The notes beneath the pieces are model-generated. The model was not told the origin of the DNA. It ran no database searches and saw nothing but the letters and a program-made list of their open reading frames with translations. Positions 1-64,000 of a stretch of DNA of 64,000 nucleotides are shown in pieces. The number at the start of each line of letters is the position of its first letter. Position 1 is the first letter of the stretch. The position numbers were made by a program, and so were the translations under genes. Source of the DNA: Vicinamibacterales bacterium (lineage in GTDB: Bacteria > Acidobacteriota > Vicinamibacteria > Vicinamibacterales > UBA2999); assembly GCA_050742535.1 (NCBI GenBank), contig JBOGIQ010000001.1, forward strand, positions 50-64,049, written 5' to 3'.

Positions 1-304
1 CCAACATCGTCAGCTCCGGCGTGTCGAATGCGATTGCCGCCCCGCCAACGATGCGGGTCGCGAGCCGTGCCGTGAAGAGCGCCCAATTCGACAGATCGAA
101 ACGACTACCCCACTGCAATGGCCCTTCGCCCGCGAGTGCGTCGTAATCCTTTTCATAAGGCACTTCGAGGCGGCGCTCTGACAATACGAACCGACCATCG
201 TCACGATTCGTCACGTCCAGCACACGATCCACCGTGAAGACGATGGGAACGCGTGCGTACTCAGGGAGGGCAGTTCTTGCTTCCTCGGTGACCTCGATTG
301 TCAT
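1..304 (-). CDS. GNAT-family N-acetyltransferase, 5' part (gene continues past the left edge)
   Basis: Reverse-strand translation from the ATG at 302-304 reads MTIEVTEEARTALPEYARVPIVFTVDRVLDVTNRDDGRFVLSERRLEVPYEKDYDALAGEGPLQWGSRFDLSNWALFTARLATRIVGGAAIAFDTPELTML and stays open to the window edge. The pattern resembles a GNAT subfamily from memory. It is absent from the ORF track because there is no in-window stop. Confidence 0.55.
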   Translation of the reverse strand, partial: MTIEVTEEARTALPEYARVPIVFTVDRVLDVTNRDDGRFVLSERRLEVPYEKDYDALAGEGPLQWGSRFDLSNWALFTARLATRIVGGAAIAFDTPELTML

Positions 305-401
305 CGGCGAATCGTATCGCTATCGAAACATCGCCAGGCGCGGCAGCAGGTGTCCCGCGGAGGCGGGAGCGAGATACGGCTGTCGCGACTGGCTACGGGT
401 G

Positions 402-425
402 GTCCGCCTAAAGGCGGACACTACG
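402..425. repeat. REP-type hairpin, family A (GTCCGCC-N4-GGCGGAC plus ACTACG flank)
   Basis: GTCCGCC TAAA GGCGGAC ACTACG read directly. Confidence 0.85.
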
Positions 426-458
426 ACCGGCTGGTTCGCGAGGCGCGACGCTCGGTGG

Positions 459-545
459 TTATTCCATCACCACTGTGAAGACAATTCGGACGCGTGCGTA
501 CTCAGCGAGGGCTGTCATTGCTTCCTCGGTGAGCTCGATTGTCAT
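459..545 (-). pseudogene. 28-codon duplicate of the GNAT 5' end
   Basis: Reverse strand from the ATG at 543-545 gives MTIELTEEAMTALAEYARVRIVFTVVME, then a stop (TAA at 459-461). The first 24 residues parallel the GNAT N-terminus. The last residues VVME-stop equal the C-terminus of the VWA gene (FVVME-stop at 882-896), marking the duplication junction. Confidence 0.65.
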
Positions 546-783
546 CAGCGAATCGTATCGCTATCGAAATATAGCCAGGCGCGGCAACAGGTGTCTCGCG
601 GAGCCGGCCGACTCGACCGCCGGGGCCAGGTGCCACGAGTCGCATGCAGGGAAAGCTGCTCGCATCACGCCCACACGAGACCTCTGAAATGTCACTCGTG
701 CCGACCAAGCCAGTCGATCCTCGGCAGGCGTGCCGAGCGGCTGGCGGAGCGAGATACCTGCTGTCGCGACTGGCTACGGAGTG

Positions 784-845
784 GTCCGCCTACAGCGCGG
801 ACACCACGATCGTGGTTATGGGTCCGCCTAAAGGCGGACACTACG
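784..845. repeat. Two family A hairpins (degenerate copy 784-808, intact copy 822-845)
   Basis: GTCCGCC..GCGGAC ACCACG, then GTCCGCC TAAA GGCGGAC ACTACG. Confidence 0.8.
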
Positions 846-881
846 ACCGGCTGGTTCGCGAGGCGGACGCGACGATCGTGG

Positions 882-3053
882 TTATTCCATCACGACGAAT
901 GTGAGCCGCGGGAACGCGACGGTGCTCGCAATCGAGTCGATGATGTTGATCTGGCACGTGTAGGTGCCCGGCTTGAACTGCTCCGCGGGAACCTCGAACT
1001 GGAAGATGACGGCGCGGCGGTTGGGCTCGTCGATCGCCGTGCGGTCCACCACCGGCGTCTCGAACACCTTCACGCCGCCGCGGTAGAACGCGAGGCTCGT
1101 CCGCAGGTCGGGACGCTGCTCGGCGACCGCCGGGTCGTAGACCTCATAGTAGAAGTAGACCTTCTGGTTCCGCCCGACGGCGCGGGTGAGATTCGGCAGC
1201 AGCTGCACGCCGTCGCGCACCAGCGGATTCTCGGTGCGTCCGCCCGCCGCCTTCTGCACCTGCGTGCTCATCACCACCGAGCTGACCTTCATCGACGGCC
1301 CGGTCATCTGCGGCACGAAAATCGGTGCCTCGAACGACCCGATACTTCCGCCCGTGTTCTCGCGCACGACCACCTTCGCGATGAAGCGGCCCGGCGGAAG
1401 CGTCACTCCGGACTGATAGAAGACCTGCCGCCCGGCGAGCGTCTCGGCGCCGCCCGACGGCACTTTGATCGTTTCACGCAGACGGCCGATGACACGTCCC
1501 TGTTCGTCCCGCACCTCGCCCTTGACGTCCAGCTGGACCTCGGTGGCCTTGTCCGCCACCGGCACCGCAAATCCCGGGACCGCCAGCGCGATCGGCACAT
1601 AGAAGCGGTCGTTGCCGCCGCGTGGGTTGCCCCGCTCCGCGGGCCCGCCTTGCTGGCGGAAATACCCGGTGCCGACGACGAGCGGTACGTCAGTCGACGA
1701 CACAGCGGCCGAGAGTTGATCGTCGAGCAGCGCTTCGCGGTCGCGGTTGTTGGTGTTCGCGAAGCTGCGGCCGGCGTAATAGCCCGGACGTGATTCGACG
1801 CGAAGGCTCTTCAGATCCGGCCGGTTGACGCGGACCTGTATGCGCCGGAATCTCCCGTCGCGCGCCGGGTTGGTGCTCGTGTAGCCGAGGAGGTAGTAGG
1901 CAGCCAGATCGTTCTGCACGCGTGCGAACGCGTCGCCGAAGTTGTTCGAGTCGGTGAAGCTCCGCCCGCCGGTGTCGGCGGACAGCGTGGTGAGCGTCTC
2001 CTGCGTCTGGTTGAGCTGCTGAAAGCCTCGCATGCCGCCGCCGGTCAGGAGCGCGCCTCCGTTGCCGCGGTTCGCCGCCGAACCGCCGGCGGCGACAGCC
2101 TGCAGCCCGCGCGTATCGACCGCGTAGATCGACACGTTGCCGCGGTTGCAGGTGCTGGTCGCAGAACGGAGCTCGATCTGGTTGTCGTCCCCGCTTCGCC
2201 GCATGCCGGCGCTGAAGTAGAGGAGTGCCTTCTTCTGCTGAATCGGCGTCAGCTCCTGGCACACGGTCTTCAACGCCCTGAGGCGTACGTCGTTGTTGAA
2301 TTCCTGGAAGGCGTCCGCCTCGGTCGTGGCCGACGACGCTTCCGCCGACGCCGCCGCTTCCGCTTCGGTCGCCGCCGTGGCAACGGCCTGCGGATCGACC
2401 TCGGTGCCCTCGTTGTAGGCGAGCGCCTGCAGCGCGCCAAGCGCGTCTTCCTTGCTCGACGTGAAGTCGGTCAGGACGTTGAGCCGGGAACCAATCGTGA
2501 TGATGGCAACGAGGTCCGCACCGGTCATCTTGGTGCCGACCCAGTCGCGGGCGTCGACCACGGCGCGCTGCACGTCCTCGGGCTGCATCGAGCTGACGTC
2601 GAACACCATCGTGAGCATCCGCCGGTTGTTCAGGCTGGTCGTATCAGTAGCGGGCGCCGGCGCGGCGGTGGACGTGGCGCTGGCGGCACGTGCGGCCTCG
2701 GCACGCACCTTGTCCTCCAAGCCGTCGAGGAGCTGAATATCGGGCGCGCCCGCCGGAGCCGCTTCGCTGATCTCCTGGAAGGAGAAGGTCGAGATCGTCT
2801 GCGGCTTGCCGTCCTCCGAGACGACGAAGTCCTTCGCCGTCAGCCCGCGCACCACGTTTCCCGCCGCGTCGCGAACCACGACGTCCACCGACACGATGGT
2901 GACGCCGGCGGAGCTTTCGAACCGCGGTGCGTCGGGCGGCTGCTGTTGCTGCTGCTGCGCGGACGGACTGATCGTCCCGGCCGCCAGCGCGAGGATCAAC
3001 ACCATCACGGTCCACGGTCGGCGGCGATGGCGCGTCTCGAGCACGTTGGACAT
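882..3053 (-). CDS. VWA domain-containing protein (acidobacterial TIGR03436-like)
   Basis: 723-aa ORF with a signal-like N-terminus and a poly-Q stretch. FESSAGVTIVSVDVVVRDAAGNVVRGLTAKDFVVSEDGKPQTISTF is the typical N-terminal module of this family, followed by a VWA-like core. Confidence 0.8.
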   Translation of the reverse strand: MSNVLETRHRRRPWTVMVLILALAAGTISPSAQQQQQQPPDAPRFESSAGVTIVSVDVVVRDAAGNVVRGLTAKDFVVSEDGKPQTISTFSFQEISEAAPAGAPDIQLLDGLEDKVRAEAARAASATSTAAPAPATDTTSLNNRRMLTMVFDVSSMQPEDVQRAVVDARDWVGTKMTGADLVAIITIGSRLNVLTDFTSSKEDALGALQALAYNEGTEVDPQAVATAATEAEAAASAEASSATTEADAFQEFNNDVRLRALKTVCQELTPIQQKKALLYFSAGMRRSGDDNQIELRSATSTCNRGNVSIYAVDTRGLQAVAAGGSAANRGNGGALLTGGGMRGFQQLNQTQETLTTLSADTGGRSFTDSNNFGDAFARVQNDLAAYYLLGYTSTNPARDGRFRRIQVRVNRPDLKSLRVESRPGYYAGRSFANTNNRDREALLDDQLSAAVSSTDVPLVVGTGYFRQQGGPAERGNPRGGNDRFYVPIALAVPGFAVPVADKATEVQLDVKGEVRDEQGRVIGRLRETIKVPSGGAETLAGRQVFYQSGVTLPPGRFIAKVVVRENTGGSIGSFEAPIFVPQMTGPSMKVSSVVMSTQVQKAAGGRTENPLVRDGVQLLPNLTRAVGRNQKVYFYYEVYDPAVAEQRPDLRTSLAFYRGGVKVFETPVVDRTAIDEPNRRAVIFQFEVPAEQFKPGTYTCQINIIDSIASTVAFPRLTFVVME

Positions 3054-3057
3054 ATCC

Positions 3058-6000
3058 CTAGAACCGGAACTGCAGGTTCAGCGTGGCACGGCGTTGACCG
3101 GTGACGCTGCGAATCTGCCCGAAGGTCAGCGAGTTGACGTTCGTGTCCACGCCGGAATAGTTGGCGAGGTTCAGGATGTTGCTGACCCGCATATTGACGT
3201 TCACACTGCGGTTCGCACCCAGTTGGACCTGCCGGTTGAAGGTCATGCTCAGGTCCTTCGAGCCTGGGCCGATGATGATGTTGCGCGGTGACGAGCCGAA
3301 CTCGCCGGTAACAGGCACCGCAAACGCGGCGGTGTTGAACCACTGATCGATCGACGGGTCGCCAATCGAGATCGGGTCGCCGTTGTAATCCGCGCGAAGG
3401 GCTCCGTTGATGCCGCTGGCGATATCGCGCGCCGCGCCGCTCACCGTCACCGTCTGCGGCCGGCCCGAATTAGCGGTGAAGTTCGCGCTCACCCGCCAGC
3501 CGCCGGCAATCCCGCCGAACAGTCCACCGTTACGCAGCCACCGCTCGTTCGGCCCGAACGGGAAGCGATAGTTCGCGCTCGCCTGAACGCGATGCCGCTG
3601 TTCGAAGCTGGACCTCGCCCATTCGGCGTCGATGTTCCGATCGTCCTGCGCGACGTTGCCGGTGCCCCCTCCGCCGCCGCCACCACCGATGGAGGGGGAG
3701 TTGTCGCGTGACTTGGCGAACGTGTATTGGACGTCGTAGCCAAATCCGCGCGACTCGTTCTTCCGGAGCTGCAAGGTGGCTGAATCGAGCACCGACCGGC
3801 CCTCGGACGTCGTCCAGGTGAACGGCTGGACGCCTTCGATGCGCAGCCCGTCGGCGTCGCGGTTCGGCGCGCGCACGATCTCGAGATTCGAGCCGATCGT
3901 GTGCCCATACTGCGCCGAGAGCTGGTAGGTACGGAACAGCGTGCGCTGCACGCCGAACACCGCCTGCCGGACGGTGCCGACGACGTAGTCCCGGTCGATG
4001 CCGTAGTTGTTGCGGGTCTCGGTGATGGCGATGCCCGTGAGGGCGTCTTCCAGCAACAGCGCCCGGCTCAACCCGCCGATATTCGTGCCGGTCGTGGCGA
4101 ACGGGGGCTGCTGCGCGAGGCGGCGCGCGATCCCCGAGTAGGTGCTGTCGTTGTATTGAATCTCCCAGCTGCCGCGGAACTGCAGCTGCGCCGGACCTCG
4201 CCATGCGGCGGACAACCGTGGCGAGACGTTGTTGGTGTCCTTGTCGATCAGCGCCCGCGGGAACGACCCGGTGAACGCGCCGTCCGCGCCGGAGAGAACC
4301 GGCGCCGCGTCCGAGAAATCCGACGTGACGTCGAGGTTGACGAGCCGGCCGTTCTCCTCGACGAAGGGATATCGGAGATCCCAGCGCATGCCCAGGTTGA
4401 GCGTCAGGTTGCCGCGGAGCCGCCACTCATCCTGAAAGAAGAAGCCGAGGTCCCGTCCGGTCAACGTCGTCTCGCCGGGGCCGTAGGCGATCGACGCCTG
4501 CTGCGGCATCCCGAGAAGGAAATCGGCGAAGTCGAACCCGGTCAATCCGCCGAGGGCGCCGCCATTGGCCGTATAGATCCCGGTGAACACGAACGAGCCG
4601 TTGGCATTGCTCTCGTTGTTGGTCGTCGTCTTGTCGTAATTGAACACGCCGCCCGTCTGAATCTGGTGCCTGCCGAACGGGCGGCTCCAGGTCACATTGG
4701 TGCCGACGCGATCGCCGACCGAACGTGACGGGTTCACGTCGCTCAGTCCGGTAATACTCGAAAAGCTCAGTCGCGGCAGCCCCCAGGCAAATGGGCTGTC
4801 CGAGACTCCCTCGATTCCAATCGCATCGGACACGTTCGTGACGCCGCTGAACTGGTTGATCGAGCCGGACGACGAGTGGTTGTAGTTGGACGACAGGCGG
4901 AACTGATTGCGGCCCCGCTGGATGTTGAGCTGCGGCGAGATGCTGTAGTTGCGCGTTTCGCGGGCGCCTCCCAGCGTGGTGAACACGTTCAGCTGGTCGT
5001 TGTCCGACTGCTGATACTGGAAGTTCACATTCATGTTGACGTTGGTGCGCGTCGCGGCCGCGCCGCGGCCCTGCCCGCCGCGGCCGCCGTTGGCCTGTGG
5101 TCCACCGCCTCTCCCGCCCCGCCCGCCCTGCTGGCCGCTGAAGTTGTGCTGCAACCGCAGCTGCAGCTGGTTCTGGCGGGAGTAGTTCGTCGTCGCGCGG
5201 TGATAGTTGCGCGTCGTGCCGGGCAGCGTCGCCGTTGGGTAGTACTGCAGCAGCGCCAGCGCCTCCGGGCTGAGGCGGTCCAATGGAATCTGATTGCCCG
5301 CGAACGGCTGCCCGGTCAGCGGATCGATGAGCGGCGTGCTGACCGAGGAGAAGTCGCCGGCGCGCATGGCGTCGGTCGGCACCGTCGCGTACTGATCGAA
5401 CGGGTTGGTTCCCCTGTTCCCTGAAAAGGTGAACTGCACCATCGTCCGGTTGTTCGGGTTGCTGTAGATGCCGGGGATCTTGATCGGAATCTGCGACGAG
5501 ACGTTGTAGTTGTGGTTCGCGTTCTTCGGTTCGACGCCCTGGACTTCCGCGCGCAGCTGCCGCGGCGCGCTGTTCAGCGCGGAGCCGCTGAAGCCGTAGG
5601 TCGACGTCACCTGAATCCGCTGGCCGCCGCGGAAGTTCGGGTTGTTGCCGCCCCCTCGTCCCTGGGCGTTGGGATTGCCTTCGCGTCCGCCGCGCCCCTG
5701 GAAGTTCGGATTGCCACCTTCGCGTCCCCCGCGCCCCTGAAAGGCGCCTTCCAGTCCGGCGAAGCCGCCCGGGAAGTTGCGGGGATCGAAATCGGGCGGC
5801 AGGAAGTCGCCGCGGTTGATCGCATCACGGCGATCGTTGAGCACGCCGCGGTCGATGCGTGCCGCTTCGCCGGTGACGGCGAACGCGTCGGCCAATGCTT
5901 CGGTGCCGAAACCGGCCGCCAACACGTTCGAAGGATCGTTTCCGGATTCGAACAGGCTGGGGTCGAGCGAACGCGTGGCGGCGTTCTCGGTGACCTCGAG

Positions 6001-6468
6001 TGATTCGAAGCGGCGCTGCGCGGCCGCCTCCGCGGTTCCGTTTGCCGCAGGGGGACCACCGGCGCGTCCGTTCGGCGCGCCGGCACCCCGTCCGTTGCGC
6101 GGCGCGGCACTCGCCGTCCTCGGCGTCAACGTCATCGTGAAGTCAACGGTTTGCGCGCACGTCTCCTTGGCGACAACGACGTCTTTCCGGGTGCTGTCGA
6201 ATCCGGTGAGCTCGGCGGTGAGTTGATAGGACGCGTCCGGAAGGGAGAGTCTGAATCGTCCGTCGACGTCCGTGGACCCTGCCGTCTGCACGGCGTCGTC
6301 CCGCCGCACGGTGATCGAGACGCCAGGCAATGGGCCGCCGAGGCCCGTGATGGTCCCGCTAATCGTGCACGAAGCCGCCGCTGGCGGCGCCTGCTGGGCG
6401 CCCAGTGCGACGCTCGCCACCACTACGGCGACTGCTGCCGCGTTGACCGCGGTTGACCTGCTCGCCAT
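3058..6468 (-). CDS. TonB-dependent-receptor-like outer-membrane protein with N-terminal carboxypeptidase-regulatory-like domain
   Basis: 1136-aa ORF with a signal peptide. ISGTITGLGGPLPGVSITVRRDD...TDVDGRFRLSLPDASYQLTAELTGF is CarboxypepD_reg-like. A long beta-barrel-like region follows, ending in ...TLNLQFRF. AGGAGA lies just upstream of the ATG. Confidence 0.8.
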   Translation of the reverse strand: MASRSTAVNAAAVAVVVASVALGAQQAPPAAASCTISGTITGLGGPLPGVSITVRRDDAVQTAGSTDVDGRFRLSLPDASYQLTAELTGFDSTRKDVVVAKETCAQTVDFTMTLTPRTASAAPRNGRGAGAPNGRAGGPPAANGTAEAAAQRRFESLEVTENAATRSLDPSLFESGNDPSNVLAAGFGTEALADAFAVTGEAARIDRGVLNDRRDAINRGDFLPPDFDPRNFPGGFAGLEGAFQGRGGREGGNPNFQGRGGREGNPNAQGRGGGNNPNFRGGQRIQVTSTYGFSGSALNSAPRQLRAEVQGVEPKNANHNYNVSSQIPIKIPGIYSNPNNRTMVQFTFSGNRGTNPFDQYATVPTDAMRAGDFSSVSTPLIDPLTGQPFAGNQIPLDRLSPEALALLQYYPTATLPGTTRNYHRATTNYSRQNQLQLRLQHNFSGQQGGRGGRGGGPQANGGRGGQGRGAAATRTNVNMNVNFQYQQSDNDQLNVFTTLGGARETRNYSISPQLNIQRGRNQFRLSSNYNHSSSGSINQFSGVTNVSDAIGIEGVSDSPFAWGLPRLSFSSITGLSDVNPSRSVGDRVGTNVTWSRPFGRHQIQTGGVFNYDKTTTNNESNANGSFVFTGIYTANGGALGGLTGFDFADFLLGMPQQASIAYGPGETTLTGRDLGFFFQDEWRLRGNLTLNLGMRWDLRYPFVEENGRLVNLDVTSDFSDAAPVLSGADGAFTGSFPRALIDKDTNNVSPRLSAAWRGPAQLQFRGSWEIQYNDSTYSGIARRLAQQPPFATTGTNIGGLSRALLLEDALTGIAITETRNNYGIDRDYVVGTVRQAVFGVQRTLFRTYQLSAQYGHTIGSNLEIVRAPNRDADGLRIEGVQPFTWTTSEGRSVLDSATLQLRKNESRGFGYDVQYTFAKSRDNSPSIGGGGGGGGTGNVAQDDRNIDAEWARSSFEQRHRVQASANYRFPFGPNERWLRNGGLFGGIAGGWRVSANFTANSGRPQTVTVSGAARDIASGINGALRADYNGDPISIGDPSIDQWFNTAAFAVPVTGEFGSSPRNIIIGPGSKDLSMTFNRQVQLGANRSVNVNMRVSNILNLANYSGVDTNVNSLTFGQIRSVTGQRRATLNLQFRF

Positions 6469-6696
6469 GTCTCTCCTGCCGTGACGGATAGCTCATGGCA
6501 GCGTACGTGTCCCGGCCCCTCGTGCCAATGACAAAACGATGTCAGAGGGCCCTTTCGGGGTTTTTTTACCCTTTCTTTACATTTGAGTCGGTGTGAGACG
6601 CCCCAACCATGAGTCGCCAGGAAGAACACGAAGTTTTGGCCACACAGAACACAAAGATCACAATAAACGTGTCCTTCGTGGCTAGAGTTGACGGGA

Positions 6697-7656
6697 ATGA
6701 TTGATCTTGGAATGAACGAACGCGCGTGGGAGCTCGTCGATGCGGCGGCGGCACGCGCGCGCGAGCTGCGGATTGACGTGCAGACGATGCATTGCGGTGC
6801 TCGTGTGCTGGATGCCGGTGTGCACGCCGTGGGCGGACTGGCGGCCGGCCGCCTGCTCGCTGAGATCTGCATGGGCGGGTTCGGTCACATCGACTTCATC
6901 CCGCTCACCATCGGCGACGAGCCGCTGCCGGGGGTTCAGGTCTGGACGGATCATCCGGCCGAAGCGTGCATGGCGTCCCAGTACGCAGGCTGGGCCATCG
7001 ACCCGGAGGGATTCTTTGCGATGGGCTCCGGACCGCTGCGGGCGAAGGCGCGGGTGGAGAAGGAGCTCTTTGGGAAGCTCGGGTATGGGGAGGACGCGGG
7101 GCGCGGCGTGCTGGTGCTCGAGGGGCGCACGCTTCCGGGCAACGAGGTGGCAGCGTGGGTTGCGGAAAAGAGCGGCCTGACGCCGGCGGAAATCACGTTC
7201 GTGGTGGCTCCGACCGCAAGCCTCGCCGGGGGCGTGCAGATTGCGGCGCGGATCATCGAAACCGGGCTCCACAAGATGGACGCGCTGAAGTTCGACGTGA
7301 CCCGCGTGCTGAGCGCGACCGGCACTGCCCCCGTCCCGCCAGTCGCGAAGAACGACCTGCGCGCGATCGGCCGCACCAACGACTGCATTCTGTATGGAGG
7401 CCGCGCGCGCTACATCGTCCGCGCGCCAGACGAGACGCTGGCGGATCTGGCCGAGCGCCTGCCGTCGTCCGCGTCGAAGGACTACGGCACGCCGTTCCAC
7501 CAGATCTTCAAACGCTACGACAACGACTTTTATAAGATCGATCCGATGTTGTTCAGCCCGGCCGAAGTCTGGCTTACGAGCGCGATCACAGGCCGGACGT
7601 TTCATGCCGGCCGCCTCAATCCCGACGTGCTCGGCGCGTCGCTCTACGGCAACTGA
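6697..7656 (+). CDS. mch: Methenyltetrahydromethanopterin cyclohydrolase
   Basis: The translation (…VLDAGVHAVGGLAAGRLLAEICMGGFG…VWTDHPAEACMASQYAGWAI…FFAMGSGPLRAKA…YGGRARYIV…FYKIDPMLFSPAEVWL) matches Mch over its full length from memory. The start is ambiguous (TTG 6688, ATG 6697 or ATG 6712). Confidence 0.85.
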   Translation: MIDLGMNERAWELVDAAAARARELRIDVQTMHCGARVLDAGVHAVGGLAAGRLLAEICMGGFGHIDFIPLTIGDEPLPGVQVWTDHPAEACMASQYAGWAIDPEGFFAMGSGPLRAKARVEKELFGKLGYGEDAGRGVLVLEGRTLPGNEVAAWVAEKSGLTPAEITFVVAPTASLAGGVQIAARIIETGLHKMDALKFDVTRVLSATGTAPVPPVAKNDLRAIGRTNDCILYGGRARYIVRAPDETLADLAERLPSSASKDYGTPFHQIFKRYDNDFYKIDPMLFSPAEVWLTSAITGRTFHAGRLNPDVLGASLYGN

Positions 7657-8624
7657 TGCGCGTCCTGATCCTGAGCGCGCGGAGCGGATGGCACACCGAC
7701 GAGTTGTGCCGCGCCCTCACCGCGCGCGGGCATCAACCACGCATTGCTCCCTACGAATCGCTGGTGGCGGAATTCGGGGAACGTTCGAGTCGTTCGGATC
7801 GTTCGAGTCGTTCGATGACGTTCGGCCGTTCGAACGCGCACGATTCGAACGATTCGAACGTTCTCGCGTTTGACGCCGTACTCCCCCGCATCATCCCGAA
7901 CGGCTCGCTCGAGCAGATCATCTACCGTGTGGACGCGCTGCACTGGATCGAGGACCAGGGCATTCCCGTCGTGAACTCCGCGCGGGCGATCGAGCGTTCG
8001 GTGGACAAGTTCTACACGACGGCGCTCCTGCAGCAGGCGAGCCTGCCGGTGCCCGAAACGGTGGTCTGCGAGCGGGCGGATGACGCCATGGCGGCCATCC
8101 GGCGCATGCTCGACGGCGGCAGCGAGGTGATCATCAAGCCGATCTTCGGTTCGATGGGCCATGGGCTGGTCCGCGTCGCCGATGTCGAACTGGCATGGCG
8201 CGTGGTCCGTCCGCTCGAGCAGATGCGATCGGTGTTTTATGTGCAGCGCGCCATCGACCATGACGGCCGCGACGTCCGTCTCTTCGTCGTCGGCGGGCGT
8301 GTAGTGGGTGCGATCGAACGGACCGCTCCGGCCGGCGACTGGCGCACGAACGTCGCGCGCGGCGGCTCGGCGCGTGCGATCGATCCGCCGCCGGCCTGGC
8401 AGGAGCACGCGCTCATGGCGACAGCGGCAGTCGGCGCCGACTACGCCGGCGTGGACCTGTTGCTCTCGCCGAGCGGCGAGATCTTCGTGCTGGAAGTCAA
8501 CGGGATTCCCGGCTGGCAGGGACTTCAGGCCGCGACCGGTGTGGATGTTGCCGCGGCGATCGTGGAGCATGTGGAAACGCGCGCCGCCGGCATCCGCCGG
8601 TTCCGCGAACAGGTGAACGCGTGA
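7656..8624 (+). CDS. RimK-type ATP-grasp ligase (MptN/MfnD-like glutamate ligase of the H4MPT/methanofuran pathways)
   Basis: The ATG overlaps the mch stop (TGATG). It carries ATP-grasp motifs (IPVVNSARAIERSVDKFYT, VIIKPIFGSMGHGLVRV, FVLEVNGIPGW). It contains an in-frame repeat insertion at 7780-7864. Confidence 0.8.
   Translation: MRVLILSARSGWHTDELCRALTARGHQPRIAPYESLVAEFGERSSRSDRSSRSMTFGRSNAHDSNDSNVLAFDAVLPRIIPNGSLEQIIYRVDALHWIEDQGIPVVNSARAIERSVDKFYTTALLQQASLPVPETVVCERADDAMAAIRRMLDGGSEVIIKPIFGSMGHGLVRVADVELAWRVVRPLEQMRSVFYVQRAIDHDGRDVRLFVVGGRVVGAIERTAPAGDWRTNVARGGSARAIDPPPAWQEHALMATAAVGADYAGVDLLLSPSGEIFVLEVNGIPGWQGLQAATGVDVAAAIVEHVETRAAGIRRFREQVNA
7780..7864. repeat. Hexamer tandem-repeat hairpin (CGTTCGA/G units and their complement) inside the ATP-grasp CDS
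   Basis: GAACGTTCGAGTCGTTCGGATCGTTCGAGTCGTTCGATGACGTTCGGCCGTTCGAACGCGCACGATTCGAACGATTCGAACGTTC. The outer ~24 nt of each side are complementary, allowing G-U pairs. It is translated as ERSSRSDRSSRSMTFGRSNAHDSNDSN. Confidence 0.8.
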
Positions 8625-9604
8625 CGGCCGTGGCGGGCGAGCCGCAGCACCACATCGGCGTCGCACACGCATCGTGGATCATTGCCGGCCGTGCGCATCT
8701 CGCGTGCGTGCTCGAGGTCACTGCGCCGAAGCCGGGAAACGTGTCGCCCGGCCGGCCGTTCGCAGACATGCGCTACGAGGATTTTCTCCTCAGCGCCGAG
8801 GCGATTGCGCGGCCGCTCGAAGGCGCCGGCCGGCGGCCGCTCGGTGAAACCATCCTGCGGGCGGTGGAGGCAACGGCGTCCCGGACTCGCGCCAACACCA
8901 ACCTTGGCATTGTCCTGCTGCTGGCGCCGTTGGCGCGAGCCGCCATCCTGCTGCTCGATTCGCCGCCGCCGCCGGAGCGCGACCGCCGGCTGCGCAATCT
9001 GCGCACGGCAGTGGCGGGAGTGCTCGCGGACACGACGATCGACGATGCGAGGAATGCATACCGCGCGATCCGTCTCGCCAATCCGGGTGGACTCGGCACC
9101 GCCGAGGAACAGGACGTGACGGCCGAGCCGACGGTCACGCTGCTCGAGGCGATGCGGCTGGCCGCCGACCGCGACGGCATCGCGCGTGAATACGCGTCGT
9201 CGTACCAGACAACGTTTGAACGAGGTGTGCCTGCGCTGCTGCAGGCCCGTGCGGACGGGTTGGCGATGAGCGACGCGATTGTCGATTCGTACCTGACCCT
9301 TCTGGCGGGTACGCCGGACACGCACGTCGCGCGCCGGGGCGGCGACACGCTTGCCCGCCGCGTGTCGCAGCTTGCGGCCGATGCGCTGGCGGCCGGCGGA
9401 GTCCGCTCCGACGAGGGCCGGCTGCGCATCGCGGCAATGGATGCCTCGCTGCGCGATCCGCGCAACCTGGCGAATCCTGGAACCGCAGCTGACCTGACGG
9501 CCGCGGCAATTTTTGCCGCGCTCATCGTCGGTGGCTGGACCATCGGGCCGATCGACAGCGCGCGTGCTGCGGCACCGTACGAGCAAGGTTCGGAGGCATC
9601 ATGA
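8621..9604 (+). CDS. Triphosphoribosyl-dephospho-CoA synthase family protein (CitG-like, H4MPT-cluster type)
   Basis: The GTG overlaps the upstream stop (GTGA). EVTAPKPGNVSPGRPFADMRYEDFLLSAEAI and TNLGIVLLLAPLA are CitG/MdcB-like motifs. Confidence 0.75.
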   Translation: MTAVAGEPQHHIGVAHASWIIAGRAHLACVLEVTAPKPGNVSPGRPFADMRYEDFLLSAEAIARPLEGAGRRPLGETILRAVEATASRTRANTNLGIVLLLAPLARAAILLLDSPPPPERDRRLRNLRTAVAGVLADTTIDDARNAYRAIRLANPGGLGTAEEQDVTAEPTVTLLEAMRLAADRDGIAREYASSYQTTFERGVPALLQARADGLAMSDAIVDSYLTLLAGTPDTHVARRGGDTLARRVSQLAADALAAGGVRSDEGRLRIAAMDASLRDPRNLANPGTAADLTAAAIFAALIVGGWTIGPIDSARAAAPYEQGSEAS

Positions 9605-10131
9605 CGCCGCGGGGCGATTACCGCGTTTCGGTCACCAAGGACTATCTCGTCTTCTCGTCGGCCCATTTCATCACCTTCGCGGGGCATCGCTGCGAAGGCT
9701 TGCACGGTCATAACTACCGCGTGCGGGTCACGATCGAGGGCGCGCTTAACGAAGAGGCGTGGTTCGTGTTCGATTTCGTCGAGCTGAAGGGGATCATGAA
9801 ACGGCTCTGCGACGAGATCGACCATCTGGTGCTGCTGCCGCTCGACAGCGATCGCATCAAGGTCGAGGAGGAGGGCGAGATCGTCCGTGTCAGCGTGGAC
9901 GGCAAGCCGCGCTACACGTTCCCACGGCGCGATTGCGCCCTGCTGCCGATTCCGAATACCACTGTCGAGATGCTGGCGAAGCTGCTGACCGCACGCCTCA
10001 AGGACGCAATCGGCGCCGCAGCGTCGAAACCGCTGACCGCAATCGAGATGGAGGTCGAGGAGAATTTCGGGCAGACGGCGGTGTATCGGGAGGAGATAGG
10101 ACAGGAGACAAGAGACGGAGATAGGAGATAG
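9601..10131 (+). CDS. 6-pyruvoyl-tetrahydropterin synthase-like protein
   Basis: FSSAHFITFAGHRCEGLHGHNYRVRVTIEG...FVFDFVELK is the PTPS fold signature. The ATGA overlaps the upstream gene. Confidence 0.75.
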   Translation: MTPRGDYRVSVTKDYLVFSSAHFITFAGHRCEGLHGHNYRVRVTIEGALNEEAWFVFDFVELKGIMKRLCDEIDHLVLLPLDSDRIKVEEEGEIVRVSVDGKPRYTFPRRDCALLPIPNTTVEMLAKLLTARLKDAIGAAASKPLTAIEMEVEENFGQTAVYREEIGQETRDGDRR

Positions 10132-10160
10132 GAGGACCTTCCTCCTACCTCCTATCTCCC
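10088..10160. repeat. GGAGATA-type heptamer repeat forming a 20-bp hairpin (10117-10159) across two convergent gene ends
   Basis: 10117-10136 pairs with 10140-10159 with one A-C mismatch and a 3-nt loop. The stop of the PTPS-like gene (TAG 10129-10131) and the stop of the HisA/F-like gene (10152-10154) lie inside the two arms. There is no U-tract, so this is not a canonical intrinsic terminator. Confidence 0.8.
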
Positions 10161-10895
10161 ACGTTCCAGCCTCCCGGCGGCCGCAACATCGGCGGGTGTC
10201 AGCCGCCCGTCGTGCAGCGCCGTCGCGACGAGCGCGCCGTCGCACCCGATCGCCGCCAGGTCCCGCACGTCGTCGAGATGCCGGATGCCGCCGGCGGCGA
10301 TCAGTCTCGGCATGCGCACGGCCGCCCGGATTCGACGCATCATCGCCAGATCGGGTCCGGATCCGCTGCCGACGCGCGCAACGTCAAGAACGATCATTTC
10401 GAACGCCCCGGAAATAAATGCCCGCCGCGCCACCTCCTCGGGCAGCGTCGTGCCTGCGGCCTTGCCCATCGGCACGCCGCCGCGAAGATCGAGACTGAAT
10501 ACTGTCGGCCCCGGAGTGCCGAGCGTGATGTCCGCCAGCGCGTCGAACGAGGGCAGCGTCTCGAGGCCGATCACGACGGCGCGTGCCCCTGTCCGAATCA
10601 ATTGCCGCGCGTCCTCGGGCGTGGTGACGCCGCCGTCAACGTAGACCCGCATGCCGAGGCTGCTCACCGCGCGAATGACGTCGTGCTGGGGCCGGCCTGC
10701 TGCGATCGCGTTGAGGTCGGCAATGTAGACGTCGTGAATCTCGAACGTCTCCAGATACACACGCGCCAGCTTCACCGCGTCGCCGTCGATGGCGGCGCCG
10801 CCGGCCTCGCGAACGGGCGCATAGGTCTCGCGCTGTCCGCGACGCGCGTGTACGGCCAGGCCGTCCTTGAGATCGATGACGCCGATGATTCGCAC
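10152..10895 (-). CDS. HisA/HisF-family (beta/alpha)8-barrel protein of the H4MPT cluster
   Basis: The conserved part begins VRIIGVIDLKDGLAVHARRG... The GTG at 10893-10895 is preceded by AGGAGA with a 9-nt spacer. The 527-aa ORF in the track is an artefactual upstream extension. Confidence 0.75.
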   Translation of the reverse strand: MRIIGVIDLKDGLAVHARRGQRETYAPVREAGGAAIDGDAVKLARVYLETFEIHDVYIADLNAIAAGRPQHDVIRAVSSLGMRVYVDGGVTTPEDARQLIRTGARAVVIGLETLPSFDALADITLGTPGPTVFSLDLRGGVPMGKAAGTTLPEEVARRAFISGAFEMIVLDVARVGSGSGPDLAMMRRIRAAVRMPRLIAAGGIRHLDDVRDLAAIGCDGALVATALHDGRLTPADVAAAGRLERGR

Positions 10896-10913
10896 CGGAG
10901 ATATTCTCCTACT

Positions 10914-12620
10914 GTGATTCTCGGCTGGGACATTGGCGGCGTGAACACGAAGGTGGCATGCCTTGGCGACACCGGCGCGCTGACCGTCCGCTCGCGCCCC
11001 TTCGAACTGCAGCGGGAGCCAGATGCGCTCGTCCGCGTACTGCGCGATCTGGCCGCACAGGTTGGCGCAGGATCCATCGTCGAGTCCGGCTTCAGCCGGA
11101 TGACCGTATTCACGTGCGCGGTGACGATGACCGCCGAGCTCTCGCAGATGTTTCGGACCAAGCGTGAAGGGGTGCATTTCGTGCTCGACGCCGTGTCCGC
11201 CGCTTTTCCCGACGCGACGACGCGGGTGTTCACAACGGACGGCCGCTTTCTGACGATTGACACCGCTCGTGTCGAGCCGTTGGCGGTCGCCGCGGCGAAC
11301 TGGGCGGCCACGGCACGCATGGTTGCGTCCCGGTACCGCGACGCGATGCTCGTGGATGTCGGGACGACCACGACGGACATCATCCCGATCGTGAATGGGG
11401 ATGTGGTCGCCGAGGGGAAGACAGATCCGGAGCGTCTGGCGTCCGGCGAGCTGGTATATTCCGGCGCGCTGCGCACGCCGGTTGAGGCGATCGTGCACGA
11501 GGTGAGCGATCGTGGCGAGACCTTCGGCGTGTCCGCTGAAGGATTCGCGCTGATTGGCGACGTGCACGTGTGGCTGGGCCGGCTGGCGGCGGAGGACTAC
11601 ACGGTTCCGACGCCGGACGGTCGCCCTGCGACGCGCGAATTCGCCGGAGAGCGGATCGCGCGCGTGATCTGCGGCGATCGCGAGCTGGTTGGCGACTCTG
11701 CGCGCACGCACATTGCACATGCGATTGCCGCACAACAGGTGGCGGCCATCGCGGCGGCAATCCGGCGCGTGCGTTCACGTCATCCGTCTCTTCGTACAGC
11801 GGTCGTCACCGGTCTCGGTCACTTTATTGCGAGTGCGGCCGCTCGTTCTGCGTCGCTGGACGTCGTGTCGCTCGCGGACGACATCGGCGAGGATGCGGCA
11901 CGCTATGCGCCGGCAGCAGCGGTGGCGCTGTTGTGCGCGGACAGTCAGATAAGAGCGAATAGTCCGATAGAAGATCGTGGGGCAAACCGTGTCAGGCTTG
12001 CCTACCCGGACCCGACAGGGTCCGCGCCACGATCCGCGTTTGTGATCAAAGTCGGTGGCGGTCTGCTCGAACACATCGACCATCTCGATCGCGTCGTTGC
12101 GGCCATCGCCGATGTCGGCCGGACGCTGCGAGTCGTGGTCGTCCCTGGCGGCGGACCGTTCGCGGACGCGGTGCGCCGTGTCGATCGACGTCTGGCGCTC
12201 GGTGACGAGGAAGCACACTGGATGGCGATCCTCGGAATGGATCAGTACGCGCACCTGCTGGCGGCGCGAATCGATTCCGGAACCGTGGTTGCCGGACGCG
12301 AACAGATCGCGGACGCGCATCGCAGAACGCAGATTCCGGTGCTGGCTCCATCGGCATGGCTCAAGGCCGCTGACCCGCTTCCACACAGCTGGGACGTGAC
12401 GAGCGACAGCATCGCAGCCTGGGTGGCCGGCGAACTTGGCGCCGCGCGCCTGCTGTTGATCAAACCGCCCGGCGCGCGGGGTCCGGACCTCGTCGACGCG
12501 CACTTCCAGAAGACACAGCCGGCCGGGTGCGTCTGCGACTGTCTGGACGCCGATGAGGCGATCGGTCTGCTCAGCCGCGCCGCAGGGCACGACCGAGCGC
12601 ACGCACTCGACTCTCGCTGA
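10914..12620 (+). CDS. Fusion of a hydantoinase-like H4MPT-linked C1-pathway protein (MfnF-like) with an amino-acid-kinase-family protein (MfnE-like)
   Basis: The GTG at 10914 gives VILGWDIGGVNTKVA..., with GGAGA upstream. The N-terminal ~350 aa are hydantoinase_A-like (DVGTTTTDIIPI). After a repeat-containing linker the same frame continues VIKVGGGLLEH...VVVVPGGGPFAD, which is amino acid kinase-like. There is no in-frame stop between the two parts. Confidence 0.7.
   Translation: MILGWDIGGVNTKVACLGDTGALTVRSRPFELQREPDALVRVLRDLAAQVGAGSIVESGFSRMTVFTCAVTMTAELSQMFRTKREGVHFVLDAVSAAFPDATTRVFTTDGRFLTIDTARVEPLAVAAANWAATARMVASRYRDAMLVDVGTTTTDIIPIVNGDVVAEGKTDPERLASGELVYSGALRTPVEAIVHEVSDRGETFGVSAEGFALIGDVHVWLGRLAAEDYTVPTPDGRPATREFAGERIARVICGDRELVGDSARTHIAHAIAAQQVAAIAAAIRRVRSRHPSLRTAVVTGLGHFIASAAARSASLDVVSLADDIGEDAARYAPAAAVALLCADSQIRANSPIEDRGANRVRLAYPDPTGSAPRSAFVIKVGGGLLEHIDHLDRVVAAIADVGRTLRVVVVPGGGPFADAVRRVDRRLALGDEEAHWMAILGMDQYAHLLAARIDSGTVVAGREQIADAHRRTQIPVLAPSAWLKAADPLPHSWDVTSDSIAAWVAGELGAARLLLIKPPGARGPDLVDAHFQKTQPAGCVCDCLDADEAIGLLSRAAGHDRAHALDSR
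11083..11102. repeat. REP-type hairpin, family E (GAGTCCGGC-TTYA-GCCGGAT)
   Basis: GAGTCCGGCTTCAGCCGGAT lies inside the CDS and is translated ESGFSRM. Confidence 0.8.
11973..12034. repeat. Composite hairpin element, family B (GATCGTGG ... two hairpins ... CCACGATC)
   Basis: GATCGTGG GGCAAACC-GTGTCA-GGCTTGCC TAC CCGGACCC-GACA-GGGTCCGCG CCACGATC. It lies in the linker of the fused CDS. Confidence 0.85.
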
Positions 12621-13263
12621 CGACGCCGTTCCGGCCGTTGTCGCAGGCGGCGCCGCGAACGCCGGCGATATCGGCGCCGGCGTCGTGAACGCGTTCCAGA
12701 TCGTCGATCGTCAGGCTGCCCGCCACCGCAACGATTCGTCCCGATCCCCTGGCCCGCGCGACGAACGACCGGAGCGAGACGGATGTCATGAGCGTGGTGA
12801 GGCCGGGGCCGCATTTGTCGCAGGTGTCGAGCAGTACGCCGGCAGCGCGGCTGCGATCCGCAAGTGCAATCACTTCATCAGGTGTCGGCGCCGCGACTTT
12901 CTCGAAGTCTGCGTACGCAACCAGTACCAGATCCGCGGCGATGCTGTTGACCGCTTCTGACGTCAGCACGTCGGCCGCGGCATCGAGCCGTCCTCGCATC
13001 CCCGCGAACCCGACCTTGACGAACGCCGCATGTACCCGCGTCGCGGCGTGCGCGCCGCGGACGATGTCGTCGCGACCGGCTTCGCCGAGCGCCGCGCTCA
13101 CCGGGGCCCCGCCGGCGACCGCCGACGCGATTGATGCGAGGGCGGCGGGAGAAACCGGACCGAGCGGGCCGTTCGACGGCTCCTTCGCGTCGACGATGTC
13201 CGCGCCGCCGGCCAGCGCCGCTGCAGCCTCGGAGGCGTTTCGCACGCTCACCAGCAACCGCAT
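12571..13263 (-). CDS. mfnB: (5-formylfuran-3-yl)methyl phosphate synthase (MfnB, DUF556)
   Basis: MRLLVSVRNASEAAAALAGGADIVDAKEPSNGPLG...LLDTCDK.GPGL...AVAGSL...GVRGAACDNGRNG matches archaeal MfnB along its length from memory. The 3' end overlaps the convergent upstream CDS by 50 bp. Confidence 0.8.
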   Translation of the reverse strand: MRLLVSVRNASEAAAALAGGADIVDAKEPSNGPLGPVSPAALASIASAVAGGAPVSAALGEAGRDDIVRGAHAATRVHAAFVKVGFAGMRGRLDAAADVLTSEAVNSIAADLVLVAYADFEKVAAPTPDEVIALADRSRAAGVLLDTCDKCGPGLTTLMTSVSLRSFVARARGSGRIVAVAGSLTIDDLERVHDAGADIAGVRGAACDNGRNGVVSESRVRALGRALRRG

Positions 13264-13293
13264 GAGGTGGGAAGCCTACTATGATCGCCTTCC

Positions 13294-14061
13294 ATGGTGG
13301 ATTCGGCGCCGCTGGCCGGGCAAACGATGGTCATCACGGGAGCCTCGAGCGGCATCGGCCGCGGCATCGCACTCGCCGCCGCCCGCGCTGGCGCCGACGT
13401 CGCCCTCACGTACCGATCGAACGAAGCGGGCGTACGCCAGACCGCGGCGGACGTCGAGGCGATCGGCCGGCGTGCTGTCGTCACCCGCATGGATCTCGCG
13501 GACGCCCAGTCGATTCACGCGTTGGCGGACGAGGTCAGCGGGACGTTTGGCCGCATCGACGCCTGGGTGAACAACGCCGGCGCGGATATCGTGACCAGCG
13601 GCGGCGACGCCCTGTCGCGCCTCGACAAGCTCGATCTGCTGCTGCGCGTCGATCTGCGAGGCACGATGATCGCGTCGTGGAAAGCAGCGGAACTCATGGC
13701 GGCGCAATCCGATGGCGGGGTCATCATCAATCTCAGCTGGGATCACGTCGCCACCGGGATGGAAGGGTCGAACCCGCAGCTCTATTCCGCGGCCAAGGGC
13801 GCCATCACGTCGTTCAGCAAGTCGCTGGCACGCAGCGTCGCGCCGCGCGTGCGCGTGAATATCGTGGCGCCGGGCTGGATCGAAACGGCGTTCGGCTCGG
13901 GCGTCGATCGCGGCGTGTACCGCGCCGTTGCCGAGTCCACGCCGTTGAAGCGGTGGGGCAAGCCGGCCGATGTCGCCGGCGCAGTGGTGTTTCTCGCATC
14001 GGCGGCGGCGTCGTTTCTCACAGGCGAGACGATCAACGTCGGTGGGGGAGTGGTGATGTAG
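13294..14061 (+). CDS. SDR-family oxidoreductase
   Basis: TGASSGIGRG, NNAG and YSAAK motifs. The start lies only 30 bp from the divergent mfnB start. Confidence 0.8.
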   Translation: MVDSAPLAGQTMVITGASSGIGRGIALAAARAGADVALTYRSNEAGVRQTAADVEAIGRRAVVTRMDLADAQSIHALADEVSGTFGRIDAWVNNAGADIVTSGGDALSRLDKLDLLLRVDLRGTMIASWKAAELMAAQSDGGVIINLSWDHVATGMEGSNPQLYSAAKGAITSFSKSLARSVAPRVRVNIVAPGWIETAFGSGVDRGVYRAVAESTPLKRWGKPADVAGAVVFLASAAASFLTGETINVGGGVVM

Positions 14062-14100
14062 TGATGTGGGGCATCGTTGGGCGCGTTGGGAGTTTTCGAT

Positions 14101-14460
14101 ATGCCAACAAAAGAACGCACGTATAACGACACTGAGATTGCGGACCGGCTGAAAGATCTCCCCGGCTGGTATTTGGAAGACGGGTGGATCCGGCGCGTCT
14201 ACAAGACAGACGGCTGGCCGACGACGCTGATGCTGGTGAACGCCATCGGCTATCTCTCCGAAGCGGCGTACCACCATCCGGATCTGTCCGTGACCTGGGG
14301 ACGGCTGACGGTGAAGCTGTCGACGCACAGCGCCGGCGGCATCACCGACAAGGACTTCGAGCTGGCGCGCAAGATCGAGGATGTCGTCCTCTGGCGTCCG
14401 TCCGGCGGCTCGCTCGAGGGGACGCCGAACAAGTTCGTGCGGAGCGGCGATCCGCGTTGA
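14101..14460 (+). CDS. Pterin-4-alpha-carbinolamine dehydratase
   Basis: MPTKERTYNDTEIADRLKDLPGW...AAYHHPDLSVTWGRLTVKLSTHSAGGITDKDFELA is the typical PCD/DCoH pattern. Confidence 0.8.
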   Translation: MPTKERTYNDTEIADRLKDLPGWYLEDGWIRRVYKTDGWPTTLMLVNAIGYLSEAAYHHPDLSVTWGRLTVKLSTHSAGGITDKDFELARKIEDVVLWRPSGGSLEGTPNKFVRSGDPR

Positions 14461-14476
14461 TCGACCCTCAGCGATC

Positions 14477-15904
14477 GTGACAGCCAACGGGGTCACACGC
14501 GTACTGTTCGTCACCGGCAAGCTGGCAGAGCCGGCACTGCGGCGTGTGCTCTCGGAGGCGGACCTGCCGTTCAGCGTGGATGTGGCGGTGATGCGCATTA
14601 CCGTTGCCGCGCTGATGACGACGGAGTGGATCGCCCGCTTTCTGGAGGTTCCGTCCGGCACCGACCTGGTCATGATTCCCGGCCTGTGCGAAGGCGACGC
14701 CGCGGCCGTCGCTGCCAGCACGGGCGTGCGCGTCGAGAAGGGGCCCAAAGACCTGCGCGAGATCCCGCAGTATTTCGGCCGCGCCGAAGCGGCGCGCGAC
14801 TACGGCGCGTGGGACATCGAGATCCTCGCGGAAATCAACAACGCCCCGCGGCTGACACCGGCGGCCATCCGCGCGGCAGCGGAGTACTTCCGTACGTCGG
14901 GCGCCGACGTGATCGACATCGGCTGCACGCCCGGGCTGCAATTCCCAAACCTCGGCGCCATCGTTCGCGACCTCGCGTCAGCCGGGATGCGTGTGAGCAT
15001 CGACACGTTCGACCCGCACGAAATCCGCACCGCGGTCGAGGCCGGCGCCGAGCTCGTCCTCAGCGTCAACGGCACCAATATCGATGTCGCCCGCGATCTG
15101 GCCGGGTCGCCGGCGCGTGTCGTTGTCGTTCCTGATCTCGGCGCGTCGCTCGACACGATGGATCGCAGCGTCGACAAGCTGGAGGCGTGGGGCGTGCCGT
15201 ATCTGCTCGATCCGATCCTCGAGCCGATCGGGTTCGGCTTCACGGCATCGATCGAGCGCTACGCCGGGACCCGCCGCCGCTACCCGGATGCCGACATGTT
15301 GATGGGGATTGGGAACCTCACGGAACTGACGGCGGCGGATTCGACCGGCGTGAACGCGATGCTCATCGCCGTCTGTCAGGAGCTCGGCATTCGGTCCGTC
15401 CTGACGACGGAGGTCATTCCGTGGGCCAGAGGAGCCGTGCGCGAAATAGGGATCGCGCGTCAGCTGATGCACTACGCCGTCACACGCAGGACGATCCCGA
15501 AGGGCGTGGACGATCGGCTGGTGACGATCAAGGACCCGTCGGTCCTCAGCTACAGCGAGGGCGAGCTGCGTGCCCTGCAGGCGCGCATCACCGACCCGAA
15601 CTTTCGCATCTTTGCCGACGCGGACGCGATTACGGTGTTCAACAACGAGCGGTTCGTGCGCGGCACGAACATCCAGGAAATCTTCAATCAACTTGGCGTG
15701 GACGAGCCGTCGCACGCCTTCTATCTGGGCAAGGAACTGGCGCGGGCGAGTCTGGCGGTCACGCTCGGAAAGACGTACCGTCAGGAAGGATCGCTGTCGT
15801 GGGGCTATCTGACGCCGCCCGACGATGCGAAGTCCGAGCACGTGACGCTGACGCAGAAACCGGCACGCCTGAAGGGGCGCCCTACGAACGCGAACCCGTC
15901 ATGA
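14477..15904 (+). CDS. Dihydropteroate-synthase-like protein (archaeal/H4MPT type)
   Basis: GTG at 14477. The N-terminal domain (VLFVTGKLAEPALRRVL) is followed by a pterin-binding-like barrel (GADVIDIGCTPG, VSIDTF, MGIGNLTELT). The C-terminal tail is encoded by a family C hairpin. Confidence 0.75.
   Translation: MTANGVTRVLFVTGKLAEPALRRVLSEADLPFSVDVAVMRITVAALMTTEWIARFLEVPSGTDLVMIPGLCEGDAAAVAASTGVRVEKGPKDLREIPQYFGRAEAARDYGAWDIEILAEINNAPRLTPAAIRAAAEYFRTSGADVIDIGCTPGLQFPNLGAIVRDLASAGMRVSIDTFDPHEIRTAVEAGAELVLSVNGTNIDVARDLAGSPARVVVVPDLGASLDTMDRSVDKLEAWGVPYLLDPILEPIGFGFTASIERYAGTRRRYPDADMLMGIGNLTELTAADSTGVNAMLIAVCQELGIRSVLTTEVIPWARGAVREIGIARQLMHYAVTRRTIPKGVDDRLVTIKDPSVLSYSEGELRALQARITDPNFRIFADADAITVFNNERFVRGTNIQEIFNQLGVDEPSHAFYLGKELARASLAVTLGKTYRQEGSLSWGYLTPPDDAKSEHVTLTQKPARLKGRPTNANPS
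15862..15886. repeat. REP-type hairpin, family C (GGCRCCCC-TGAA-GGGGYGCC plus CTACG), degenerate copy
   Basis: GGCACGCC TGAA GGGGCGCC CTACG, translated ARLKGRPTN. Confidence 0.7.
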
Positions 15905-16515
15905 GTGAGATGCAACGAGGCAGCGACGTCCGCACGTCCGAATACCCGATCGACACGCTGTTCCTGGATCGATGGTCGCCGCGCGCGATGTCCGGCGAAG
16001 CGCTCAGCGACGCCGAGCTGCTGACGTTGTTCGAGGCGGCGCATTGGGCTCCCTCATCCGGTAATTCGCAGCCGTGGCGGTTCCTCTATGCCCGCCGCGA
16101 CACGGAGCACTGGCCGCTGTTCTTCGATTTGCTGAACGAAGGCAACAAGACCTGGTGCCATCGCGCCGCCGCGCTGCTCGTGTTCATCTCGCGCACGACG
16201 AACGAGAAGTCGGGCCGCGCGCTCGTCACCCATTCGTATGACACCGGCGCCGCCTGGATGAGCCTTGCCCTGCAGGGGTGGATCAAGGGGCTGGTCGTGC
16301 ACGGGATGGCCGGGTTCGATTACGCCCGCGCGAAAGACGCGCTGCACGTGCCGGATGACTTCACGGTCGAGGCAATGGCTGCCATCGGCCGGCTCGGGCC
16401 GAAGGAGGATCTGCCGCCGCAGCATCTCTCGCGGGAATTCCCCGGTCAGCGCCGGCCGGTCGCCGAACTCGTGTTCGCGGGACCGTTTCGCCCGGACGGT
16501 GGAGTCCGGCTTTAG
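15901..16515 (+). CDS. Nitroreductase-family protein
   Basis: The ATGA overlaps the upstream gene. RWSPRAM...AAHWAPSSGNSQPWRFLY is the nitroreductase signature. Confidence 0.75.
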   Translation: MSEMQRGSDVRTSEYPIDTLFLDRWSPRAMSGEALSDAELLTLFEAAHWAPSSGNSQPWRFLYARRDTEHWPLFFDLLNEGNKTWCHRAAALLVFISRTTNEKSGRALVTHSYDTGAAWMSLALQGWIKGLVVHGMAGFDYARAKDALHVPDDFTVEAMAAIGRLGPKEDLPPQHLSREFPGQRRPVAELVFAGPFRPDGGVRL

Positions 16516-16521
16516 CCGGAT
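16502..16521. repeat. REP-type hairpin, family E
   Basis: GAGTCCGGCTTTAGCCGGAT. The TAG in its loop (16513-16515) is the nitroreductase stop codon. Confidence 0.85.
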
Positions 16522-16534
16522 AGCCGATTAGCTC

Positions 16535-18013
16535 ATGTCCACGGTGATCGAGCTCACCGAAGCTCCAGATCCTGCACGCTGCTGCGAGCTGTTCGCCGGG
16601 CTGCCGTACCGGCTCTTCCTCGACAGCGCGACGCCGGCGACACGCCTCGGCCGCTTCTCCTTCCTGACCGCGGATCCTGTTGCGATCGTACAGAGCAAGG
16701 GCGCGCGGACCGAGGTACACGATGGGCGAAACGGCGTGCGTGTCGTTGCTGGCGACGCGCTCCTGCATGTCGGCGCGCTGCTCGGTCCATACCGGCGAAC
16801 CGCGCTCGAAGGGCTGCCGCCTTTTCAGGGCGGCGCCGCCGGCTATCTCGCCTATGACTGGGGACGGGTGGTCGAGCGCATTCCGGAGAATCGCCACGAT
16901 GATCTCGGACTGCCGGACGCGGTCTTCGGAATTTATGACTGGGTGATTGGGTGGGATCACCGCGCATCGCGCGCGTGGCTGATTTCGACTGGGATTCCTG
17001 AAACGGGGGACGCGGCGCAAGCGCGGAGGGCAGACGAGCGCGCGAAGACGATTGTGGCGAGACTAAATGGGGATCGTGGCGCGGACGTTGGTACGTCCGC
17101 GTCTGGCGAGCCTGACAAGGCTCGCCCCACGATCGCGGATGCTCCCTCGCATCCTGTCGAAGGCGGCTGGTGGGATCGACGCCTCGACGTCCGATCCTCC
17201 TTCACGCATGAGGGGTATCTCGACGCGGTCGCTCGCGTCCGCGAGTACATCCTCGCCGGGGACATCTTCCAGACCAACCTGTCGCAGCGGTTCGAGGCGC
17301 CGCTGACCGAGTCGCCGTGGCAGCTGTACCGCCGGATGCGGATTCGCAACGCCGCGCCGTTCGCCGCGTTCTTCGACACGCCGGACGTGTCCGTGGTCAG
17401 CGCGTCGCCCGAGCGTTTCCTGCGCGTGGACGAGGGCGGCCATGTCGAGACGCGGCCGATCAAGGGCACGATGCCGCGCGGCTTCGGCCCCGAGCACGAC
17501 GGCTTACTCGGTCAGGCTCTGTCGGAAAGCGCCAAGGACCGCGCCGAGAACCTGATGATCGTCGACCTGATGCGCAACGATCTGTCGCGCGTGTGCAGCG
17601 CGGGCACCGTGCGCGTGCCGGAGCTGTTTACCCTCGAACACTACGCGACGGTGCACCACCTCGTCTCGACGGTGGTCGGCGAGCTGGCGCCCGGGCGCGA
17701 TGCGCTCGACCTGCTCCGCGCCGCCTTTCCCGGCGGATCGATTACCGGCGCGCCGAAGGTCCGGGCCATGGAAATCATCGCCGAGCTCGAGCCGTCGCAG
17801 CGCAGCGTCTACTGCGGGTCCCTTGGGTACTGCAGCGTGACTGGCGCGCTCGATACCAGCATCGCCATCCGGACGGTGATCGCACCGGCAGGGCGCGGTC
17901 GCGTGTATTTCAGCGCCGGCGGCGGCATCGTGGCCGATTCGGACCCCGAGCAGGAGTACCGCGAGACGCTCCACAAGGCCCGTGGCATGATCGACGTTTT
18001 GAGGCACCCGTGA
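16535..18013 (+). CDS. pabB: Aminodeoxychorismate synthase component I
   Basis: Chorismate-binding enzyme motifs (DIFQTNLSQRF, SASPERFL, RPIKGT, AENLMIVDLMRND, PGGSITGAPK). It contains a 63-bp family B element in frame. Confidence 0.8.
   Translation: MSTVIELTEAPDPARCCELFAGLPYRLFLDSATPATRLGRFSFLTADPVAIVQSKGARTEVHDGRNGVRVVAGDALLHVGALLGPYRRTALEGLPPFQGGAAGYLAYDWGRVVERIPENRHDDLGLPDAVFGIYDWVIGWDHRASRAWLISTGIPETGDAAQARRADERAKTIVARLNGDRGADVGTSASGEPDKARPTIADAPSHPVEGGWWDRRLDVRSSFTHEGYLDAVARVREYILAGDIFQTNLSQRFEAPLTESPWQLYRRMRIRNAAPFAAFFDTPDVSVVSASPERFLRVDEGGHVETRPIKGTMPRGFGPEHDGLLGQALSESAKDRAENLMIVDLMRNDLSRVCSAGTVRVPELFTLEHYATVHHLVSTVVGELAPGRDALDLLRAAFPGGSITGAPKVRAMEIIAELEPSQRSVYCGSLGYCSVTGALDTSIAIRTVIAPAGRGRVYFSAGGGIVADSDPEQEYRETLHKARGMIDVLRHP
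17072..17134. repeat. Composite hairpin element, family B
   Basis: GATCGTGG CGCGGACG-TTGGTA-CGTCCGCG TCT GGCGAGCC-TGACAA-GGCTCGCC CCACGATC. It is exactly 63 bp and is translated as part of NGDRGADVGTSASGEPDKARPTIADA. Confidence 0.9.
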
Positions 18014-18097
18014 AGTGGAAAACTGGAAAACTGGAAAAGTAGAAAAGGTCGAAAAGTAGGAAAGTCGCCACTTTTCCACCTTTCCATTTTTCAACTT
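18014..18097. repeat. AT-rich octamer repeat (TGGAAAAC-like) forming a long imperfect hairpin between pabB and pabA
   Basis: GTGGAAAACTGGAAAACTGGAAAAGTAGAAAAGGTCGAAAAGTAGGAAAGT cgcc ACTTTTCCACCTTTCCATTTTTCAACTTTTG. The arms are complementary with several mismatches. Confidence 0.75.
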
Positions 18098-18109
18098 TTG
18101 TACTTACAA

Positions 18110-18790
18110 ATGGTTCTGCTCATCGATAACTACGACTCGTTCGTGCACAACCTCGCCCGCTACGTGCGCGAGCTGGGTTGGGAAGCCGTGGTTCATCGTA
18201 ACGACGAGATGACCGTCGAAGACGTGGAGCGGCTCGCGCCGTCGCACATCATCATCTCGCCGGGGCCGTGCACGCCGACCGAGGCCGGGATTTCGACCGA
18301 CGTTGTCCGCCGTCTCGGCCCGACCACTCCCATTCTTGGCGTCTGCCTGGGCCATCAGTGCATCGGCGCCGCGTACGGCGGCCCGATCGTCAGGGCCGGC
18401 CGTCCGGTCCACGGCAAGACCTCGGCCCTGGTGCACGATGGGACGAGCCTCTTCACCGGCCTGCCGTCGCCGATTCGCGTTGCCCGGTATCACTCGCTGG
18501 TCATCGCCAGACCCGACGTGCCGCCGGAACTGCGCGTGCTGGCGACGGCCCGCGACGATCAGGAAGTGATGGCGGTGGAGCATCGCGAGCATCCGGTGAT
18601 CGGCGTCCAGTTCCATCCGGAATCCGCGGCGACCGAATACGGCTATGCGATGCTCGATCGGTTTCTCCGCGGCGATCGGGCGCGGCTTGCGGATGTCGCC
18701 GCACGGGCCGACGGGGCGCCGGGCACGCCGCCTCCCGTCGAGGACGAACCGCGGACGTTCGTCCCTCCTCCGGTGGAGCATGTGCGGTGA
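18110..18790 (+). CDS. pabA: Aminodeoxychorismate/anthranilate synthase component II (glutamine amidotransferase)
   Basis: MVLLIDNYDSFVHNLARY, PILGVCLGHQ and VQFHPES motifs. Confidence 0.8.
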   Translation: MVLLIDNYDSFVHNLARYVRELGWEAVVHRNDEMTVEDVERLAPSHIIISPGPCTPTEAGISTDVVRRLGPTTPILGVCLGHQCIGAAYGGPIVRAGRPVHGKTSALVHDGTSLFTGLPSPIRVARYHSLVIARPDVPPELRVLATARDDQEVMAVEHREHPVIGVQFHPESAATEYGYAMLDRFLRGDRARLADVAARADGAPGTPPPVEDEPRTFVPPPVEHVR

Positions 18791-19653
18791 CCGACACGCA
18801 CACCATCGTGTGGGTCGATGGAAAGCGGTTTCCGTCGGACGGCGCGCATATCTCGGCGCGCGATCGCGGGTTTACGCTCGCCGACGGTGTCTTCGAGACG
18901 ATGAAGGCGCGGAACGGGAAGGTCTTTCATCTCGACCGTCATCTGACGCGCATCGATAGCGCGCTCCGGACCTTGGACATCCCCCCGCCGGCCGAACTGC
19001 GGGAGTGGGTGGACGCGGCGATTCACGCGGCGCACCTCCCCGAAGCCAGCATTCGCCTCACGGTGAGCCGGGGAGTCGCCCCCGGAGGCGTCGGCGCGCC
19101 GCCTGACCCCGTACCGACGGTCGTCGTGACGGTCGCGCCTCCTCCGGTGTTCGGCGCGGCAGTCTACGAGACCGGGCTGACGGCTCACGTGGCGTCGGGC
19201 CGGCGGAACGAGCATGCGATCACGGCTGGACTGAAGACGCTGGCCTACACCGATGCGATCCTGGCGCTGATTGAGGCCCGCCGGGCCGGCGCCGACGAGG
19301 TGCTGTTTCTCGACACCGCCGGGCATTGCTCGGAAGCGTCGGCCAGCAACCTCTTCGCGGTGATTGGCGGCAGGCTGGCAACGCCGCCCACGTCGTGCGC
19401 GGCGCTTCCCGGCATCACGCGCCGCGCGGTGATCGAACTGGCGGCGGAACATGGGCTGTCCGTGGACGAACGGCCGTTCGGCCTCGACGAGTTGAACGCC
19501 GCGAACGAGGCATTCCTGACCAGTTCGCTGCGCGGCATTGCGCCACTCGTGCGGGTCGGCGGTCACCCGATTGGAACAGGAACGCCAGGCGCGGTCACTC
19601 GAACGGTGATGGCGGCATATGCCGCGCTCGTCACAGCGGAGTGCGGCGAGTGA
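18787..19653 (+). CDS. pabC: Class IV aminotransferase-fold protein, probable aminodeoxychorismate lyase
   Basis: The GTG overlaps the pabA stop (GTGA). DRGFTLADGVFETM, ...EASASNLF and GITR motifs are present, in a context directly after pabB and pabA. Confidence 0.7.
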   Translation: MTDTHTIVWVDGKRFPSDGAHISARDRGFTLADGVFETMKARNGKVFHLDRHLTRIDSALRTLDIPPPAELREWVDAAIHAAHLPEASIRLTVSRGVAPGGVGAPPDPVPTVVVTVAPPPVFGAAVYETGLTAHVASGRRNEHAITAGLKTLAYTDAILALIEARRAGADEVLFLDTAGHCSEASASNLFAVIGGRLATPPTSCAALPGITRRAVIELAAEHGLSVDERPFGLDELNAANEAFLTSSLRGIAPLVRVGGHPIGTGTPGAVTRTVMAAYAALVTAECGE

Positions 19654-20225
19654 TCATCGAAACGATCGTCACCACCATTTCGGCGGATGGCGAGGTGAAC
19701 TGCGCCCCGATGGGCGTCGAATGGAATCCTGACGTTGAACCGGAGACGATTGTTCTGAAGCCGTTCCTGGAGACGGCCACGTATCGAAATGTCCTCGCCA
19801 CCCGTACCGCCGTCGTCAATCTCATCGATGATGTGCGGGTGTTTGCAAAGGCGGCGATCAGCAATCCGGCCTACGAGACGGTGCCCGCGCAGGTCGTTCG
19901 CGGCGTCGCGCTGGCCGACGCCTGTTCGTGGCGCGAGCTCGAGGTAACCGGAATCGACAGCACCCCTCCGCGATCGCGAATCGACACCCGGACCGTGCAT
20001 CGCCAGGTCAGGCGGGAGTTCATCGGCTTCAATCGCGCCCGCCACGCCGTGCTCGAGACGGCAATCTACGCGACGCGTGTCCACCTCCTGGGGCGCGAGT
20101 ATCTTCTCAGCGAGGTCGAGCGGCTGCAGGTCATCGTCGACAAGACGGCCGGTCCGCGTGAATTCGAGGCGATGGCGCTGCTGGTTGAGTACATTCGCAG
20201 CGCACCCGCGGTGGTGAAATCGTGA
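19650..20225 (+). CDS. DUF447-family protein (H4MPT-cluster associated)
   Basis: The GTG overlaps the pabC stop. VIIETIVTTISADGEVNCAPMGV...AVVNLIDDVRVFA resembles DUF447 from memory. Confidence 0.6.
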   Translation: MIIETIVTTISADGEVNCAPMGVEWNPDVEPETIVLKPFLETATYRNVLATRTAVVNLIDDVRVFAKAAISNPAYETVPAQVVRGVALADACSWRELEVTGIDSTPPRSRIDTRTVHRQVRREFIGFNRARHAVLETAIYATRVHLLGREYLLSEVERLQVIVDKTAGPREFEAMALLVEYIRSAPAVVKS

Positions 20226-20289
20226 CCCCTCTCATTACCCACGTAGTGTCCGCCTTCAGGCGGACCCCCGCGGTGGTGAAATCGTGACC
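20205..20289. mobile_element. Family A hairpin insertion (20228-20266) flanked by a perfect 23-bp direct duplication
   Basis: CCCGCGGTGGTGAAATCGTGACC occurs at 20205-20227 and again at 20267-20289. The 39 bp between them contain CGTAGT GTCCGCC TTCA GGCGGAC. Confidence 0.85.
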
Positions 20290-21273
20290 ACCACCGGACT
20301 CGAAGTCTTCGTTGAGGCGCCCGCCCGGCTGCACTTCGGCGTGCTCGATCTCCGCGGCGAACTGGGGCGGTGGTTCGGCGGCATCGGCGCGGCCGCTCCG
20401 GAGGCGACGCTGCTCGTGTCTGCGTCCAGGGCCCTGACCGTGACCGCGCATGGGCAGGACGCGCAGCGGGCCTCGGCGTTCGCGAAGCGGTTTCTCGATC
20501 ACCATCACATTCGCGAAGGCGCTCGCGTGTGCGTACACCGTTCGCTGCCGCGGCACGCCGGTCTCGGCTCCGGAACGCAGCTGGCGCTTTCCGTCGCGCG
20601 GGCGCTGGCCGAGCTGTACGGACTCGATACCGATCCGCCGACGCTGGCGCAGGCTGTCGGCCGCGCGCGCCGGTCCGCAATCGGCACGTGGATCTTTTCC
20701 GGCGGCGGTCTGGTGGTCGAAGGCGGCCGGCACACGGGATTCGACAATTGCGGGCCGTTGATTGCCCGTGTTCCGTTCCCGTCCGAATGGCGATGTGTCG
20801 TCGCGGTTCCGGGCGGCAAGGGACTCAGCGGTGTTCGCGAAGAAGAGGCCTTCTACCGGCTGCCGATGCCACGGCAGGAAGAGGTGGAGCGCGTGGCGCA
20901 TCTCGTCCTGCTGCTGCTGTTGCCGTCGGTCGTCGAAGGCGACCTCTCGAACTTCGGCCGGGCCCTCTCGCAGATCCAGGAGATTACCGGCCGCTGGTTC
21001 GCGGCCGTCCAGGGCAGCACGTTCGCCAAGGGCGTCAGCGAGGAGCTGGTGCACCGGATGCGCGAATGGCGCGCCCTGGGCGTCGGCCAGAGCTCCTGGG
21101 GTCCCGCTGTCTACGGCATCGTCGGCCGCGATGACGATGCAAAGAGGCTGGCGGACCGGGCACGGGACTTTATCGGGTCCGAGGGCGTCGTCTACGCAGG
21201 TCCGTTCCGCAGCGAAGGCGCTCGCGTGTGGACCACGACCGCCCAGCTGCCAACGCCCAACCAGACGATATGA
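20284..21273 (+). CDS. mptG: Beta-ribofuranosylaminobenzene 5'-phosphate synthase (GHMP-kinase fold)
   Basis: The translation starts VFVEAPARLHFGVLDL and contains SLPRHAGLGSGTQLALSVA. These match RFAP synthase from memory. Confidence 0.75.
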   Translation: MTTTGLEVFVEAPARLHFGVLDLRGELGRWFGGIGAAAPEATLLVSASRALTVTAHGQDAQRASAFAKRFLDHHHIREGARVCVHRSLPRHAGLGSGTQLALSVARALAELYGLDTDPPTLAQAVGRARRSAIGTWIFSGGGLVVEGGRHTGFDNCGPLIARVPFPSEWRCVVAVPGGKGLSGVREEEAFYRLPMPRQEEVERVAHLVLLLLLPSVVEGDLSNFGRALSQIQEITGRWFAAVQGSTFAKGVSEELVHRMREWRALGVGQSSWGPAVYGIVGRDDDAKRLADRARDFIGSEGVVYAGPFRSEGARVWTTTAQLPTPNQTI

Positions 21274-21284
21274 TCGCGGGCCTT

Positions 21285-21776
21285 TCAGGAGAATCGCGGC
21301 TGTAACAGATCGGCGACGACGTCCAGGCGCCGCCCGATTGCCATATAGCCGTCAGCCATCTTGTTGACGTTCTCTTGCGTGGCTTCGAGTTCGACTTTGG
21401 TTGCCATGCGTTCGCTGATGTCCGTCAACGTGCGTTCGACGCGCTCGAACCGTTGCTCGATGCGATCGAGCCGTTGGTCCACGCGATCCAGCCGTTGCTC
21501 CACGCGATCGAGTCGTTGCTCCACACGGTCGAGCCGTTGTTCTTCCCCGGAATCTCCATAGCGGTCCGTTGTTTCCCGGACGATGGAGTCCGTCGTCTCC
21601 CGCCCCCGCTCCTCATCTCCGCCGCGACGGCAGCCACGGATCGCGTCGGACCGCGCGATCGACGCCTGGATTTCCTCTCCATGTTGTCTTGCCGCCTCTT
21701 TCAGGTCATCGAGAGCGCGCACCAGTTCTCTATTGAACTCGGAATCCGTAATGGCCTTTGGCTGGATGTCCGACAT
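21285..21776 (-). CDS. Hypothetical coiled-coil protein with 7-residue tandem repeats
   Basis: The translation from the ATG at 21776 begins MSDIQPK... The 21-bp DNA repeat at about 21440-21545 encodes EQRLDRV EQRLDRV EQRLDRV DQRLDRI EQRFERV. The start is uncertain. Confidence 0.5.
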   Translation of the reverse strand: MSDIQPKAITDSEFNRELVRALDDLKEAARQHGEEIQASIARSDAIRGCRRGGDEERGRETTDSIVRETTDRYGDSGEEQRLDRVEQRLDRVEQRLDRVDQRLDRIEQRFERVERTLTDISERMATKVELEATQENVNKMADGYMAIGRRLDVVADLLQPRFS

Positions 21777-21866
21777 GACGACGACGATGCCATCGTCGAC
21801 CACCCGAATCAAGATGCATGTCGGATGCTGCAAACAACTCGCACAGTCTGTTAGCATCCGCGGCGC

Positions 21867-23207
21867 ATGGTCCCCAACCGCTGGCGCATTCCGATTGGCG
21901 CGGTGCTGGTGCACATCTGCATCGGCTCCGTTTACGCGTGGAGTACGTTCAACCGGCCCATTCAGGCGCTCTTTCCCGACAGCCCGTGGTGGTTCAGCCC
22001 GCCCTACACGACGTTTACGACCGCACTCGCGCTGCTCGGGCTGAGCGCCGCCTTCGGCGGACCCTGGGTGGAGCGCCGTGGTCCGCGCGTTGCCGCAACC
22101 TGGGCGGCGATTTTCTTCGGCGTGGGTCTACAGGTCGGCGGGGTGGGCCTCGCGCTTGGCAAGCCCTTCCTGGTGTTTTTGGGCATGGGTCTGACCGGCG
22201 GCGTCGGCTGCGGGCTCGGATACATCTCTCCGGTAAGCACGCTGGTGAAATGGTTTCCCGATCGCCGCGGGATGGCGACTGGCATGGCCATCATGGGGTT
22301 CGGCGGCGGTGCGTTCGTTGCCGGCTACCTCAACGTCTATTTGATGGACGTGTTTGGCGTCGCGCGCACCGTCATGATGCTCGGCGCGATCTACTTCGTG
22401 GTCATGGTCATCGGCTCGCGGCTGATGGAGCTGCCGCCGCCGGGATGGACGCCTGCCGGCTGGAGCCCGCCGGTGAAGGCGAACGCGATGATCGCGGATC
22501 GCAGCGTCACACGCAACGAAGCCATCGGCACCGTGCAGTTCTATCTGTTGTGGGGAATCCTCTTCATCAACGTCACGGCCGGAATCGGAATCCTCGCGCA
22601 GGCGTCGCCGATGATGCAGGACATGTTTGGCCGGACGCCGATCCAGGCTGCCGCCGTCGTCTCGCTCATCAGTCTCTTCAACGCCGGCGGGCGGTTCATG
22701 TGGGCCTCCGGCTCCGATTACATCGGGCGGCGAAACACCTACGTCATCTTCTTCGCGGTGCAGCTGATCCTGTTCCTGCTGATACCTGGCTTTGCCGCGC
22801 GCGGGCAGTGGCTGCCTTTTCAGACCAGCCTCTTCGTCATCTTCACCATGTACGGCGGCGGATTCGCCACGATCCCCGCGTTTCTGGCCGATATCTTCGG
22901 TCCGCAGAACGTCGGGGCGATCCATGGCGCGCTGCTCACGGCGTGGAGTGCCGCGGCGATCGCCGGTCCGGTCATCATCACGGAGCTCTCGAACCGCGCG
23001 AAGGCGGCGCTGCCTCCCGGAGCGAACCGCGTGAACATCTACGACACGCCGCTGCAGGTGCTGGCGGCGTTGCTTGCGGTCGGGTTTGTGATCACGTTGC
23101 TGGTGCGGCCGCTCGCGCGGCAGCAGTATGAACCCCAGCCCGTGCGCGTGCGAACCGGTCCGAAAAGCCGCTCGGGCTCCGTCGCCGTCGTCGAACCTGA
23201 AGACTGA
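21867..23207 (+). CDS. MFS transporter, oxalate/formate antiporter (OFA) family
   Basis: 446 aa with about 12 predicted TM segments. VHICIGSVYAWSTF, PDRRGMATG and GGRFMWASGSDYIGRR are OFA-family patterns. Confidence 0.8.
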   Translation: MVPNRWRIPIGAVLVHICIGSVYAWSTFNRPIQALFPDSPWWFSPPYTTFTTALALLGLSAAFGGPWVERRGPRVAATWAAIFFGVGLQVGGVGLALGKPFLVFLGMGLTGGVGCGLGYISPVSTLVKWFPDRRGMATGMAIMGFGGGAFVAGYLNVYLMDVFGVARTVMMLGAIYFVVMVIGSRLMELPPPGWTPAGWSPPVKANAMIADRSVTRNEAIGTVQFYLLWGILFINVTAGIGILAQASPMMQDMFGRTPIQAAAVVSLISLFNAGGRFMWASGSDYIGRRNTYVIFFAVQLILFLLIPGFAARGQWLPFQTSLFVIFTMYGGGFATIPAFLADIFGPQNVGAIHGALLTAWSAAAIAGPVIITELSNRAKAALPPGANRVNIYDTPLQVLAALLAVGFVITLLVRPLARQQYEPQPVRVRTGPKSRSGSVAVVEPED

Positions 23208-23234
23208 AGACTGAGGGCTGAAGACTGAAGGCTG
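23197..23234. repeat. Heptamer tandem repeat CTGAAGA (about 5 units), single arm
   Basis: CTGAAGACTGAAGACTGAGGGCTGAAGACTGAAGGCTG. It spans the MFS stop codon (23205-23207) and ends 6 nt before the next ATG. Confidence 0.85.
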
Positions 23235-23239
23235 CCACC

Positions 23240-24565
23240 ATGCGTACCGGCTTCTGCGTCGCGCTGATTGCGGTGACGTTCGGCTCGGTGCTGCCGGACG
23301 GACAGACCCGCCCGAATTCCAGCAATCGGATCGCCGAATTGCAGGAGTGGATGGCGCTTGTCTCGCAGCACACGCCGGGCCGCGTTGATGAGGCTGTCTC
23401 GAACGCGCGGTCATGGGGGCGCGAGTCGCTGCAGAACGTCCGCGACGATTTAGCCGCGCTCAGGCTGCTGATGTGCGAGCGCTGTTCCAAGCCCCAGCAG
23501 GCGGACAGATTTCGAACCGAGCCGGTGAAGATCGGCAGCCGGCACGCGTGGCGGACGGTGTACGCCTCGAGCCACGTCATGGAACTGACGGAGTTCGTCA
23601 AACGGATCGGCACGAGGTTCGACGTCAACGATCTCCTCAAGCGTGGCGCTCTTCTCCACACCGACGTCGCGCTGCGTGCGCCTCCGGTCCTGACCTTCGC
23701 GGCGAACGCCGATTACCTGCCGCTGCAGCGGACGATCGTGCAGCTTGCCGATGGCCAGCAGGCCGGTTTGGAGGCGACCGTCGATCACCTCGACATGGCG
23801 CGGCGTCTCCTCGACCTGGTGACGCCCGATCCGCGCGCCGATGTGCGCGAAACACCAGAACGGGATCAGATGGTCCGCGTGTGGTATCGCGCCACCATGT
23901 CGGCGCTGCTCGACTTGAGCCAGCTGGACGTGACACACACTGATACCGCCCTTCAGCTCCTGCCGGGTGAAACCACCGTGCTCTTTCTGGCCGGCGCCCA
24001 TCACGAAACGCTTGCCGCGCCGCGCTACCAGAGCGCGATCGCGACGCGAACGCTCGGCAACGTCTCAGTGATCGCGTCCGAACAGGAGGAGCTGCGGCGC
24101 GCCGAGGGGCTGTTCCGGCGCGCGGTGAACGCGGATCCGGAATACGTGGAAGCGCACCTGCGATTGGGCCAGGTGCTCGGCCGTCTCGGCCGCCACGACG
24201 AGGCTCTGACGGAGCTGCGAATGGCGGCGCAGGCAAGCGATCCGGTTATTACCTACTACGCGCACCTGCTGATCGGGCGCGAAGAGGACGCGCGGGGCAA
24301 CGTCCCGAACGCACGGTCGGCGTACGAGCGTGCGGCGGCGCTGGTGGCGCGAGCGCAGGCACCGCGCCTGGCCCTCAGTGAAATCGAGATGCGTTCCGGG
24401 AATCGAACGGCGGCCCGGCGATGGATGGACGAGGCGCTGGGTGCGTCGGGGTCGGCGCCGTCTGCTGACCCCTGGACGTTTTATGCGCAGTCCGCCGGCC
24501 GCTCGGCAGCCGCCCTCCTCGTGTCGGTCGGCCGGGCATTTCAGCCTGCCGGAGTACAACGATGA
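23240..24565 (+). CDS. Secreted TPR-repeat protein
   Basis: Signal-like N-terminus. The C-terminal third has TPR-like repeats (AEGLFRRAVNADPEYVEAHLRLGQVLGRLGRHDEAL...). Confidence 0.6.
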   Translation: MRTGFCVALIAVTFGSVLPDGQTRPNSSNRIAELQEWMALVSQHTPGRVDEAVSNARSWGRESLQNVRDDLAALRLLMCERCSKPQQADRFRTEPVKIGSRHAWRTVYASSHVMELTEFVKRIGTRFDVNDLLKRGALLHTDVALRAPPVLTFAANADYLPLQRTIVQLADGQQAGLEATVDHLDMARRLLDLVTPDPRADVRETPERDQMVRVWYRATMSALLDLSQLDVTHTDTALQLLPGETTVLFLAGAHHETLAAPRYQSAIATRTLGNVSVIASEQEELRRAEGLFRRAVNADPEYVEAHLRLGQVLGRLGRHDEALTELRMAAQASDPVITYYAHLLIGREEDARGNVPNARSAYERAAALVARAQAPRLALSEIEMRSGNRTAARRWMDEALGASGSAPSADPWTFYAQSAGRSAAALLVSVGRAFQPAGVQR

Positions 24566-25506
24566 TCGCTATTTGGTGCCTCGTGGGGCGAGCCTTGCAG
24601 GCTCGCCTCGCGAACCCGAAGGGTTCGCGCCACGGAATCGAAGTTCGCGCGATCCGTCTCGCCGCAACGTTTGCCATCGTTGTCGCCGCTTCCCCGACGG
24701 GAGTACGCGGTCAGGACTCGACGTTTGCCTCGAAGGCTGCCCCCGTGCGGGTTGACGTGCTCGTGACCGACAACGGCGTTGCCCTGACCGGTCTGACGGC
24801 GGCTGACTTCGAGGTGACCGACAACGGCGTCGTCCAGCAGATCGAGCTGATCGAATTCGACAAGCTGCCGTTGAACGTCATCCTGGCGCTCGACATGAGC
24901 GCCAGCACGGCGGGCGAACGGCTTCTGCACCTGCGGCTGGCCGCTCGCGCCGTGCTCGGGGGACTTGCTGCAACCGATCGCGGCGCGCTCCTCACATTCA
25001 GCGATGGCATCCAGCTGGCGCACGCGCTGTCGGCGGATGTCGCGGCGGTCCGCGCCGCGCTGGACCGGGTGTGGCCGTCCGGCGGAACGGCGCTCGTGGA
25101 TGGTGCGTACTCCGCACTCATGCTCGCCGGGCGCGACGCCGGCCGCGACCTGGTCGTTGTCTTCAGCGATGGTCTGGACACGAGCAGCATCCTGCCGCGG
25201 GAGCGGGTGCTGGAGTCGGCACGGCGCAGCGACGCGGTCGTCTACGGCGTCACCGCGGGAAACTCGGGAAAGGTCGGGTTCGTCAGCAGCCTCAGCCAGC
25301 AGACCGGCGGACAGTCGATGGAGGTCTCCTCGACGATGGATCTGCAGAAGACGTTCGTCGGAATCCTCGACGAGTTCCGGCGCCGCTACGTCCTGAGCTT
25401 CACGCCGCGCGGCGTTTCCGGCACCGGCTGGCACCGGCTGCAGGTCCGCGTCAAGGGACGCCGGGCGGTGATTACCGCGCGCCAGGGGTATACCGCCGGC
25501 GGATAA
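24562..25506 (+). CDS. VWA domain-containing protein (TIGR03436-like)
   Basis: VRVDVLVTDNGVALTGLTAADFEVTDNGVVQQIE is followed by a VWA core (ILALDMSAS, GGTALVDG). The ATGA overlaps the TPR gene. The N-terminal 25 residues are encoded by a family B element, so the true start is uncertain. Confidence 0.7.
   Translation: MIAIWCLVGRALQARLANPKGSRHGIEVRAIRLAATFAIVVAASPTGVRGQDSTFASKAAPVRVDVLVTDNGVALTGLTAADFEVTDNGVVQQIELIEFDKLPLNVILALDMSASTAGERLLHLRLAARAVLGGLAATDRGALLTFSDGIQLAHALSADVAAVRAALDRVWPSGGTALVDGAYSALMLAGRDAGRDLVVVFSDGLDTSSILPRERVLESARRSDAVVYGVTAGNSGKVGFVSSLSQQTGGQSMEVSSTMDLQKTFVGILDEFRRRYVLSFTPRGVSGTGWHRLQVRVKGRRAVITARQGYTAGG
24581..24635. repeat. Composite hairpin element, family B
   Basis: CGTGG GGCGAGCC-TTGCA-GGCTCGCC T CGCGAACCC-GAA-GGGTTCGCG CCACG. 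Confidence 0.85.
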
Positions 25507-25527
25507 CATATCGGGGATACGTCTCCG

Positions 25528-26799
25528 ATGAACCGCCCCACCAGTGAAACCTCGAATGACGTCCGCATGCGGGGGTTCGCGCGGCGCCACACGGTTGCGG
25601 CAGCGCTCGAGTGGCTCGACGCGCAGCTGCAGCCCTTCGACGTTGCTCAGGGCAGGCCTCTCGACGCCGAAACCATCCCGCTGGGTCTTGCGGCAGGCCG
25701 TGTGCTCGCCAGTTCGGTCGTCAGCGATGTCGACGTCCCGGGATTCGACCGCGCGACGATGGACGGCTATGCGGTGGACGCGGCGAGCACGGACGGTGCA
25801 GGCTCATACAATCGCCTGCCGCTGACAGTCATCGGCGACTCGATGCCGGGACGCCCGTTCGGCGGATTGCTTCGGCCCGGCGAGGCGGTGCGGGTGATGA
25901 CCGGCGCGCCGATTCCACGCGGGGCCGACGCCGTGGTGCCGGCAGAATTCGTCGAAATCGAAAGTCCAGCGCGCGTGCACGCGCTGGCGGCCGTTTCGCC
26001 AGGGAAGAACATCGGCCGAACCGGGGAAGACATCCCGCGTGGCACAACCATTCTCGAGGTTTGCCGTGTGCTGCGGCCGCAGGACATCGGCGTCCTCAGC
26101 TCCGTTGGCCACGCTCAGGTCAGCGTGCTGCGGCGGCCGCGCGTGCGGCTTGTCGTCACCGGCAACGAACTGCTGCCCGCCGGATCCCGTCCGCACGGCG
26201 TTCATATCGCCGATGCGAACGGGCCGATGCTGGCCGCGCTGGTCGAACGCGACGGCGGCGTGGTCGATTTTCCGGGCCTCGTCCGCGACGATCGGCAAGC
26301 CATCCTGGACGGCCTCACGGCCGACGCCGACATCGTGATCGTCTCCGGCGGATCGAGCGTCGGCGTCGAGGACCTCGCGCCGACGTTGGTCGCGGAGCAC
26401 GGCGACCTGGCCGTGCACGGCATCGCGATGCGGCCAAGCAGTCCGACCGGTCTTGGGACGGTCGGCCGCCGGCTGGTGTTCCTCCTTCCCGGCAACCCCG
26501 TCTCCAGCCTCTGTGCGTACGACTTTTTTGCCGGTCGCGCCGTTCGCGTCGTGGGCGGACGCGAGAAAGCCTGGCCCTACCGTGCCGTGCGAGCGGCGCT
26601 GAGCCGCAAGATCAGCTCGCCGATTGGGCGGCTCGATTATGCGCGCGTCAGGCTTGTCGAGGGCCGCGTCGATCCGATCGCCGTCGGCGGCGCGTCGGTG
26701 CTCTCGTCGACGACTCGCGCGGATGGCTTCGTGATCGTCGGCGACGACAGCGAGGGCTTCGCCGAAGGGACCGAGGTCGACGTCTGGCTGTATGCCTGA
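25528..26799 (+). CDS. moeA: Molybdopterin molybdenumtransferase
   Basis: VPGFDRATMDGYAV and VMTGAPIPRGADAVV are followed by a MoCF_biosynth domain and a C-terminal domain. Confidence 0.85.
   Translation: MNRPTSETSNDVRMRGFARRHTVAAALEWLDAQLQPFDVAQGRPLDAETIPLGLAAGRVLASSVVSDVDVPGFDRATMDGYAVDAASTDGAGSYNRLPLTVIGDSMPGRPFGGLLRPGEAVRVMTGAPIPRGADAVVPAEFVEIESPARVHALAAVSPGKNIGRTGEDIPRGTTILEVCRVLRPQDIGVLSSVGHAQVSVLRRPRVRLVVTGNELLPAGSRPHGVHIADANGPMLAALVERDGGVVDFPGLVRDDRQAILDGLTADADIVIVSGGSSVGVEDLAPTLVAEHGDLAVHGIAMRPSSPTGLGTVGRRLVFLLPGNPVSSLCAYDFFAGRAVRVVGGREKAWPYRAVRAALSRKISSPIGRLDYARVRLVEGRVDPIAVGGASVLSSTTRADGFVIVGDDSEGFAEGTEVDVWLYA
25633..25666. repeat. Short dispersed repeat, family F (CCCTTCGAC...GCTCAGGGCAGGCC)
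   Basis: It shares its core with 28760-28799. It lies in frame in MoeA (PFDVAQGRPLD). Confidence 0.6.
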
Positions 26800-28759
26800 G
26801 CAGGAACAGTTTCTTCAGGTCCTCGACCGCGACGAGGCGGAGCAGCGGTTCCGGGCGGCGCTGGATCTGACGCCGCGTGGCGTCGAGCGGATTCCGCTGG
26901 ATGCGGCGCTGGGCCGTGTGCTCGCCGCCGACGTCCTGGCGCCGGTCGACGTTCCCTCCTTCGATCGCTCCAACGTCGACGGCTTCGCCGTTGTTGCCGA
27001 AGATACGTTCGGCGCGTCCGAGGAGATGCCGCGTTCCGTGCGGCTCGTGGACGAACATATTCACACCGGGATCGTACCGGCGGCGGCGATCCACGGCGGC
27101 GACGCGGCGGCGATCGCCACCGGTGGGATGATGCCGCGCGGCGCCGACGCCGTCGTGATGGTCGAGTACGCGGAGGCGCGATCGGGCACGTTGCGGATTG
27201 CCCGCGCCGTCACGGCCGGCAGCGGCGTGTCGTTCGCCGGAACCGACATCACGGCGGGCGAGACGGTGCTGCGCCAGGGTCAGCTCCTCACCAGCCGCGA
27301 CACCGGCGTGCTGGCGGCGATTGGTGTGTTCGAGGTGGACGTGTGGCGCAAGCCCGTCGTGGCGGTTCTCTCGACCGGCGACGAGATCATCCCGCCCGGG
27401 CAGCCGATGGAGCCGGCGCGCGTCTACGACTCGAACGCACAGGTGCTCGCCGACGCCATTCGCGAAGCCGGCGGCGAGCCGGCGCGGCTGGGGATCGTTC
27501 GCGACGAGGAGAGCGCGCTGCGTGGGCATCTGCGCCAGGCGCTCGAGTTCGCCGACATCGTTCTGCTCTCCGGCGGCACCAGCAAGGGCGCCGGCGACGT
27601 GTCCTACCGCGTCGTCTCCGAGCTTGGCGATCCGGGAGTGGTCGCGCACGGCGTCGCACTCAAGCCGGGGAAGCCGATCTGTCTGGCCGCAACCGGTGGG
27701 CGCGCCGTCGTCGTGCTTCCCGGTTTTCCCACGTCGGCCATCTTCACGTTCCACGAGTTCGTGGCGCCGGTGATTCGCATGCTGGCGGGCCGCGATGCCG
27801 AAGAGCGCACGGTGGTGCCGGCGCGGCTGGCCGTGAAGGTGAACAGCGAGATCGGTCGCACGGAATACCTGCTCGTCGGCCTGGTGCAGGCGCCGGACGA
27901 TGATGTTGCTGCCGGCGACACCCGTGGCGTCCGGCTTCAGCCGGATAACCGAACATCGTTGATCGCCTATCCGATGGGCCAGGGCTCCGGCAGCGTGACG
28001 ACGTTCAGCAGGGCAGACGGGTTCGCCACAATCGATCGGCATCAGGAGATCGTCGAGGCTGGCACTGTCGTCGACGTTCAGCTGCTGGGCCGCGACCTTC
28101 GGCTGGCGGACCTGGTGTGCATCGGCAGCCATTGCATCGGTCTGGACTACCTGCTCGGCGAGCTGCAGCGCCGCGGGGTGCGTTCGAAGTTCCTGGCGGT
28201 TGGCAGCACGGCAGGCCTCGACGCCGCCCGCCGCGGCGAGTGCGACATCGCCGGCGTCCATCTCCTCGATCCGGCGAGCGGCACGTACAACCGTCCGTTT
28301 CTGAGCGGCTGGCTCGAACTGATACCTGGCTACGGCCGGCTGCAGGGGATCGTGTTCCGCCGCGGTGACGGGCGTTTCGAGGGCCGCTCGGCCGCAGACG
28401 CGATTGCCGGCGCGACCAGCGAGCCCGATTGCGTGATGGTGAACAGGAATCAGGGGAGTGGCACGCGGGCGCTGATCGATCGCCTGCTTGGCGGCGCGCG
28501 GCCGCCGGGCTACGCCGTTCAGCCGCGCAACCACAACGCCGTTGCCGCGGCCGTACGGCAGGGGCGTGCCGATTGGGGTGTGACGCTCGACACCGTTGCG
28601 CACGGAGCCGGCCTCGGCTTCATTCCGGTTCAGCCCGAGCAATTTGATTTCATCGTGCCTCGCGCTCGCGTCCAACGCGAAGCGGTCGTTGCGTTCAAGC
28701 GGCTGCTGGAAGAGCCCGACGTTCGTCTGGCGCTGCAGCGGCTCGGGATGAACCTGTGA
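26792..28759 (+). CDS. MoeA-domain protein fused to a C-terminal periplasmic-binding-protein-like domain
   Basis: The N-terminal 420 aa are MoeA-like (VPSFDRSNVDGFAV, ATGGMMPRGADAVV). The C-terminal ~230 aa are substrate-binding-like (CIGSHCIGLDYLL...VNRNQGSGTR). Confidence 0.8.
   Translation: MPEQEQFLQVLDRDEAEQRFRAALDLTPRGVERIPLDAALGRVLAADVLAPVDVPSFDRSNVDGFAVVAEDTFGASEEMPRSVRLVDEHIHTGIVPAAAIHGGDAAAIATGGMMPRGADAVVMVEYAEARSGTLRIARAVTAGSGVSFAGTDITAGETVLRQGQLLTSRDTGVLAAIGVFEVDVWRKPVVAVLSTGDEIIPPGQPMEPARVYDSNAQVLADAIREAGGEPARLGIVRDEESALRGHLRQALEFADIVLLSGGTSKGAGDVSYRVVSELGDPGVVAHGVALKPGKPICLAATGGRAVVVLPGFPTSAIFTFHEFVAPVIRMLAGRDAEERTVVPARLAVKVNSEIGRTEYLLVGLVQAPDDDVAAGDTRGVRLQPDNRTSLIAYPMGQGSGSVTTFSRADGFATIDRHQEIVEAGTVVDVQLLGRDLRLADLVCIGSHCIGLDYLLGELQRRGVRSKFLAVGSTAGLDAARRGECDIAGVHLLDPASGTYNRPFLSGWLELIPGYGRLQGIVFRRGDGRFEGRSAADAIAGATSEPDCVMVNRNQGSGTRALIDRLLGGARPPGYAVQPRNHNAVAAAVRQGRADWGVTLDTVAHGAGLGFIPVQPEQFDFIVPRARVQREAVVAFKRLLEEPDVRLALQRLGMNL
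27929..27946. repeat. REP-type hairpin, family E
   Basis: GTCCGGCTTCAGCCGGAT, translated GVRLQPDN. Confidence 0.8.
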
Positions 28760-29394
28760 CCCTTCGACTCGCCCCCTCGGGGCTCGCTCAGGGCAGGCCC
28801 GCAGGAATCGTCCTGTGCGGCGGGAGGTCCACCCGCATGGGCGTTCCCAAGGCCACGCTGCCCTTCGGTCCCGAGACGATGCTGCAGCGGGTCGTCAGGC
28901 TTCTGGGAACGGTGGTCGATCCGATCGTGGTGGTCGGCGCCAGGGACCAGGAACTGCCGGCGCTGCCTCCCGCGGTGCTGATCACGCGCGACGAACGGGA
29001 CGCGCGCGGCCCGCTGGAAGGACTGCGCGCGGGCCTGCAGGCGTTACCCGCCGACGCGGATGCCGCGTACGCCACGAGCTGCGACGTTCCGTTGCTGGTG
29101 CCCGCGTTCGTGCGGCGCATGATCGAGTTGCTCGGGGACCACGACATCGCCGTCATCGCGATCGACGGCTTCACGCATCCGCTGTCGGCCGTCTATCGGA
29201 GGGCGACGCTGCCGCACATCGACGCGCTGCTCGCGCAGGATCGGCTGCGGCCCGCGTATCTGTTCGAGGCTGTCCGTACGCGGCGCGTTACGCCTGACGA
29301 GATGCGGGATGTGGATCCCGAGCTCCGCACGCTGCGGAACCTCAACACGCGCGAGGATTATCTGACGGCGCTCGCGGAGGCTGGCCTGTCGTAG
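28756..29394 (+). CDS. mobA: Molybdenum cofactor guanylyltransferase
   Basis: GIVLCGGRSTRMG and GPLEGLRAGL motifs. The GTGA overlaps the upstream gene. The stop TAG lies in the flank of the following repeat. Confidence 0.8.
   Translation: MTLRLAPSGLAQGRPAGIVLCGGRSTRMGVPKATLPFGPETMLQRVVRLLGTVVDPIVVVGARDQELPALPPAVLITRDERDARGPLEGLRAGLQALPADADAAYATSCDVPLLVPAFVRRMIELLGDHDIAVIAIDGFTHPLSAVYRRATLPHIDALLAQDRLRPAYLFEAVRTRRVTPDEMRDVDPELRTLRNLNTREDYLTALAEAGLS
28760..28799. repeat. Short dispersed repeat, family F
   Basis: CCCTTCGACTCGCCCCCTCGGGGCTCGCTCAGGGCAGGCC, translated LRLAPSGLAQGRP at the MobA N-terminus. Confidence 0.6.
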
Positions 29395-29459
29395 TGTCCG
29401 CCGTGGGGCGCGCCTTGTCAGGCGCGCCAGGCGGACGTGACAACGTCCGCCCCACGATC
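29390..29459. repeat. Family A flank (CGTAGT GTCCGCC) joined to a family B composite element
   Basis: CGTAGTGTCCGCC GTGG GGCGCGCC-TTGTCA-GGCGCGCC A GGCGGACG-TGACAA-CGTCCGCC CCACGATC. Confidence 0.85.
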
Positions 29460-29482
29460 GTTATTCGGTGTCCGTTTAGCGC

Positions 29483-30841
29483 TCATTGCGGCGGAAACGC
29501 CTGCCGTGCGCCGTCGACCACGAGCACGACGCCCTGCCGCATCACGAACCGCATCCGCTCGAGCACGGTCACGTCGTCGAGCGGGCTGCCGCTCACGGCG
29601 ATGATGTCCGCATCCTTCCCGGGCTCCAGCGATCCGATGCGGCTCGCGCGGTCGAGGAGCGTCGCCGCGTCGATTGTTGCCGCGCGGATCGCGGCCGCCG
29701 GCCTCATCCCCGCCTTGACGAGAAGAGCAAACTCCTTTGCGTTCTTCCCGTGATCCGATACGCCGGAGTCGGTGCCGAGCGCGATCTTGACGCCGTCGCG
29801 AATCGCCCTGGCGATATTCTCGCCGTGCGCGACGACGGCTTCCTCAGCCTTGGCCAGGGTGAGCGCGCTGCGTGCGCCGGCGCGCGCCTGCGCGAGCGCG
29901 GCATGAGGCGCGACCATCGTCGGCACGAGCCACGCCCCGGTCTGTTTGAACTGCGCGTTCGTCGCCGGACTGGTGAACGTGCCGTGCTCGATTGAATCCA
30001 CGCCGGCCTTCAGCGCGGCGGCGATGCCGTCTTCACCATGCGCGTGCGCGGCGACCTTTCGTCCAAACAGATGGGCCGTGTCGACAATGGCCTTCATCTC
30101 GTCGTCGAACAGCTGCTGACCCAGCCCGCCGGCGATGTTGCTGTTCACGCCGCCGGTGGCGGTGAACTTGATGACGTCGGCACCCTGCGAGATCTGATCG
30201 CGGACGGCGCGGCGGCAGTCGTCCGCGCCGCTGCACAAGTGGGTCGAGCGGGCGCGCCGCACCTCCGCAATGTCACGGTTCGTGTTGTTGGACGAATCGC
30301 CGTGCCCTCCCGGCCCGGAGATGCCGCGGCCGGCGGCGACGATGGTCGGCCCCGAGACGAGCCCGGCGAGGATTGCGTCGCGCAGGGCGGTGACGCTGTG
30401 GACGTCCGACCCGAGGTCGCGGACGGTCGTGAACCCGGCCTCGAGGGTGCGCCGGGCGTTGTCCACGCCAATCAGCAGCTCGTCTTCCACGTCTCGGTTA
30501 AGCAGTTCCAGCCTCGCGCGCATCTTGTCGTCGTCGCTGAAGATGTGCACGTGCGCGTCGATCATTCCCGGCAGCACGAAGTCCTTCTTCAGGTCAATCA
30601 GCCGTGCACCCGGCGCGGGCGCGACGAACCCGTCGCGAATGGAGTCGATCCGATTGTTCCTGACGACGACGGTAGACGGGCCGCGCGGCGCCTGGGCGGG
30701 ACGATCGAGCAGCGCTCCGGCGTGGATGTAGACGACGCGATCTGGCGGCGCCTGCGCACTCAGCCTGACCGTGTGCGCGCGCTCAGGCAGACCCGCCGCA
30801 ATGGCACTGGCGAGGACGATGCCCGGAAGTATTCTGCGCAT
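29483..30841 (-). CDS. Secreted amidohydrolase-family metallo-hydrolase
   Basis: Signal peptide. PGMIDAHVHI and the ...HAHG... metal-binding pattern are typical of the amidohydrolase superfamily. Confidence 0.8.
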   Translation of the reverse strand: MRRILPGIVLASAIAAGLPERAHTVRLSAQAPPDRVVYIHAGALLDRPAQAPRGPSTVVVRNNRIDSIRDGFVAPAPGARLIDLKKDFVLPGMIDAHVHIFSDDDKMRARLELLNRDVEDELLIGVDNARRTLEAGFTTVRDLGSDVHSVTALRDAILAGLVSGPTIVAAGRGISGPGGHGDSSNNTNRDIAEVRRARSTHLCSGADDCRRAVRDQISQGADVIKFTATGGVNSNIAGGLGQQLFDDEMKAIVDTAHLFGRKVAAHAHGEDGIAAALKAGVDSIEHGTFTSPATNAQFKQTGAWLVPTMVAPHAALAQARAGARSALTLAKAEEAVVAHGENIARAIRDGVKIALGTDSGVSDHGKNAKEFALLVKAGMRPAAAIRAATIDAATLLDRASRIGSLEPGKDADIIAVSGSPLDDVTVLERMRFVMRQGVVLVVDGARQAFPPQ

Positions 30842-31779
30842 CAGTAATTCTTGCGCAGATCCATCCCCTTATACAGGCTGGCGACCTCGTCGCCGTATCC
30901 GTTGAACATCTGCGTCCGCGTCGACCGGAAGAGCGACGGCAGACGCGCCTCGGTTGCCTGGCTGTGCCGCGGATGAGCGACAGTCGGGTTCACGTTGGAG
31001 TAGAAGCCGTAGGCTTCCGGCCAGTTGATCATCCATGACGTCTGCGGCTGCTTCTCGACGAAACGGATCCGGACGATGGACTTGATGCCCTTGAACCCGT
31101 ACTTCCAGGGCACCACCAGACGCAGCGGCGCACCGTTCTGGTTCGGCAGCACCTCCCCGTAGATACCGACGGCAAGAATGGTCAGCGGATGGAGCGCTTC
31201 ATCCAGCCGCAGGCCCTCGACGTATGGCCACTCGAGCACGTCGCTGCGCTGACCGCGCATCTGCCCCGTATCGTGGGCAGTGGTGAACTCGACGAATCGA
31301 GCCTTCGACGTCGGCTCCACTCGCTTGATCAGATTGGCGAGCGGGAAGCCGACCCAGGGAATCACCATCGACCAGCCTTCGACGCAGCGCATGCGATAGA
31401 TCCGGTCCTCGAGCGTTTCGCCTTTGAGGATGTCCTCGAGGTTCAGGCGGCCCCGTTTCGCGCACTCGCCGTCGATGGCCACGGTCCAGGGCTGCGGCGG
31501 ACGGTACCGTGGCGCGTAGACGGCCGGGTCGCTCTTATCCGTGCCGAACTCATAGAAGTTGTTGTAGGTGGTGACCTGCTCCCAGGTGTTGGGCTTTTCG
31601 GTCGTGCTCAGCGCGCTGCGGATGGTGGTGAGCTTGCGCCCGTGCGCCGCCGGCTGCTGGGCGGACACGGAATCGGCGAGCACGGTTGCGCCCCCCGCAA
31701 CCATCATGCTTTGCATGAACGACCGGCGGTTCAGATACACCCGGCGTGCGGTGATCTCCGAGCTGGGAATCCTTGCCAT
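30841..31779 (-). CDS. msrP: Protein-methionine-sulfoxide reductase catalytic subunit (YedY)
   Basis: Twin-arginine signal (NRRSFMQ). TTYNNFYEFGTDK, YRMRCVEGWSMVIPW and PLRLVVPWKYGFKGIKS motifs. Confidence 0.85.
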   Translation of the reverse strand: MARIPSSEITARRVYLNRRSFMQSMMVAGGATVLADSVSAQQPAAHGRKLTTIRSALSTTEKPNTWEQVTTYNNFYEFGTDKSDPAVYAPRYRPPQPWTVAIDGECAKRGRLNLEDILKGETLEDRIYRMRCVEGWSMVIPWVGFPLANLIKRVEPTSKARFVEFTTAHDTGQMRGQRSDVLEWPYVEGLRLDEALHPLTILAVGIYGEVLPNQNGAPLRLVVPWKYGFKGIKSIVRIRFVEKQPQTSWMINWPEAYGFYSNVNPTVAHPRHSQATEARLPSLFRSTRTQMFNGYGDEVASLYKGMDLRKNY

Positions 31780-31848
31780 GCTGCCTCCAGCCGTTTAGAC
31801 GCCGTCGGCGTCTATTTGTCCGGGGTCCCGTGCTATAAGGTGCGCGCC

Positions 31849-32490
31849 ATGCTCGTGAGCCGTTCCGTTCTCATTCTGCTGACGGTGACCCTGAGTGCTT
31901 CTCCGTTACAGGCTCAGGAGCCAGACGCATACAGTCAGCTCGTGGAACGGCTGAAATCCGGCGATCGCACGGTGGATTTTACCGAGTTGCGGATGGCTTT
32001 TACCGAGACGGCCAACTACAACGGGATGATGATGGGCGTCTACCGGCAGCTCTGGAACCCGCTCAACACAAAGGACTTCGAAGGCGCACTGAAGGTGGTC
32101 GACGTCGTGCTCCGAAGGAATTACGCGGAGCCGAACGCTCACATGGTGGCTGCGATTGCCCATTCCCAGCTTGGACGCCAGGAGGAGTCGCAGTTTCACC
32201 GTTTCGTTGCCGAGGGCCTGGTGCGGTCGATCATGTCGCAGGGTGACGGCAAGACGCAGGAGACCGCATACCAGGTGATCGACATCAGCGAGGAGTATGC
32301 GGTCTTCCGGATGATGGGTCTGACCCTGCGGTCACAAGGAGCCTCTGCACCGAAGGACGGAGAACCGATCGTCGATACGATGACCCTTCTCGACAATCGG
32401 ACGAAGGAAGAGCGGGTGATGTATTTCGCGGTGGAGAATCGCGCGTCGCTGGCGAAGAAGCGAGCCGCCGCGGCTCAGGCTCCCCGCTGA
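31849..32490 (+). CDS. Secreted hypothetical protein
   Basis: The ATG at 31849 gives a signal peptide (MLVSRSVLILLTVTLSASPLQAQ). The ORF codon usage looks coding. Family uncertain (possibly DUF4919-like). Confidence 0.5.
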   Translation: MLVSRSVLILLTVTLSASPLQAQEPDAYSQLVERLKSGDRTVDFTELRMAFTETANYNGMMMGVYRQLWNPLNTKDFEGALKVVDVVLRRNYAEPNAHMVAAIAHSQLGRQEESQFHRFVAEGLVRSIMSQGDGKTQETAYQVIDISEEYAVFRMMGLTLRSQGASAPKDGEPIVDTMTLLDNRTKEERVMYFAVENRASLAKKRAAAAQAPR

Positions 32491-32502
32491 CCGTCCTTGG
32501 TA

Positions 32503-32526
32503 CGTAGTGTCCGCCTTCAGGCGGAC
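32503..32526. repeat. REP-type hairpin, family A
   Basis: CGTAGT GTCCGCC TTCA GGCGGAC, between convergent gene ends. Confidence 0.85.
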
Positions 32527-32535
32527 GACGGGGTC

Positions 32536-33366
32536 TCAGTCTGGCGTTGGGCGTTCGACGCCCTCCACGACCAGAAACTCCACCGGCCCTGTCGTTGACT
32601 CCAGCTTCAGTCCGAGCTGCTCGTGGAGTGCGGCGAACAGCGTCGGCAGATTGTTGTCTGGTCCCGCCGCCGCCTGCAGACCCATGCGGGCGAACCGGAG
32701 GTCGAGGTCGTAAGTCCCGGTCAGCCCAGTGCGATCCACGACCATTCGTCCGGCGCTGCCGCCGAGCGATCCTGCCAGGTTCGCCAGACTTACGGCGCCG
32801 CCCTGGATGATCGAACCGGTCGCGTCTGTGAACATGGAGCGCATGCCGCACACCATGAGCTCGCCGGCCTGCGGCGGCGGAATCGTAACCCCGGGCCCAC
32901 CGGAGACGCCCCCCTCCCGGCACTCGCTGGACAGCTTCAGATTTGGGCCGAGACGCCGGTCCGACCGGGCCACGACCAGGGCGTAGATGGGCTGATCGCG
33001 CATTTCCATACGCGCCACGAGCCTGAACCGATCCGCAAGCAGCGCGCGCAGCATAAGTGAAAGCTGATTGTCCGGGGCGCCGGCCGGCGCGCGCGCGATG
33101 ACGTCGAACCGCTCGGAGTCCATCCACGAGGGTCCGCCAACGACGCGCTCGAGGCGCAGCCCGTACGCACTCGAGATCAGCATCCGTAGCGGATAGTTCG
33201 TGAACGTCATCGACCCATTGCCGAACCGGGCCGACTGGCTGCCAGCGCCCGTGTTCGGCCTCACCGACGCGACCTCGAACGCGGGGGCCGGAGACTGCGC
33301 CTGTCCAGCGATTGTCACGAGACGCCCGCTGGCCAGCAGGACTGTCAATGCGGCGATTCGACGCAT
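32536..33366 (-). CDS. TIGR03435-family secreted protein
   Basis: The ATG at 33366 gives a signal peptide, then PAFEVASVRPN. It ends VVDRTGLTGTYDLDLRF...EQLGLKLES...VEFLVVEGVERPTPD. Confidence 0.75.
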   Translation of the reverse strand: MRRIAALTVLLASGRLVTIAGQAQSPAPAFEVASVRPNTGAGSQSARFGNGSMTFTNYPLRMLISSAYGLRLERVVGGPSWMDSERFDVIARAPAGAPDNQLSLMLRALLADRFRLVARMEMRDQPIYALVVARSDRRLGPNLKLSSECREGGVSGGPGVTIPPPQAGELMVCGMRSMFTDATGSIIQGGAVSLANLAGSLGGSAGRMVVDRTGLTGTYDLDLRFARMGLQAAAGPDNNLPTLFAALHEQLGLKLESTTGPVEFLVVEGVERPTPD

Positions 33367-33416
33367 AGAGTCTCCGTGATGCCTTAGACGAGCGCCGCCG
33401 GTGCCGGTTGGTGCGG

Positions 33417-35258
33417 TCAGACTCCGCGCTGACGGTGATATTCCGCAACAAGCTCGTTGAGGCGGTTGCGGCTCAGTGAAGCCGCCGGGTCGTCCGGCAG
33501 CGGCGTAGTCAGGAAGCGCTCCGGCAGCGTGTCCTCCGCAGGCGTCCACCCGGCGAGAAGATTGAACCGGCGCTTGGCTGCGACGATGCGTTTGGCCGTC
33601 TCGCGGAGTTCGCCGGCCGTGGCATCCCATCCAGTGACGGCACGGAGCATCACGGCGGCTTCCGCGTAGAAATCCTCGAACACGCCGCGCAGGAACTTGC
33701 AGACGATGAGCGAGTCCATCAGCGCGGCCTTGTCCTCGGTCTCGATGGCGTGGCGGACCGCGTCGAGCGTCACGTTCCGGCGATCGACCTTGTCCGAGAA
33801 GTCCACCTCGTAGGCGCCGCTGCGGTTGTGGTCGGCGCCGCGCGGGCCGACGGCGAATCCAAGCGCCATCGTCTGCAGCGCCCGCGGTTCGTACCCGGGA
33901 ATCTCCAGCCCCTTGACCTGTGGGGCGATGGAGAGGCTGTCGTGCCCGATGGCCTGGGCGGCGCGGCGGCTGCCTTCGGCGAGCACGCGACCGATTCCCA
34001 TGCGCGACCCGATCAGCTCGATGGCTCGCAGCAGCGCGCCGCCGCTGCCGAAACGCAGCCACGGCTCGTCCAGCCATCCGCGCTCGACGCACTCCATCGC
34101 GAAGGCGATTGTTCCGCCCGCGCTGATCGTGTCGAGGCCGAGCTCGTCGCAGCGGCGGGATGCGCGCAGGACGACGTCGGGATCGCCGATGCCGCAGAGC
34201 GAACCGAGCGCGAACAGGCTCTCGTATTCGACGCGAACGCCGTCGTTCTGGTCCGCCTGAAGGCGGACACTACGGCCATCGTCGTTCCGGTCCGCCTGAA
34301 GGCGGACACTACGTACGCCGTCGTAGTGTCCGCCTTTAGGCGGACCCAACGAATAAATATGCTCACAGCCGATCGTGCACGTCACGCAGCTCTCGCGCGT
34401 CTTCGAGCGCGTCGCCGTCAGCTGCTCGGGCGAGAGATTGACGGCGTCCTCGAACGTGCCGCTCTGAAAGTTTCGCGTCGGCAGCGCGTTGAAGCGGTTG
34501 AATGTCAGGAGGTTGGTCGCCGTCCCGAGCTCGCGGTACTTCGCCGTCGCCGGGCCGAACGACCGCTTCGAGAGGTCGCGACTGAGGGCCGTCAGTTCCT
34601 GCGGATGGGCCCACTCGACGCGGAGCGTGCCGCGGACGGCAATCGCCTTGATGTTCTTCGCTCCGAGCACGGCTCCGCTTCCACCTCGTCCCGCGTGCCG
34701 GCCGTCGTGCGAGATGGTCGCGTACCGAACGAGCTGCTCGCCGGCTGGACCGATCGAGGCGACGCGGTACTCCGGACCAAGCTCGGCTCGCAGGCGAGAC
34801 TCGGTGTCCTGGCACGTCGCTCCGCGATACGCGGCTGCCGGTACAACACGCACCCGCGCCTGTTCCTCGCGTCCGTCCTGTTCGACGACGAGCACCGAGA
34901 GCTCTGCGGCGCGGCCGACGATCATCAACGCATCGCAGCCGCAGCGCTTTCCGGCCACCGCAAAGCCGCTGCTGGCCAGCGAGTCGTTGATTCGCTCGGT
35001 GAGCGGGCTCTTGCTGACGACGGCGAACTTGGCGGAGGTCGTCAAGGGGCTGCCCACAAGCGGGCTGAACGCGAACACGAGCGGGGCCTCAGGCGCCAGT
35101 GGATCGACGTTCGCCGCACCTTCGTCGAGCAGCAGCCGGACGCCAAGACCGCTGCCGCCGAGAAACTGACGGAGCGTCGCGTCGTCGAGAGGTACGCGCG
35201 TGGCCGAACCGGCCGTGACGTCTATGCGGAGGTAGGAGCCGTGGTAGCCATGAGGCAT
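33417..35258 (-). CDS. Aldehyde:ferredoxin oxidoreductase family (tungsto/molybdopterin) enzyme
   Basis: The translation from the ATG at 35258 begins MPHGYHGSYLRIDVT...; it contains GGSGLG, the AOR N-terminal domain, CVTCTIGCEHIY and VEYESLFALGSLCGI. It carries three family A hairpins in frame. Confidence 0.85.
   Translation of the reverse strand: MPHGYHGSYLRIDVTAGSATRVPLDDATLRQFLGGSGLGVRLLLDEGAANVDPLAPEAPLVFAFSPLVGSPLTTSAKFAVVSKSPLTERINDSLASSGFAVAGKRCGCDALMIVGRAAELSVLVVEQDGREEQARVRVVPAAAYRGATCQDTESRLRAELGPEYRVASIGPAGEQLVRYATISHDGRHAGRGGSGAVLGAKNIKAIAVRGTLRVEWAHPQELTALSRDLSKRSFGPATAKYRELGTATNLLTFNRFNALPTRNFQSGTFEDAVNLSPEQLTATRSKTRESCVTCTIGCEHIYSLGPPKGGHYDGVRSVRLQADRNDDGRSVRLQADQNDGVRVEYESLFALGSLCGIGDPDVVLRASRRCDELGLDTISAGGTIAFAMECVERGWLDEPWLRFGSGGALLRAIELIGSRMGIGRVLAEGSRRAAQAIGHDSLSIAPQVKGLEIPGYEPRALQTMALGFAVGPRGADHNRSGAYEVDFSDKVDRRNVTLDAVRHAIETEDKAALMDSLIVCKFLRGVFEDFYAEAAVMLRAVTGWDATAGELRETAKRIVAAKRRFNLLAGWTPAEDTLPERFLTTPLPDDPAASLSRNRLNELVAEYHRQRGV
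34251..34345. repeat. Three family A hairpins (two direct, one inverted) inside the AOR CDS
   Basis: GTCCGCC TGAA GGCGGAC ACTACG (34251-34274), the same again (34290-34313), then CGTAGT GTCCGCC TTTA GGCGGAC (34322-34345). Confidence 0.9.
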
Positions 35259-35259
35259 C

Positions 35260-35514
35260 TCAGCCTCCGGCGTCGGCGGACAGGATAAGCACGCAGTCAT
35301 CGGCGCCGAGCGGCGTCCCGGGGTCGCTGATGAATTCGTCGCCGTTGAGATTGGCCGCGAACGAGGGATGCAGGCGGTCGCCGGCGATAACCTCGGCGAG
35401 GGCAGGCAGCCGGCTGGAGAGCGTTTCCAGCAGCTGGCCCAGCGTCCGGGCTTCGACAACCATCTCGGCCACGCCAGCGCGCTGGCGTGGGACTCCCAGG
35501 AACTCGACGTACAT
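35260..35514 (-). CDS. MoaD/ThiS-family small sulfur-carrier-like protein
   Basis: The 84-aa ORF from the ATG at 35514 runs MYVEFLGVPRQRAG...ILSADAGG, with a C-terminal GG. The stop lies directly upstream of the AOR start. Confidence 0.7.
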   Translation of the reverse strand: MYVEFLGVPRQRAGVAEMVVEARTLGQLLETLSSRLPALAEVIAGDRLHPSFAANLNGDEFISDPGTPLGADDCVLILSADAGG

Positions 35515-35533
35515 CGCTTGGTCTATTGTCCTA

Positions 35534-35555
35534 GCTTCCGGCGTCGGCCGGAAGC
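35534..35555. repeat. Hairpin related to family E (GCTTCCGGC-GTC-GCCGGAAGC)
   Basis: Perfect 9-bp stem in the 83-bp divergent region between the MoaD-like gene and fdsB. Confidence 0.75.
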
Positions 35556-35597
35556 CACGTGATAGCATTGCAAAAAACCCAATGAATATTGAGAGTT

Positions 35598-37379
35598 ATG
35601 AGCAGTCCGACATCCCAGCCGCCGATCAAGCCGACCGCTAAAAGTGGCAGAGGTGGCAAGCGGGGGAAGGTTCGCGCGACGCCCAAGGGGCGGGTCGTCG
35701 ATCCGAAAGCCCGCGAGGAAGTGCGTGCGCTGCTTGGCGACGCCCCCCGCCGCCGCGACCTGCTGATCGAGCACCTGCACAAGATCCAGGACCGGTACCA
35801 CTGTCTGTCGGCCCCGCATCTCGTCGCGCTCGCCGCCGAGATGAAGCTGGCGATGACCGAGGTGTACGAGGTGGCGACCTTCTATCACCACTTCGACGTG
35901 GTCAAGGAGGGCGACGCGGCGCCGCCGTCGATCACCGTGCGGGTGTGCGATTCGATCGCCTGTGAGCTTGCGGGCTCGCACCAGCTGCTGGAGAAGCTGC
36001 CGTCGCTCCTCGGCGCTGGCATCAGGGTGCTTCACGCTCCGTGTGTTGGACGCTGCGAGACCGCTCCCGTGGCGGTTGTCGGGCAGAACCCGATTCCCAA
36101 CGCCACCACCGAACAGGTGGTGTCCGTGGTGCGGCAGGGTCACGTGACGCACCCGCGAGACGACGAAGCGGCGATGCACCCGCATTTCAGCGTCGTCACA
36201 CCGGGGCATATCGACTACAAGGCATACCGCGCGGCGGGTGGTTATGCGCTGGCTGCCGCGTGCAGCGCAGGCACGCGCACGCCGGCGGATGTCATCGCCT
36301 TGATGGAAGATTCGGGGCTCCGCGGGCTCGGCGGCGCGGGATTCCCGGCGGGCCGCAAGTGGAAGCTGGTCTCCGCGGAGCCGGCGCCGCGGCTGATGGC
36401 GATCAACATCGACGAAGGGGAGCCGGGCACGTTCAAGGATCGCTACTACCTCGAGCGCGATCCGCATCGATTCATCGAAGGCGCGCTCATCGCGGCATGG
36501 GCCGTCGGCATCGACGCGATCTACATCTATCTGCGCGACGAGTATCACGGCTGCCGCGCCATCCTCGAACGCGAGGTTGCGGCCCTGCAGGCGGATCCGC
36601 CATGCACGCTGCCCGAGATTCATCTTCGCCGCGGCGCCGGCGCGTACATCTGCGGCGAAGAGTCGTCGATGATCGAGTCGATCGAAGGCAAACGCGGCGA
36701 GCCGCGGCTGCGGCCGCCCTACGTGGCGCAAGTCGGTCTGTTCGGACGTCCCACGCTCGAGCACAACATGGAAACGCTCCACTGGGTGCGCGAGATCATC
36801 GAGAAGGGCCCCGGCTGGTTTTCCGGCCACGGCCGCCACGGGCGCACGGGACTGCGCTCGTTTTCCGTCAGCGGCCGGGTCGTCAAACCCGGGGTGCACC
36901 TCGCGCCCGCCGGCATCACGCTGCGCGAGCTGGTGGACGAATACTGCGGCGGCATGCTGCCCGGCCACGAGCTCTACGGCTATCTGCCGGGCGGCGCATC
37001 GGGCGGAATTCTCCCCGCGTCGATGGCCGACATTCCGCTCGACTTCGATACGCTGAATCAGTACGGCTGCTTCATCGGTTCGGCCGCCATCGTCGTGTTA
37101 TCGAATCACGATACGGCCGCGGCGGCGGCCCGCAACGTGATGAAGTTCTTCGCCGACGAGTCGTGCGGTCAGTGCACGCCGTGCCGTGTCGGCACGGCAA
37201 AGGCGTTGCAGCTCATGGGCGAGAAACGCTGGGATCAGCCACTCATTCAGGAGCTGTCGCAGGCGATGATGGACGCATCGATTTGCGGCCTCGGCCAGGC
37301 GGCCCCGAATCCGGCGTTAAGCGTGTTGAAATACTTTCCCCAGGAAGTGGGCGATCCTTTCAGGGGGACTAAACAGTAG
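35598..37379 (+). CDS. fdsB: NAD-dependent formate dehydrogenase diaphorase subunit (fused NuoE-like and NuoF-like domains)
   Basis: A 2Fe-2S thioredoxin-like part (CDSIACELAG...CVGRCETAP) is followed by a NuoF-like part (GLRGLGGAGFPAGRKW, ESCGQCTPCR). Confidence 0.8.
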   Translation: MSSPTSQPPIKPTAKSGRGGKRGKVRATPKGRVVDPKAREEVRALLGDAPRRRDLLIEHLHKIQDRYHCLSAPHLVALAAEMKLAMTEVYEVATFYHHFDVVKEGDAAPPSITVRVCDSIACELAGSHQLLEKLPSLLGAGIRVLHAPCVGRCETAPVAVVGQNPIPNATTEQVVSVVRQGHVTHPRDDEAAMHPHFSVVTPGHIDYKAYRAAGGYALAAACSAGTRTPADVIALMEDSGLRGLGGAGFPAGRKWKLVSAEPAPRLMAINIDEGEPGTFKDRYYLERDPHRFIEGALIAAWAVGIDAIYIYLRDEYHGCRAILEREVAALQADPPCTLPEIHLRRGAGAYICGEESSMIESIEGKRGEPRLRPPYVAQVGLFGRPTLEHNMETLHWVREIIEKGPGWFSGHGRHGRTGLRSFSVSGRVVKPGVHLAPAGITLRELVDEYCGGMLPGHELYGYLPGGASGGILPASMADIPLDFDTLNQYGCFIGSAAIVVLSNHDTAAAAARNVMKFFADESCGQCTPCRVGTAKALQLMGEKRWDQPLIQELSQAMMDASICGLGQAAPNPALSVLKYFPQEVGDPFRGTKQ

Positions 37380-37405
37380 GGCGCCCATTTATGGGTGCCA
37401 CATAG
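37376..37405. repeat. REP-type hairpin, family C
   Basis: GTAG GGCGCCCA TTTA TGGGTGCC. The TAG of the flank (37377-37379) is the fdsB stop codon. Confidence 0.8.
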
Positions 37406-37410
37406 TCACC

Positions 37411-40224
37411 ATGCTGCAAAAGAACACTGCGGTGCCGGTCGTGACGCCGGTTTCCTTCAGGCTGAACGGACAGGCCGTCGTCGGCAGCTCGGACGAGACG
37501 ATTCTGCAGACAGCTGATCGGCTCGGTGTCGAGATTCCCCGCCTCTGCTACATGGAGGGCATGCGCGCGGACGGCAACTGCCGGACGTGCATGGTGGAGA
37601 TCAAGGGCGAGCGCGTGCTCGCGCCGTCGTGCTGCCGCTATCCGAAAGAGGGGATGGAGGTCACCACCAACAACCAGCGCGCGCTGATCAGTCAGAAGAT
37701 GTCGATCGAGCTGCTGCTCGCCGACATGCCCGAGACGGAGTACACACGCAATTCCGAGCTCGATTTCTGGGCGAAGAAGCTGGACATCGGCAAGCCGCGG
37801 TTCAAGTCGCGGCAGCAGCCCGTGGAAGACCTCTCACACCCGGCCATGGCGGTGCACCTCGATGCCTGCATTCAGTGCAAGCGGTGCGTGCGCGCCTGCC
37901 GTGAGGAACAGGTCAACGACGTCATCGGCTACGCCTTCCGCGCCGGCGCCTCGAAGATCGTGTTCGACCTCGACGACCCGATGGGCGATTCCACGTGCGT
38001 GGCGTGCGGCGAGTGCGTCCAGGCGTGCCCGACCGGCGCGCTGATGCCGGCGCGCGACGTCGGCAAGGTCGTTCCGGATACGCAGGTCGAGTCCGTCTGC
38101 CCGTACTGCGGCGTCGGCTGCCAGTTGACCTACAACGTCAAGGACAACCAGATCATCTACGTGCAGGGCAAGGACGGTCCGGCCAACTCGAGCCGCCTGT
38201 GCGTGAAGGGCCGCTACGGCTTCGACTACGTCCATCACAAGCAGCGGCTCACCACTCCTCTGATCCGGAAAGAGGGCGTACCCAAGCACAAGGACTTCGT
38301 CGTCGATCCCGACAACTGGCGCGACGTGTTCCGCGAAGCGACCTGGGACGAGGCGCTGGACCGCGCCGCCGGCGGCCTGCGGACAATCCGCGACACCTAC
38401 GGGAAGCGCGCCCTGGCCGGCTTCGGCTCCGCGAAAGGGACCAACGAAGAGGCCTATTTATTCCAGAAACTCGTGCGCACCGGGTTCGGCTCGAACAACG
38501 TGGACCATTGCACGCGCTTGTGCCATGCGTCGAGCGTCGCCGCGCTGATGGAAGGCATCAACTCGGGCGCGGTGTCCAATCAGGTGCGCGACGTCGCCAA
38601 TTCCGAGGTCATCTTCGTCATCGGCGCCAATCCGACGGTGAACCATCCCGTCGCGGCAACGTTCATCAAGAACGCCGCCAAAGCCGGGAAGACACTCATC
38701 GTCGCGGATCCCCGCAGGAGCGATCTCGCTCGCCACGCGAAGTACTACCTGCAGTTCAATCCGGACACCGATGTGGCGCTGCTCAACGCGATGCTGCACG
38801 TGATCGTCGAGGAAGGCCTCGTCGACAAGGCCTTCGTGGCGAGCCGTACGTCCGGTTACGACGCCCTGGCCGAGAACGTCAAGAAGTTCTCGCCCGAGAA
38901 GATGGCGCCGATCTGCGGTATTCCCGCGGAGACGATTCGCGACGTCGCGCGGGCGTACGCGACGTCCGCCGCCTCGATCATCCTGTGGGGCATGGGCATC
39001 TCGCAGCATGTGCACGGCACCGACAACGCGCGCTGCCTGATCGCATTGGCGCTCTCGACCGGGCAGATCGGCAAGCCGGGTTCCGGCCTGCATCCGCTGC
39101 GCGGACAGAACAACGTCCAGGGCGCGTCGGACTCGGGACTGATTCCGATGTTCTACCCGGACTATCAGCGCGTGAATACACCCGAAGCGCGTCAGCGGTT
39201 TGAAATATTGTGGAAGACCCCACTCGACCCCGATCCGGGCCTGACCGTCGTCGAGATCATGAACGCCGCCAAGAAGCGCGAGATTCGCGGCATGTACATC
39301 ATGGGCGAGAACCCCGCGATGTCGGATCCGGACGTCGATCACGCGCGCGAGGCGATGGCCGCGCTCGACCACCTGGTGGTGCAGGACATCTTCCTGACGG
39401 AGACGGCGTATCTGGCGGACGTCATTCTGCCCGCCACCGCGTGGCCGGAGAAGGTCGGCACCGTCACGAATACCGACCGCATGGTCCAGCTCGGACGCAA
39501 AGCGATCGAACCTCCGGGCGACGCACGCGAGGACTTCTGGATCATCAACGAGCTTGGCCGGCGCATCGGTCTCGACTGGAACTATGCGCATCCGCGCGAT
39601 GCGTTCAACGAGATGCGGACGTGCATGGATTCGATCGCCGGCATTACCTGGGACCGGCTCGAACGCGAATCGTCCGTCACGTATCCGTGCGTCGAGGAGG
39701 GCGATCCCGGCGATCCGGTGGTCTTCATCGAAAACTTTCCCACGCCGTCGGGCCGTGGCAAGTTCGTCCCGGCGGACCTCATCTCCGCGGCCGAGCAGCC
39801 GAACGCCGAATACCCGATGGTGCTCATCACCGGCCGGCAGCTCGAGCACTGGCATACCGGCTCGATGACACGCCGCGCCAGCAACCTCGACGCGCTCGAG
39901 CCGGAACCGGTCGCGTCGGTGCACCCGCTCGACCTCGAAGACATGGGTGCCGCCCCGGGCGACGTCGTCACGATCGCGTCGCGCCGCGGAACGATCTCCC
40001 TCTACGCGCGTGCGGACGATGGGACGCCGCGCGGGACCGTATTCGTGCCGTTCTGCTTCTACGAGGCGGCGGCGAACATGCTGACCAATCCGGTGCTCGA
40101 TCCGTTCGGGAAGATTCCGGAGTTCAAGTACTGCGCGGTGAAGGTGACGAAGGGCGGCGTGGTGCCGGAGCACATGAGCTTCGGCGGAGGAGTGCTGCTC
40201 GACGAAGTGGCCCCAGGGCGCTGA
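37411..40224 (+). CDS. fdsA: Formate dehydrogenase alpha subunit (molybdopterin, NAD-linked type)
   Basis: An N-terminal 2Fe-2S region and 4Fe-4S motifs (CIQCKRCVRAC, CVACGECVQACP, CPYCGVGCQ) are followed by a MopB domain. The active-site region NVDHCTRLCHASSV has Cys, not an in-frame TGA. Confidence 0.85.
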   Translation: MLQKNTAVPVVTPVSFRLNGQAVVGSSDETILQTADRLGVEIPRLCYMEGMRADGNCRTCMVEIKGERVLAPSCCRYPKEGMEVTTNNQRALISQKMSIELLLADMPETEYTRNSELDFWAKKLDIGKPRFKSRQQPVEDLSHPAMAVHLDACIQCKRCVRACREEQVNDVIGYAFRAGASKIVFDLDDPMGDSTCVACGECVQACPTGALMPARDVGKVVPDTQVESVCPYCGVGCQLTYNVKDNQIIYVQGKDGPANSSRLCVKGRYGFDYVHHKQRLTTPLIRKEGVPKHKDFVVDPDNWRDVFREATWDEALDRAAGGLRTIRDTYGKRALAGFGSAKGTNEEAYLFQKLVRTGFGSNNVDHCTRLCHASSVAALMEGINSGAVSNQVRDVANSEVIFVIGANPTVNHPVAATFIKNAAKAGKTLIVADPRRSDLARHAKYYLQFNPDTDVALLNAMLHVIVEEGLVDKAFVASRTSGYDALAENVKKFSPEKMAPICGIPAETIRDVARAYATSAASIILWGMGISQHVHGTDNARCLIALALSTGQIGKPGSGLHPLRGQNNVQGASDSGLIPMFYPDYQRVNTPEARQRFEILWKTPLDPDPGLTVVEIMNAAKKREIRGMYIMGENPAMSDPDVDHAREAMAALDHLVVQDIFLTETAYLADVILPATAWPEKVGTVTNTDRMVQLGRKAIEPPGDAREDFWIINELGRRIGLDWNYAHPRDAFNEMRTCMDSIAGITWDRLERESSVTYPCVEEGDPGDPVVFIENFPTPSGRGKFVPADLISAAEQPNAEYPMVLITGRQLEHWHTGSMTRRASNLDALEPEPVASVHPLDLEDMGAAPGDVVTIASRRGTISLYARADDGTPRGTVFVPFCFYEAAANMLTNPVLDPFGKIPEFKYCAVKVTKGGVVPEHMSFGGGVLLDEVAPGR

Positions 40225-40380
40225 TCATGCCGTTCGTCATCCAGCCGCACACCGGCGGCTGATCGGCAAGACGTTAGGCAAGGGTGGTCACGACTGAGGT
40301 GGAGAACGCGCGCCCTGCATTCGAAGAGGCGACGCAGGCGAACGATGTCTCAGTGACGGATTTCTGAAACTCGCGTTGGG

Positions 40381-41325
40381 TTAATTGGCCGGCGGCGTCT
40401 GCACATGATCTATTGAGAGAATCTCGAACGGAGCGGTCGTCGATTCGACCTTCAAACCGACGCCCTCGAATGCCATCGTCAATCGAGCGGCATCGAATCC
40501 CGCCATCAGCAGTGGCAGGCCTCCTCGTAGCCCCGGGGCACGACGATTTCCTTTGAACTCGAGGGTGAAGTTGTATTCGCCGTCGAGACCGGTCCGGTCG
40601 ATCACGGGGCGGTCCAGGTAGAACGAGAAGAAGTCGGCAGCATCCTTGACGCTGCTCCCCTCGAACACCAACTGGACAGAGCCGTCGGGAGCGAAAAGCG
40701 GGGGACCAGGCAGGAGCTTCGCGAACACGAGTCCGTTCATGCCCATGCCAGTAGTCGCTGCGGCGGACGAACGGATCAGCGCCGGTTCGTTGGCCCCAGC
40801 CGTGATCGCCCACACGGGTATCTCTTTGCGTTCGCGGCGCACCTTGAGATCGAACGTCTCCTCCAATAGTCGCTGGAGCATCAAGCGGACCGGCAACGGA
40901 TAGACGTCCTTTCGAGCAGAGCTTGTGAACCGGAAATCCCGCAGGCGAACGATGTCTTCGGCCGTGACTGCCGCAGACGAGAATCTGGCTGCGACCTCGA
41001 ACTTGTAGGCCCTCATCCACTCAGGCACCGGGCCAACAATCGGCGAACATTCGTACCCGAACGCGATCTTCATTGCACACGCACCCGCGCCGTCGGCATC
41101 GACATAGGCGCTGACGATGAGCTGGAGGAGATCGCTCTGGTCGCGCAAGGTCGTCGTGGTGAGTTGCCGCCTGTCATGATGACGAATCGACGGATCGATG
41201 CCCGCCACCGTTGCCTCTTCGAACGCAGGGCGCGCATGGTCGATCTGAGTCGTGACCACGACCTGCCCGGACAGCAGAGACAGGACGATCATCGGCGCGA
41301 GAATCCTGGTCGAGACTCGGGTCAT
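40381..41325 (-). CDS. TIGR03435-family secreted protein
   Basis: The translation from the ATG at 41325 begins MTRVSTRILAPMIVLSLL and contains ...PAFEEATV... The C-terminus is VIDRTGLDGEYNFTLEF...GVGLKVES. Confidence 0.7.
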   Translation of the reverse strand: MTRVSTRILAPMIVLSLLSGQVVVTTQIDHARPAFEEATVAGIDPSIRHHDRRQLTTTTLRDQSDLLQLIVSAYVDADGAGACAMKIAFGYECSPIVGPVPEWMRAYKFEVAARFSSAAVTAEDIVRLRDFRFTSSARKDVYPLPVRLMLQRLLEETFDLKVRRERKEIPVWAITAGANEPALIRSSAAATTGMGMNGLVFAKLLPGPPLFAPDGSVQLVFEGSSVKDAADFFSFYLDRPVIDRTGLDGEYNFTLEFKGNRRAPGLRGGLPLLMAGFDAARLTMAFEGVGLKVESTTAPFEILSIDHVQTPPAN

Positions 41326-41344
41326 TTCGATCTCAGGGCGCGTG

Positions 41345-42271
41345 TCAGTTCTCACCTGGCCGTTCAAGTCGATCGACTATCAATGTGTCGCGCAACACGC
41401 GCGACGGCTTGAGTTTCAAGCCGAGTTGCTGTTCGACGGCGGCGAAGACGGATGACGCGACATCCTGCGATGGCGTGAGGCTCGGCCCCCTGAGTTGCCG
41501 CAGCATGTCGAAGTTCATGGCGACACGGTACGTTCCTGTGAGGCCGGTTTTATCCATGACCGGACGGTCTGCCCAGCCACGGAGTTGCTCCGCAAGAGCA
41601 GCCATCGTTCCCTCACCCTCCAGCAAATCACCCAACTTGCCTCGACCGTCGCCGAACCGGTCGCGCACCACGGCGCCAACGGTCCGGAACGTGCACGGTA
41701 ACGGCGGCTGCTTCAAGTCGACAGCCATTTGCGGTAACGAAGCCGGCGGCTCTGTCGACGCCTCGGGCACGGCAGCTTTCACCGGGCAAGCCACGCTCAT
41801 CGGCGTGAGACCGGAACCCAACTTCCCGTCGGGTCGCGCCAAGACGAGATCGAATGCCGGCTGCTCGCGCTTCTCGAAATGCACGGTCAGCTTGAAGCGA
41901 TCGGCGAGCATCGAGCGCATCATCGCCAGGTGATCGTCGCGTGTTGCCGACGACAACGAAGACGTGGCGCTCACGTTGTAACGGCCGCTCCGCGCCCACT
42001 TGGGAAGGCCGACGATTTCTTTGGGAAGCGTCGGCGGGTACGCGCGGGCGATGAGGTTTGCCACCAGAGCATTTGTCATGGTGACTCCGCCATCAGGGCG
42101 TTGTTGAACGCGATAGCCTGGGGAGGGAGGTCCGCCGGGAGCCGCAGGTCGGTTTCGCCGAATGGAGACGACTTCAAAAGCAGGTGCCGGACCTAACGCT
42201 TGGCCGAACACCTCGGCCAAGCCAGCGACACTCACGATGACGCCTATGGACGCAACAAACCCCGTGCGCAT
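41345..42271 (-). CDS. TIGR03435-family secreted protein
   Basis: The ORF has a signal peptide, then PAFEVVSIRRN and VMDKTGLTGTYRVAMNF...EQQLGLKLKP. Confidence 0.75.
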   Translation of the reverse strand: MRTGFVASIGVIVSVAGLAEVFGQALGPAPAFEVVSIRRNRPAAPGGPPSPGYRVQQRPDGGVTMTNALVANLIARAYPPTLPKEIVGLPKWARSGRYNVSATSSLSSATRDDHLAMMRSMLADRFKLTVHFEKREQPAFDLVLARPDGKLGSGLTPMSVACPVKAAVPEASTEPPASLPQMAVDLKQPPLPCTFRTVGAVVRDRFGDGRGKLGDLLEGEGTMAALAEQLRGWADRPVMDKTGLTGTYRVAMNFDMLRQLRGPSLTPSQDVASSVFAAVEQQLGLKLKPSRVLRDTLIVDRLERPGEN

Positions 42272-42344
42272 CCGTCACCTCGGTCAGATGGTCGCGTGCG
42301 TGGCGCGTACGGGAGACTCACCAAACTCAAGAAACGAACGATCT

Positions 42345-42605
42345 TCATGAGGCGCACCAATCGCACGCACTGTAAATAGGACCGTAGGTGCAATGATACA
42401 CACACGTCGAACAATTTTCGTTCCCCGGCCACGGCGAGCAGTTCCACTGCTCCATTTGGCCCTCACCGTCGCCACAATCGTCCAAGGCCTGAGTGCACGT
42501 GTTAATAGGATCGGCCTTTGAAGCTGGAACAAACAGAGCTGACACACTAAACACAACGGCTGTGGCCAAGCGAATAGATGGACGCCAAAAATCAGCGCGT
42601 GACAT
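42345..42605 (-). CDS. Small secreted cysteine-rich protein (86-aa precursor, about 55-aa mature, 8 Cys)
   Basis: A canonical AAGGAGG lies 5 nt upstream of the ATG at 42605. The signal peptide is MSRADFWRPSIRLATAVVFSVSALFVPASKA. The mature part is DPINTCTQALDDCGDGEGQMEQWNCSPWPGNENCSTCVYHCTYGPIYSACDWCAS. G+C is visibly lower than in neighbouring genes. Confidence 0.6.
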   Translation of the reverse strand: MSRADFWRPSIRLATAVVFSVSALFVPASKADPINTCTQALDDCGDGEGQMEQWNCSPWPGNENCSTCVYHCTYGPIYSACDWCAS

Positions 42606-43461
42606 AGAACCCTCCTTTCGTGAGGCTGGTGTTTTCGCGAAACGCAACGTCACTCTTTCTACGCATCCGCAATTGCTTCTGCACAGGTCTCGAAGGTCAC
42701 ACGTTTCCCCTCTTCGAGATCGACCTTACAGCTTCCGCAGCCTCCTTGGCTGTACACGCTTTGAAACGTCTTGGGTCGAGGCAGACCGCTCTTTTTACGG
42801 TCTTTGCACGACGAGCAAAGGACACGCGGCTACCTCGGGTCCGACTGTGAAACTCGCTGGAGGATAGATACGGAGCCTGCACCTCGTCAACGCAAGAACT
42901 GTCCAAATCGCGCACCGCAGTGGTCATTGACATTGATCCGCGGCCAGGGGAATCACGCGGTTGCCGGAACAGCGTGGAACGGACGCCACTGACCTGGCGG
43001 AACTGGAGCGGACGTCTGCGTTAGCTCTCTGTTGAAGGCGAGTGTTTGCGCTCGCGGTTTCCCGGGCCTTAATTCATGCGCGAATTGAGAAAAGCACTCA
43101 ACCTCAAGTTCGGGCTGCCGGCCGCAAGCTGGATGGTTCGCGTTGCCAGGCGGCGCTTGCCCGTGCGGCGAATGTGACGGCGCACCTGCCGCGGCAGTTC
43201 GCCACGCTTCGTGAAGGTCCTGCTCGACGAGAACTTGCGCGGCCGATACGGCGCCTCAACCCGTGCCGCGGACGCCTGCGCTGGCTCGAGCGTGGACTGC
43301 CCAAACACCGGAGGGCTGAGCCAGAATCCCGGCCACGGACGCGAACGTGCACAAGAATCGCGTGTTGTGCCCTTAGACGCCGCCGTCAACGATGTCAGTC
43401 CCGGCCGACGAACGTTCGCAGAATTGGCAATCACCTTGCTCCGCACGGGGGCGGGGGAAAT

Positions 43462-44058
43462 ATGCCGACGGCTCGACGATCCAGCAAAACAGCAACCAGA
43501 ACCAGCTCACGAAAGACGACCACTGTGCAGTGCGCGTCGAGGACGGCGCGTCGGGCGGCGCGTGAGGTCGTCAAGTCCGTGTCCGCGCGCGTGCTGCCGG
43601 CGCTGCCGCACGACGCCGTCAAGCTGCTCGAAAAAGATCACCGGCGGTTTGAACGCCTGATGAAGGAAGGCGAACAGACGACGGCGAGAGCGCGCGTGCG
43701 CCGCCGCGAGATTCTCAACACGCTGGCTGCCGGGATCGCGGCACACGAGCGCAGAGAAGAGAAGCTGCTCTACCCGGCGCTGAAGCGCCATCGCGACGCG
43801 CGCGACATCGTGCTGGAGGGCTACCAGGAACACCATGTTGCCGACGTCCTCATCGGCGAACTGAAGAATCTGGACCCGGCGGACGAACGGTGGGGCGCGA
43901 AGTTCAAGGTCCTGAAGGAAAGCCTCGACCATCACATCGAAGAAGAAGAGGGTCACATGTTCAGGACGGCGCGATCCGTGCTCGGCCGCGACACGCTCGA
44001 AGAACTCGGTCGCCGGATGCGGGCGATGCCCGGTACCCGCAAAAAGACCCGCCGCTAG
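43462..44058 (+). CDS. Hemerythrin-domain protein
   Basis: ATG at 43462. H/E metal-ligand pattern (LLEKDHRRFERL, HERREEKLLYPAL, YQEHHVAD, LDHHIEEEEGHMF). Confidence 0.75.
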   Translation: MPTARRSSKTATRTSSRKTTTVQCASRTARRAAREVVKSVSARVLPALPHDAVKLLEKDHRRFERLMKEGEQTTARARVRRREILNTLAAGIAAHERREEKLLYPALKRHRDARDIVLEGYQEHHVADVLIGELKNLDPADERWGAKFKVLKESLDHHIEEEEGHMFRTARSVLGRDTLEELGRRMRAMPGTRKKTRR

Positions 44059-44067
44059 CGCGGATTT

Positions 44068-44125
44068 CGTCGTGGCGCGAACCTTCGGGTTCGCGAGGGC
44101 GAGCCTGACAAGGCTCGCCCCACGG
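44068..44125. repeat. Composite hairpin element, family B
   Basis: CGTGG CGCGAACC-TTC-GGGTTCGCG A GGGCGAGCC-TGACAA-GGCTCGCCC CACG. Confidence 0.85.
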
Positions 44126-44162
44126 CGCGCCACGTGACCGATGTCACAATTGGCGGCGACCC

Positions 44163-45446
44163 GTGTCCTTTCAACAACAGAACGTGGAACCGCTCAATCA
44201 ACTGGTGAACCGGGCACGTCGTGGCGACGTGGCGGCGTACGGCCGGCTCGTGAACGCGACGGAACGCATGGTATTTGGCGTCGCGCTGCGGGTACTGCGA
44301 GACCAAGCGCTGGCCGAAGACGCCGCCCAGGAAACCTTCTTGCGCGCATTCCGGCGCATCGGGGATCTCGGCGAGGACGCCGCATTCCTGACGTGGCTGC
44401 GGAGGATCGCCGTGACCGTCGCCATCAACCTGCGACGTGCGCGGCGGACGACCTTCCTGCGCCTCGACGATGGGGTGGACGTGCCGATCCTCGACGAGAT
44501 CGAGGCGCGCTGGTCCGACGCGCAACGGCTGCAGCTGGCCGCTGCGCTGTTGATCCTGACCCCTGAGGAGCGCCGTCTCTGCGACCGCCGCTACCACGGC
44601 GGCTGGAGTGTCGGCCGCCTGGCACAGGACGCCGGCGTGGACGAAGCGGCGATGCGCAAGCGGCTGCAGCGGGTCCGCGACAAGCTGCGAAAGGACATCG
44701 AGATGTCGGAACAGAGCGAAATCAGGACGGGCCAGTCGCCGCGCGATCTTCCAGGACGGATTGTCGAACTGCTCTCGCGGCCGCAGCTGACCAACCTGCC
44801 GGAAAATCCTGTTGGCGTGGTGACGCAGATCCTGCGCGGCGTGTTCTCGAAGTTTGCGCCCGTGGAGTTGCCGGAATTCGTCGACCTGCCGGCGGCTCGC
44901 GACAGCGTGACGAGCGACGCGATCTATGTCGATGAATCCGAGCTGCATCACGTCGACGATCGCCGCATCCTGCGCTACGACATGACGCTCCCGCTGCTGA
45001 TGACGAAGCGGTACGAAGGCAAGCCGATGAACCTCTGGGTCGAAGGCAAGGCCTATCGGCGCGGAAAGCTCGACGCCACGCATCTCGAAGCGTTCCACCA
45101 GGCGGAGGTCTTTTGGCTGGGCGATCGCGGCGAGGTCGACCCATGGCGGTTGACGACGCTGGTGCTGCAGTCCGTGGACGCGGTGCTGCCCGGTTCAACG
45201 GTGCGGATCGTGCCGACGACGTACTCGATGTGTTCCCAGGCGTGGGACCTGGAAGTCGAGGTCGACGGCCGCCTGCACGAGGTGCTGGCGTGGGGCGTCT
45301 TCACCGACCGGATCGTCCGGCACCTCGGCGCCGATCCGTCGCGGCACGTCGCCGTCGGCGCCGGCTACGGGCTGGAACGGCTTGCCGCGCTGCGCTACGG
45401 GATCGACGACATCCGGAAGATCGAGGCGGCGACGGTCCCGCAGTAG
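44163..45446 (+). CDS. ECF-type sigma-70 factor fused to a PheS-like class II aminoacyl-tRNA-synthetase catalytic core
   Basis: Single 427-aa ORF. Residues 1-185 carry sigma region 2 and region 4 motifs (AEDAAQETFLRAF, FLTWLRRIAVTVAINLRR, LTPEERRLCDRRYHGGWSVGRLAQDAGVDEAAMRKRLQRVRDKLR). Residues 205-427 carry PheS-like motifs (ILRYDMTLPLL, GKAYRRGKLDATHLEAFHQAEV, GAGYGLERLAALRYGIDDIRKI). Confidence 0.8.
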   Translation: MSFQQQNVEPLNQLVNRARRGDVAAYGRLVNATERMVFGVALRVLRDQALAEDAAQETFLRAFRRIGDLGEDAAFLTWLRRIAVTVAINLRRARRTTFLRLDDGVDVPILDEIEARWSDAQRLQLAAALLILTPEERRLCDRRYHGGWSVGRLAQDAGVDEAAMRKRLQRVRDKLRKDIEMSEQSEIRTGQSPRDLPGRIVELLSRPQLTNLPENPVGVVTQILRGVFSKFAPVELPEFVDLPAARDSVTSDAIYVDESELHHVDDRRILRYDMTLPLLMTKRYEGKPMNLWVEGKAYRRGKLDATHLEAFHQAEVFWLGDRGEVDPWRLTTLVLQSVDAVLPGSTVRIVPTTYSMCSQAWDLEVEVDGRLHEVLAWGVFTDRIVRHLGADPSRHVAVGAGYGLERLAALRYGIDDIRKIEAATVPQ

Positions 45447-45453
45447 ATCCGAT

Positions 45454-45855
45454 CTACTTGCGGAACGTCTGTCGGTCTTTGAACTCCACCATGATGAACT
45501 CGGCCGCCGCGGCGCCGACGTTCTCGGGAAGATGGACGTTGCCGTCGCTGCACCCGAGCGCTCCGGCGGGAACCGAGGCCGGCTCGGTGGTGCCGTCGGG
45601 AACCGTGAAGTTGAACGTCTGATCGGTCAGGAAGATCACGCACCCGGGGAGATGGCGGTGCATCACCGACCTCTCGCCCGGGCCGTAGCGGACGCGCAGA
45701 AACCGCGCGACGTCGTTCTCAAACGAGACGGAGTAATGTTTCGGATCCGCCGTGACCGCATCGGGAAACTTGTTGGCCCCTCGCTGTGCCAGCGCTGAGG
45801 TCGCAGCGACGCCGAGCATGGTCCCCATCGCTACACCGAGCAGCAGATTCCGCAT
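45454..45855 (-). CDS. Secreted cupin-like protein
   Basis: The ATG at 45855 gives a signal peptide (MRNLLLGVAMGTMLGVAATSALA). ERSVMHRHLPGCVIFL resembles a cupin metal site. Confidence 0.55.
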   Translation of the reverse strand: MRNLLLGVAMGTMLGVAATSALAQRGANKFPDAVTADPKHYSVSFENDVARFLRVRYGPGERSVMHRHLPGCVIFLTDQTFNFTVPDGTTEPASVPAGALGCSDGNVHLPENVGAAAAEFIMVEFKDRQTFRK

Positions 45856-45993
45856 GATCCACCCTCTGATTGCACCGACCAGCGAAGGAATCTTTGCCCC
45901 GACCCGCGAAAGGACCCCTCGCACCGACCCGCGAAGTAACCTCGCACCAACCAGCGAAGTGACTTCGCACCGACCCGCGAAGAAACGTCGCAC
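45856..45993. repeat. Solo array of about 6 family D units (TCGCACCGACC plus short variable hairpin, 22-25 bp each)
   Basis: ...TCGCACCGACCCGCGAAGTAACC TCGCACCAACCAGCGAAGTGACT TCGCACCGACCCGCGAAGAAACG TCGCACC... It fills the whole gap between the glcG stop and the cupin start. Confidence 0.85.
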
Positions 45994-46467
45994 CTATTTG
46001 AGCGCGTTGACCGCCGCCTGCGCCACGACTCCGTCCTGCTGGCTCGTGCCGCCGGACGCCCCGATCGCGCCGACGATCTTCCCGCCCGACACGAGCGGTA
46101 TTCCGCCTTCCACCGGAATGGCGCCGTCGAGGGCGAGAATCCGCAGCCCCTCGCCGCCGGCAGCCAGCGCGTCCTGAAACGCCTTCGTCGGCCGCTTGAA
46201 GCGCGCCGCCGATCGCGCCTTCGACTGCGCGACCTGGACGCTTCCGACCTGCGTGTCGTCCATCTTTTCGAAGTAGACGAGGTCGCCACCGGTATCGACG
46301 ATGGCGATGGCCATGTTCCAGTTGTTCTTGCGCGCCTCGGCGATGGCCGGCGTGGCGATCTTCTTTGCGGTCTCGAGGTTGATGTTCGGTCCGTAGCTCA
46401 TAGTTTGTGAGGCGGCAGGCAGGACGCACGCGAGCGTCGCTGCTGCCGCGAAAAGAAACTGCTTCAT
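45994..46467 (-). CDS. GlcG/HbpS-family (DUF336) heme-binding protein
   Basis: The ORF has a signal peptide. It contains AIAIVDTGGDLVYFEKMD...SKARSAARF...GGIPL..GGKIVGAIGASGG. Confidence 0.75.
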   Translation of the reverse strand: MKQFLFAAAATLACVLPAASQTMSYGPNINLETAKKIATPAIAEARKNNWNMAIAIVDTGGDLVYFEKMDDTQVGSVQVAQSKARSAARFKRPTKAFQDALAAGGEGLRILALDGAIPVEGGIPLVSGGKIVGAIGASGGTSQQDGVVAQAAVNALK

Positions 46468-46475
46468 GGCGGGAG

Positions 46476-46492
46476 ATTATAGCCTTCATAAT
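46476..46492. promoter_or_regulatory. Back-to-back -10-like hexamers in a 33-bp divergent gap (candidate leaderless promoters)
   Basis: ATTATA (46476-46481, = TATAAT on the minus strand) lies 8 nt from the glcG ATG at 46467. CATAAT (46487-46492) lies 8 nt from the ATG at 46501. No Shine-Dalgarno motif is present on either side. Confidence 0.25.
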
Positions 46493-46500
46493 CGGCAGCA

Positions 46501-47157
46501 ATGGCCGCATATGCGCTTCTCGCTGAAGTCTCCGATCGCCGGGGCATGCTGTCGGATCTGACGCGTGTCCTGGCCGACCATCACGCCAACATCACCTACG
46601 TCGATATTCACGACGCCGGCGAGCCGGTCGCGGACATCTACTTCGAGTTCACGGTCGAGGAGCCGTCGATTGAAGCGGTGCTGATCGCCATGCGCAAGGT
46701 GGACGGCGTCCGGCTGGTGGAGGAGACGCCGAACTTCGCCCGCATCTACGGCAAGCGGATCATCGTCATGGGCGGCGGCGCCCAGGTTGGCTTCGTCGCG
46801 ATGGGCGCCATCACGGAAGCCGACCGCCACAACATCCGTGGCGAGCGCATCTCGATCGACACCATCCCGCTGGTCGGCGAGCAGGAGCTGGCGGCCGCGG
46901 TCCGCGCCACGGCACGGCTGCCGCGGGTGAAGATGCTCGTCCTCGCCGGCTCGATCATGGGCGGTGCGATTACCGACGCCGTGAAAGAGGTGCAGAGCTA
47001 CGGCCTGCGGGTGATTTCGCTGAATCAGGCCGGCAGCGTGCCCGATGCGGCCGACCTGGTTGTCAGCGATCCGGTTCAGGCCGGCGTGATGGCCGTGATG
47101 GCGGTGGCCGACACCGCGAAGTTCGATCTCATGAAACAGCTCAAGCGGCGGTATTGA
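46501..47157 (+). CDS. ACT-domain protein with a C-terminal Rossmann-like domain
   Basis: The N-terminal ACT-like region is AEVSDRRGMLSDLTRVLADHHANITYVDIH. The C-terminal part contains IIVMGGGAQVG... The family of the C-terminal part is uncertain. Confidence 0.6.
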   Translation: MAAYALLAEVSDRRGMLSDLTRVLADHHANITYVDIHDAGEPVADIYFEFTVEEPSIEAVLIAMRKVDGVRLVEETPNFARIYGKRIIVMGGGAQVGFVAMGAITEADRHNIRGERISIDTIPLVGEQELAAAVRATARLPRVKMLVLAGSIMGGAITDAVKEVQSYGLRVISLNQAGSVPDAADLVVSDPVQAGVMAVMAVADTAKFDLMKQLKRRY

Positions 47158-47412
47158 GTCCGCCGTCAGACAGCGCAGGCCGCGCCGGAACGGCATAGCT
47201 CGCCGCCTCGTCGCGTGGTCACGACCCGCTGTTATCGCTGCGCGCCAATCCGGCCGCGCTCCATCCCGTCACAGCGATTTCGCCCGTTTCCTGCGCCGGC
47301 GCGGGGTCCGCTTTTTGCGCTTGTTCAGGGCAGCAGGTCCGAGTGCAAACCGGATGGCCCAGCGCTTCGCACCTGCCGCACTGCGGTTCCTGTGGTGCTC
47401 AGGAGGTGTGTT

Positions 47413-48006
47413 ATGACGGCTCTATCCTTCAACCGCGTCTTCGTGCTGGCACTGGCGCTTGCGCTGATGTCCGTGCCGGCCCGGGCGCAATCGGTCGACG
47501 TCGACGTCGACAAGTCGGTCGACTTCAGGGCGTTCAAGACGTACGCGTTGGGAACGGTCAAGATGCAAGATGACGCAAATCCGCTCATGGTGCAGCGCAT
47601 CATCTCTGCGGTGGACAGCCACATGGCGGCCATCGGCTTCCGGAAGGTCGAGCGGGCGCCGGACGTCCGCATCTCGATTCAGGGCACCACTCGGGAAGAG
47701 TATGCGTACAACACCTGGGGCTATGACTACGGCCCGCATTTCTGGGGGGGGCCGTACCCATACCTGGGGGGCGGCTGGTACCCCTACTGGTGGGGCCTCG
47801 GCTACTCGGGGGTGGACGTGCAGCGGATTCTCGTCGGGACGCTGACGTTGGACATGATCGACAGCCGGACGGACAGGGTGGTGATGCACGCCACGGCGGT
47901 CGACAGGGTCAGCCGCAAGGCGGCGAAGAACGAACGGAAGGCCTACGACGCGGTGGCCGAGATCTTCGAGGAGTCGCCCTATGGGGCGGACTTCGACGAC
48001 GATTGA
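47413..48006 (+). CDS. Secreted DUF4136-like protein
   Basis: AGGAGG lies 6 nt upstream of the ATG at 47413. Signal peptide present. VDKSVDFRAFKTYALG and LTLDMIDSRTDRVVMHA resemble DUF4136 from memory. Confidence 0.6.
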   Translation: MTALSFNRVFVLALALALMSVPARAQSVDVDVDKSVDFRAFKTYALGTVKMQDDANPLMVQRIISAVDSHMAAIGFRKVERAPDVRISIQGTTREEYAYNTWGYDYGPHFWGGPYPYLGGGWYPYWWGLGYSGVDVQRILVGTLTLDMIDSRTDRVVMHATAVDRVSRKAAKNERKAYDAVAEIFEESPYGADFDDD

Positions 48007-48019
48007 TCGTCTTTGACGC

Positions 48020-48254
48020 TGACCGGTGCGAGGTTGCTGCGCCTGATCAGTGCGATCGTGGGGCGGGCCTTGTCAGGCCCGCCTGGGTCGGTGCGAAGTC
48101 GCTTCGCCTGGTCGGTGCGAGGTGGCCGCGCTGGTCGGTGCGAGGTGGCCGCGCTGGTCGGTTCGCCTGGTTAGTGCGAAGTCGCTTCGCCTGGTCGGTG
48201 CGAGTGTTCCGACTATGGCCCGTTCTAGGGTGCGCCTGGTCGGGGTCCACGATC
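48020..48254. repeat. Family D array (GGTCGGTGCGA orientation, about 7 units) bounded by family B termini GATCGTGG (48054-48061) and CCACGATC (48247-48254)
   Basis: GATCGTGG GGCGGGCC-TTGTCA-GGCCCGCC TGGGTCGGTGCGAAGTCGCTTCGC CTGGTCGGTGCGAGGTGGCCGCG CTGGTCGGTGCGAGGTGGCCGCG ... GGTCGGGGT CCACGATC. It overlaps the last ~10 codons of the four-helix-bundle gene. Confidence 0.85.
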
Positions 48255-48662
48255 ACGGCCGTTACGTCGATCCAAGTGCCTCAGCAGTGACGACAGTGCG
48301 GGAAAGATCCGGCGCAGCAGCGAACGCGCGGGCCTGAGGTCGGCGTCGGATACGTATTCCTTCAGTCGAGCGCTGCGAAAACCGTCCTGCACTTCATTTA
48401 GTGACCGCCGGGCGATGCGGAGAAACTTCGCGAACTCGGGGTCGGTTCCTCCGAAGCCTTCCGCGATATTGCGGCACGCTGAGTCCGCCGCGTCGTCCAG
48501 CTGTGACCTCAGCTTCCAGTCGACATGAAAGCGCTCTCGTTTCGTCAGCTGGAAGACTTCAATGCGGAGCTGGTCCGCCAACTGCCAGACGATCAACTCG
48601 GTGAAGTGCCGCGCAACAGCCACACACGCCGTCGAGCATTCCGCGTACCGCCTGCGGACCAA
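48225..48662 (-). CDS. Four-helix-bundle protein (23S rRNA intervening-sequence protein / Avd-like family)
   Basis: The translation contains HFTELIVWQLADQLRIEVFQLT. It continues through RSQLDDAADSACRNIAEGFG...FLRIARRSLNEVQDGF. Start uncertain (TTG 48662 or the internal GTG). Confidence 0.75.
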   Translation of the reverse strand: MVRRRYAECSTACVAVARHFTELIVWQLADQLRIEVFQLTKRERFHVDWKLRSQLDDAADSACRNIAEGFGGTDPEFAKFLRIARRSLNEVQDGFRSARLKEYVSDADLRPARSLLRRIFPALSSLLRHLDRRNGRDRGPRPGAP

Positions 48663-48711
48663 TAACTTACGGGTGATGTACGCAGAAACCGCAACGCTTG
48701 GCGGTCAAAGA

Positions 48712-49062
48712 GATCGTAGAAATATCGCACCGACCGCGCAGCCTGTTCGCACCGACCGCGAAGTCCCTTCGCACCGCCCCGGCGCAGCCTCTTCGCACCG
48801 ACCGCGAAGCCCGTTCGCACCAACCCGGCGCAGCCTCCTCGCACCGACCGCGAAGCCCAATCGCACCGACCCGGCGCAGCCTCCTCGCACCGACCGCGAA
48901 GCCCAATCGCACCAACCCGGCGCAGCCTCCTCGCACCGACCGCGAAGTCCAATCGCACCAACCCGGCGCAGCCTCCTCGCACCGACCGCGAAGTCGCGTT
49001 CGCACCGACCCCGGCGCAGCCTCCTCGCACCGCCCCGCGTCAGCTTGCTCGCACCTCCCGGT
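48712..49062. repeat. Family D array in inverted orientation (TCGCACCGACC, about 15 units; alternating two subtypes give a 46-bp higher-order period)
   Basis: Units alternate between TCGCACCGACCGCGAAGYCCNN and TCGCACCRACCCGGCGCAGCCTCC. The array begins with GATCGTAG (48712-48719). Its last units overlap the final codons of nrtD. Confidence 0.85.
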
Positions 49063-49894
49063 GCAACACCGTGTCGAGCGCACTCGCCCGCGATTGATGT
49101 GCGTGGTGATCCAGGAAATCAATGACACGCCGCCGGCACGCCTGATACTCCGGATGCGCGAGCACTGCCGCGCGAACCCGGGGACGGGGGAAGGGCACCC
49201 GCAGCACCTCGCCGACGGTCGCTTCCGGACCATCCGTCATCAGGATCAGCCGATCGGCGAGGTAGAGCGCCTCGTCGATGTCGTGCGTCACCATCAGCAC
49301 GGTCGTTCTGAAGCCCTGCCGACGCCCGGACGAGGCCGGGTCCCAGATACGCAGCAGCAGATCCTGAAGCTCGAACCGCGTGAGCGAGTCGAGCTGCGAG
49401 AACGGCTCGTCGAGCAGCAGAAAGCGCGGCTCGACGGCAAGCGCCCGCGCCAGCGAGACGCACTGCTGCGTGCCGAGCGAGAGCTGTGTCGGCAGTTGCG
49501 CGGCTGCGTCGCTGACGCCAACGAGCTCCAGATATTCATCCGCGGCGGCCGCCGCCTCGCGCCGCGTGCGCGGCGTGAGCCCCTGTGAGGCAGCGATCTG
49601 GACGTTCTGCCGCGCCGTGAGCCACGGCAGCAGGCATGGCGCCTGGAAGACGATTGCACGCTCGGGCCCGGGCCCGGTGACTTCCTTGCCGTCGATGACG
49701 ACTCCGCCAAGCGTCGCCCGATCGAGCCCGGCCACGATGGACAGGACGGTCGACTTGCCGCACCCGGAGTGGCCGAGAATGGCGACGAACTCGCCCGCCT
49801 CCACCATCGCGTTGACATCTTTGACGGCGATGAACGGTCCGTCGGGCGTCGGAAAGACGCGGCTTAGTCCGGTGAGTTCGAGTGGCGGAATCAA
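49040..49894 (-). CDS. nrtD: Nitrate/sulfonate/bicarbonate-type ABC transporter ATP-binding protein
   Basis: Walker A GHSGCGKST, signature LSLGTQQ and Walker B LLLDEPFS. It is last in the nrtABCD-like operon. Confidence 0.8.
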   Translation of the reverse strand: MIPPLELTGLSRVFPTPDGPFIAVKDVNAMVEAGEFVAILGHSGCGKSTVLSIVAGLDRATLGGVVIDGKEVTGPGPERAIVFQAPCLLPWLTARQNVQIAASQGLTPRTRREAAAAADEYLELVGVSDAAAQLPTQLSLGTQQCVSLARALAVEPRFLLLDEPFSQLDSLTRFELQDLLLRIWDPASSGRRQGFRTTVLMVTHDIDEALYLADRLILMTDGPEATVGEVLRVPFPRPRVRAAVLAHPEYQACRRRVIDFLDHHAHQSRASALDTVLHREVRAS

Positions 49895-50763
49895 CGGACT
49901 TCCTCCGCGATGGTTCGCAGCTCTCCCGGCCCGATCGTGGCGCGGACATGGTCACGTCCGCGAGGCGAGCCTGGCAAGGCTCGCCCCACGACGGCCTCTG
50001 TCAACGTCGCGATGACATGTGTCCGTACCTGCGCTGCGGCGTCGTCATAGACGAGCTGCGCAGCACTCCTTGGCCGCGGAAGCGGGACCTCGATGGGCGT
50101 GCCCAGCGTGGCGGGCGGGCCGGGCAGGATGGGCACGATCCTGTCGGACAGCAGGATGGCTTCGTCCACGCTGTTCGTAATCATCACCGTCGTCACGCGC
50201 CCGTCGCCCTCGCCGCAGAGGCGCGCCAGCTCGCCCTGGAGCGACTCGCGGGTGAGGGCGTCGAGCGCACCGAGCGGCTCGTCGAGAAACATGACCCGCG
50301 GTTCGGTGGCCAGCGCCCTCGCGATTGCCACGCGCTGACGCATGCCGCCCGACAGCTGTCGTGGACGACGCGCGATCGCATTGCCGAGCCCGACTTTCTC
50401 GAGCGTCCGCAGCGCACGCGTCCGCTGCTCGTCGCGCGACAGTTCCGGAAACGCGGCGCCAACCGCGAGCCGGACATTGTCGAGCGCCGTCAGCCAGGGC
50501 AGCAGCGAATAGTTCTGGAACACGAACGCCGCGTCGCGGCGGATCTCCGTCAGCGGCTCGCCGCCGATGTGGATCGTTCCCGTGTCGGGCGCGGTCAGCC
50601 CGGCCAGCATGCTCAGGAGCGTCGATTTACCGCTGCCCATCGCGCCGACAATGGCGACGAACTCGCCCTGCTCGACGGCAAGCGATACGTTCTGCAGCAC
50701 GTGTCGTGTGCCGCCCTTCGAGGAAAACGACTTCGAAACCCCGGTCACCTCGATGAACGGCAT
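49891..50763 (-). CDS. nrtC: Nitrate ABC transporter ATP-binding protein
   Basis: The translation from the ATG at 50763 begins MPFIEVTGVSKSF... Walker A GAMGSGKST, signature LSGGMRQR and Walker B MFLDEPLG. The C-terminal region contains a family B element in frame. Confidence 0.8.
   Translation of the reverse strand: MPFIEVTGVSKSFSSKGGTRHVLQNVSLAVEQGEFVAIVGAMGSGKSTLLSMLAGLTAPDTGTIHIGGEPLTEIRRDAAFVFQNYSLLPWLTALDNVRLAVGAAFPELSRDEQRTRALRTLEKVGLGNAIARRPRQLSGGMRQRVAIARALATEPRVMFLDEPLGALDALTRESLQGELARLCGEGDGRVTTVMITNSVDEAILLSDRIVPILPGPPATLGTPIEVPLPRPRSAAQLVYDDAAAQVRTHVIATLTEAVVGRALPGSPRGRDHVRATIGPGELRTIAEEVR
49933..49992. repeat. Composite hairpin element, family B
   Basis: GATCGTGG CGCGGAC-ATGGTCA-CGTCCGCG A GGCGAGCC-TGGCAA-GGCTCGCC CCACGA, translated (minus strand) as VVGRALPGSPRGRDHVRATIG. 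Confidence 0.85.
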
Positions 50764-51527
50764 CACGCGGCCCGAAGCCTGGCTTCGGCCATCCCCATCA
50801 GCCGATCCAGAGCAAAGCCGACGATGCCGATGGTCAGGATCGCCAGCAGGATGTGCGCGTAGACGAGGCTGTTGTATTCCTGCCACAGGAAGCCGCCGAC
50901 GCCCGGCGTTCCTGTCAGCATCTCGCTGGCAACGATGACGAGCCAGGCGATGCCGAGGCTGAGCCGATAGCCGGTGAACATGTAGGGGAGCGTCGCCGGG
51001 ATGATGATCCGCGTGAAGGTCGTCAGCTTCGAGAGCCGCAGAACCCGGGCGACGTTCCAGTAGTCCTGCGGGATCGCGCGAACCCCGACCATCGTGTTGA
51101 TCACCGTCGGCCACATCGAGCAGACCGCAATGGCGAAGAGCGCCGCCGGCTCGGACTTCTGGAACAGCACCAGTCCCAGCGGCAGCCAGGCCAGCGGCGA
51201 GATCGGCCGCAGAATCTGCATGATCGGATCGAACATGCGGGTCAGCGTCGACGACACGCCCAGCAGGAACCCGAGCGGCGTGGCAATCGCGATCCCCAGC
51301 AGGAAACCACGCGCCACCCGCAGCAGGCTGTAGTAGGCGAGCCGGACGATGCCCTGATCCATCTCGCCGCGCTTCGCCAGCGGCTCGACGATGTAGATCT
51401 TGCTTTCCTCCCACGTGCGGGCGGGCGACGGGAGGTCGGGCACCGCTTTGCTTGCGCCCCACCAGACCAGGAGCGCAAGCCCGACACCGCACAACGGCAA
51501 CAACATATTGACAAGACGTCTCAGCAA
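50763..51527 (-). CDS. nrtB: Nitrate ABC transporter permease
   Basis: ABC permease with the EAA-like region (RLSKLTTFTRIIIPATLPYMFTG). The TTG start at 51527 is preceded by GGAGG. An ATG 7 codons downstream is the alternative. Confidence 0.8.
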   Translation of the reverse strand: MLRRLVNMLLPLCGVGLALLVWWGASKAVPDLPSPARTWEESKIYIVEPLAKRGEMDQGIVRLAYYSLLRVARGFLLGIAIATPLGFLLGVSSTLTRMFDPIMQILRPISPLAWLPLGLVLFQKSEPAALFAIAVCSMWPTVINTMVGVRAIPQDYWNVARVLRLSKLTTFTRIIIPATLPYMFTGYRLSLGIAWLVIVASEMLTGTPGVGGFLWQEYNSLVYAHILLAILTIGIVGFALDRLMGMAEARLRAA

Positions 51528-51545
51528 ACAGCCTCCGTTTTCTCA

Positions 51546-51609
51546 ACTACCCAGGCAACCCAGGCAACCCAGGCAACCCAGGCAACCCAGGCAACCCAGC
51601 TACCCAGCC
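51546..51609. repeat. Nonamer tandem repeat CCCAGGCAA (about 7 units), single arm
   Basis: CTACCCAGGCAACCCAGGCAACCCAGGCAACCCAGGCAACCCAGGCAACCCAGCTACCCAGCC. It spans the nrtA stop (51600-51602) and ends near the nrtB ribosome-binding site. Confidence 0.9.
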
Positions 51610-52841
51610 ACGCTGTGAATCGGGAACGACTTTGCGTACTTCTCAGGATCCCTGCCGTCGAACACGCCGTCGAAGAGCGTGATTTTCTGTTCCTCGGCGA
51701 CGCTGACCTTGACGCCGAGCTCTTTCATCGCCTCGAGGTACATGTCCGGACGCATCACGCGCTTCGGAATGGCGTTGTAATCCGGCGCGCCCTTCGTGAA
51801 GCCCCATCGCCGCAGCTGTGTCAGCCACCACTTCCCGTAGATCTGATGCGGGTAGTTGGTGTTGCGCTGCGAATAGATCATGTAGAACGGGTCCTGTTCG
51901 GAGCGGCCGTCGCCGTAGTCGTACTTGCCCATCAAGCGCTCGAGGATGATGGCCGGCGGGCAATTGATGTAGGTCGGCCGCGCGATCACCTCGGCAAACT
52001 TCGGCCGGTTTTCCATCTTGTCGAGATCGACGCTGGCCAGGTGCAGCGCTTTCAACACCGCCTTCACCGCTTTGGGGTTCTTCGTGGCGAAGTCCTCCGT
52101 GAACGCGCAGACCTTTTCCGGGTGGTCCTTCCACATCTGCTGTGTCGTGACGGCGGTGAAGCCGATGCCGTCCTCGATGGCGCGGTTGTTCCACGGCTCG
52201 CCGACGCAGAAGCCGTCCATCTTGTCGACCTTCATGTTCGCCACCATCTGCGCGGGCGGGATGGTGATCAGGCTGACGTCCTTGTCCGGATGAATCCCTC
52301 CCGAGGCGAGCCAGTAGCGGATCCACATCGCGTGGGTTCCCGGCGGGAAGGTCATCGCAAACGTCAGCGGCTCGCCGCTTGCCTTCGCTTTGTCGGCCAA
52401 TGGCTTTATCTGCGCGGGTTGTCTGACGCCCGCCTGTTTGAGCTTGTTGTTCAGCGTGATGGCCTGGCCGTTCCGGTTCAGCACCCACGGAATCACCATC
52501 GGCTTCACCGGCGAGCCGGCCAGCCCCATCGTCGAGGCGATGGGCATGCCGATCAGCATGTGCGTCGCGTGGTTCTCGCCGAGCGAGAGCTTGTCGCGGA
52601 TCACCGCCCACGATGCTTCCTTGGAGATCGTCGAGTCGATGCCGAACTTCTTGAAGTAGCCGAGCTCGTGCGCCATGACAATCGGTGCGCAGTCGGTGAG
52701 GGCGATCATCCCGAACCGCATCGCTTTGACTTCGGGCGAATCGTCCGCGTAGACGGAGCCGACCCACCCGGCAGGCAGCCCCGACATGAGCGTGGCAGCG
52801 GAACTGACGCCTGCCGCTTTGATAAACGTTCGTCTCTTCAT
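51600..52841 (-). CDS. nrtA: Nitrate ABC transporter substrate-binding protein (CmpA/NrtA family)
   Basis: Twin-arginine signal MKRRTFIKAAG. FGMIALTDCAPIVMAHELGYFKKFG is typical of NrtA. Confidence 0.8.
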   Translation of the reverse strand: MKRRTFIKAAGVSSAATLMSGLPAGWVGSVYADDSPEVKAMRFGMIALTDCAPIVMAHELGYFKKFGIDSTISKEASWAVIRDKLSLGENHATHMLIGMPIASTMGLAGSPVKPMVIPWVLNRNGQAITLNNKLKQAGVRQPAQIKPLADKAKASGEPLTFAMTFPPGTHAMWIRYWLASGGIHPDKDVSLITIPPAQMVANMKVDKMDGFCVGEPWNNRAIEDGIGFTAVTTQQMWKDHPEKVCAFTEDFATKNPKAVKAVLKALHLASVDLDKMENRPKFAEVIARPTYINCPPAIILERLMGKYDYGDGRSEQDPFYMIYSQRNTNYPHQIYGKWWLTQLRRWGFTKGAPDYNAIPKRVMRPDMYLEAMKELGVKVSVAEEQKITLFDGVFDGRDPEKYAKSFPIHSVAG

Positions 52842-52844
52842 CGA

Positions 52845-54206
52845 CTATTTCTCCGCAAGGAATACGTACGTGAGCATCACGTAGGGGTGGCTGTACGACG
52901 CGCCGGGCGTCGCTTCCTTCAGGAACCCGCCAGGGACGATGTGGGCGTACCCGGCCGCGGCCTGAAGCTGTGGCGTCAGCGCGCGGCTGACCTGGAAGTC
53001 GATCTCCTGGCCAACGTGTCGGTCGGCGGCGCCGGTTGCGACCCGCGCGAGCACCGCGCTGCCGGCGTTGTAGATGGCGTCGTTCGCCTCCGCCAGCCAC
53101 CACGAGTGGTAATTGGTCGTGAACGGCAGCCCTTTCAGCGGCGTGATTTCGAATCCCGCCCGGGCGTGATGCACGTTCTTCCACCCGATCTGATCGGCGA
53201 GGCCGTACTTATCGTGAGGCGTCGGATACAGCTGGTCGAACGTGCCGCGGACGTTGTCGGCCGGGTCCTCGTCGCCCGACGCGAAGTTGTATTCGCCGGT
53301 CAGTTTCACCGCGCCCGGGCCGGGGAGCGATTCGCGCAGCTGCCAGTGACCGGCCCACGCGCTGAGGTCATCCGTCCCGAGAGAGCCGCGCTGCAGCGCC
53401 ATTTCCACGCCGTAGTCGAGGCGCGCAGGGAGCTTCCCGGCGACCCGAACGCCGGTGGTCGTCTGCGTCAGTGTGCCGAGTCCGCCTGCTTCCGCGCGCA
53501 GGTTCACGTCGCGCTTGAACAGAACGTAGGGCTCGACCGTGGCGCCAGGAATCAGCTTCGCGGTTGTGCCGTAGACGCCTGCGAACCGGTTGCCATTACC
53601 GCTCTTGTCGAACTCGCCGTCGAGGATGCGCACGACGGACGCGGCGAAGACATCGACGGCGAAGGTTTTCGTTCGAACGGTGGTTTTGACACCGTCGAAC
53701 GTGCGGGCGGCGTTGAGCCAGCTGACGTGACCGATCAGGCGCTGTTCGCCGTAGACGAGTTCCTGCCGTCCGGCACGGACTGTAACCGGACCCGTTGACG
53801 AGCCCACGTCCGCGAAACCCATTCGCAGATCGATCGGCGCCTTGAACGGGGCTCCAGTCGGGCCCACTGTTTTCTTCGTGACGCGCGCGTCCTGCACCTG
53901 CGCTTGGAAGCTCAGTTGCTTCGACGGCGTCACGGTCGCGTTCAGACGCAGGCGGCTCAGCCAGTAGAGATCCTCACGCGTGGAGTTGAAGCCGAGCCCG
54001 TCGAATCCTTCGAGACGCTCGCGAAACTCGCCGCGCAGACGGAACCACTGAGGAAGAAGCTCGTTGGCGCGATTGAGGACGGGAGGTTTTGCGGCGACGC
54101 CTGGCGGTGCGGGTGCAGGCGGCTGCTGGGCGGCGGCGTTCAGCGGAACTGCGATGGATACGACAGTCAGACAGGCGCGGATCGCGCGGAGAGATCGATG
54201 GACCAT
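52845..54206 (-). CDS. Alginate-export-family outer-membrane porin
   Basis: The ATG at 54206 is preceded by GAAGGAG with a 5-nt spacer. Signal peptide present. WFRLRGEFRERLE and a beta-barrel-like repeat pattern. It is first in the nrt operon. Confidence 0.7.
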   Translation of the reverse strand: MVHRSLRAIRACLTVVSIAVPLNAAAQQPPAPAPPGVAAKPPVLNRANELLPQWFRLRGEFRERLEGFDGLGFNSTREDLYWLSRLRLNATVTPSKQLSFQAQVQDARVTKKTVGPTGAPFKAPIDLRMGFADVGSSTGPVTVRAGRQELVYGEQRLIGHVSWLNAARTFDGVKTTVRTKTFAVDVFAASVVRILDGEFDKSGNGNRFAGVYGTTAKLIPGATVEPYVLFKRDVNLRAEAGGLGTLTQTTTGVRVAGKLPARLDYGVEMALQRGSLGTDDLSAWAGHWQLRESLPGPGAVKLTGEYNFASGDEDPADNVRGTFDQLYPTPHDKYGLADQIGWKNVHHARAGFEITPLKGLPFTTNYHSWWLAEANDAIYNAGSAVLARVATGAADRHVGQEIDFQVSRALTPQLQAAAGYAHIVPGGFLKEATPGASYSHPYVMLTYVFLAEK

Positions 54207-54709
54207 GACGCTCCTTCTGTGTGCGATCGCACCGGCGCGGGTGGCGCGACGGTGGACCACCATGAGTGCGCCGAACGGGGCGCCGCAGTGAGGGCGTCAT
54301 GGCCTCAAGAGTCGAACGGGGATTCGTGCGGCGACGAAGCCGCGCCAGATCGACGAGCAAACGCTGTTCCGATGAAATCTGTGCGCAAAACGACGCGTCG
54401 CGGAATGGAGAGCAACAACTCCGTGGCTATGTCCACGCGTTTTCAACATTTATGTCGGGTGTATCCGCCAGGCGTGCGCTCGACCGGCTCCGGACGATCC
54501 GCGCGTCGAGCGCGGGGCCTTGTCAGCGTGATTCTTCGGCAACGGAATCATTCAAATATGTCGGCGCGATCGCGGTGAACCACACAAACGTCTGGCCTCA
54601 CCCTATTGCTCTCCGCGCCGCGGGTGTGTATCTTCGTTGTCGTGATGCGCGCCCGGACGCGCGCATCGATGACCTGCAGGCCCCGCCGCCTCTGTGACTT
54701 CCGCGTGTG

Positions 54710-54731
54710 GCTTCCGGCTTAAGCCGGAAGC
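54710..54731. repeat. Hairpin related to family E (GCTTCCGGC-TTAA-GCCGGAAGC)
   Basis: Perfect 9-bp stem in the nas leader region, flanked by CTTCCGC (54698-54704) and GCGGAAG (54742-54748). Confidence 0.8.
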
Positions 54732-54968
54732 TGCGAAAGGTGCGGAAGCGACGAGTTCAACGCTCCCAGTCGAGCCAGAGCTGTTTCTCCGACTGTTGGG
54801 GGCGCTGTGCCTTTACCGCTTCTCGAACGAGCCACACCCGACGGCCTCACATTTGCGTTAACGAAACGCAGTGCGGGTGCAAGCGCCCGGCATCTGAATC
54901 GCGCCGATATCAGCACTCCGCCTGCGTTGCGTCGCCGCTACGGCGAGACGCCCGCCGACGGCGGGCTC

Positions 54969-56468
54969 ATGCCGACGCGAGCGCCGTCGGCGGGCGAGCA
55001 GTACCGCTTCCACTTCGACATGACGAAGTGCATCGGTTGCAAGTGCTGCGTGGTGGCGTGCAACGAGCAGAACGGAAACCCGGCGGCAATCAACTGGCGG
55101 CGTGTTGGCGAGATCGAAGGCGGATGGTTCCCGAATACCACGCGCTCATATCTGTCGATGGGATGCAACCACTGTGTCGAGCCGTCGTGTCTCGAGGGCT
55201 GCCCGGTGGATGCCTACAGCAAGGATCCGGTGACCGGCATCGTGCGCCACAGCGCGGATGCGTGCATCGGCTGTCAGTACTGCACCTGGAACTGCTCGTA
55301 TGGGGTGCCGCAATACAACGCCGATCGTGGCGTCGTCGGCAAGTGCGACATGTGCCACGGCCGCCTTTCGCTTGGCCAGGCTCCGGCCTGTGTCAGCGCG
55401 TGTCCTGAGGGCGCCATCGCCATCGAGATCGTCAACATCGACGAGTGGCGGACCGCTGTGGTGGCAACGGACGTCCCCGAGCCCAGTCGAGGAATCACGT
55501 TCGCCGGCCTGCCCATCGCTGACGGCAGTCTGTCCACCACGCGAATCACCATGCCGGCGGACCTCGCGCCCAACACCAAGCCGCGCGATATCACCCACGT
55601 CAGGCCCGAACATCCGCACTGGCCGCTGGTGGTGATGACCGTGCTGACGCAGCTGTCGGTGGGCGCGTTCACGACGATCTGGCTGCTCCAGCTCGTTGGC
55701 GCCTCGTCGGGGCTCGGCGTCGCGGCGATGGCTTCTCTGCTCGTGGGCGCGCTCGCGTTGAACGCCTCGACGCTCCATCTCGGTCGTCCCGTGCATGCCT
55801 ACCGTGCGCTGCGGATGTGGCGGCGATCGTGGCTCAGCCGCGAAGTGCTTCTCTTCACGAGTTTCTCCCTCGTGGCCGGACTCTACGCAGCGCTGCTCTG
55901 GTTCGGTGGTGGCACCCCTGAAGGGGTGCCCTACGTGACGGGTGGCATGAGCGGGCGGCTGACAACAGCAGTGGGAGCGCTCACCGTTGCTCTCGGCATT
56001 GCGGGCGTCACCGCAAGCGCATGCATCTATCGCGTTCCATCACGTCCGGCCTGGAATACCCGCTACACGCTGCTCCAGTTCAACCTGACGGGTGCGCTGC
56101 TCGGCCCGCTGTTCGCGATGGCTGTTGGTGTTGGTGATCACCAGTGGCTCGCGATTGCAGCGGCGACGATGGCCGGCGCCCAGTTCGTGCTCCTGGCCGT
56201 CCGCTTCCTGCGTTGCATTGCATCGGACAGCCTCGAGCTGAAAGGAACGGCCCGGCTGCTCTCTACGGTATTTGCGAAGCACCTGGTCGCGCGAGGTGTC
56301 CTGCTGGCCGCCGGCGCCATTGTCCTACCCCTGATCGTCGCTCCGCCCGCGATCGCGTTGGCGTTGGCGGTGGGCGCGGAAATCCTCGGCCGCTATCTGT
56401 TCTTCGTCAGCGTCGTTCCGAAGCACATGGCGACGCCGTACGTCCCGGTGGAAGGCGAGGCCGCATGA
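54969..56468 (+). CDS. Fusion of a 4Fe-4S ferredoxin (DmsB-like) with a DmsC-like membrane anchor
   Basis: The cluster motifs are CIGCKCCVVAC, CNHCVEPSCLEGCP, CIGCQYCTWNC and CDMCHGR...C..ACP. About 8 hydrophobic segments follow. The start is uncertain (ATG 54969, or upstream GTG 54807). Confidence 0.7.
   Translation: MPTRAPSAGEQYRFHFDMTKCIGCKCCVVACNEQNGNPAAINWRRVGEIEGGWFPNTTRSYLSMGCNHCVEPSCLEGCPVDAYSKDPVTGIVRHSADACIGCQYCTWNCSYGVPQYNADRGVVGKCDMCHGRLSLGQAPACVSACPEGAIAIEIVNIDEWRTAVVATDVPEPSRGITFAGLPIADGSLSTTRITMPADLAPNTKPRDITHVRPEHPHWPLVVMTVLTQLSVGAFTTIWLLQLVGASSGLGVAAMASLLVGALALNASTLHLGRPVHAYRALRMWRRSWLSREVLLFTSFSLVAGLYAALLWFGGGTPEGVPYVTGGMSGRLTTAVGALTVALGIAGVTASACIYRVPSRPAWNTRYTLLQFNLTGALLGPLFAMAVGVGDHQWLAIAAATMAGAQFVLLAVRFLRCIASDSLELKGTARLLSTVFAKHLVARGVLLAAGAIVLPLIVAPPAIALALAVGAEILGRYLFFVSVVPKHMATPYVPVEGEAA
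55911..55935. repeat. REP-type hairpin, family C
   Basis: GGCACCCC TGAA GGGGTGCC CTACG with a perfect 8-bp stem, translated GTPEGVPYV. Confidence 0.9.
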
Positions 56469-58750
56469 GGAGTCGTAGTGTCCGCCTTCAGGCGGACGTG
56501 AAGCGCCTTATCGGCCTCGACACTCGCGCGGACGAGTACGCCTATGCCGTCGATCCGGACGCGGGGTACGTCTCGGCGCAGAAGGTCCCCGACCGGTGGG
56601 TGAAGACGACATGTGGGTACTGCTCCGTCGGCTGCGGCATGTTCATCGGCGTCAAGGACGGTCGTGCCGTGGCCGTGCGCGGCAACCCCGATCATCCGGT
56701 GAGCCGCGGTCTCCTGTGCCCGAAGGGGCTGTCCGAGCACCACACGATTGACGCCACCAACCGGGCCCGATACCCCCTTCTGAAGAAGAACGGCGGGATG
56801 GCGCGCGTGTCGTGGCCGGACGCGCTCGACACGATGGCCGCCAGGTTCCGGGACGTGCAGGCTCGTTACGGAAGCCAGTCGGTTGGCGTCATCAGCACGG
56901 GACAGCTCGTCACCGAGGAGTTCTACACGCTTGGAAAGCTGGTGCAGCTCGGCATCGGGACGCCGAATTACGACGGCAACACCACGCTGTGCATGTCCAC
57001 AGCGGTGGCCGGCTACAAGCGATCGTTCGGCAGCGACGGGCCGCCGGCCGCGTACGAAGACTTCGAGGTTGCCGATCTCATCCTGCTGATTGGCGCGAAC
57101 ATCGCCGACAACCACCCGATTCTGTGCCGTCGTCTGCAGTCGAATCCCGACAAGACGTTGATCGTGGTCGATCCACGCGTCACCAAGACGGCCATGCTCG
57201 CGGATCTGCATCTGCCGATCCGTCCGCGCGCCGATCTCGCGCTCATCAATGCCCTGATTCACGTCGTCATCGACAACGGCCTCATCGACCGCGAGTACGT
57301 CGAACGCCACACGACGGGTTTCGAGGAGCTGCGAGAGTCGGTGCGCGACTACACGCCACAGCACGCGGCCACCATCACCGGCCTCGCCCCCGAGGTGATT
57401 TATCGAACGGCCTGGCTCTACGCCAGCGCCGGGCGAGCGCTCATCGCCTGGACGATGGGCGTGAATCACAGCACCAAGGGCACCGAGACCGTCAACGCCA
57501 TCAACAACCTGGCGCTCATCACGGGCAACATCGGACGCGCCGGGGCGGCGCCGTTCTCCATCACCGGCCAGTGCAACGCGATGGGAACACGGGAGGCCGG
57601 TTTCGCCTCGAGCCTGCCCGGCTACCGCAAGTTCGAGAGCGAGACGGACCGTGCCGAGCTTGCAGCGATCTGGAACGTGCCGGTGGAGCGGATTCCTTCC
57701 GCCCGCGGCCTCGCCTATCCGGACATCATCGAGGCCGCCCTTGAAAAGCGGATCCGCGCGCTGTGGATCATTGCCACCAATCCGATCGTTTCTTTCCCGA
57801 ATCTTGGCGTTCTCCAGCAGGCGCTCGAAGGGCTCGAGTTCCTCGTCGTCCAGGACGGTTTCCATCCGACGCCGACGTCGGCGTACGCGGATCTCGTGCT
57901 GCCTGCCGCCATCTGGGGTGAGAAGGACGGGACCTACACCAACTCCGAGCGCCGGGTCAGCAAGGCCAATAAGGCCGTGGATCCGCCGGGTGAGGCGAAG
58001 GCCGACTTCGAGATTTTCCTCGGGCTTGCGGATGCGCTCGGGGTTCGCGAGGAGCTGTTCCCTGGATGGACGACGGCAGGCGACGCGTTCGAGGAATGGA
58101 AGCGCGTGTCGGCCGGCCGTCTCTGCGATTACTCCGGGATGACCTACGACGCGATCGAGGAACACGGTGGCATCCAGTGGCCGTTTCCCGACGGGGCCGC
58201 GGATCCGACGGAGTGCCGCCGCCTCTACGCCGACGGAATCTTTCAGACCGACGACGGCAGGGCGCGGTTGCTGCCGGTGGCGTGGGAACCGTTTCCCGAA
58301 CAGCCAACACCGGCGTTTCCGTTCGTGCTCAACACCGGCCGGACCGTCGAGCACTGGCACACGCGCACGAAAACCGCGAACGTGCCGATCCTCGAGCACC
58401 TCTCGCCGAACGCCTGGCTCGAGATGAACCCGCGCGACGCCAGAGGCCTCGGCCTCAAGGCGCACGATCGCGTTGACCTCGTCTCGCAGCGGGGCAGGGT
58501 GCGGAACGTCGAACTCCGGGTGACCGAGACGATCGCTCCAGGCCAGGTCTTCGTGCCGTTCCACTACGCCGAAGCCAATGCCAATCAGGTGACGCAGAGC
58601 GCGTTCGATCCGATTTCGCGCGAGCCGAACTACAAGCAGGCCGCCGTACGGGTGGAAAGAGCAGATGGGATCAGGGATCAGGGATCAGGGATCCGTTCTT
58701 CCCGATCCCCGATCCCTGATCCCCGATCCCCGCATGGAGCCGCCCGATGA
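56465..58750 (+). CDS. nasA: Assimilatory-type nitrate reductase catalytic subunit (molybdopterin oxidoreductase)
   Basis: KTTCGYCSVGCGM...GLLCPKG is an N-terminal 4Fe-4S motif, and TGQCNAMGTRE is also present. No twin-arginine motif. The ATGA overlaps the upstream gene (GTG 56498 is the alternative start). The C-terminal ~30 aa are encoded by a repeat hairpin. Confidence 0.75.
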   Translation: MRSRSVRLQADVKRLIGLDTRADEYAYAVDPDAGYVSAQKVPDRWVKTTCGYCSVGCGMFIGVKDGRAVAVRGNPDHPVSRGLLCPKGLSEHHTIDATNRARYPLLKKNGGMARVSWPDALDTMAARFRDVQARYGSQSVGVISTGQLVTEEFYTLGKLVQLGIGTPNYDGNTTLCMSTAVAGYKRSFGSDGPPAAYEDFEVADLILLIGANIADNHPILCRRLQSNPDKTLIVVDPRVTKTAMLADLHLPIRPRADLALINALIHVVIDNGLIDREYVERHTTGFEELRESVRDYTPQHAATITGLAPEVIYRTAWLYASAGRALIAWTMGVNHSTKGTETVNAINNLALITGNIGRAGAAPFSITGQCNAMGTREAGFASSLPGYRKFESETDRAELAAIWNVPVERIPSARGLAYPDIIEAALEKRIRALWIIATNPIVSFPNLGVLQQALEGLEFLVVQDGFHPTPTSAYADLVLPAAIWGEKDGTYTNSERRVSKANKAVDPPGEAKADFEIFLGLADALGVREELFPGWTTAGDAFEEWKRVSAGRLCDYSGMTYDAIEEHGGIQWPFPDGAADPTECRRLYADGIFQTDDGRARLLPVAWEPFPEQPTPAFPFVLNTGRTVEHWHTRTKTANVPILEHLSPNAWLEMNPRDARGLGLKAHDRVDLVSQRGRVRNVELRVTETIAPGQVFVPFHYAEANANQVTQSAFDPISREPNYKQAAVRVERADGIRDQGSGIRSSRSPIPDPRSPHGAAR
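56474..56497. repeat. REP-type hairpin, family A
   Basis: CGTAGT GTCCGCC TTCA GGCGGAC, between the ATG at 56465 and the GTG at 56498, translated RSVRLQAD. Confidence 0.9.
58667..58730. repeat. Heptamer repeat hairpin (GGGATCA x4 paired with YGATCCC x4)
   Basis: 58667-58693 pairs with 58704-58730, giving 27 bp with two A-C mismatches and a 10-nt loop. It lies inside the nasA reading frame, 17 nt upstream of the nirB ATG. Confidence 0.9.
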
Positions 58751-61182
58751 CGCGACTCGTCGTCGTCGGCAACGGCATGGCGGGCATGGCGTGCCTCGAG
58801 CAGATCCTCAAGTACGCGCCGCGTTTCGCGATCACCGTGTTCGGTGACGAGACGCACGTGAACTACAACCGGATCATGCTGTCGTCCGTCCTGGCCGGCG
58901 AAAAGGCCGCGGACGACATCGTCCTGAATCCGATCGAGTGGTATCAGCGGCACAACATCGATCTGCGTGTCGGCGTGCGCATCGTGGGCGTCGACGCGGA
59001 CGCGAAGACCGTGACCGGCAGCGACGGCAGCGTCACGCCCTACGACGCCTTGCTGCTCGCCACGGGCAGCTCCGCCTGGCTGCCGCCAATCGACGGCGTC
59101 GAGAAGGACGGCGTGTTCGTCTTCCGCACGCTCGACGACACCCGCGCGCTGCTGGAGCGGGCGGGGCCAGGCGTCAAGGCCGTGGTGATCGGCGGTGGCC
59201 TGCTTGGCCTCGAAGCCGCGCGCGGGCTGCAGGTGCAGGGCTGCGACGTCACCGTCGTCCACTTGATGTCGACGTTGATGGAGCGTCAGCTCGATCCCGA
59301 CGGCGGCTACTACCTGCTCGGCAAGATGGAAGAGCTGGGGATCCGCGTGCTGCTCGGGCGGACGACGACGGCGATTCTTGGCAACGGGCATGTCGAGGGC
59401 GTCGCGCTGTCCGACGACACCTGCATGGACGCCGACCTGGTCGTGGTGGCCGCCGGCATCCGGCCCAATATCGACCTCGCACTCAACGGTGGAATCGCGG
59501 CGAATCGCGGAATCCTCGTCAACGACTACATGGAGACGTCGCACCCCGACATCTACGCGGTTGGCGAGTGCGTCGAGCATCGCGGCGTCTGCTACGGGCT
59601 GGTGGCTCCGCTCTACGAGCAGGGGAAAGTGCTCGCGGCGACGATCACCGGCAATCGCGGACCTGCGTACGAAGGCACGGTGCAGGCGGCGAAGCTCAAG
59701 ATCATGGGCGTCGACGTGTTCTCCGCCGGCGATTGGAGCGAGCAGAACGCGGAGCCGGTCCGGTTCGAGGATCGTGCATTAGGCATCTACAAGAAGCTGA
59801 CGGTGCGCGACGGCAGGCTGGTCGGCGCCATCCTGGTCGGCGATACGTCCGACAGCCATCGCTACATGGAGTGGCTGCGCGGCAGCGCGGACATCAGCGC
59901 GCAGCGCAAGCATCTGCTGTTTCCGCCGCCGTCTCCGGACGCAGGCCTCGACATCGCGCAGATGGCGGACGGCGAGACCGTTTGCGGCTGCCTCGGCGTC
60001 ACGAAGGGCACGATCATCGCCGCGATTCACGAGCAGGGCGTCAACTCGCTCTCGCAGCTCAAGGAGTGCACGCGCGCAAGCACGAGCTGCGGCAGCTGCA
60101 CGAGTCTCTGCCAGGGTCTGCTGCGTGCCGTGGCGCCGGAATTCGAGGACGAGCGGAAGACGGTCATCTGCGCCTGCGTGCCGTTTGCCGAAGACCAGCT
60201 GCGCGACATCCTCCGCAGCCAGAAGCTGCGTGCCGTCCAGGACGTGCTCGAGATCTACGGCAACGGCGTTGGCTGCGAAGTCTGCAAGCCGGCGCTCAGC
60301 TACATGCTCGACATGCTCTGGTGCGGCGACCACGAGGAAGACCGGTCGGCGCGGTTCATCAACGACCGTGTCCACGCCAACATCCAGAAGGACGGGACCT
60401 TCTCCGTCATCCCACGCATCCATGGCGGCGTGACGTCGGCGGATCAATTACGGCGCATCGCTGACGTCGCGGACAAATACAAGGTGCCGATGGTGAAGAT
60501 CACCGGCAGCCAGCGCATCGATCTGCTCGGCATCAAGAAGGCCGACCTCCCGAAGGTCTGGGCCGACCTCGGCATGCCGTCCGGCCAGGCGTACACCAAG
60601 GGCGTCCGCATGGTGAAGACGTGCGTGGGCACCGATTTCTGCCGATTCGGCACGCAGGATTCGACGTCCGCCGGCGTCGAGATGGAGCGGCGGTTCGAGC
60701 ACCTGTTCACGCCGCACAAAGTGAAGATGGCCGCCGTCGGCTGCCCGCGGAACTGCGCGGAAGCGACGGTCAAGGACATCGGTCTCGTTGGCGTCGAAGG
60801 CGGATGGCAGGTTGTCGTCGGCGGCGCGGCAGGGAAGTCCGTGCGCAAGGCCGATCTGCTGACGACCGTGGAGACGACGGCACAGGCGCTGGAAGCGTCC
60901 GAGCTGTTCTTCCAGTACTACCGGGAGAACGCGAATTACCTGGAGCGCACCTACGACTTCGTCGAGCGGCTGGGCATCGAGAAGGTCCGCAAGGAGACCG
61001 TCTATGCCCCCGACGCCGTGCGCGACGCGCTGCTCGATCGGCTGCGCAAGTCCAAGGCACGGTCGCGCGACGCGTGGCAGGAAGGGATCGACCCGAAGAC
61101 GCCGGCACAGTTCATCCCCCTAATTCCACTCGATCCCGTGGAGTCCGGCTTTAGCCGGATCATGCCGGAGACGACCGCATGA
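58747..61182 (+). CDS. nirB: NAD(P)H-dependent nitrite reductase large subunit
   Basis: MTRLVVVGNGMAGMA marks the FAD/NAD domains. A BFD-like 2Fe-2S region and a sirohaem/4Fe-4S domain (CVGTDFCRFG...CPRNCAE) follow. Confidence 0.9.
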   Translation: MTRLVVVGNGMAGMACLEQILKYAPRFAITVFGDETHVNYNRIMLSSVLAGEKAADDIVLNPIEWYQRHNIDLRVGVRIVGVDADAKTVTGSDGSVTPYDALLLATGSSAWLPPIDGVEKDGVFVFRTLDDTRALLERAGPGVKAVVIGGGLLGLEAARGLQVQGCDVTVVHLMSTLMERQLDPDGGYYLLGKMEELGIRVLLGRTTTAILGNGHVEGVALSDDTCMDADLVVVAAGIRPNIDLALNGGIAANRGILVNDYMETSHPDIYAVGECVEHRGVCYGLVAPLYEQGKVLAATITGNRGPAYEGTVQAAKLKIMGVDVFSAGDWSEQNAEPVRFEDRALGIYKKLTVRDGRLVGAILVGDTSDSHRYMEWLRGSADISAQRKHLLFPPPSPDAGLDIAQMADGETVCGCLGVTKGTIIAAIHEQGVNSLSQLKECTRASTSCGSCTSLCQGLLRAVAPEFEDERKTVICACVPFAEDQLRDILRSQKLRAVQDVLEIYGNGVGCEVCKPALSYMLDMLWCGDHEEDRSARFINDRVHANIQKDGTFSVIPRIHGGVTSADQLRRIADVADKYKVPMVKITGSQRIDLLGIKKADLPKVWADLGMPSGQAYTKGVRMVKTCVGTDFCRFGTQDSTSAGVEMERRFEHLFTPHKVKMAAVGCPRNCAEATVKDIGLVGVEGGWQVVVGGAAGKSVRKADLLTTVETTAQALEASELFFQYYRENANYLERTYDFVERLGIEKVRKETVYAPDAVRDALLDRLRKSKARSRDAWQEGIDPKTPAQFIPLIPLDPVESGFSRIMPETTA
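61141..61160. repeat. REP-type hairpin, family E
   Basis: GAGTCCGGCTTTAGCCGGAT, translated ESGFSRI in the NirB tail. Confidence 0.85.
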
Positions 61183-61577
61183 CCTTTCAGTGGATTCGGG
61201 TGACGCCGACCGGAAACATTCCGCCTCGCGAGGGACGGGCGGTGCTGATCGGCGATCGCGAGATCGCGCTCTTCAATCTTGGAGACGAGTTCCTCGCCAC
61301 CGACAACCAGTGTCCGCACAAGGGCGGTCCACTGTGCGACGGCATCGTCACCGGCACGTCCGTCGTCTGCCCGCTGCACGCGTGGAAGGTCAATCTCGCG
61401 ACGGGCGAGGTCGAGCGGCCCGCGCATGGCAAGGAGCACTGCGTGACGACGTATCCGACGCGCATCGAGGATGGCGTGGTGCTGATCGGATTGCCGGCGG
61501 CACGCGAAGGCACCCCTGAAGGGGCGCCCTACGTAGGGCACCCTTTCAAGGGTGCCGATCCAGAGGCCGCGGCATGA
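61179..61577 (+). CDS. nirD: Nitrite reductase small subunit (Rieske-like)
   Basis: CPHKGGPLCDGIV...VVCPLHAWKV. The ATGA overlaps nirB. The last ~25 residues are encoded by two family C hairpins. Confidence 0.85.
   Translation: MTFQWIRVTPTGNIPPREGRAVLIGDREIALFNLGDEFLATDNQCPHKGGPLCDGIVTGTSVVCPLHAWKVNLATGEVERPAHGKEHCVTTYPTRIEDGVVLIGLPAAREGTPEGAPYVGHPFKGADPEAAA
61509..61556. repeat. Two family C hairpins in inverted orientation sharing a CTACGTAG centre
   Basis: GGCACCCC TGAA GGGGCGCC CTACGTAG GGCACCC TTTCAA GGGTGCC. Confidence 0.85.
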
Positions 61578-62830
61578 GCCTGAAAGGCTTCACGCGCGCC
61601 GGGCACTTCCCGACACTGATCGCCGCGTTGCTCTACTTCGACGTCAGCTTCATGACGTGGGTAATGCTCGGACCTCTCGCCCCGTTTCTGCGCGACGAGC
61701 TTGGGCTCTCCTCCACGCAGCAGGGACTGCTGACGGCCATTCCGCTGCTCGGCGGCTCGCTGTTCCGCCCCGTGATGGGGATGCTCGCCGACCGGATCGG
61801 CGGCCGCCGCACCGGGTTGATCGGCATGGTGCTGACTCTCCTCACGCTGCTCGGCGGCTGGCAACTCGCCACAAGCGTCGCACACTTCTACATCCTCGGA
61901 TTCTTCCTCGGCCTCGCCGGCGCGAGTTTCGCCGTGGCGCTGCCGCTGGCGAGCCGCTGGTATCCCCCCGAATATCAAGGGCTCGCGATGGGAATCGCCG
62001 GCGCCGGCAACTCCGGGACGCTGATGGCGACGCTGTTCGCGCCACGCCTGGCCGAAGCGTTCGGGTGGTCCGCCACGTTCGGGATCGCGATGCTGCCGGT
62101 GGCGTCGGTGTTTCTGCTGTTTGCGTGGCTGGCGAAGGACAGTCCGAAGCGCGCCGCGCCGACGTCGATCGGCGCCTACGGCGCCGTGCTGCGCGAGCAC
62201 GACACGCTGTGGCTCTCGTTCCTGTACAGCCTGACGTTCGGCGGCTTCGTCGGGTTTGCCAGCTTTCTGACGACGTTCTTTCACGAGCAGTATCAGGTGT
62301 CGCGAGTGTCGGCAGGCGATTTCACGACGCTGGTCGTCGTCTCGGGAAGCCTGCTGCGGCCCGTCGGCGGCTGGCTGGCCGATCGTGTCGGCGGCTACCG
62401 CCTGCTGGTGCTGCTGCTGGCGGGCGGCGCGGTGTGCATCGGATCAGTGGCGATGCTGCCGCACGTGCGCGCGGCGGTGGCCCTGCTGTTCGTCGGCATG
62501 GGCCTGCTGGGAATGGGCAACGGCGCGGTGTTCCAGCTGGTACCGCAGCGCTTTCCCGAGCGCATCGGCATCGTCACCGGCGTGGTCGGGGCGGCGGGCG
62601 GGCTCGGCGGCTTCTTCCTGCCGTCGGTGCTTGGCGCGGTGCGCGAGCTGACCGGCTCGTACGCGCTGGGATTGTTCGGCTGCGCGGGCGTGTTCGTTGC
62701 CGGCACCGTCGTGCTGCTGGAACTCGGCGCGCGGTGGTCGCTGCGCTGGGACGTGCACGCGGTCAGACAGGCCGGCGTCTATTCATACCGGAGCGCATTA
62801 TTCGGCGTTGACGAGGAACGCGCCGCGTGA
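61574..62830 (+). CDS. narK: MFS nitrate/nitrite transporter (NNP family)
   Basis: 418 aa with 12 TM-like segments. GPLAPFLRDELGLS and GGSLFRPVMGMLADRIGGRR patterns. Confidence 0.85.
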   Translation: MSLKGFTRAGHFPTLIAALLYFDVSFMTWVMLGPLAPFLRDELGLSSTQQGLLTAIPLLGGSLFRPVMGMLADRIGGRRTGLIGMVLTLLTLLGGWQLATSVAHFYILGFFLGLAGASFAVALPLASRWYPPEYQGLAMGIAGAGNSGTLMATLFAPRLAEAFGWSATFGIAMLPVASVFLLFAWLAKDSPKRAAPTSIGAYGAVLREHDTLWLSFLYSLTFGGFVGFASFLTTFFHEQYQVSRVSAGDFTTLVVVSGSLLRPVGGWLADRVGGYRLLVLLLAGGAVCIGSVAMLPHVRAAVALLFVGMGLLGMGNGAVFQLVPQRFPERIGIVTGVVGAAGGLGGFFLPSVLGAVRELTGSYALGLFGCAGVFVAGTVVLLELGARWSLRWDVHAVRQAGVYSYRSALFGVDEERAA

Positions 62831-62841
62831 CGCCCCCACGT

Positions 62842-62897
62842 TTTTGCATTTTGCATTTTGCATTTTGAATTTTGCATTCTGCATTCTGCATTTCATA
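62842..62897. repeat. AT-rich heptamer tandem repeat TTTTGCA (about 8 units), single arm
   Basis: TTTTGCATTTTGCATTTTGCATTTTGAATTTTGCATTCTGCATTCTGCATTTCATA, between the narK stop and the GAF-ANTAR start. Confidence 0.9.
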
Positions 62898-62905
62898 GGC
62901 CACCC

Positions 62906-63670
62906 ATGAACACACACGCAGTCAGGGTTCGAACCGTAATGACAACCGACAACGTCGACGGCGACACCGACGCCAAGGACAAGACGGACATCGACGTCCT
63001 GCACGAGATCGGCAGCCGTATCGCGGCGGCGGATCCGCTGCACGGCGTGCTCGGACGTGTCGTCGAGTTCGTGGCGAGCGTCGTGCCGTGCGACTCGTGC
63101 TTCGTGTACGTGCTGGAGGAGGACGATCTCGTTCTGCGCGCCTCGAAGACGCCGCATCCGGACGTGATCGATCGTCTCAAGTTGCGGGTTGGCCAGGGCA
63201 TCACGGGATGGGTGGCGGAGCATCGCCAGCCGGTTGCCGTCGGGCATAACGCCTACAAGGATCCACGGTTCCAGACGTTCAACGAGCTGCCGGAAGACCG
63301 GTACGAAGCATTCCTGTCCGTGCCGGTGCTCTCGCGCGGAAAGCTCGTCGGCGTCATCAACCTGCAGCATCGTCAGCCGCACGACTACAGCCGGCAGGAC
63401 ATTCAGCTCATCTCCACCGTCGGGTTTCTGGTCGGCGCCGAAATCGAGATGGCGCGACTCGAGGTCGAGAACACGCAGCTGTCCGAGCGGCTCGAAACGC
63501 GCAAGATCGTCGAGCGCGCGAAGGGTATTCTGCAGCGCGACCTCGGCGTGACCGAGGAAGAGGCCTACCTCACCATCCAGCGGCAGAGCCGCCAGCGGCG
63601 CAAGTCAAAGAAGGAGATCGCGGAAGCGATCGTCCTCGGCGACGACCTCCGACGCGGAAAACAGGCGTAA
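62906..63670 (+). CDS. GAF and ANTAR domain protein (probable RNA-binding antiterminator of nitrate assimilation)
   Basis: A GAF-like region (CDSCFVYVLEEDDLVLRAS...GQGITGWVAEHRQPVAV...LSVPVLSRGKLVGVINLQH) is followed by ANTAR (RKIVERAKGILQRDLGVTEEEAYLTIQRQSRQRRKSKKEIAEAIV). Confidence 0.8.
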   Translation: MNTHAVRVRTVMTTDNVDGDTDAKDKTDIDVLHEIGSRIAAADPLHGVLGRVVEFVASVVPCDSCFVYVLEEDDLVLRASKTPHPDVIDRLKLRVGQGITGWVAEHRQPVAVGHNAYKDPRFQTFNELPEDRYEAFLSVPVLSRGKLVGVINLQHRQPHDYSRQDIQLISTVGFLVGAEIEMARLEVENTQLSERLETRKIVERAKGILQRDLGVTEEEAYLTIQRQSRQRRKSKKEIAEAIVLGDDLRRGKQA

Positions 63671-63671
63671 G

Positions 63672-63780
63672 GGTGCGAGGCGTCTTCGCTGGTCGGTGCG
63701 AGGAGGCTTCGCCAAGTCGGTGCAAGCAGGCTGCGCCGGGTGGGTGCAAGCACGCTGACGCCTGGTCGGTCCAAGCACGC
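63672..63780. repeat. Family D array (GGTCGGTGCGA orientation, about 4.5 units)
   Basis: GGGTGCGAGGCGTCTTCGCTGGTC GGTGCGAGGAGGCTTCGCCAAGTC GGTGCAAGCAGGCTGCGCCGGGTG GGTGCAAGCACGCTGACGCCTGGTC GGTCCAAGC. It lies directly upstream of the second four-helix-bundle gene. Confidence 0.8.
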
Positions 63781-63781
63781 G

Positions 63782-64000
63782 TCATTTCACGAACTGATCA
63801 TCTGGCAGCTGGGAGGCAAAATTCGCCAGCACGTTTTCGCGCTGACGAAAAAGCATCCCGTCGCGGCTGATTTCACGCTGCGATCTCAACTCGACGACGC
63901 GGCAGAGTCAGTGTGTCGGAATATCGCTGAGAGATTCGCGTGCAAGAGCGACAGGGAGTCTGCGAAGTGTGGCCGAATCGTACGCCGTTCAAGGCAACCT
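63782..64000 (+). CDS. Four-helix-bundle protein (23S rRNA IVS / Avd-like family), partial at the right edge
   Basis: The frame starting at 63782 reads SFHELIIWQLGGKIRQHVFALTKKHPVAADFTLRSQLDDAAESVCRNIAERFA..., about half identical to the 48225-48662 protein by eye. The start codon is not identified (candidate GTG 63740). It is not in the ORF track. Confidence 0.6.

Follow-up and report, generated by a model that had tools for sequence, protein, structure and literature searches.

A gene island for two archaeal-type C1 cofactors in an acidobacterium of the order Vicinamibacterales

What does a compact run of H4MPT-linked genes supply in a soil acidobacterium, and how far is the run peculiar to its host? 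The question is raised by a 64,000-nucleotide stretch of DNA, hereafter the window, from a MAG of the order Vicinamibacterales that is 96% complete, with an estimated contamination of 0.65%. A preliminary description, made from the letters of the window, had proposed an H4MPT plus methanofuran cofactor cluster with an embedded pabBAC set, and the profile matches bear out both this proposal and its gene identities. The island is a set for making two archaeal-type cofactors used in formaldehyde oxidation and, as judged from sequence, very probably represents the cofactor-supply half of H4MPT/methylofuran-dependent formaldehyde oxidation in this organism.

Gene content of the island

The island occupies positions 6688–21273 and is composed of 16 genes, with the MfnF–MfnE fusion counted as one, of which two are on the minus strand (Table 1). 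All 16 were matched by profile search. Mch and MptG are recognized by TIGR03120 and TIGR00144 above the respective cut-offs, while MptN/MyfB, MfnE, MfnF, MfnB and the DHPS-like protein are assigned at family level only, below equivalog cut-offs. The roles given below are predicted from characterized homologues.

Table 1. Genes of the island, and the formate dehydrogenase outside it, in window coordinates (~, approximate start; scores in bits, with cut-offs after "vs")
Feature	Position	Strand	Profile match
mch, methenyl-H4MPT cyclohydrolase	6688..7656	+	PF02289 402.6; TIGR03120 394 vs 229
RimK-type ATP-grasp ligase, Orf5/MyfB counterpart, MptN-like	7656..8624	+	PF08443 107; TIGR00768 198 vs 143
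CitG-like, Orf7 type	8621..9604	+	PF01874 251.6
PTPS-like, Orf19 type, pterin branch	9601..10131	+	PF01242 79
HisA/HisF-like, Orf17 type	10152..~10895	-	PF00977 125
Fused MfnF-like (Orf9) + MfnE-like (Orf21)	~10914..12620	+	TIGR03123 308 vs 244
mfnB (Orf22), 4-(hydroxymethyl)-2-furancarboxaldehyde-phosphate synthase	12571..13263	-	PF04476 183.6
Classical SDR	13294..14061	+	adh_short_C2 176
Pterin-4a-carbinolamine dehydratase (PCD)	14077..14460	+	PF01329 95; NF002017 95 vs 80
DHPS-like, Orf20/MJ0301 type	14381..15904	+	DUF6513 + Pterin_bind + DUF4346
Nitroreductase family	15901..16515	+	PF00881 53
pabB, aminodeoxychorismate synthase component I	16535..18013	+	TIGR00553 363 vs 328, sole model above cut-off
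pabA, glutamine amidotransferase (GATase)	18098..18790	+	PF00117 187; TIGR00566 214 vs 121
pabC (by position and context), class IV aminotransferase fold	~18793..19653	+	PF01063 190
DUF447	~19641..20225	+	DUF447_N 75; DUF447_C 46
mptG, beta-ribofuranosylaminobenzene 5'-phosphate (RFAP) synthase	20284..21273	+	TIGR00144 172 vs 113.5
NAD-type formate dehydrogenase, outside island proper	35586..40224	+	NuoE/F-like + molybdopterin alpha subunits

Mch is the only catalytic C1-transfer enzyme of the island. The roles of the methylofuran-branch homologues Orf5/MyfB, Orf9/MfnF, Orf17, Orf21/MfnE and Orf22/MfnB have been described (PMC8141765): Orf5 is MyfB, the methylofuran polyglutamate ligase, and Orf17 is required for methylofuran synthesis in Methylorubrum extorquens. 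The RimK-type ligase of the window scores 238 bits with the MptN model (cut-off 350) and probably builds the methylofuran polyglutamate tail, not sarcinapterin; the Orf17 counterpart reaches 109 bits with TIGR00734 (hisAF_rel), also under the cut-off. In the fused ORF, the MfnF model matches residues 235–574 and the MfnE model residues 611–747 with no intervening stop, joining a hydantoinase-like "H4MPT-linked C1 transfer" domain (TIGR03123) to an amino-acid-kinase domain. The fusion recurs in a genome of the same genus and in a single one from Gemmatimonadota; elsewhere the two genes are separate. The furan would be made by MfnB, activated by the MfnE–MfnF fusion and then coupled to the tyrosine/tyramine-glutamate part, and methylofuran would be completed by the MyfB-like ligase and the HisA/F-like protein. 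For MfnD/MyfA, an ATP-grasp gene adjoining the fae–mtd pair on another contig (see below) is a suggested candidate.

In the methanopterin branch, MptG, which has a GHMP kinase fold (NF040726, 189 bits, under cut-off), is predicted to carry out the first committed step, the formation of RFAP from p-aminobenzoate and PRPP. The pterin would be supplied and attached by the PTPS-like and DHPS-like proteins, the latter (TIGR00284, 196 bits, under the cut-off of 257) linking it to the RFAP-derived arylamine. The CitG-like protein, for which every CitG/MdcB equivalog model is far under cut-off, belongs to the H4MPT-linked gene set and, with DUF447, which is always paired with mptG, may perform further steps of this branch. 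The nitroreductase gene, which at its start overlaps the DHPS-like stop codon, represents an insertion specific to the window's lineage: neither the orthologue in a genome of the same genus (64%) nor that in a planctomycete (58%) adjoins H4MPT genes, and the Gemmatimonadales islands examined do not contain it.

PabB, PabA and PabC would convert chorismate to p-aminobenzoate. The class IV aminotransferase, for which no equivalog model is above cut-off, is named PabC (aminodeoxychorismate lyase) because of where it lies and what surrounds it; the only orthologue found at the equivalent place is that of a Gemmatimonadaceae genome (50% identity). The set had been called dedicated, which does not hold: the only other PabB/PabA-like pair of the genome belongs to a trpEGDCFB operon on contig C143 (trpE, TIGR00564, 568 bits versus 518), and a normal folP is found on C80. 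There is thus a fol gene and no second, folate-linked pab set, so that the island's pab genes, the only ones of the genome, probably supply folate and methanopterin alike.

Catalytic genes elsewhere in the genome

As already noticed in the preliminary description, none of fae, mtd and fhcABCD is present in the window. All were found on other contigs of the MAG. The fae gene (TIGR03126, 249 bits versus 118) is on C27, adjacent to an Mpt_N dehydrogenase gene (mtd), and fhcB...ADC is distributed over C249 and C406, with fhcA at 679 bits (cut-off 393), fhcD at 408 (293), fhcB at 270, under its cut-off of 328, and fhcC split by the contig break. Island Mch, together with Fae, Mtd and the Fhc complex, would convert formaldehyde to formate, and the NAD-dependent formate dehydrogenase of the window would oxidize the latter to CO2. 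This enzyme, also recognized earlier, is well supported by its alpha subunit (37330–40224; TIGR01591, 771 bits versus 666) and its NuoE/F-like subunit (35586–37379; nuoF_fam, 356 bits). Two moeA genes and mobA lie between it and the island (25507–29394). The product of the transporter gene at 21867–23207 fits the L-lactate MFS family (NF049980, 347 bits versus 320) better than the oxalate/formate family proposed earlier, whose models are under cut-off. The island's 70-kb contig also carries an ECF-PheRS fusion.

Formaldehyde would probably arise from PQQ alcohol dehydrogenases. At least eight PQQ dehydrogenases of the methanol/ethanol family are above cut-off in the genome, the best of which carries the motif WDYDG (lanthanide-type Asp-Tyr-Asp, DYD) and a vicinal Cys pair; the nearest to the island is about 44 kb away. 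Together with the fae–mtd and fhc loci, these genes support the C1-oxidation capacity that had been suggested. Markers of the RuMP and Calvin cycles (hexulose-phosphate synthase, RuBisCO) were not found in the genome, so growth on C1 compounds cannot be claimed. The pathway might serve only to detoxify formaldehyde, produced internally by demethylations or from methoxylated aromatics, or taken up, with neither energy-yielding oxidation of methanol or methylamine nor methylotrophic growth. Such a restricted role is possible, if somewhat doubtful. It would agree with the missing assimilation markers, with the patchy distribution of Mch, which 12 of 301 genomes of the class encode, and with the H4MPT pathway reported in 2021, from MAGs, in Group 18 Acidobacteria of the family UBA6911, another class of the same phylum, which likewise is without upstream C1 oxidation modules (bioRxiv 10.1101/2021.04.09.439258). 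The many PQQ dehydrogenases, one with the DYD motif, argue against it, as does a sister island in Gemmatimonadetes, which adjoins xoxF and is expressed (PMC5103831). Moreover, with an NAD-linked formate dehydrogenase and Moco maturation genes on the island's own contig, reducing power could be harvested.

Sister islands and the identity of the host

The island type is already known from Gemmatimonadota: a Gemmatimonadetes contig for methanol utilization and THMPT biosynthesis was published in 2016, with proteome support in soil (Butterfield et al., PeerJ 4:e2687; PMC5103831). The host is not a classical methylotroph, which would have made the cluster unremarkable, but this published relative reduces its novelty. 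The gene order is common to the genomes of 9 Vicinamibacteria and of over 20 Gemmatimonadales. In the latter, 14 of the 16 genes are found in the same order, Mch-MyfB-CitG-PTPS-HisAF(-)-MfnF-MfnE-MfnB(-)-SDR-PCD-DHPS-like-PabB-PabA-DUF447-MptG, with 50–84% protein identity. Variation among genomes is confined to the nitroreductase and PabC. Compared with the Gemmatimonadetes island, that of the window is in another phylum, has the extra nitroreductase and pabC genes and the MfnF–MfnE fusion, and is without directly attached fae, mtd, fhc or PQQ dehydrogenase genes. For SDR, PCD, PabB and PabA, the view that the pab and redox genes are lineage-specific additions is contradicted by the identical order from SDR to MptG and by the single clade formed by the cluster-linked SDRs of five phyla; in methylotrophs of the Proteobacteria, pabB and a PCD gene (pcbD–mptG) have already been reported as neighbors of H4MPT genes (PMC3615186, PMC4109929).

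With the "archaeal-like" clusters of M. extorquens, Methylobacillus flagellatus and Methylosinus trichosporium, the window shares mch, orf5/myfB, orf7, orf9/mfnF, orf17, orf19, orf20, orf21/mfnE, orf22/mfnB and mptG, and pabB and pcbD are likewise associated in methylotrophic Proteobacteria (PMC8141765, PMC3615186, PMC4109929), where the genes usually form several islands interspersed with fae, mtd and fhc. The MfnB, MfnE, MfnF, RFAP and DHPS-like steps are homologous to those of the archaeal routes to methanofuran (MfnA-F) and methanopterin (MptG, MJ0301, MptN, DmrX). The archaeal equivalog models are all under cut-off for the window genes and, in contrast to archaea, p-aminobenzoate would come from PabBAC and DmrX is missing.

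The nearest relatives of the window Mch are from Acidobacteriota/Vicinamibacterales MAGs (70–74% identity), consistent with the acidobacterial lineage first proposed. Trees of Mch and MptG place the window in a Vicinamibacterales–Gemmatimonadota clade (support 99 and 97, respectively), apart from other Acidobacteriota, whose Mch sequences occupy at least three further places; several versions of the pathway, unrelated to one another, thus exist in the phylum. The synteny and identity with Gemmatimonadales islands, and one database Mch (80% identity) labelled Longimicrobiales, could suggest that the contig is a misbinned Gemmatimonadota fragment and the acidobacterial host an artefact. This is highly improbable: Mch and MptG group with those of same-genus, same-family and same-order genomes as well as with the Vicinamibacterales MAGs, Mch is not placed inside Gemmatimonadota, the estimated contamination is low, GC is uniform (0.65–0.69), and DUF3738/TIGR03435 is encoded on the contig.

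The SDR–PCD pair and the last methanopterin reduction

In Proteobacteria, methanopterin synthesis is completed by DmrA or AfpA/DmrB (PMC6193120). Neither of these known bacterial dihydromethanopterin reductases was found in this genome or its relatives, which leaves the methanopterin route as annotated incomplete; a conserved SDR is present instead. We consider this SDR, from its sequence and gene neighborhood, a candidate replacement dihydromethanopterin reductase, which would handle pterin redox, probably together with PCD.

The SDR carries the motifs TGASSGIG, NNAG and YSAAK and is 32% identical to its best paralogue in the same genome. Its cluster-linked orthologues, drawn from five phyla, group in a single clade (support 97). 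PCD, with a likely ATG start at 14101, is the sole PCD of the genome and retains the canonical His-His-Pro core. These last two features, and the presence on C38 of a Biopterin_H gene of the phenylalanine hydroxylase type, would fit a pair working outside methanopterin metabolism, in which a FolM/DHPR-like reductase and a PhhB-like dehydratase recycle the pterin cofactor of phenylalanine hydroxylase and adjoin the DHPS-like gene only as fellow pterin handlers. We hold this to be unlikely. The SDR is without TGxxxRxG, the signature motif of FolM. Islands of the type found in AfpA-carrying genomes do not contain the pair. The DUF447–MptG adjacency occurs in islands of both types. A role of the pair in methanopterin metabolism is further consistent with the recurrence of the SDR-PCD-DHPS-like block in H4MPT islands of Actinomycetota and Chloroflexota, besides Acidobacteriota and Gemmatimonadota; in Planctomycetota, the SDR adjoins the DHPS-like gene, PCD being seen in one locus.

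Gene content of the island and its flanks

Searched against Pfam and NCBIfam profiles, the reading frames at positions 6688-21273 supported all the gene assignments of the preliminary description, from mch to mptG (see the table). The cluster is genuine and its reading correct; of modest interest, it is of a kind already known: it belongs to the 'archaeal-like' tetrahydromethanopterin (H4MPT)/methylofuran gene set of methylotrophs (PMC8141765), its closest counterpart is a Gemmatimonadetes contig with proteome evidence (2016; PMC5103831), and Group 18 Acidobacteria have been reported to carry the H4MPT pathway (bioRxiv 10.1101/2021.04.09.439258). No description of it for Vicinamibacteria was found in the literature searched, the principal survey of where the pathway occurs (Adam et al. 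2019, Nat Microbiol) lying outside that search.

Coordinates and profile matches of the features discussed (window positions unless a contig of the genome is named; bit score versus model cut-off where one is given)
Feature	Position	Strand	Match or remark
Mch	6688-7656		TIGR03120, 394 vs 229
MfnF-like (hydantoinase-like 'H4MPT-linked C1 transfer pathway protein') and MfnE-like, one frame	10914-12620		TIGR03123, 308 vs 244
HisA/F-like (Orf17)		minus
MfnB		minus	PF04476, 184
SDR	13294-14061
PCD	14077-14460		NF002017, 95 vs 80
Nitroreductase	start 15901		start overlaps the stop of the DHPS-like gene
PabB			TIGR00553, 363 vs 328
RFAP synthase MptG			TIGR00144, 172 vs 113.5
Two MoeA and MobA	25507-29394		between island and formate dehydrogenase
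701-aa protein	33417-35522	minus	aldehyde:ferredoxin oxidoreductase, weak and partial, 135 vs 868
NAD-type formate dehydrogenase			TIGR01591, 771
Fae	C27:23010-23480		PF08714, 234; TIGR03126, 249 vs 118
Methylene-H4MPT dehydrogenase	C27, directly after fae		Mpt_N domain, 121-124
FhcA	C249		679 vs 393
FhcB	C249		270, under the cut-off of 328
FhcC	C249 end and C406		C406 part, 201 vs 131
FhcD	C249		408 vs 293
Best PQQ alcohol dehydrogenase	C3:51172-52710		WDYDG motif
Nearest PQQ alcohol dehydrogenase	C1:65505-67121		beyond the window, 44 kb downstream of the island; no DYD motif

Some of the matches fall short of the archaeal models: MptG scores 189 bits against the archaeal equivalog, under its cut-off of 328, and the MfnE and MfnF models give 73 and 234 bits in the window, both under the archaeal cut-offs. 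Of the glutamate ligases (MyfB/Orf5, and MyfA/OrfY or MfnD) and Orf17 expected for methylofuran synthesis, the island has a RimK-type ligase and a HisA/F-like gene. The MfnF-like and MfnE-like domains share a frame uninterrupted by any stop; the same arrangement occurs in a genome of the same genus (G285, locus L028) and in one Gemmatimonadota MAG (L075), while the two are adjacent separate genes at about 35 other loci; the fusion is therefore real and recent. MfnF-like and MfnE-like enzymes carry out consecutive steps of furan-cofactor synthesis.

PabA scores above the TIGR00566 cut-off, and the class IV aminotransferase falls under every PabC and IlvE cut-off, its name being taken from position alone. 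This PabC has many close metagenomic relatives; an orthologue in the corresponding position was found in a single Gemmatimonadaceae genome. The pab genes had been described as a set dedicated to the pathway. The sole paralogues of PabB and PabA in the MAG that carries the window (G000) are trpE and trpG, at the head of a trpEGDCFB operon on contig C143; a second, folate-dedicated pab set was not found in this genome, and a normal folP lies on C80. The island genes are thus the genome's only predicted source of p-aminobenzoate rather than an extra copy. Occurrence of pabB beside H4MPT genes has been reported in proteobacterial methylotrophs, as has an island of pcbD (PCD) and mptG in Methylosinus (PMC3615186, PMC4109929).

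Downstream of the island, the NAD-type formate dehydrogenase was borne out, and the MFS transporter first assigned to the oxalate/formate family is better matched by an L-lactate transporter family than by oxalate/formate antiporters. The two MoeA proteins, the second of which is fused to a periplasmic-binding-protein-like domain, and MobA probably mature the molybdenum cofactor of the formate dehydrogenase. The 701-aa protein is encoded directly upstream of this enzyme, in divergent orientation.

The C1 pathway elsewhere in the genome

The window corresponds to bases 50-64049 of the largest contig of G000, a 6.59-Mb MAG in 696 contigs with an estimated completeness of 96% and a contamination of 0.65%. 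The fae, mtd and fhc genes, which the preliminary description had proposed to look for beyond the window, were all found on other contigs. As fae, mtd, mch, fhc and formate dehydrogenase are all present, G000 is predicted to encode the oxidation of formaldehyde to formate and on to CO2. Neither hexulose-phosphate synthase of the RuMP pathway nor RuBisCO was found in the genome.

The methylene-H4MPT dehydrogenase is identified by its Mpt_N domain, an assignment that covers MtdA and MtdB undivided. On C27 (L004, 10975-15430), the fae-mtd pair precedes DUF1464, ATP-grasp_3 and DinB-family genes. The ATP-grasp_3 gene is possibly a candidate for MfnD/MyfA, and the stretch may be a small additional part of the methylofuran pathway. 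On C249 (L005, 909-8970), about 4 kb separates fhcB from fhcA-fhcD-fhcC, a spacing unusual in comparison with the normally contiguous fhcCDAB. The gap encodes an esterase, an Amidohydro_3 protein, a small protein matching the C-terminal end of topoisomerase I/III models of NCBIfam, and a 282-aa protein without assignment. The fhcC gene is broken across the contig end.

Formaldehyde may be supplied by PQQ-dependent dehydrogenases of the methanol/ethanol family, of which at least eight score above the family cut-off in G000, together with many weaker matches. The best of them carries a vicinal cysteine pair and a WDYDG motif, which we take to be typical of lanthanide-dependent enzymes; family models do not separate XoxF from other PQQ alcohol dehydrogenases, and the DYD motif alone was seen.

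Relationships of the island

Among species-representative genomes, the nearest Mch sequences come from MAGs titled Acidobacteriota or Vicinamibacterales (70-74% identity), followed by about 25 Gemmatimonadales MAGs (63-69%). Mch is present in 12 of 301 sampled genomes, and 3 of 22 families, of the window's class, in 15 of 401 sampled genomes of its phylum and in 64 of 301 sampled Gemmatimonadota, one of which is an unpublished genome (G757) that enters no other result. Vicinamibacteria are abundant in soil and little represented in culture, and the complete methanopterin-dependent formaldehyde route suggests that a minority of them, those with Mch, can handle C1 units as methylotrophs do.

Phylogenies of Mch and MptG, run as a check for transfer, both place the window with Gemmatimonadota and apart from other Acidobacteriota. 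In the Mch tree (98 rows), the window groups with genomes of the same genus, family and order, and this group is sister to Gemmatimonadota with a joint support of 99. The same Vicinamibacterales-Gemmatimonadota clade is recovered in the MptG tree (support 97), where Vicinamibacterales are nested within Gemmatimonadota instead of being their sisters. A second family of Vicinamibacteria is basal in both trees, outside the window's group and the Gemmatimonadota. The Mch of other Acidobacteriota is scattered over at least three other places (by Methylomirabilota, by Anaerolineae, and near Actinomycetota and Planctomycetota), so the pathway appears to have entered this phylum several times. The trees further point to exchange of the island as a unit between Vicinamibacterales and Gemmatimonadota; given the conflicting topologies, sister in one and nested in the other, they give no single direction of transfer.

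The Gemmatimonadales islands run in the order Mch-MyfB-CitG-PTPS-HisAF(-)-MfnF-MfnE-MfnB(-)-SDR-PCD-DHPS-like-PabB-PabA-DUF447-MptG, with proteins 50-84% identical to those of the window, which differs by two inserted genes, the nitroreductase and PabC. The extra redox genes had been proposed as lineage-specific additions, a view that does not hold for the SDR and PCD, since islands of Actinomycetota and Chloroflexota also contain the SDR-PCD-DHPS-like block; Planctomycetota have the SDR adjoining the DHPS-like gene, with PCD seen at one locus. The nitroreductase alone is the exception. It was not found in 27 other island-bearing genomes (E<=1e-10), and the orthologues present in a genome of the same genus and in a planctomycete have no H4MPT gene nearby, which rules it out as a conserved member of the pathway.

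A candidate for the dihydromethanopterin reductase step

Among bacteria, just two lineages of dihydromethanopterin reductase are known, the DHFR-family protein DmrA and AfpA/DmrB (PMC6193120), and Afp has been noted as not recognisable in Planctomycetes (PMC5020050). PF00186, the DHFR family to which the DmrA type belongs, has no match in the 96% complete G000, nor was an AfpA-like protein found there, the best TIGR02700 matches reaching 22-29 bits and covering the wrong region of the model. Both types are equally absent from nine Vicinamibacteria and eight Gemmatimonadota genomes bearing the island. A whole island type stands without either known reductase, a gap that extends to the Planctomycetes, and this makes the conserved SDR-PCD pair a concrete, testable candidate for filling it, possibly as a third type of reductase or as a recycling system.

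An AfpA-like flavoprotein (90-127 bits) is encoded in 12 of 60 Mch-positive genomes, from Desulfobacterota, Anaerolineae, two Actinomycetota and one Acidobacteriota group, all in one half of the Mch tree; without exception, the loci of these 12 genomes carry neither SDR nor PCD. Its presence within an AfpA-type island was confirmed at one locus (L101, 7 kb from mch), and in the remaining AfpA-type genomes it lies beyond the 10-kb flanks of the locus. Counting the SDR where it adjoins the DHPS-like gene, 23 cases have SDR only, 11 AfpA only, four neither and none both. Since the SDR is present and AfpA absent in 23 genomes, and both occur together in none, the SDR, perhaps with the PCD in the way that dihydropteridine reductase works in pterin recycling, is the leading candidate for the missing step. 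In essence, the mutual exclusion amounts to a single split of the Mch tree; with only one independent contrast among the supported branches, no statistical significance can be attached to it. DUF447 was ruled out as a substitute for AfpA, DUF447-MptG being present in both island types.

SDRs linked to the cluster in five phyla group in a single clade (support 97), well separated from the SDR paralogues of G000 itself, as testified by 32% identity to the best paralogue versus 49-64% to orthologues in other phyla (37-44% in Planctomycetota). The SDR shows no specific likeness to FolM, PTR1 or DHPR in NCBIfam models, motif or solved structures: its motif is TGASSGIG and not the TGxxxRxG of FolM, its score with the pteridine reductase model (135 bits vs 288) is no better than with dozens of other SDR models, and the solved structures it matches best are those of FabG-like proteins and generic SDRs, so that neither structures nor NCBIfam distinguish its substrate. 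It lies outside these three families, though it may still work like their members. In the PCD, the pattern E-x3-H-H-P...W...H...D is visible, with the catalytic His-His-Pro core of such enzymes.

The SDR would either complete methanopterin biosynthesis as the missing dihydromethanopterin reductase or form, together with the PCD, a DHPR/PCD-like pair repairing oxidised H4MPT in aerobes. In Vicinamibacteria, Gemmatimonadota, Thermoleophilia-type Actinomycetota, some Chloroflexota and Planctomycetota, it would stand in for AfpA/DmrB and DmrA. That the two constitute, in either role, a third and non-homologous way of keeping methanopterin in the tetrahydro state is a tentative proposal, which we consider possible but short of probable. 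The pair might instead recycle the pterin of phenylalanine hydroxylase, and G000 does have a phenylalanine hydroxylase that its single PCD could serve.

The survey of DHFR covered G000 and 30 related island-bearing genomes. A FolA-type DHFR (PF00186) was found neither in G000 nor in most of the Vicinamibacteria, Gemmatimonadota, Actinomycetota and Chloroflexota genomes checked, folP being present, and, Planctomycetota apart, almost no SDR-type genome has a DHFR-family gene. A dihydrofolate reductase of another kind must exist in these genomes, and could perform the methanopterin step in place of the SDR.

In another acidobacterial version of the island, at four loci from two Acidobacteriota families (L039, L040, L042 and L043; families f51 and f89), the neighbour of the DHPS-like gene is a different SDR. 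With 28-34% identity to the SDR of the window, it falls in a clade of its own, and its genomes lack AfpA as well; an SDR may have been recruited to this place a second time, independently.

What the first reader, a model, noticed from the sequence alone, without database searches (positions are those of the whole stretch)
7780..61556. Hairpin repeats are translated in frame inside many genes (about 17 events in 64 kb)
**Copies that lie within called reading frames without interrupting them:**

| Coordinates | Host gene | Encoded peptide or position |
|---|---|---|
| 7780-7864 | ATP-grasp ligase | ERSSRSDRSSRSMTFGRSNAHDSNDSN |
| 11083-11102 | MfnF-like domain | ESGFSRM |
| 11973-12034 | fused CDS | inter-domain linker |
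| 15862-15886 | DHPS-like | C-terminal tail |
| 16502-16521 | nitroreductase | C-terminal tail |
| 17072-17134 | PabB | exactly 63 bp |
| 24581-24635 | VWA protein | N-terminus |
| 25633-25666 | MoeA | internal |
| 27929-27946 | MoeA-PBP | internal |
| 28760-28799 | MobA | N-terminus |
| 34251-34345 | AOR | internal |
| 49933-49992 | NrtC-like | C-terminal region |
| 55911-55935 | FeS/DmsC-like | internal |
| 56474-56497 | NasA | N-terminus |
| 58667-58730 | NasA | C-terminal tail |
| 61141-61160 | NirB | C-terminal tail |
| 61509-61556 | NirD | C-terminal tail |

**Recurrent peptides that result:** VRLQAD or PPKGGHYD, ESGFSRI/M, GEPDKARPT or GRALPGSP, and TPEG(A/V)PYV.

**The element supplies the host stop codon in three cases:**
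- TAG at 16513-16515, in the hairpin loop.
- TAG at 29392-29394, in the hairpin flank.
- TAG at 37377-37379, in the hairpin flank.

**Position.** Many copies sit exactly at ATGA or GTGA stop-start overlaps. They lengthen a terminus but preserve the coupled junction.

**Interpretation.** In-frame insertion of palindromic elements into genes is established for Rickettsia palindromic elements. I am not aware of an equivalent description for this lineage. The density here is unusually high.
Basis: partly seen in the sequence, partly recalled or inferred. Interest (0 to 1): 0.75.

Follow-up and report, generated by a model that had tools for sequence, protein, structure and literature searches.

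The report
Palindromic repeats translated inside many genes
A soil acidobacterium (order Vicinamibacterales) carries short mobile-looking hairpin repeats that sit in frame inside about 17 genes in 64 kb and are almost certainly translated as harmless passenger peptides; this kind of event is already known from other bacteria, but the density here is unusually high.

Summary
All 17 listed segments are palindromic repeats lying inside open reading frames. Most are REP-like: a CGT(A/G/C)G head followed by a 6-9 bp GC stem with a 4-nt loop, often in inverted pairs. Two are palindromes whose arms are tandem heptamers, and two belong to a 'CCCTTCGAC..GCTCAGGGCAGGCC' family.

I compared seven related genomes, counting loci from one genome once, plus hundreds of homologous proteins. 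Every segment is an insertion relative to some relative, and the same sites are empty or hold different repeats in other relatives.

At the 14 sites bounded by coding sequence, all 31 distinct length differences between genomes are multiples of 3. At intergenic repeat sites only 4 of 20 are (Fisher p = 7e-10). So the segments lie in translated sequence under frame selection, while the peptides themselves are not conserved.

Insertions sit just after start codons, just upstream of the ribosome-binding site and ATGA junction, in a domain linker, or in loops.

Intragenic GTAG/CGTC REPs, and REP heads that supply TAG stops, were described by Di Nocera et al. 2013. This is therefore a new member of a known kind. 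What stands out is the density (about 1 per 4 kb), the reuse of the same sites, and the lineage. One 'supplied stop' (37377) is ancestral.

The parts
7780..7864 (+). Palindrome whose arms are degenerate tandem heptamers (CGTTCGA-like). It lies inside the pre-ATP-grasp (Rimk_N) domain of an ATP-grasp ligase and encodes ERSSRSDRSSRSMTFGRSNAHDSNDSN.
   Evidence: It folds as a long hairpin, -57 kcal/mol. The Rimk_N match spans 112 residues against a 94-position profile. Relative L018 is exactly 60 nt shorter and in frame.
11083..11102 (+). REP (CGTCG head, TCCGGC stem) inside the Hydantoinase_A/AA_kinase fusion gene, just before the Hydantoinase_A domain. It encodes ESGFSRM.
   Evidence: The upstream flank is conserved coding sequence in 4 genomes. 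L004 and L018 are empty (-27 and -24 nt). L003 carries a nested 33-nt extra repeat.
11973..12034 (+). REP doublet (GATCGTGG ... CCACGATC) forming the linker between the Hydantoinase_A and amino-acid-kinase domains of one 568-aa ORF.
   Evidence: All four genomes keep one open frame through different repeat sets. Length differences are +12, -48 and +24.
15862..15886 (+). REP (GGCACGCC..GGGGCGCC, CTACG tail) in the C-terminal tail of the DUF6513/pterin-binding protein, 15 nt before the ATGA overlap.
   Evidence: L004 and L034 are empty. L018 and L035 carry other REPs whose loop TGA is the stop. L003 has a 1-nt deletion, so its tail is read in another frame and ends at the second TGA of ATGAGTGA.
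16502..16521 (+). REP whose loop TAG (16513-16515) ends the nitroreductase gene.
   Evidence: This is a 30-nt insertion relative to L003, which has its own TGA. L004 reads a REP fully in another frame. In L018 and L035 the gene stops at a REP GTAG head; L018 carries two REPs there.
17072..17134 (+). 63-nt REP doublet inside PabB, between the N-terminal and chorismate-binding domains. It encodes DRGADVGTSASGEPDKARPTI.
   Evidence: Five genomes carry different REP families or copy numbers at this spot, all in frame (-21, +27, -6, -6). It lies in a 66-aa segment that corresponds to 26 aa in E. coli PabB 1k0e.
24581..24635 (+). REP doublet inserted after codon 4 of a VWA-domain protein, in the n-region of its signal-peptide-like N-terminus.
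   Evidence: Homologues start MIAAIRLA...; the window and one 91%-identical homologue have 26 extra residues there. There is no in-frame ATG, GTG or TTG between the repeat and the hydrophobic segment.
25633..25666 (+). 24-nt insert of the 'CCCTTCGAC..GCTCAGGGCAGGCC' family inside the MoeA N-terminal domain (PFDVAQGR).
   Evidence: Present in the window and L033. Absent (-24 nt) in L034 and L035.
27929..27946 (+). REP (CGTGGCG head, TCCGGC stem) in a beta-hairpin turn of MoeA domain IV of the MoeA-PBP fusion. It encodes GVRLQPD.
   Evidence: Length differences are -9, -18 and -42 nt in relatives. It is the only internal length-variable site in 49 homologues. Many of the 120 homologues carry peptides from several REP families there. 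The solved MoeA 1uz5 has a short turn there; most of the query segment aligns to gaps.
28760..28799 (+). 36-nt insert (same family as 25633) directly after the GTG start of MobA (GTGA overlap with the upstream stop).
   Evidence: Three relatives, including the 93%-identical one, read GTG-AAA-CTC-GCG-GGA-ATC (MKLAGIVLCGG). The window has 12 extra codons and no alternative start before the GIVLCGG nucleotide-binding motif.
34251..34345 (-). Three REPs (two as a 39-nt tandem duplication, one inverted, forming a head-to-head pair) inside the aldehyde:ferredoxin oxidoreductase gene. They encode PPKGGHYDGVRSVRLQADRNDDGRSVRLQAD.
   Evidence: L034 is empty (-108 nt), L033 has one REP (-78), and L035 has two REPs of another variant (-30). 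The insert is 38 aa where 1aor has 8 aa, just after the CxxCxxxC cluster motif.
49933..49992 (-). REP doublet in the C-terminal region of an ABC-transporter ATPase, about 40-100 nt before its TTGA stop/start overlap. It encodes GRALPGSPRGRDHVRATI.
   Evidence: L030 has a different doublet (+18). L031 and L032 have unrelated sequence (+30, -24). All are in frame.
55911..55935 (+). REP (GGCACCCC..GGGGTGCC, CTACG tail) within the DmsC-like membrane domain of an FeS/DmsC-like fusion protein. It encodes GTPEGVPYV.
   Evidence: L032 lacks it (-45 nt) and L031 is -12 nt.
56474..56497 (+). REP (CGTAGTG head) inserted after the second codon of NasA, whose ATG overlaps the upstream TGA. It encodes RSRSVRLQAD.
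   Evidence: L032 is empty and reads ATGACGCTGAAG (MTLK...). L030 has the REP and no alternative start after it. L031 has the REP plus 48 more nt. 21 of 112 homologues have long N-terminal leads.
58667..58730 (+). Palindrome with (GGGATCA)n / (TGATCCC)n heptamer arms in the NasA C-terminal tail, 17 nt before the nirB ATG.
   Evidence: This is a 72-nt insertion absent from L031 and L032, and all genomes keep the ATGA overlap. 47 of 118 NasA homologues have long tails, many with palindrome-derived peptide patterns, at this point.
61141..61160 (+). REP in the NirB C-terminal tail, 19 nt before the nirD ATG. It encodes ESGFSRI.
   Evidence: L032 is empty in the nucleotide alignment; anchor-to-anchor it is 15 nt shorter. 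L030 and L031 hold variant REPs (+9, +3), including a G:C to C:G stem swap.
61509..61556 (+). Head-to-head REP pair (..CTAC|GTAG..) in the NirD C-terminal tail, 18 nt before the next ATG. It encodes GTPEGAPYVGHPFKGA.
   Evidence: Absent from the 93%-identical relative L030 (NirD 113 vs 132 aa). L030 keeps only 'ACGTAGG' at that point.
29390..29460 (+). Nested cluster of REP hairpins after MobA. The TAG of the first GTAG head (29392-29394) is the MobA stop.
   Evidence: In L034 the MobA stop is the TAA in another REP's loop. In L035 a REP is read through.
37377..37405 (+). REP inserted immediately 3' of a pre-existing G-TAG stop of the NuoF-like gene. It is intergenic.
   Evidence: L033 reads CAGTAGCCATG with no hairpin. 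The TAG is conserved in all four genomes. The insert is 29 nt, not a multiple of 3.
20205..20288 (+). REP (20242-20267) inserted at the DUF447/GHMP-kinase GTGA junction, flanked by a 23-nt direct duplication of that junction (20205-20227 and 20266-20288).
   Evidence: One search shows the sequence. Relatives have a single junction (-59 nt). The first copy keeps the stop; the second keeps the GTG start and the sequence upstream of it.

Best explanation
**What it is.** These are REP/REPIN-type palindromic repeats in a Vicinamibacterales (Acidobacteriota) genome. They have GTAG, GTGG or CGTC-like heads followed by short GC hairpins, and occur singly or as inverted pairs. At least two other palindrome families are also present.

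**How it works.**
- The repeats are gained, lost, duplicated and replaced on a short evolutionary timescale.
- The operons in this window are tightly packed, with several stop/start overlaps (ATGA, GTGA, TTGA), so little intergenic DNA is available to accept an insertion.
- The copies that survive are those that add a whole number of stop-free codons at a position the protein tolerates. Such positions are:
  - just after the start codon;
  - between the last folded domain and the ribosome-binding site and start of the next gene;
  - an inter-domain linker;
  - loops or variable segments.
- Ribosomes then read straight through them. The products are non-conserved passenger peptides such as VRLQAD, PPKGGHYD, ESGFSR and TPEGxPYV.
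- In the remaining frames the repeat's own GTAG head or its TGA/TAG/TAA loop ends the gene.

**Shown versus inferred.**
- Shown: insertion status, recurrent reuse of sites, frame preservation, and lack of peptide conservation.
- Inferred: actual translation, neutrality, and mobilisation in trans by a RAYT-like tyrosine transposase.
For: 1. **Repeat families are far above chance**, and several copies have REP architecture with GTAG heads.

2. **Filled and empty sites alternate among relatives.**
   - The 93%-identical genome lacks the repeats at 16502, 20242, 28760 and 61509, lacks two of the three at 34251, and lacks the hairpin at 37377.
   - That genome has extra sequence at 11083 and 61141.

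3. **Frame is preserved.**
   - 31 of 31 distinct inter-genome length differences at the 14 sites bounded by coding sequence are multiples of 3.
   - Only 4 of 20 are at intergenic repeat sites (Fisher p = 7e-10).

4. **N-terminal copies cannot be avoided by a later start.**
   - No in-frame start lies between the insert and conserved sequence at 28760 or 24581, nor at 56474 in L030.
   - Empty-site relatives start at the ATG or GTG of the overlap.

5. **The peptides are not conserved.**
   - The same site holds different REP families, frames or stops in different genomes: 15862, 16502, 17072, 27929.
   - A 1-nt deletion re-frames the 15862 tail with no apparent consequence.

6. **Inserts fall in loops or variable segments of solved homologues** (1aor, 1k0e, 1uz5).

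7. **Independent assemblies agree**.

8. **The kind is published.** Intragenic GTAG/CGTC REPs and TAG-donating heads are described in PMC3733652. In-frame repeat fusions are reviewed in PMC3184786.
Against: - No direct evidence of translation exists: there is no proteomics or ribosome profiling for this uncultured organism.
- No RAYT gene was found among the window ORFs scanned, and the rest of the genome could not be searched. The mobilisation mechanism is therefore assumed.
- Many heads are GTGG or GTCG rather than canonical GTAG.
- Repeated occupation of the same few sites by different families could mean site preference, or selection for a hairpin, rather than a pure tolerance filter.
- The heptamer-arm palindromes differ in sequence from site to site, so a single master element cannot account for them.
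- Density is measured on one flagged 64-kb window and may not represent the genome.
Confidence: 0.85

Rival explanations
1. **Annotation artefact.** The hairpins would really be intergenic. They would only appear intragenic because stop codons are rare in 65% GC DNA and gene callers chose starts too far upstream.
For: - In the window NasA has an in-frame GTG (56498) right after the hairpin.
- Di Nocera et al. warn that many N-terminal REPs are mis-annotated.
- At the 16502 and 15862 sites some relatives do stop before or inside the REP, leaving the rest untranslated.
Against: - Seven events are internal to recognised domains or lie between two domains of one ORF.
- C-terminal cases have no earlier in-frame stop.
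- Length differences are multiples of 3 in 31 of 31 cases, against 4 of 20 at true intergenic sites.
- No alternative start exists at 28760, 24581 or the L030 copy of 56474.
Confidence: 0.04
2. **Selected RNA or DNA hairpins.** The hairpins would be kept at operon junctions for a function, with coding merely tolerated. Possible functions are to enforce or tune translational coupling by occluding the start region or the ribosome-binding site until an upstream ribosome unwinds them, to protect mRNA segments from exonucleases, or to act as gyrase or recombination sites.
For: - Eight hairpins end 6-19 nt upstream of the next start codon: 15886/15901, 16521/16535, 18100/18110, 20265/20284, 37405/37411, 58730/58747, 61160/61179, 61556/61574. 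Of these, 18100/18110 is estimated only from the sequence print, and 37405/37411 uses the part boundary assigned.
- Several others begin a few codons after a start (24581, 28760, 56474).
- The same junctions are re-occupied by different families in many lineages.
- At 61141, w and L031 differ by a compensatory G:C to C:G stem change.
- REPs are reported to stabilise mRNA, according to the literature summarised in PMC3733652.
- From my own memory of Liang et al. 2015, not retrieved here: REPs within about 15 nt of a stop can stall ribosomes.
Against: - Empty sites are common even in close relatives with the same operon structure, so no junction needs a hairpin.
- Internal-loop insertions (AOR, PabB, MoeA-PBP, DmsC) have no junction to regulate.
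- The position pattern is what a tolerance filter alone predicts.
- Stem covariation is equally expected if the hairpin is needed for mobility.
- L030's 61141 copy has a broken stem.
Confidence: 0.15
3. **Ancestral protein sequence.** The segments would be ancestral or convergently evolved low-complexity linkers, and the DNA palindromy would be incidental.
For: They lie in linkers, loops and tails, where low-complexity sequence is common. Some, such as the 11973 linker and the 17072 PabB insert, are occupied in every relative examined.
Against: - The same 16-24-nt DNA cores recur in unrelated genes, in both orientations, in different frames, and in intergenic DNA.
- Sites are present or absent between 93%-identical genomes.
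- Peptides at orthologous sites are unrelated.
Confidence: 0.01

Closest known systems
GTAG- and CGTC-tagged REP superfamilies with intragenic copies (Di Nocera, De Gregorio, Rocco 2013, BMC Genomics 14:522; PMC3733652)
   Same: - Short GC-rich stem-loops with an unpaired GTAG or CGTC-type tag, occurring as singles, head-to-head dimers and clusters.
- Mostly located next to gene 3' ends.
- GTAG heads donate TAG stops.
- A fraction lie wholly inside ORFs, encoding 7-30 residues, at N-termini, C-termini and internal positions.
   Different: - Lineage: the paper lists no REP family for Vicinamibacteria. Its only Acidobacteria entries are transposases flanked by terminal inverted repeats.
- Many heads here are GTGG or GTCG.
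- Density: 17 sites in 64 kb here. The richest species in that paper, Opitutus terrae, has about 70 listed insertions for a whole genome.
- The strong link to overlapping stop/start junctions and the reuse of the same sites by different families were not described there.
Rickettsia palindromic elements (RPE; Ogata et al. 2000, Science 290:347, cited in PMC3733652 and PMC3184786)
   Same: Palindromic repeats inserted in frame into functional protein genes. They are interpreted as selfish DNA that is tolerated in the host proteins.
   Different: RPE-1 elements are about 105-146 bp, far longer than the 18-40-nt units here. They occur in a reduced, AT-rich intracellular alphaproteobacterium. No sequence relationship was looked for or seen.
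REPIN/RAYT system (Bertels & Rainey 2011; Nunvar et al. 2010, cited in PMC3184786)
   Same: Inverted REP pairs that can fold into a larger hairpin (34299-34336, 61509-61556, 17072-17134). Copies are near-identical and dispersed.
   Different: No RAYT gene could be examined here. REPINs are described as extragenic (my own knowledge), whereas most of the pairs here are translated.
Mycobacterial interspersed repetitive units (MIRU; Supply et al. 1997; from my own knowledge, not retrieved here)
   Same: Repeats that sit between genes of an operon and carry short ORFs whose start and stop overlap those of the flanking genes, so that translational coupling is kept.
   Different: MIRUs are 40-100 bp direct tandem repeats, not hairpins. 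They form separate mini-ORFs rather than extending the flanking proteins.

Membership tests
GTAG/CGTC-tagged REP superfamily | Short (about 20-40 bp) GC-rich palindromic stem-loop | tested here: met
   Perfect 6-10 bp stems, mostly with 4-nt loops, are seen at over 25 positions.
GTAG/CGTC-tagged REP superfamily | Unpaired GTAG or CGTC tetranucleotide at one end | tested here: inconclusive
   A canonical CGTAG head occurs at 20242, 29390, 32503, 34322, 56474 and 61533, and as CTACG at 402, 822, 15882, 34269, 34308, 55931 and 61529. Other copies have CGTGG (16498, 27923, 61137 and the GATCGTGG family) or CGTCG (11078). The feature is met for about half the copies; the rest carry variant tags.
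GTAG/CGTC-tagged REP superfamily | Multi-copy and dispersed in the genome | tested here: met
   Within 64 kb there are 13 and 5 sites, against 0.03 expected for each. Related copies occur in all relatives' loci. A whole-genome count was not possible.
GTAG/CGTC-tagged REP superfamily | Frequent head-to-head dimers | tested here: met
   Head-to-head pairs are at 34299-34336 and 61509-61556. The GATCGTGG family forms pairs with heads outward (11973, 17072, 49933).
GTAG/CGTC-tagged REP superfamily | Association of GTAG REPs with a RAYT (Y1 transposase) gene | not testable with these tools
   No Y1 transposase domain was seen in the 30 window ORFs scanned.
Rickettsia palindromic elements (RPE) | In-frame insertion into protein-coding genes | tested here: met
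Rickettsia palindromic elements (RPE) | Element of about 105-146 bp belonging to the Rickettsia RPE sequence families | tested here: not met
   Units here are 18-40 nt, and doublets are 48-63 nt. The RPE size comes from PMC3184786. The resemblance is functional only; these are not members.
MIRU-type operon-junction repeats | Direct tandem repeats forming their own mini-ORF between two genes | tested here: not met
   The elements are hairpins that extend the flanking ORF itself. No separate mini-ORF is formed.

The most novel reading that the evidence does not exclude
In this lineage the hairpins at overlapping stop/start junctions would not be mere passengers. Placed just after start codons or just upstream of the next gene's ribosome-binding site, they would make the downstream gene's translation depend on a ribosome arriving from the upstream gene, or they would set segment-specific mRNA stability. 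REP turnover would then be a fast-evolving way of tuning expression ratios inside operons, paid for by junk peptides on the proteins. Separately, the palindromes built from locus-specific tandem heptamers may be generated locally by an undescribed mechanism rather than copied from a master element.
Probability: 0.12. Interest if true: 0.65.

Novelty: new member of a known kind. Interest (0 to 1): 0.4.

Why it matters
- **Scale.** Parasitic or semi-parasitic hairpin repeats can load a free-living soil bacterium's proteins with passenger peptides at a rate of roughly one gene in four in this window.
- **Annotation and protein-family work.** Variable termini and loops across Vicinamibacterales proteins are often repeat-derived. 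Examples are 47 of 118 NasA C-terminal tails and the MoeA-PBP domain IV loop, where many homologues carry REP peptides. These segments should be masked in alignments, structure prediction and start-codon calling.
- **A natural tolerance map.** The filled and empty site series show which positions in AOR, PabB, MoeA, NasA and NirBD accept insertions.
- **A test system.** The same series could be used to ask whether REP hairpins modulate translational coupling.

Tried and rejected
- A generic scan for 'tagged hairpins' (stem of at least 6, any GT[AGC]G nearby) was too permissive: 50 hits against about 22 in simulated sequence. I used family-specific patterns instead.
- One pattern for the GGCGAGCC family was mis-specified and found almost nothing.
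- The AlphaFold model of MoeA-PBP, built from 49 close homologues, was poor (mean pLDDT 56). It only weakly supports a loop position, so no fold search was run. Sequence alignment to solved MoeA was used instead.
- Rfam and tRNA scans found nothing.
- No GTAG target was seen in the empty sites examined at 16502, 34251 and 56474, although 37377 and 61509 fit a 'GTAG as insertion target' idea.
- I at first read a TAG in L018's 11973 linker as a stop separating two genes. The in-frame translation shows it is out of frame, and the ORF is fused in all four genomes.
- A literature search for the REP/trans-translation paper did not retrieve it, so that point is marked as memory only.
- L003's copy of the 7780 palindrome lies at a contig end and was not used.

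Full report
**Source and setting**

The window is 65% GC. It matches a Vicinamibacterales (Acidobacteriota) metagenome-assembled genome. One window protein is 100% identical to a protein on a 70,066-nt NCBI contig. Two other assemblies reproduce window positions 1-20131 and 7782-14238 at 99.98% identity without gaps.

The window encodes three gene groups, mostly as tightly packed operons with stop/start overlaps:
- a tetrahydromethanopterin-type cofactor cluster;
- a molybdenum-cofactor / aldehyde oxidoreductase / formate-dehydrogenase-like region;
- a nitrate-assimilation cluster.

Yes. Repeat finding and a hairpin scan show several families.
- **REP-like units.** Each has a CGT(A/G/C)G head followed by a perfect 6-9 bp GC stem and a 4-nt loop. 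The stems are GTCCGCC, TCCGGC, GGCACCC, GCTTCCGGC and, with a GATCGTGG head, GGCGAGCC or CGCGGAC. They occur singly, as head-to-head pairs (34299-34336, 61509-61556) or as pairs with heads outward (11973, 17072, 24581, 49933).
- **Long palindromes** whose arms are degenerate tandem heptamers (7780, 58667; also intergenic at 10100 and 18014).
- **A 'CCCTTCGAC..GCTCAGGGCAGGCC' family** with two local copies.

The two commonest cores occur at 13 and 5 sites, against 0.03 expected for each. All 17 listed coordinates fall inside ORFs with the stated domains. The quoted peptides are reproduced.

**Are they insertions, and are they in translated sequence?**

I fetched orthologous DNA from relatives of graded distance:
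- a genome about 93% identical (L003, L030 and L033, all GCA_035711805.1);
- six more loci from other genomes at about 76-82% identity (L004, L018, L031/L034, L032, L035).

I also collected 120 close homologues each for NasA, MoeA-PBP and the VWA protein. Site-by-site nucleotide alignments and anchor-to-anchor length tables give a consistent picture.

Every event is an insertion relative to at least one relative. The state of a site changes freely between genomes:
- **Nitroreductase 3' end (16502).** The site is empty with its own TGA in the 93% relative. In the window a REP's loop TAG is the stop. In L004 a REP is read through in another frame. In L018 two REPs follow a stop that is the GTAG head.
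- **AOR site (34251).** It holds 0, 1, 2 or 3 REPs in four genomes.
- **NirD (61509).** The protein is 113 aa in the 93% relative and 132 aa here.
- **MobA (28760).** The window has 12 extra codons directly after the GTG start, compared with three relatives.

*The key statistic.* Fourteen sites are bounded on both sides by coding sequence, either of one gene or of two genes with an overlapping stop/start. At these sites all 31 distinct non-zero length differences between genomes are multiples of 3, as are all 36 genome-by-site comparisons. At intergenic repeat-bearing sites analysed the same way, only 4 of 20 are. Fisher's exact test gives p = 7e-10.

The two exceptions explain themselves:
- At 15862 the next gene begins ATGAGTGA. 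This gives a TGA in both alternative frames, so the tail can be, and is, read in different frames. A 1-nt deletion in the 93% relative changes the whole tail peptide.
- At 16502 a short spacer follows.

*N-terminal cases.* Relatives with empty sites start at the ATG or GTG of the overlap. In the filled genomes there is no in-frame start between the insert and conserved sequence. This holds for:
- MobA, before the GIVLCGG motif;
- VWA, before the hydrophobic segment (homologues begin MIAAIRLA...);
- NasA in L030.

Only the window's own NasA has a possible alternative GTG.

The 'mis-annotated start/stop' explanation therefore fails for nearly all events. The 'ancestral protein sequence' explanation fails for all.

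**Where do they sit?**
- **Three sit one to four codons after a start** that overlaps the upstream stop: 24581, 28760, 56474.
- **Six sit in C-terminal tails or C-terminal regions.** Five of them (15862, 16502, 58667, 61141, 61509) end 14-19 nt before the next start, just upstream of where a ribosome-binding site should be. The sixth (49933) is about 40 nt away.
- **One fills a domain linker** of a fusion protein (11973).
- **Seven are internal:** 7780, 11083, 17072, 25633, 27929, 34251, 55911.

Alignment to solved structures places three of the internal inserts:
- The AOR insert (38 residues) falls where Pyrococcus AOR has 8, just after the cluster-binding CxxCxxxC.
- The PabB insert lies in a 66-residue segment that corresponds to 26 residues in E. 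coli PabB.
- The MoeA-PBP insert lies in a beta-hairpin turn of domain IV, where the solved MoeA 1uz5 has only a short turn.

A low-confidence AlphaFold model agrees on strand-coil-strand for MoeA-PBP (mean pLDDT 56, so this is weak support).

In MoeA-PBP this turn is the only internal length-variable position among 49 homologues. Many of the 120 homologues carry peptides from several different REP families there (GVRLQPD, SVRLQAD, GFRLQPEE, VGHPFRGA, RKGAPYED). In NasA, 47 of 118 homologues have long C-terminal tails, many with palindrome-derived peptide patterns, and 21 of 112 have extended N-termini.

**Stop codons**
- TAG 16513-16515 (loop) and TAG 29392-29394 (GTAG head) are supplied by the element.
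- TAG 37377-37379 is conserved in all four genomes, including one with no hairpin. There the hairpin lies immediately 3' of a pre-existing G-TAG.
- Relatives also use loop TGA and TAA codons as stops.

**Mechanism**

The best-supported account is a mobile or otherwise rapidly turning-over REP population, filtered by selection.

*Evidence of turnover.* Between the window and the 93% relative there are at least six window-specific gains or relative-specific losses, and at least two changes the other way, within about 50 kb. Dispersed copies are near-identical: CGTAGTGTCCGCCTTCAGGCGGAC is identical at 20242, 32503 and 56474. Growth by a 39-nt tandem duplication is seen at 34251.

*The filter.* Operons here leave almost no non-coding DNA. 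Insertions therefore persist only where the protein tolerates extra residues, where the length is a multiple of 3, and where the frame is stop-free. My reading of the GTCCGCC unit is that four of its six frames are open. Frames 1 and 2 of the forward orientation give (S)VRLQAD and VVSxFxR, both of which are observed. Frame 3 begins with TAG, and it is observed as a terminator.

*What remains inferred.* Translation itself, neutrality, and mobilisation by a RAYT-type transposase are all inferred. No such gene was seen in the 30 window ORFs scanned, and the rest of the genome could not be searched.

*The rival that remains open.* The junction hairpins may be selected at the RNA level, to control translational coupling or mRNA stability. 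Their tight spacing before starts and the repeated re-occupation of the same junctions are compatible with this. A tolerance filter predicts the same pattern, however. Close relatives with empty junctions show that no hairpin is required.

**Comparison with what is known**

- Di Nocera et al. 2013 (PMC3733652) defined GTAG- and CGTC-tagged REP superfamilies. They reported that GTAG termini often supply TAG stops. They also reported that REPs lie wholly within ORFs of known function in several species, with Opitutus terrae the richest at about 70 listed insertions. More than half of those are dimers or groups encoding 20-30 residues, and many sit at N- or C-termini.
- Delihas 2011 (PMC3184786) reviews repeats fused in frame, both internally and at 3' ends.
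- The Rickettsia RPE case is the classic analogue.

The finding is therefore not a new kind of thing.

Several points do appear new, as far as the searched literature shows:
- the lineage;
- the local density, 17 sites in 64 kb, an order of magnitude above the per-genome figures in that paper if the window is representative;
- the clear association with overlapping stop/start junctions;
- the reuse of identical sites by different families across a whole order.

**Verdict**
- Observation: confirmed.
- Interpretation: supported, with corrections.
- Novelty: new member of a known kind.
- Interest: moderate.

Noticed in passing
window 20205-20288: A REP sits at the DUF447/GHMP-kinase GTGA junction and is flanked by a 23-nt direct duplication of that junction (CCCGCGGTGGTGAAATCGTGACC, twice). 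The first copy keeps the upstream stop. The second keeps the GTG start and the sequence upstream of it. Relatives have a single overlapping junction. This is an unusually long duplication for a target-site duplication, and a different way of accommodating a REP.
   Followed up: partly
window 7780-7864, 10100-10155, 18014-18100, 58667-58730; L031 around 10001-10060: These palindromes have arms made of 3-5 degenerate tandem heptamers, and the heptamer differs at each locus (CGTTCGA, TAGGAGG, TGGAAAA, GGGATCA, CAACTCC). The one at 18014-18100 is AT-rich and separates PabB from PabA, where relatives have a plain ATGA overlap. Their origin is unexplained. Peptide patterns in NasA homologues (NSQLPTP..LGVGSW; GIRD..IPDPRS) suggest that some of them form families.
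   Followed up: partly
window 23196-23232, 62841-62893; L034 about 12585-12660: Plain, non-palindromic tandem heptamer arrays lie in short intergenic spacers: (CTGAAGA)5, (TTTTGCA)7, and (CGACTAC)n with about 11 units in a relative. In the window the first array appears to contain the TGA stop of the MFS transporter gene.
   Followed up: no
window 45866-45994, 48021-48217, 48690-49055, 63672-63756: Arrays of a 23-nt unit (..TCGCACCGACC plus a small GCGA/TCGC hairpin; period 23 or 46) occur in alternating orientation. They bracket a three-gene block and a 23S_rRNA_IVP (PF05635) gene at 48225-48662. Similar arrays occur in relative L004.
   Followed up: no
window 23235-25188: A 1,954-nt stretch is missing from the 93%-identical relative L003/L033. 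It covers most of the 23240-24565 gene and the 5' two-thirds of the VWA gene. L033 keeps only the last 99 codons of the VWA gene, so this looks like a deletion in the relative.
   Followed up: partly
window 40284-40340 and 41203-41259: A 57-nt inverted repeat (82% complementary). One arm lies just downstream of a DUF3738 gene; the other lies inside that gene's 5' coding region. The surrounding 40-44 kb region has lower GC (about 0.61-0.62) and holds two DUF3738 paralogues.
   Followed up: no
window 61509-61556 vs L030 about 12900-12915; window 37377: The empty NirD site in the close relative retains 'ACGTAGG', which is the exact centre of the head-to-head pair in the window. At 37377 the hairpin lies immediately 3' of a pre-existing GTAG. 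Both hint that GTAG could be a target or a footprint, but the empty sites examined at 16502, 34251 and 56474 lack it.
   Followed up: partly
window 229-865: A 577-nt intergenic region contains 138-nt direct repeats (229-366 and 470-607, 88% identical) and two 100%-identical 45-nt segments (401-445 and 821-865), each carrying a GTCCGCC REP.
   Followed up: no
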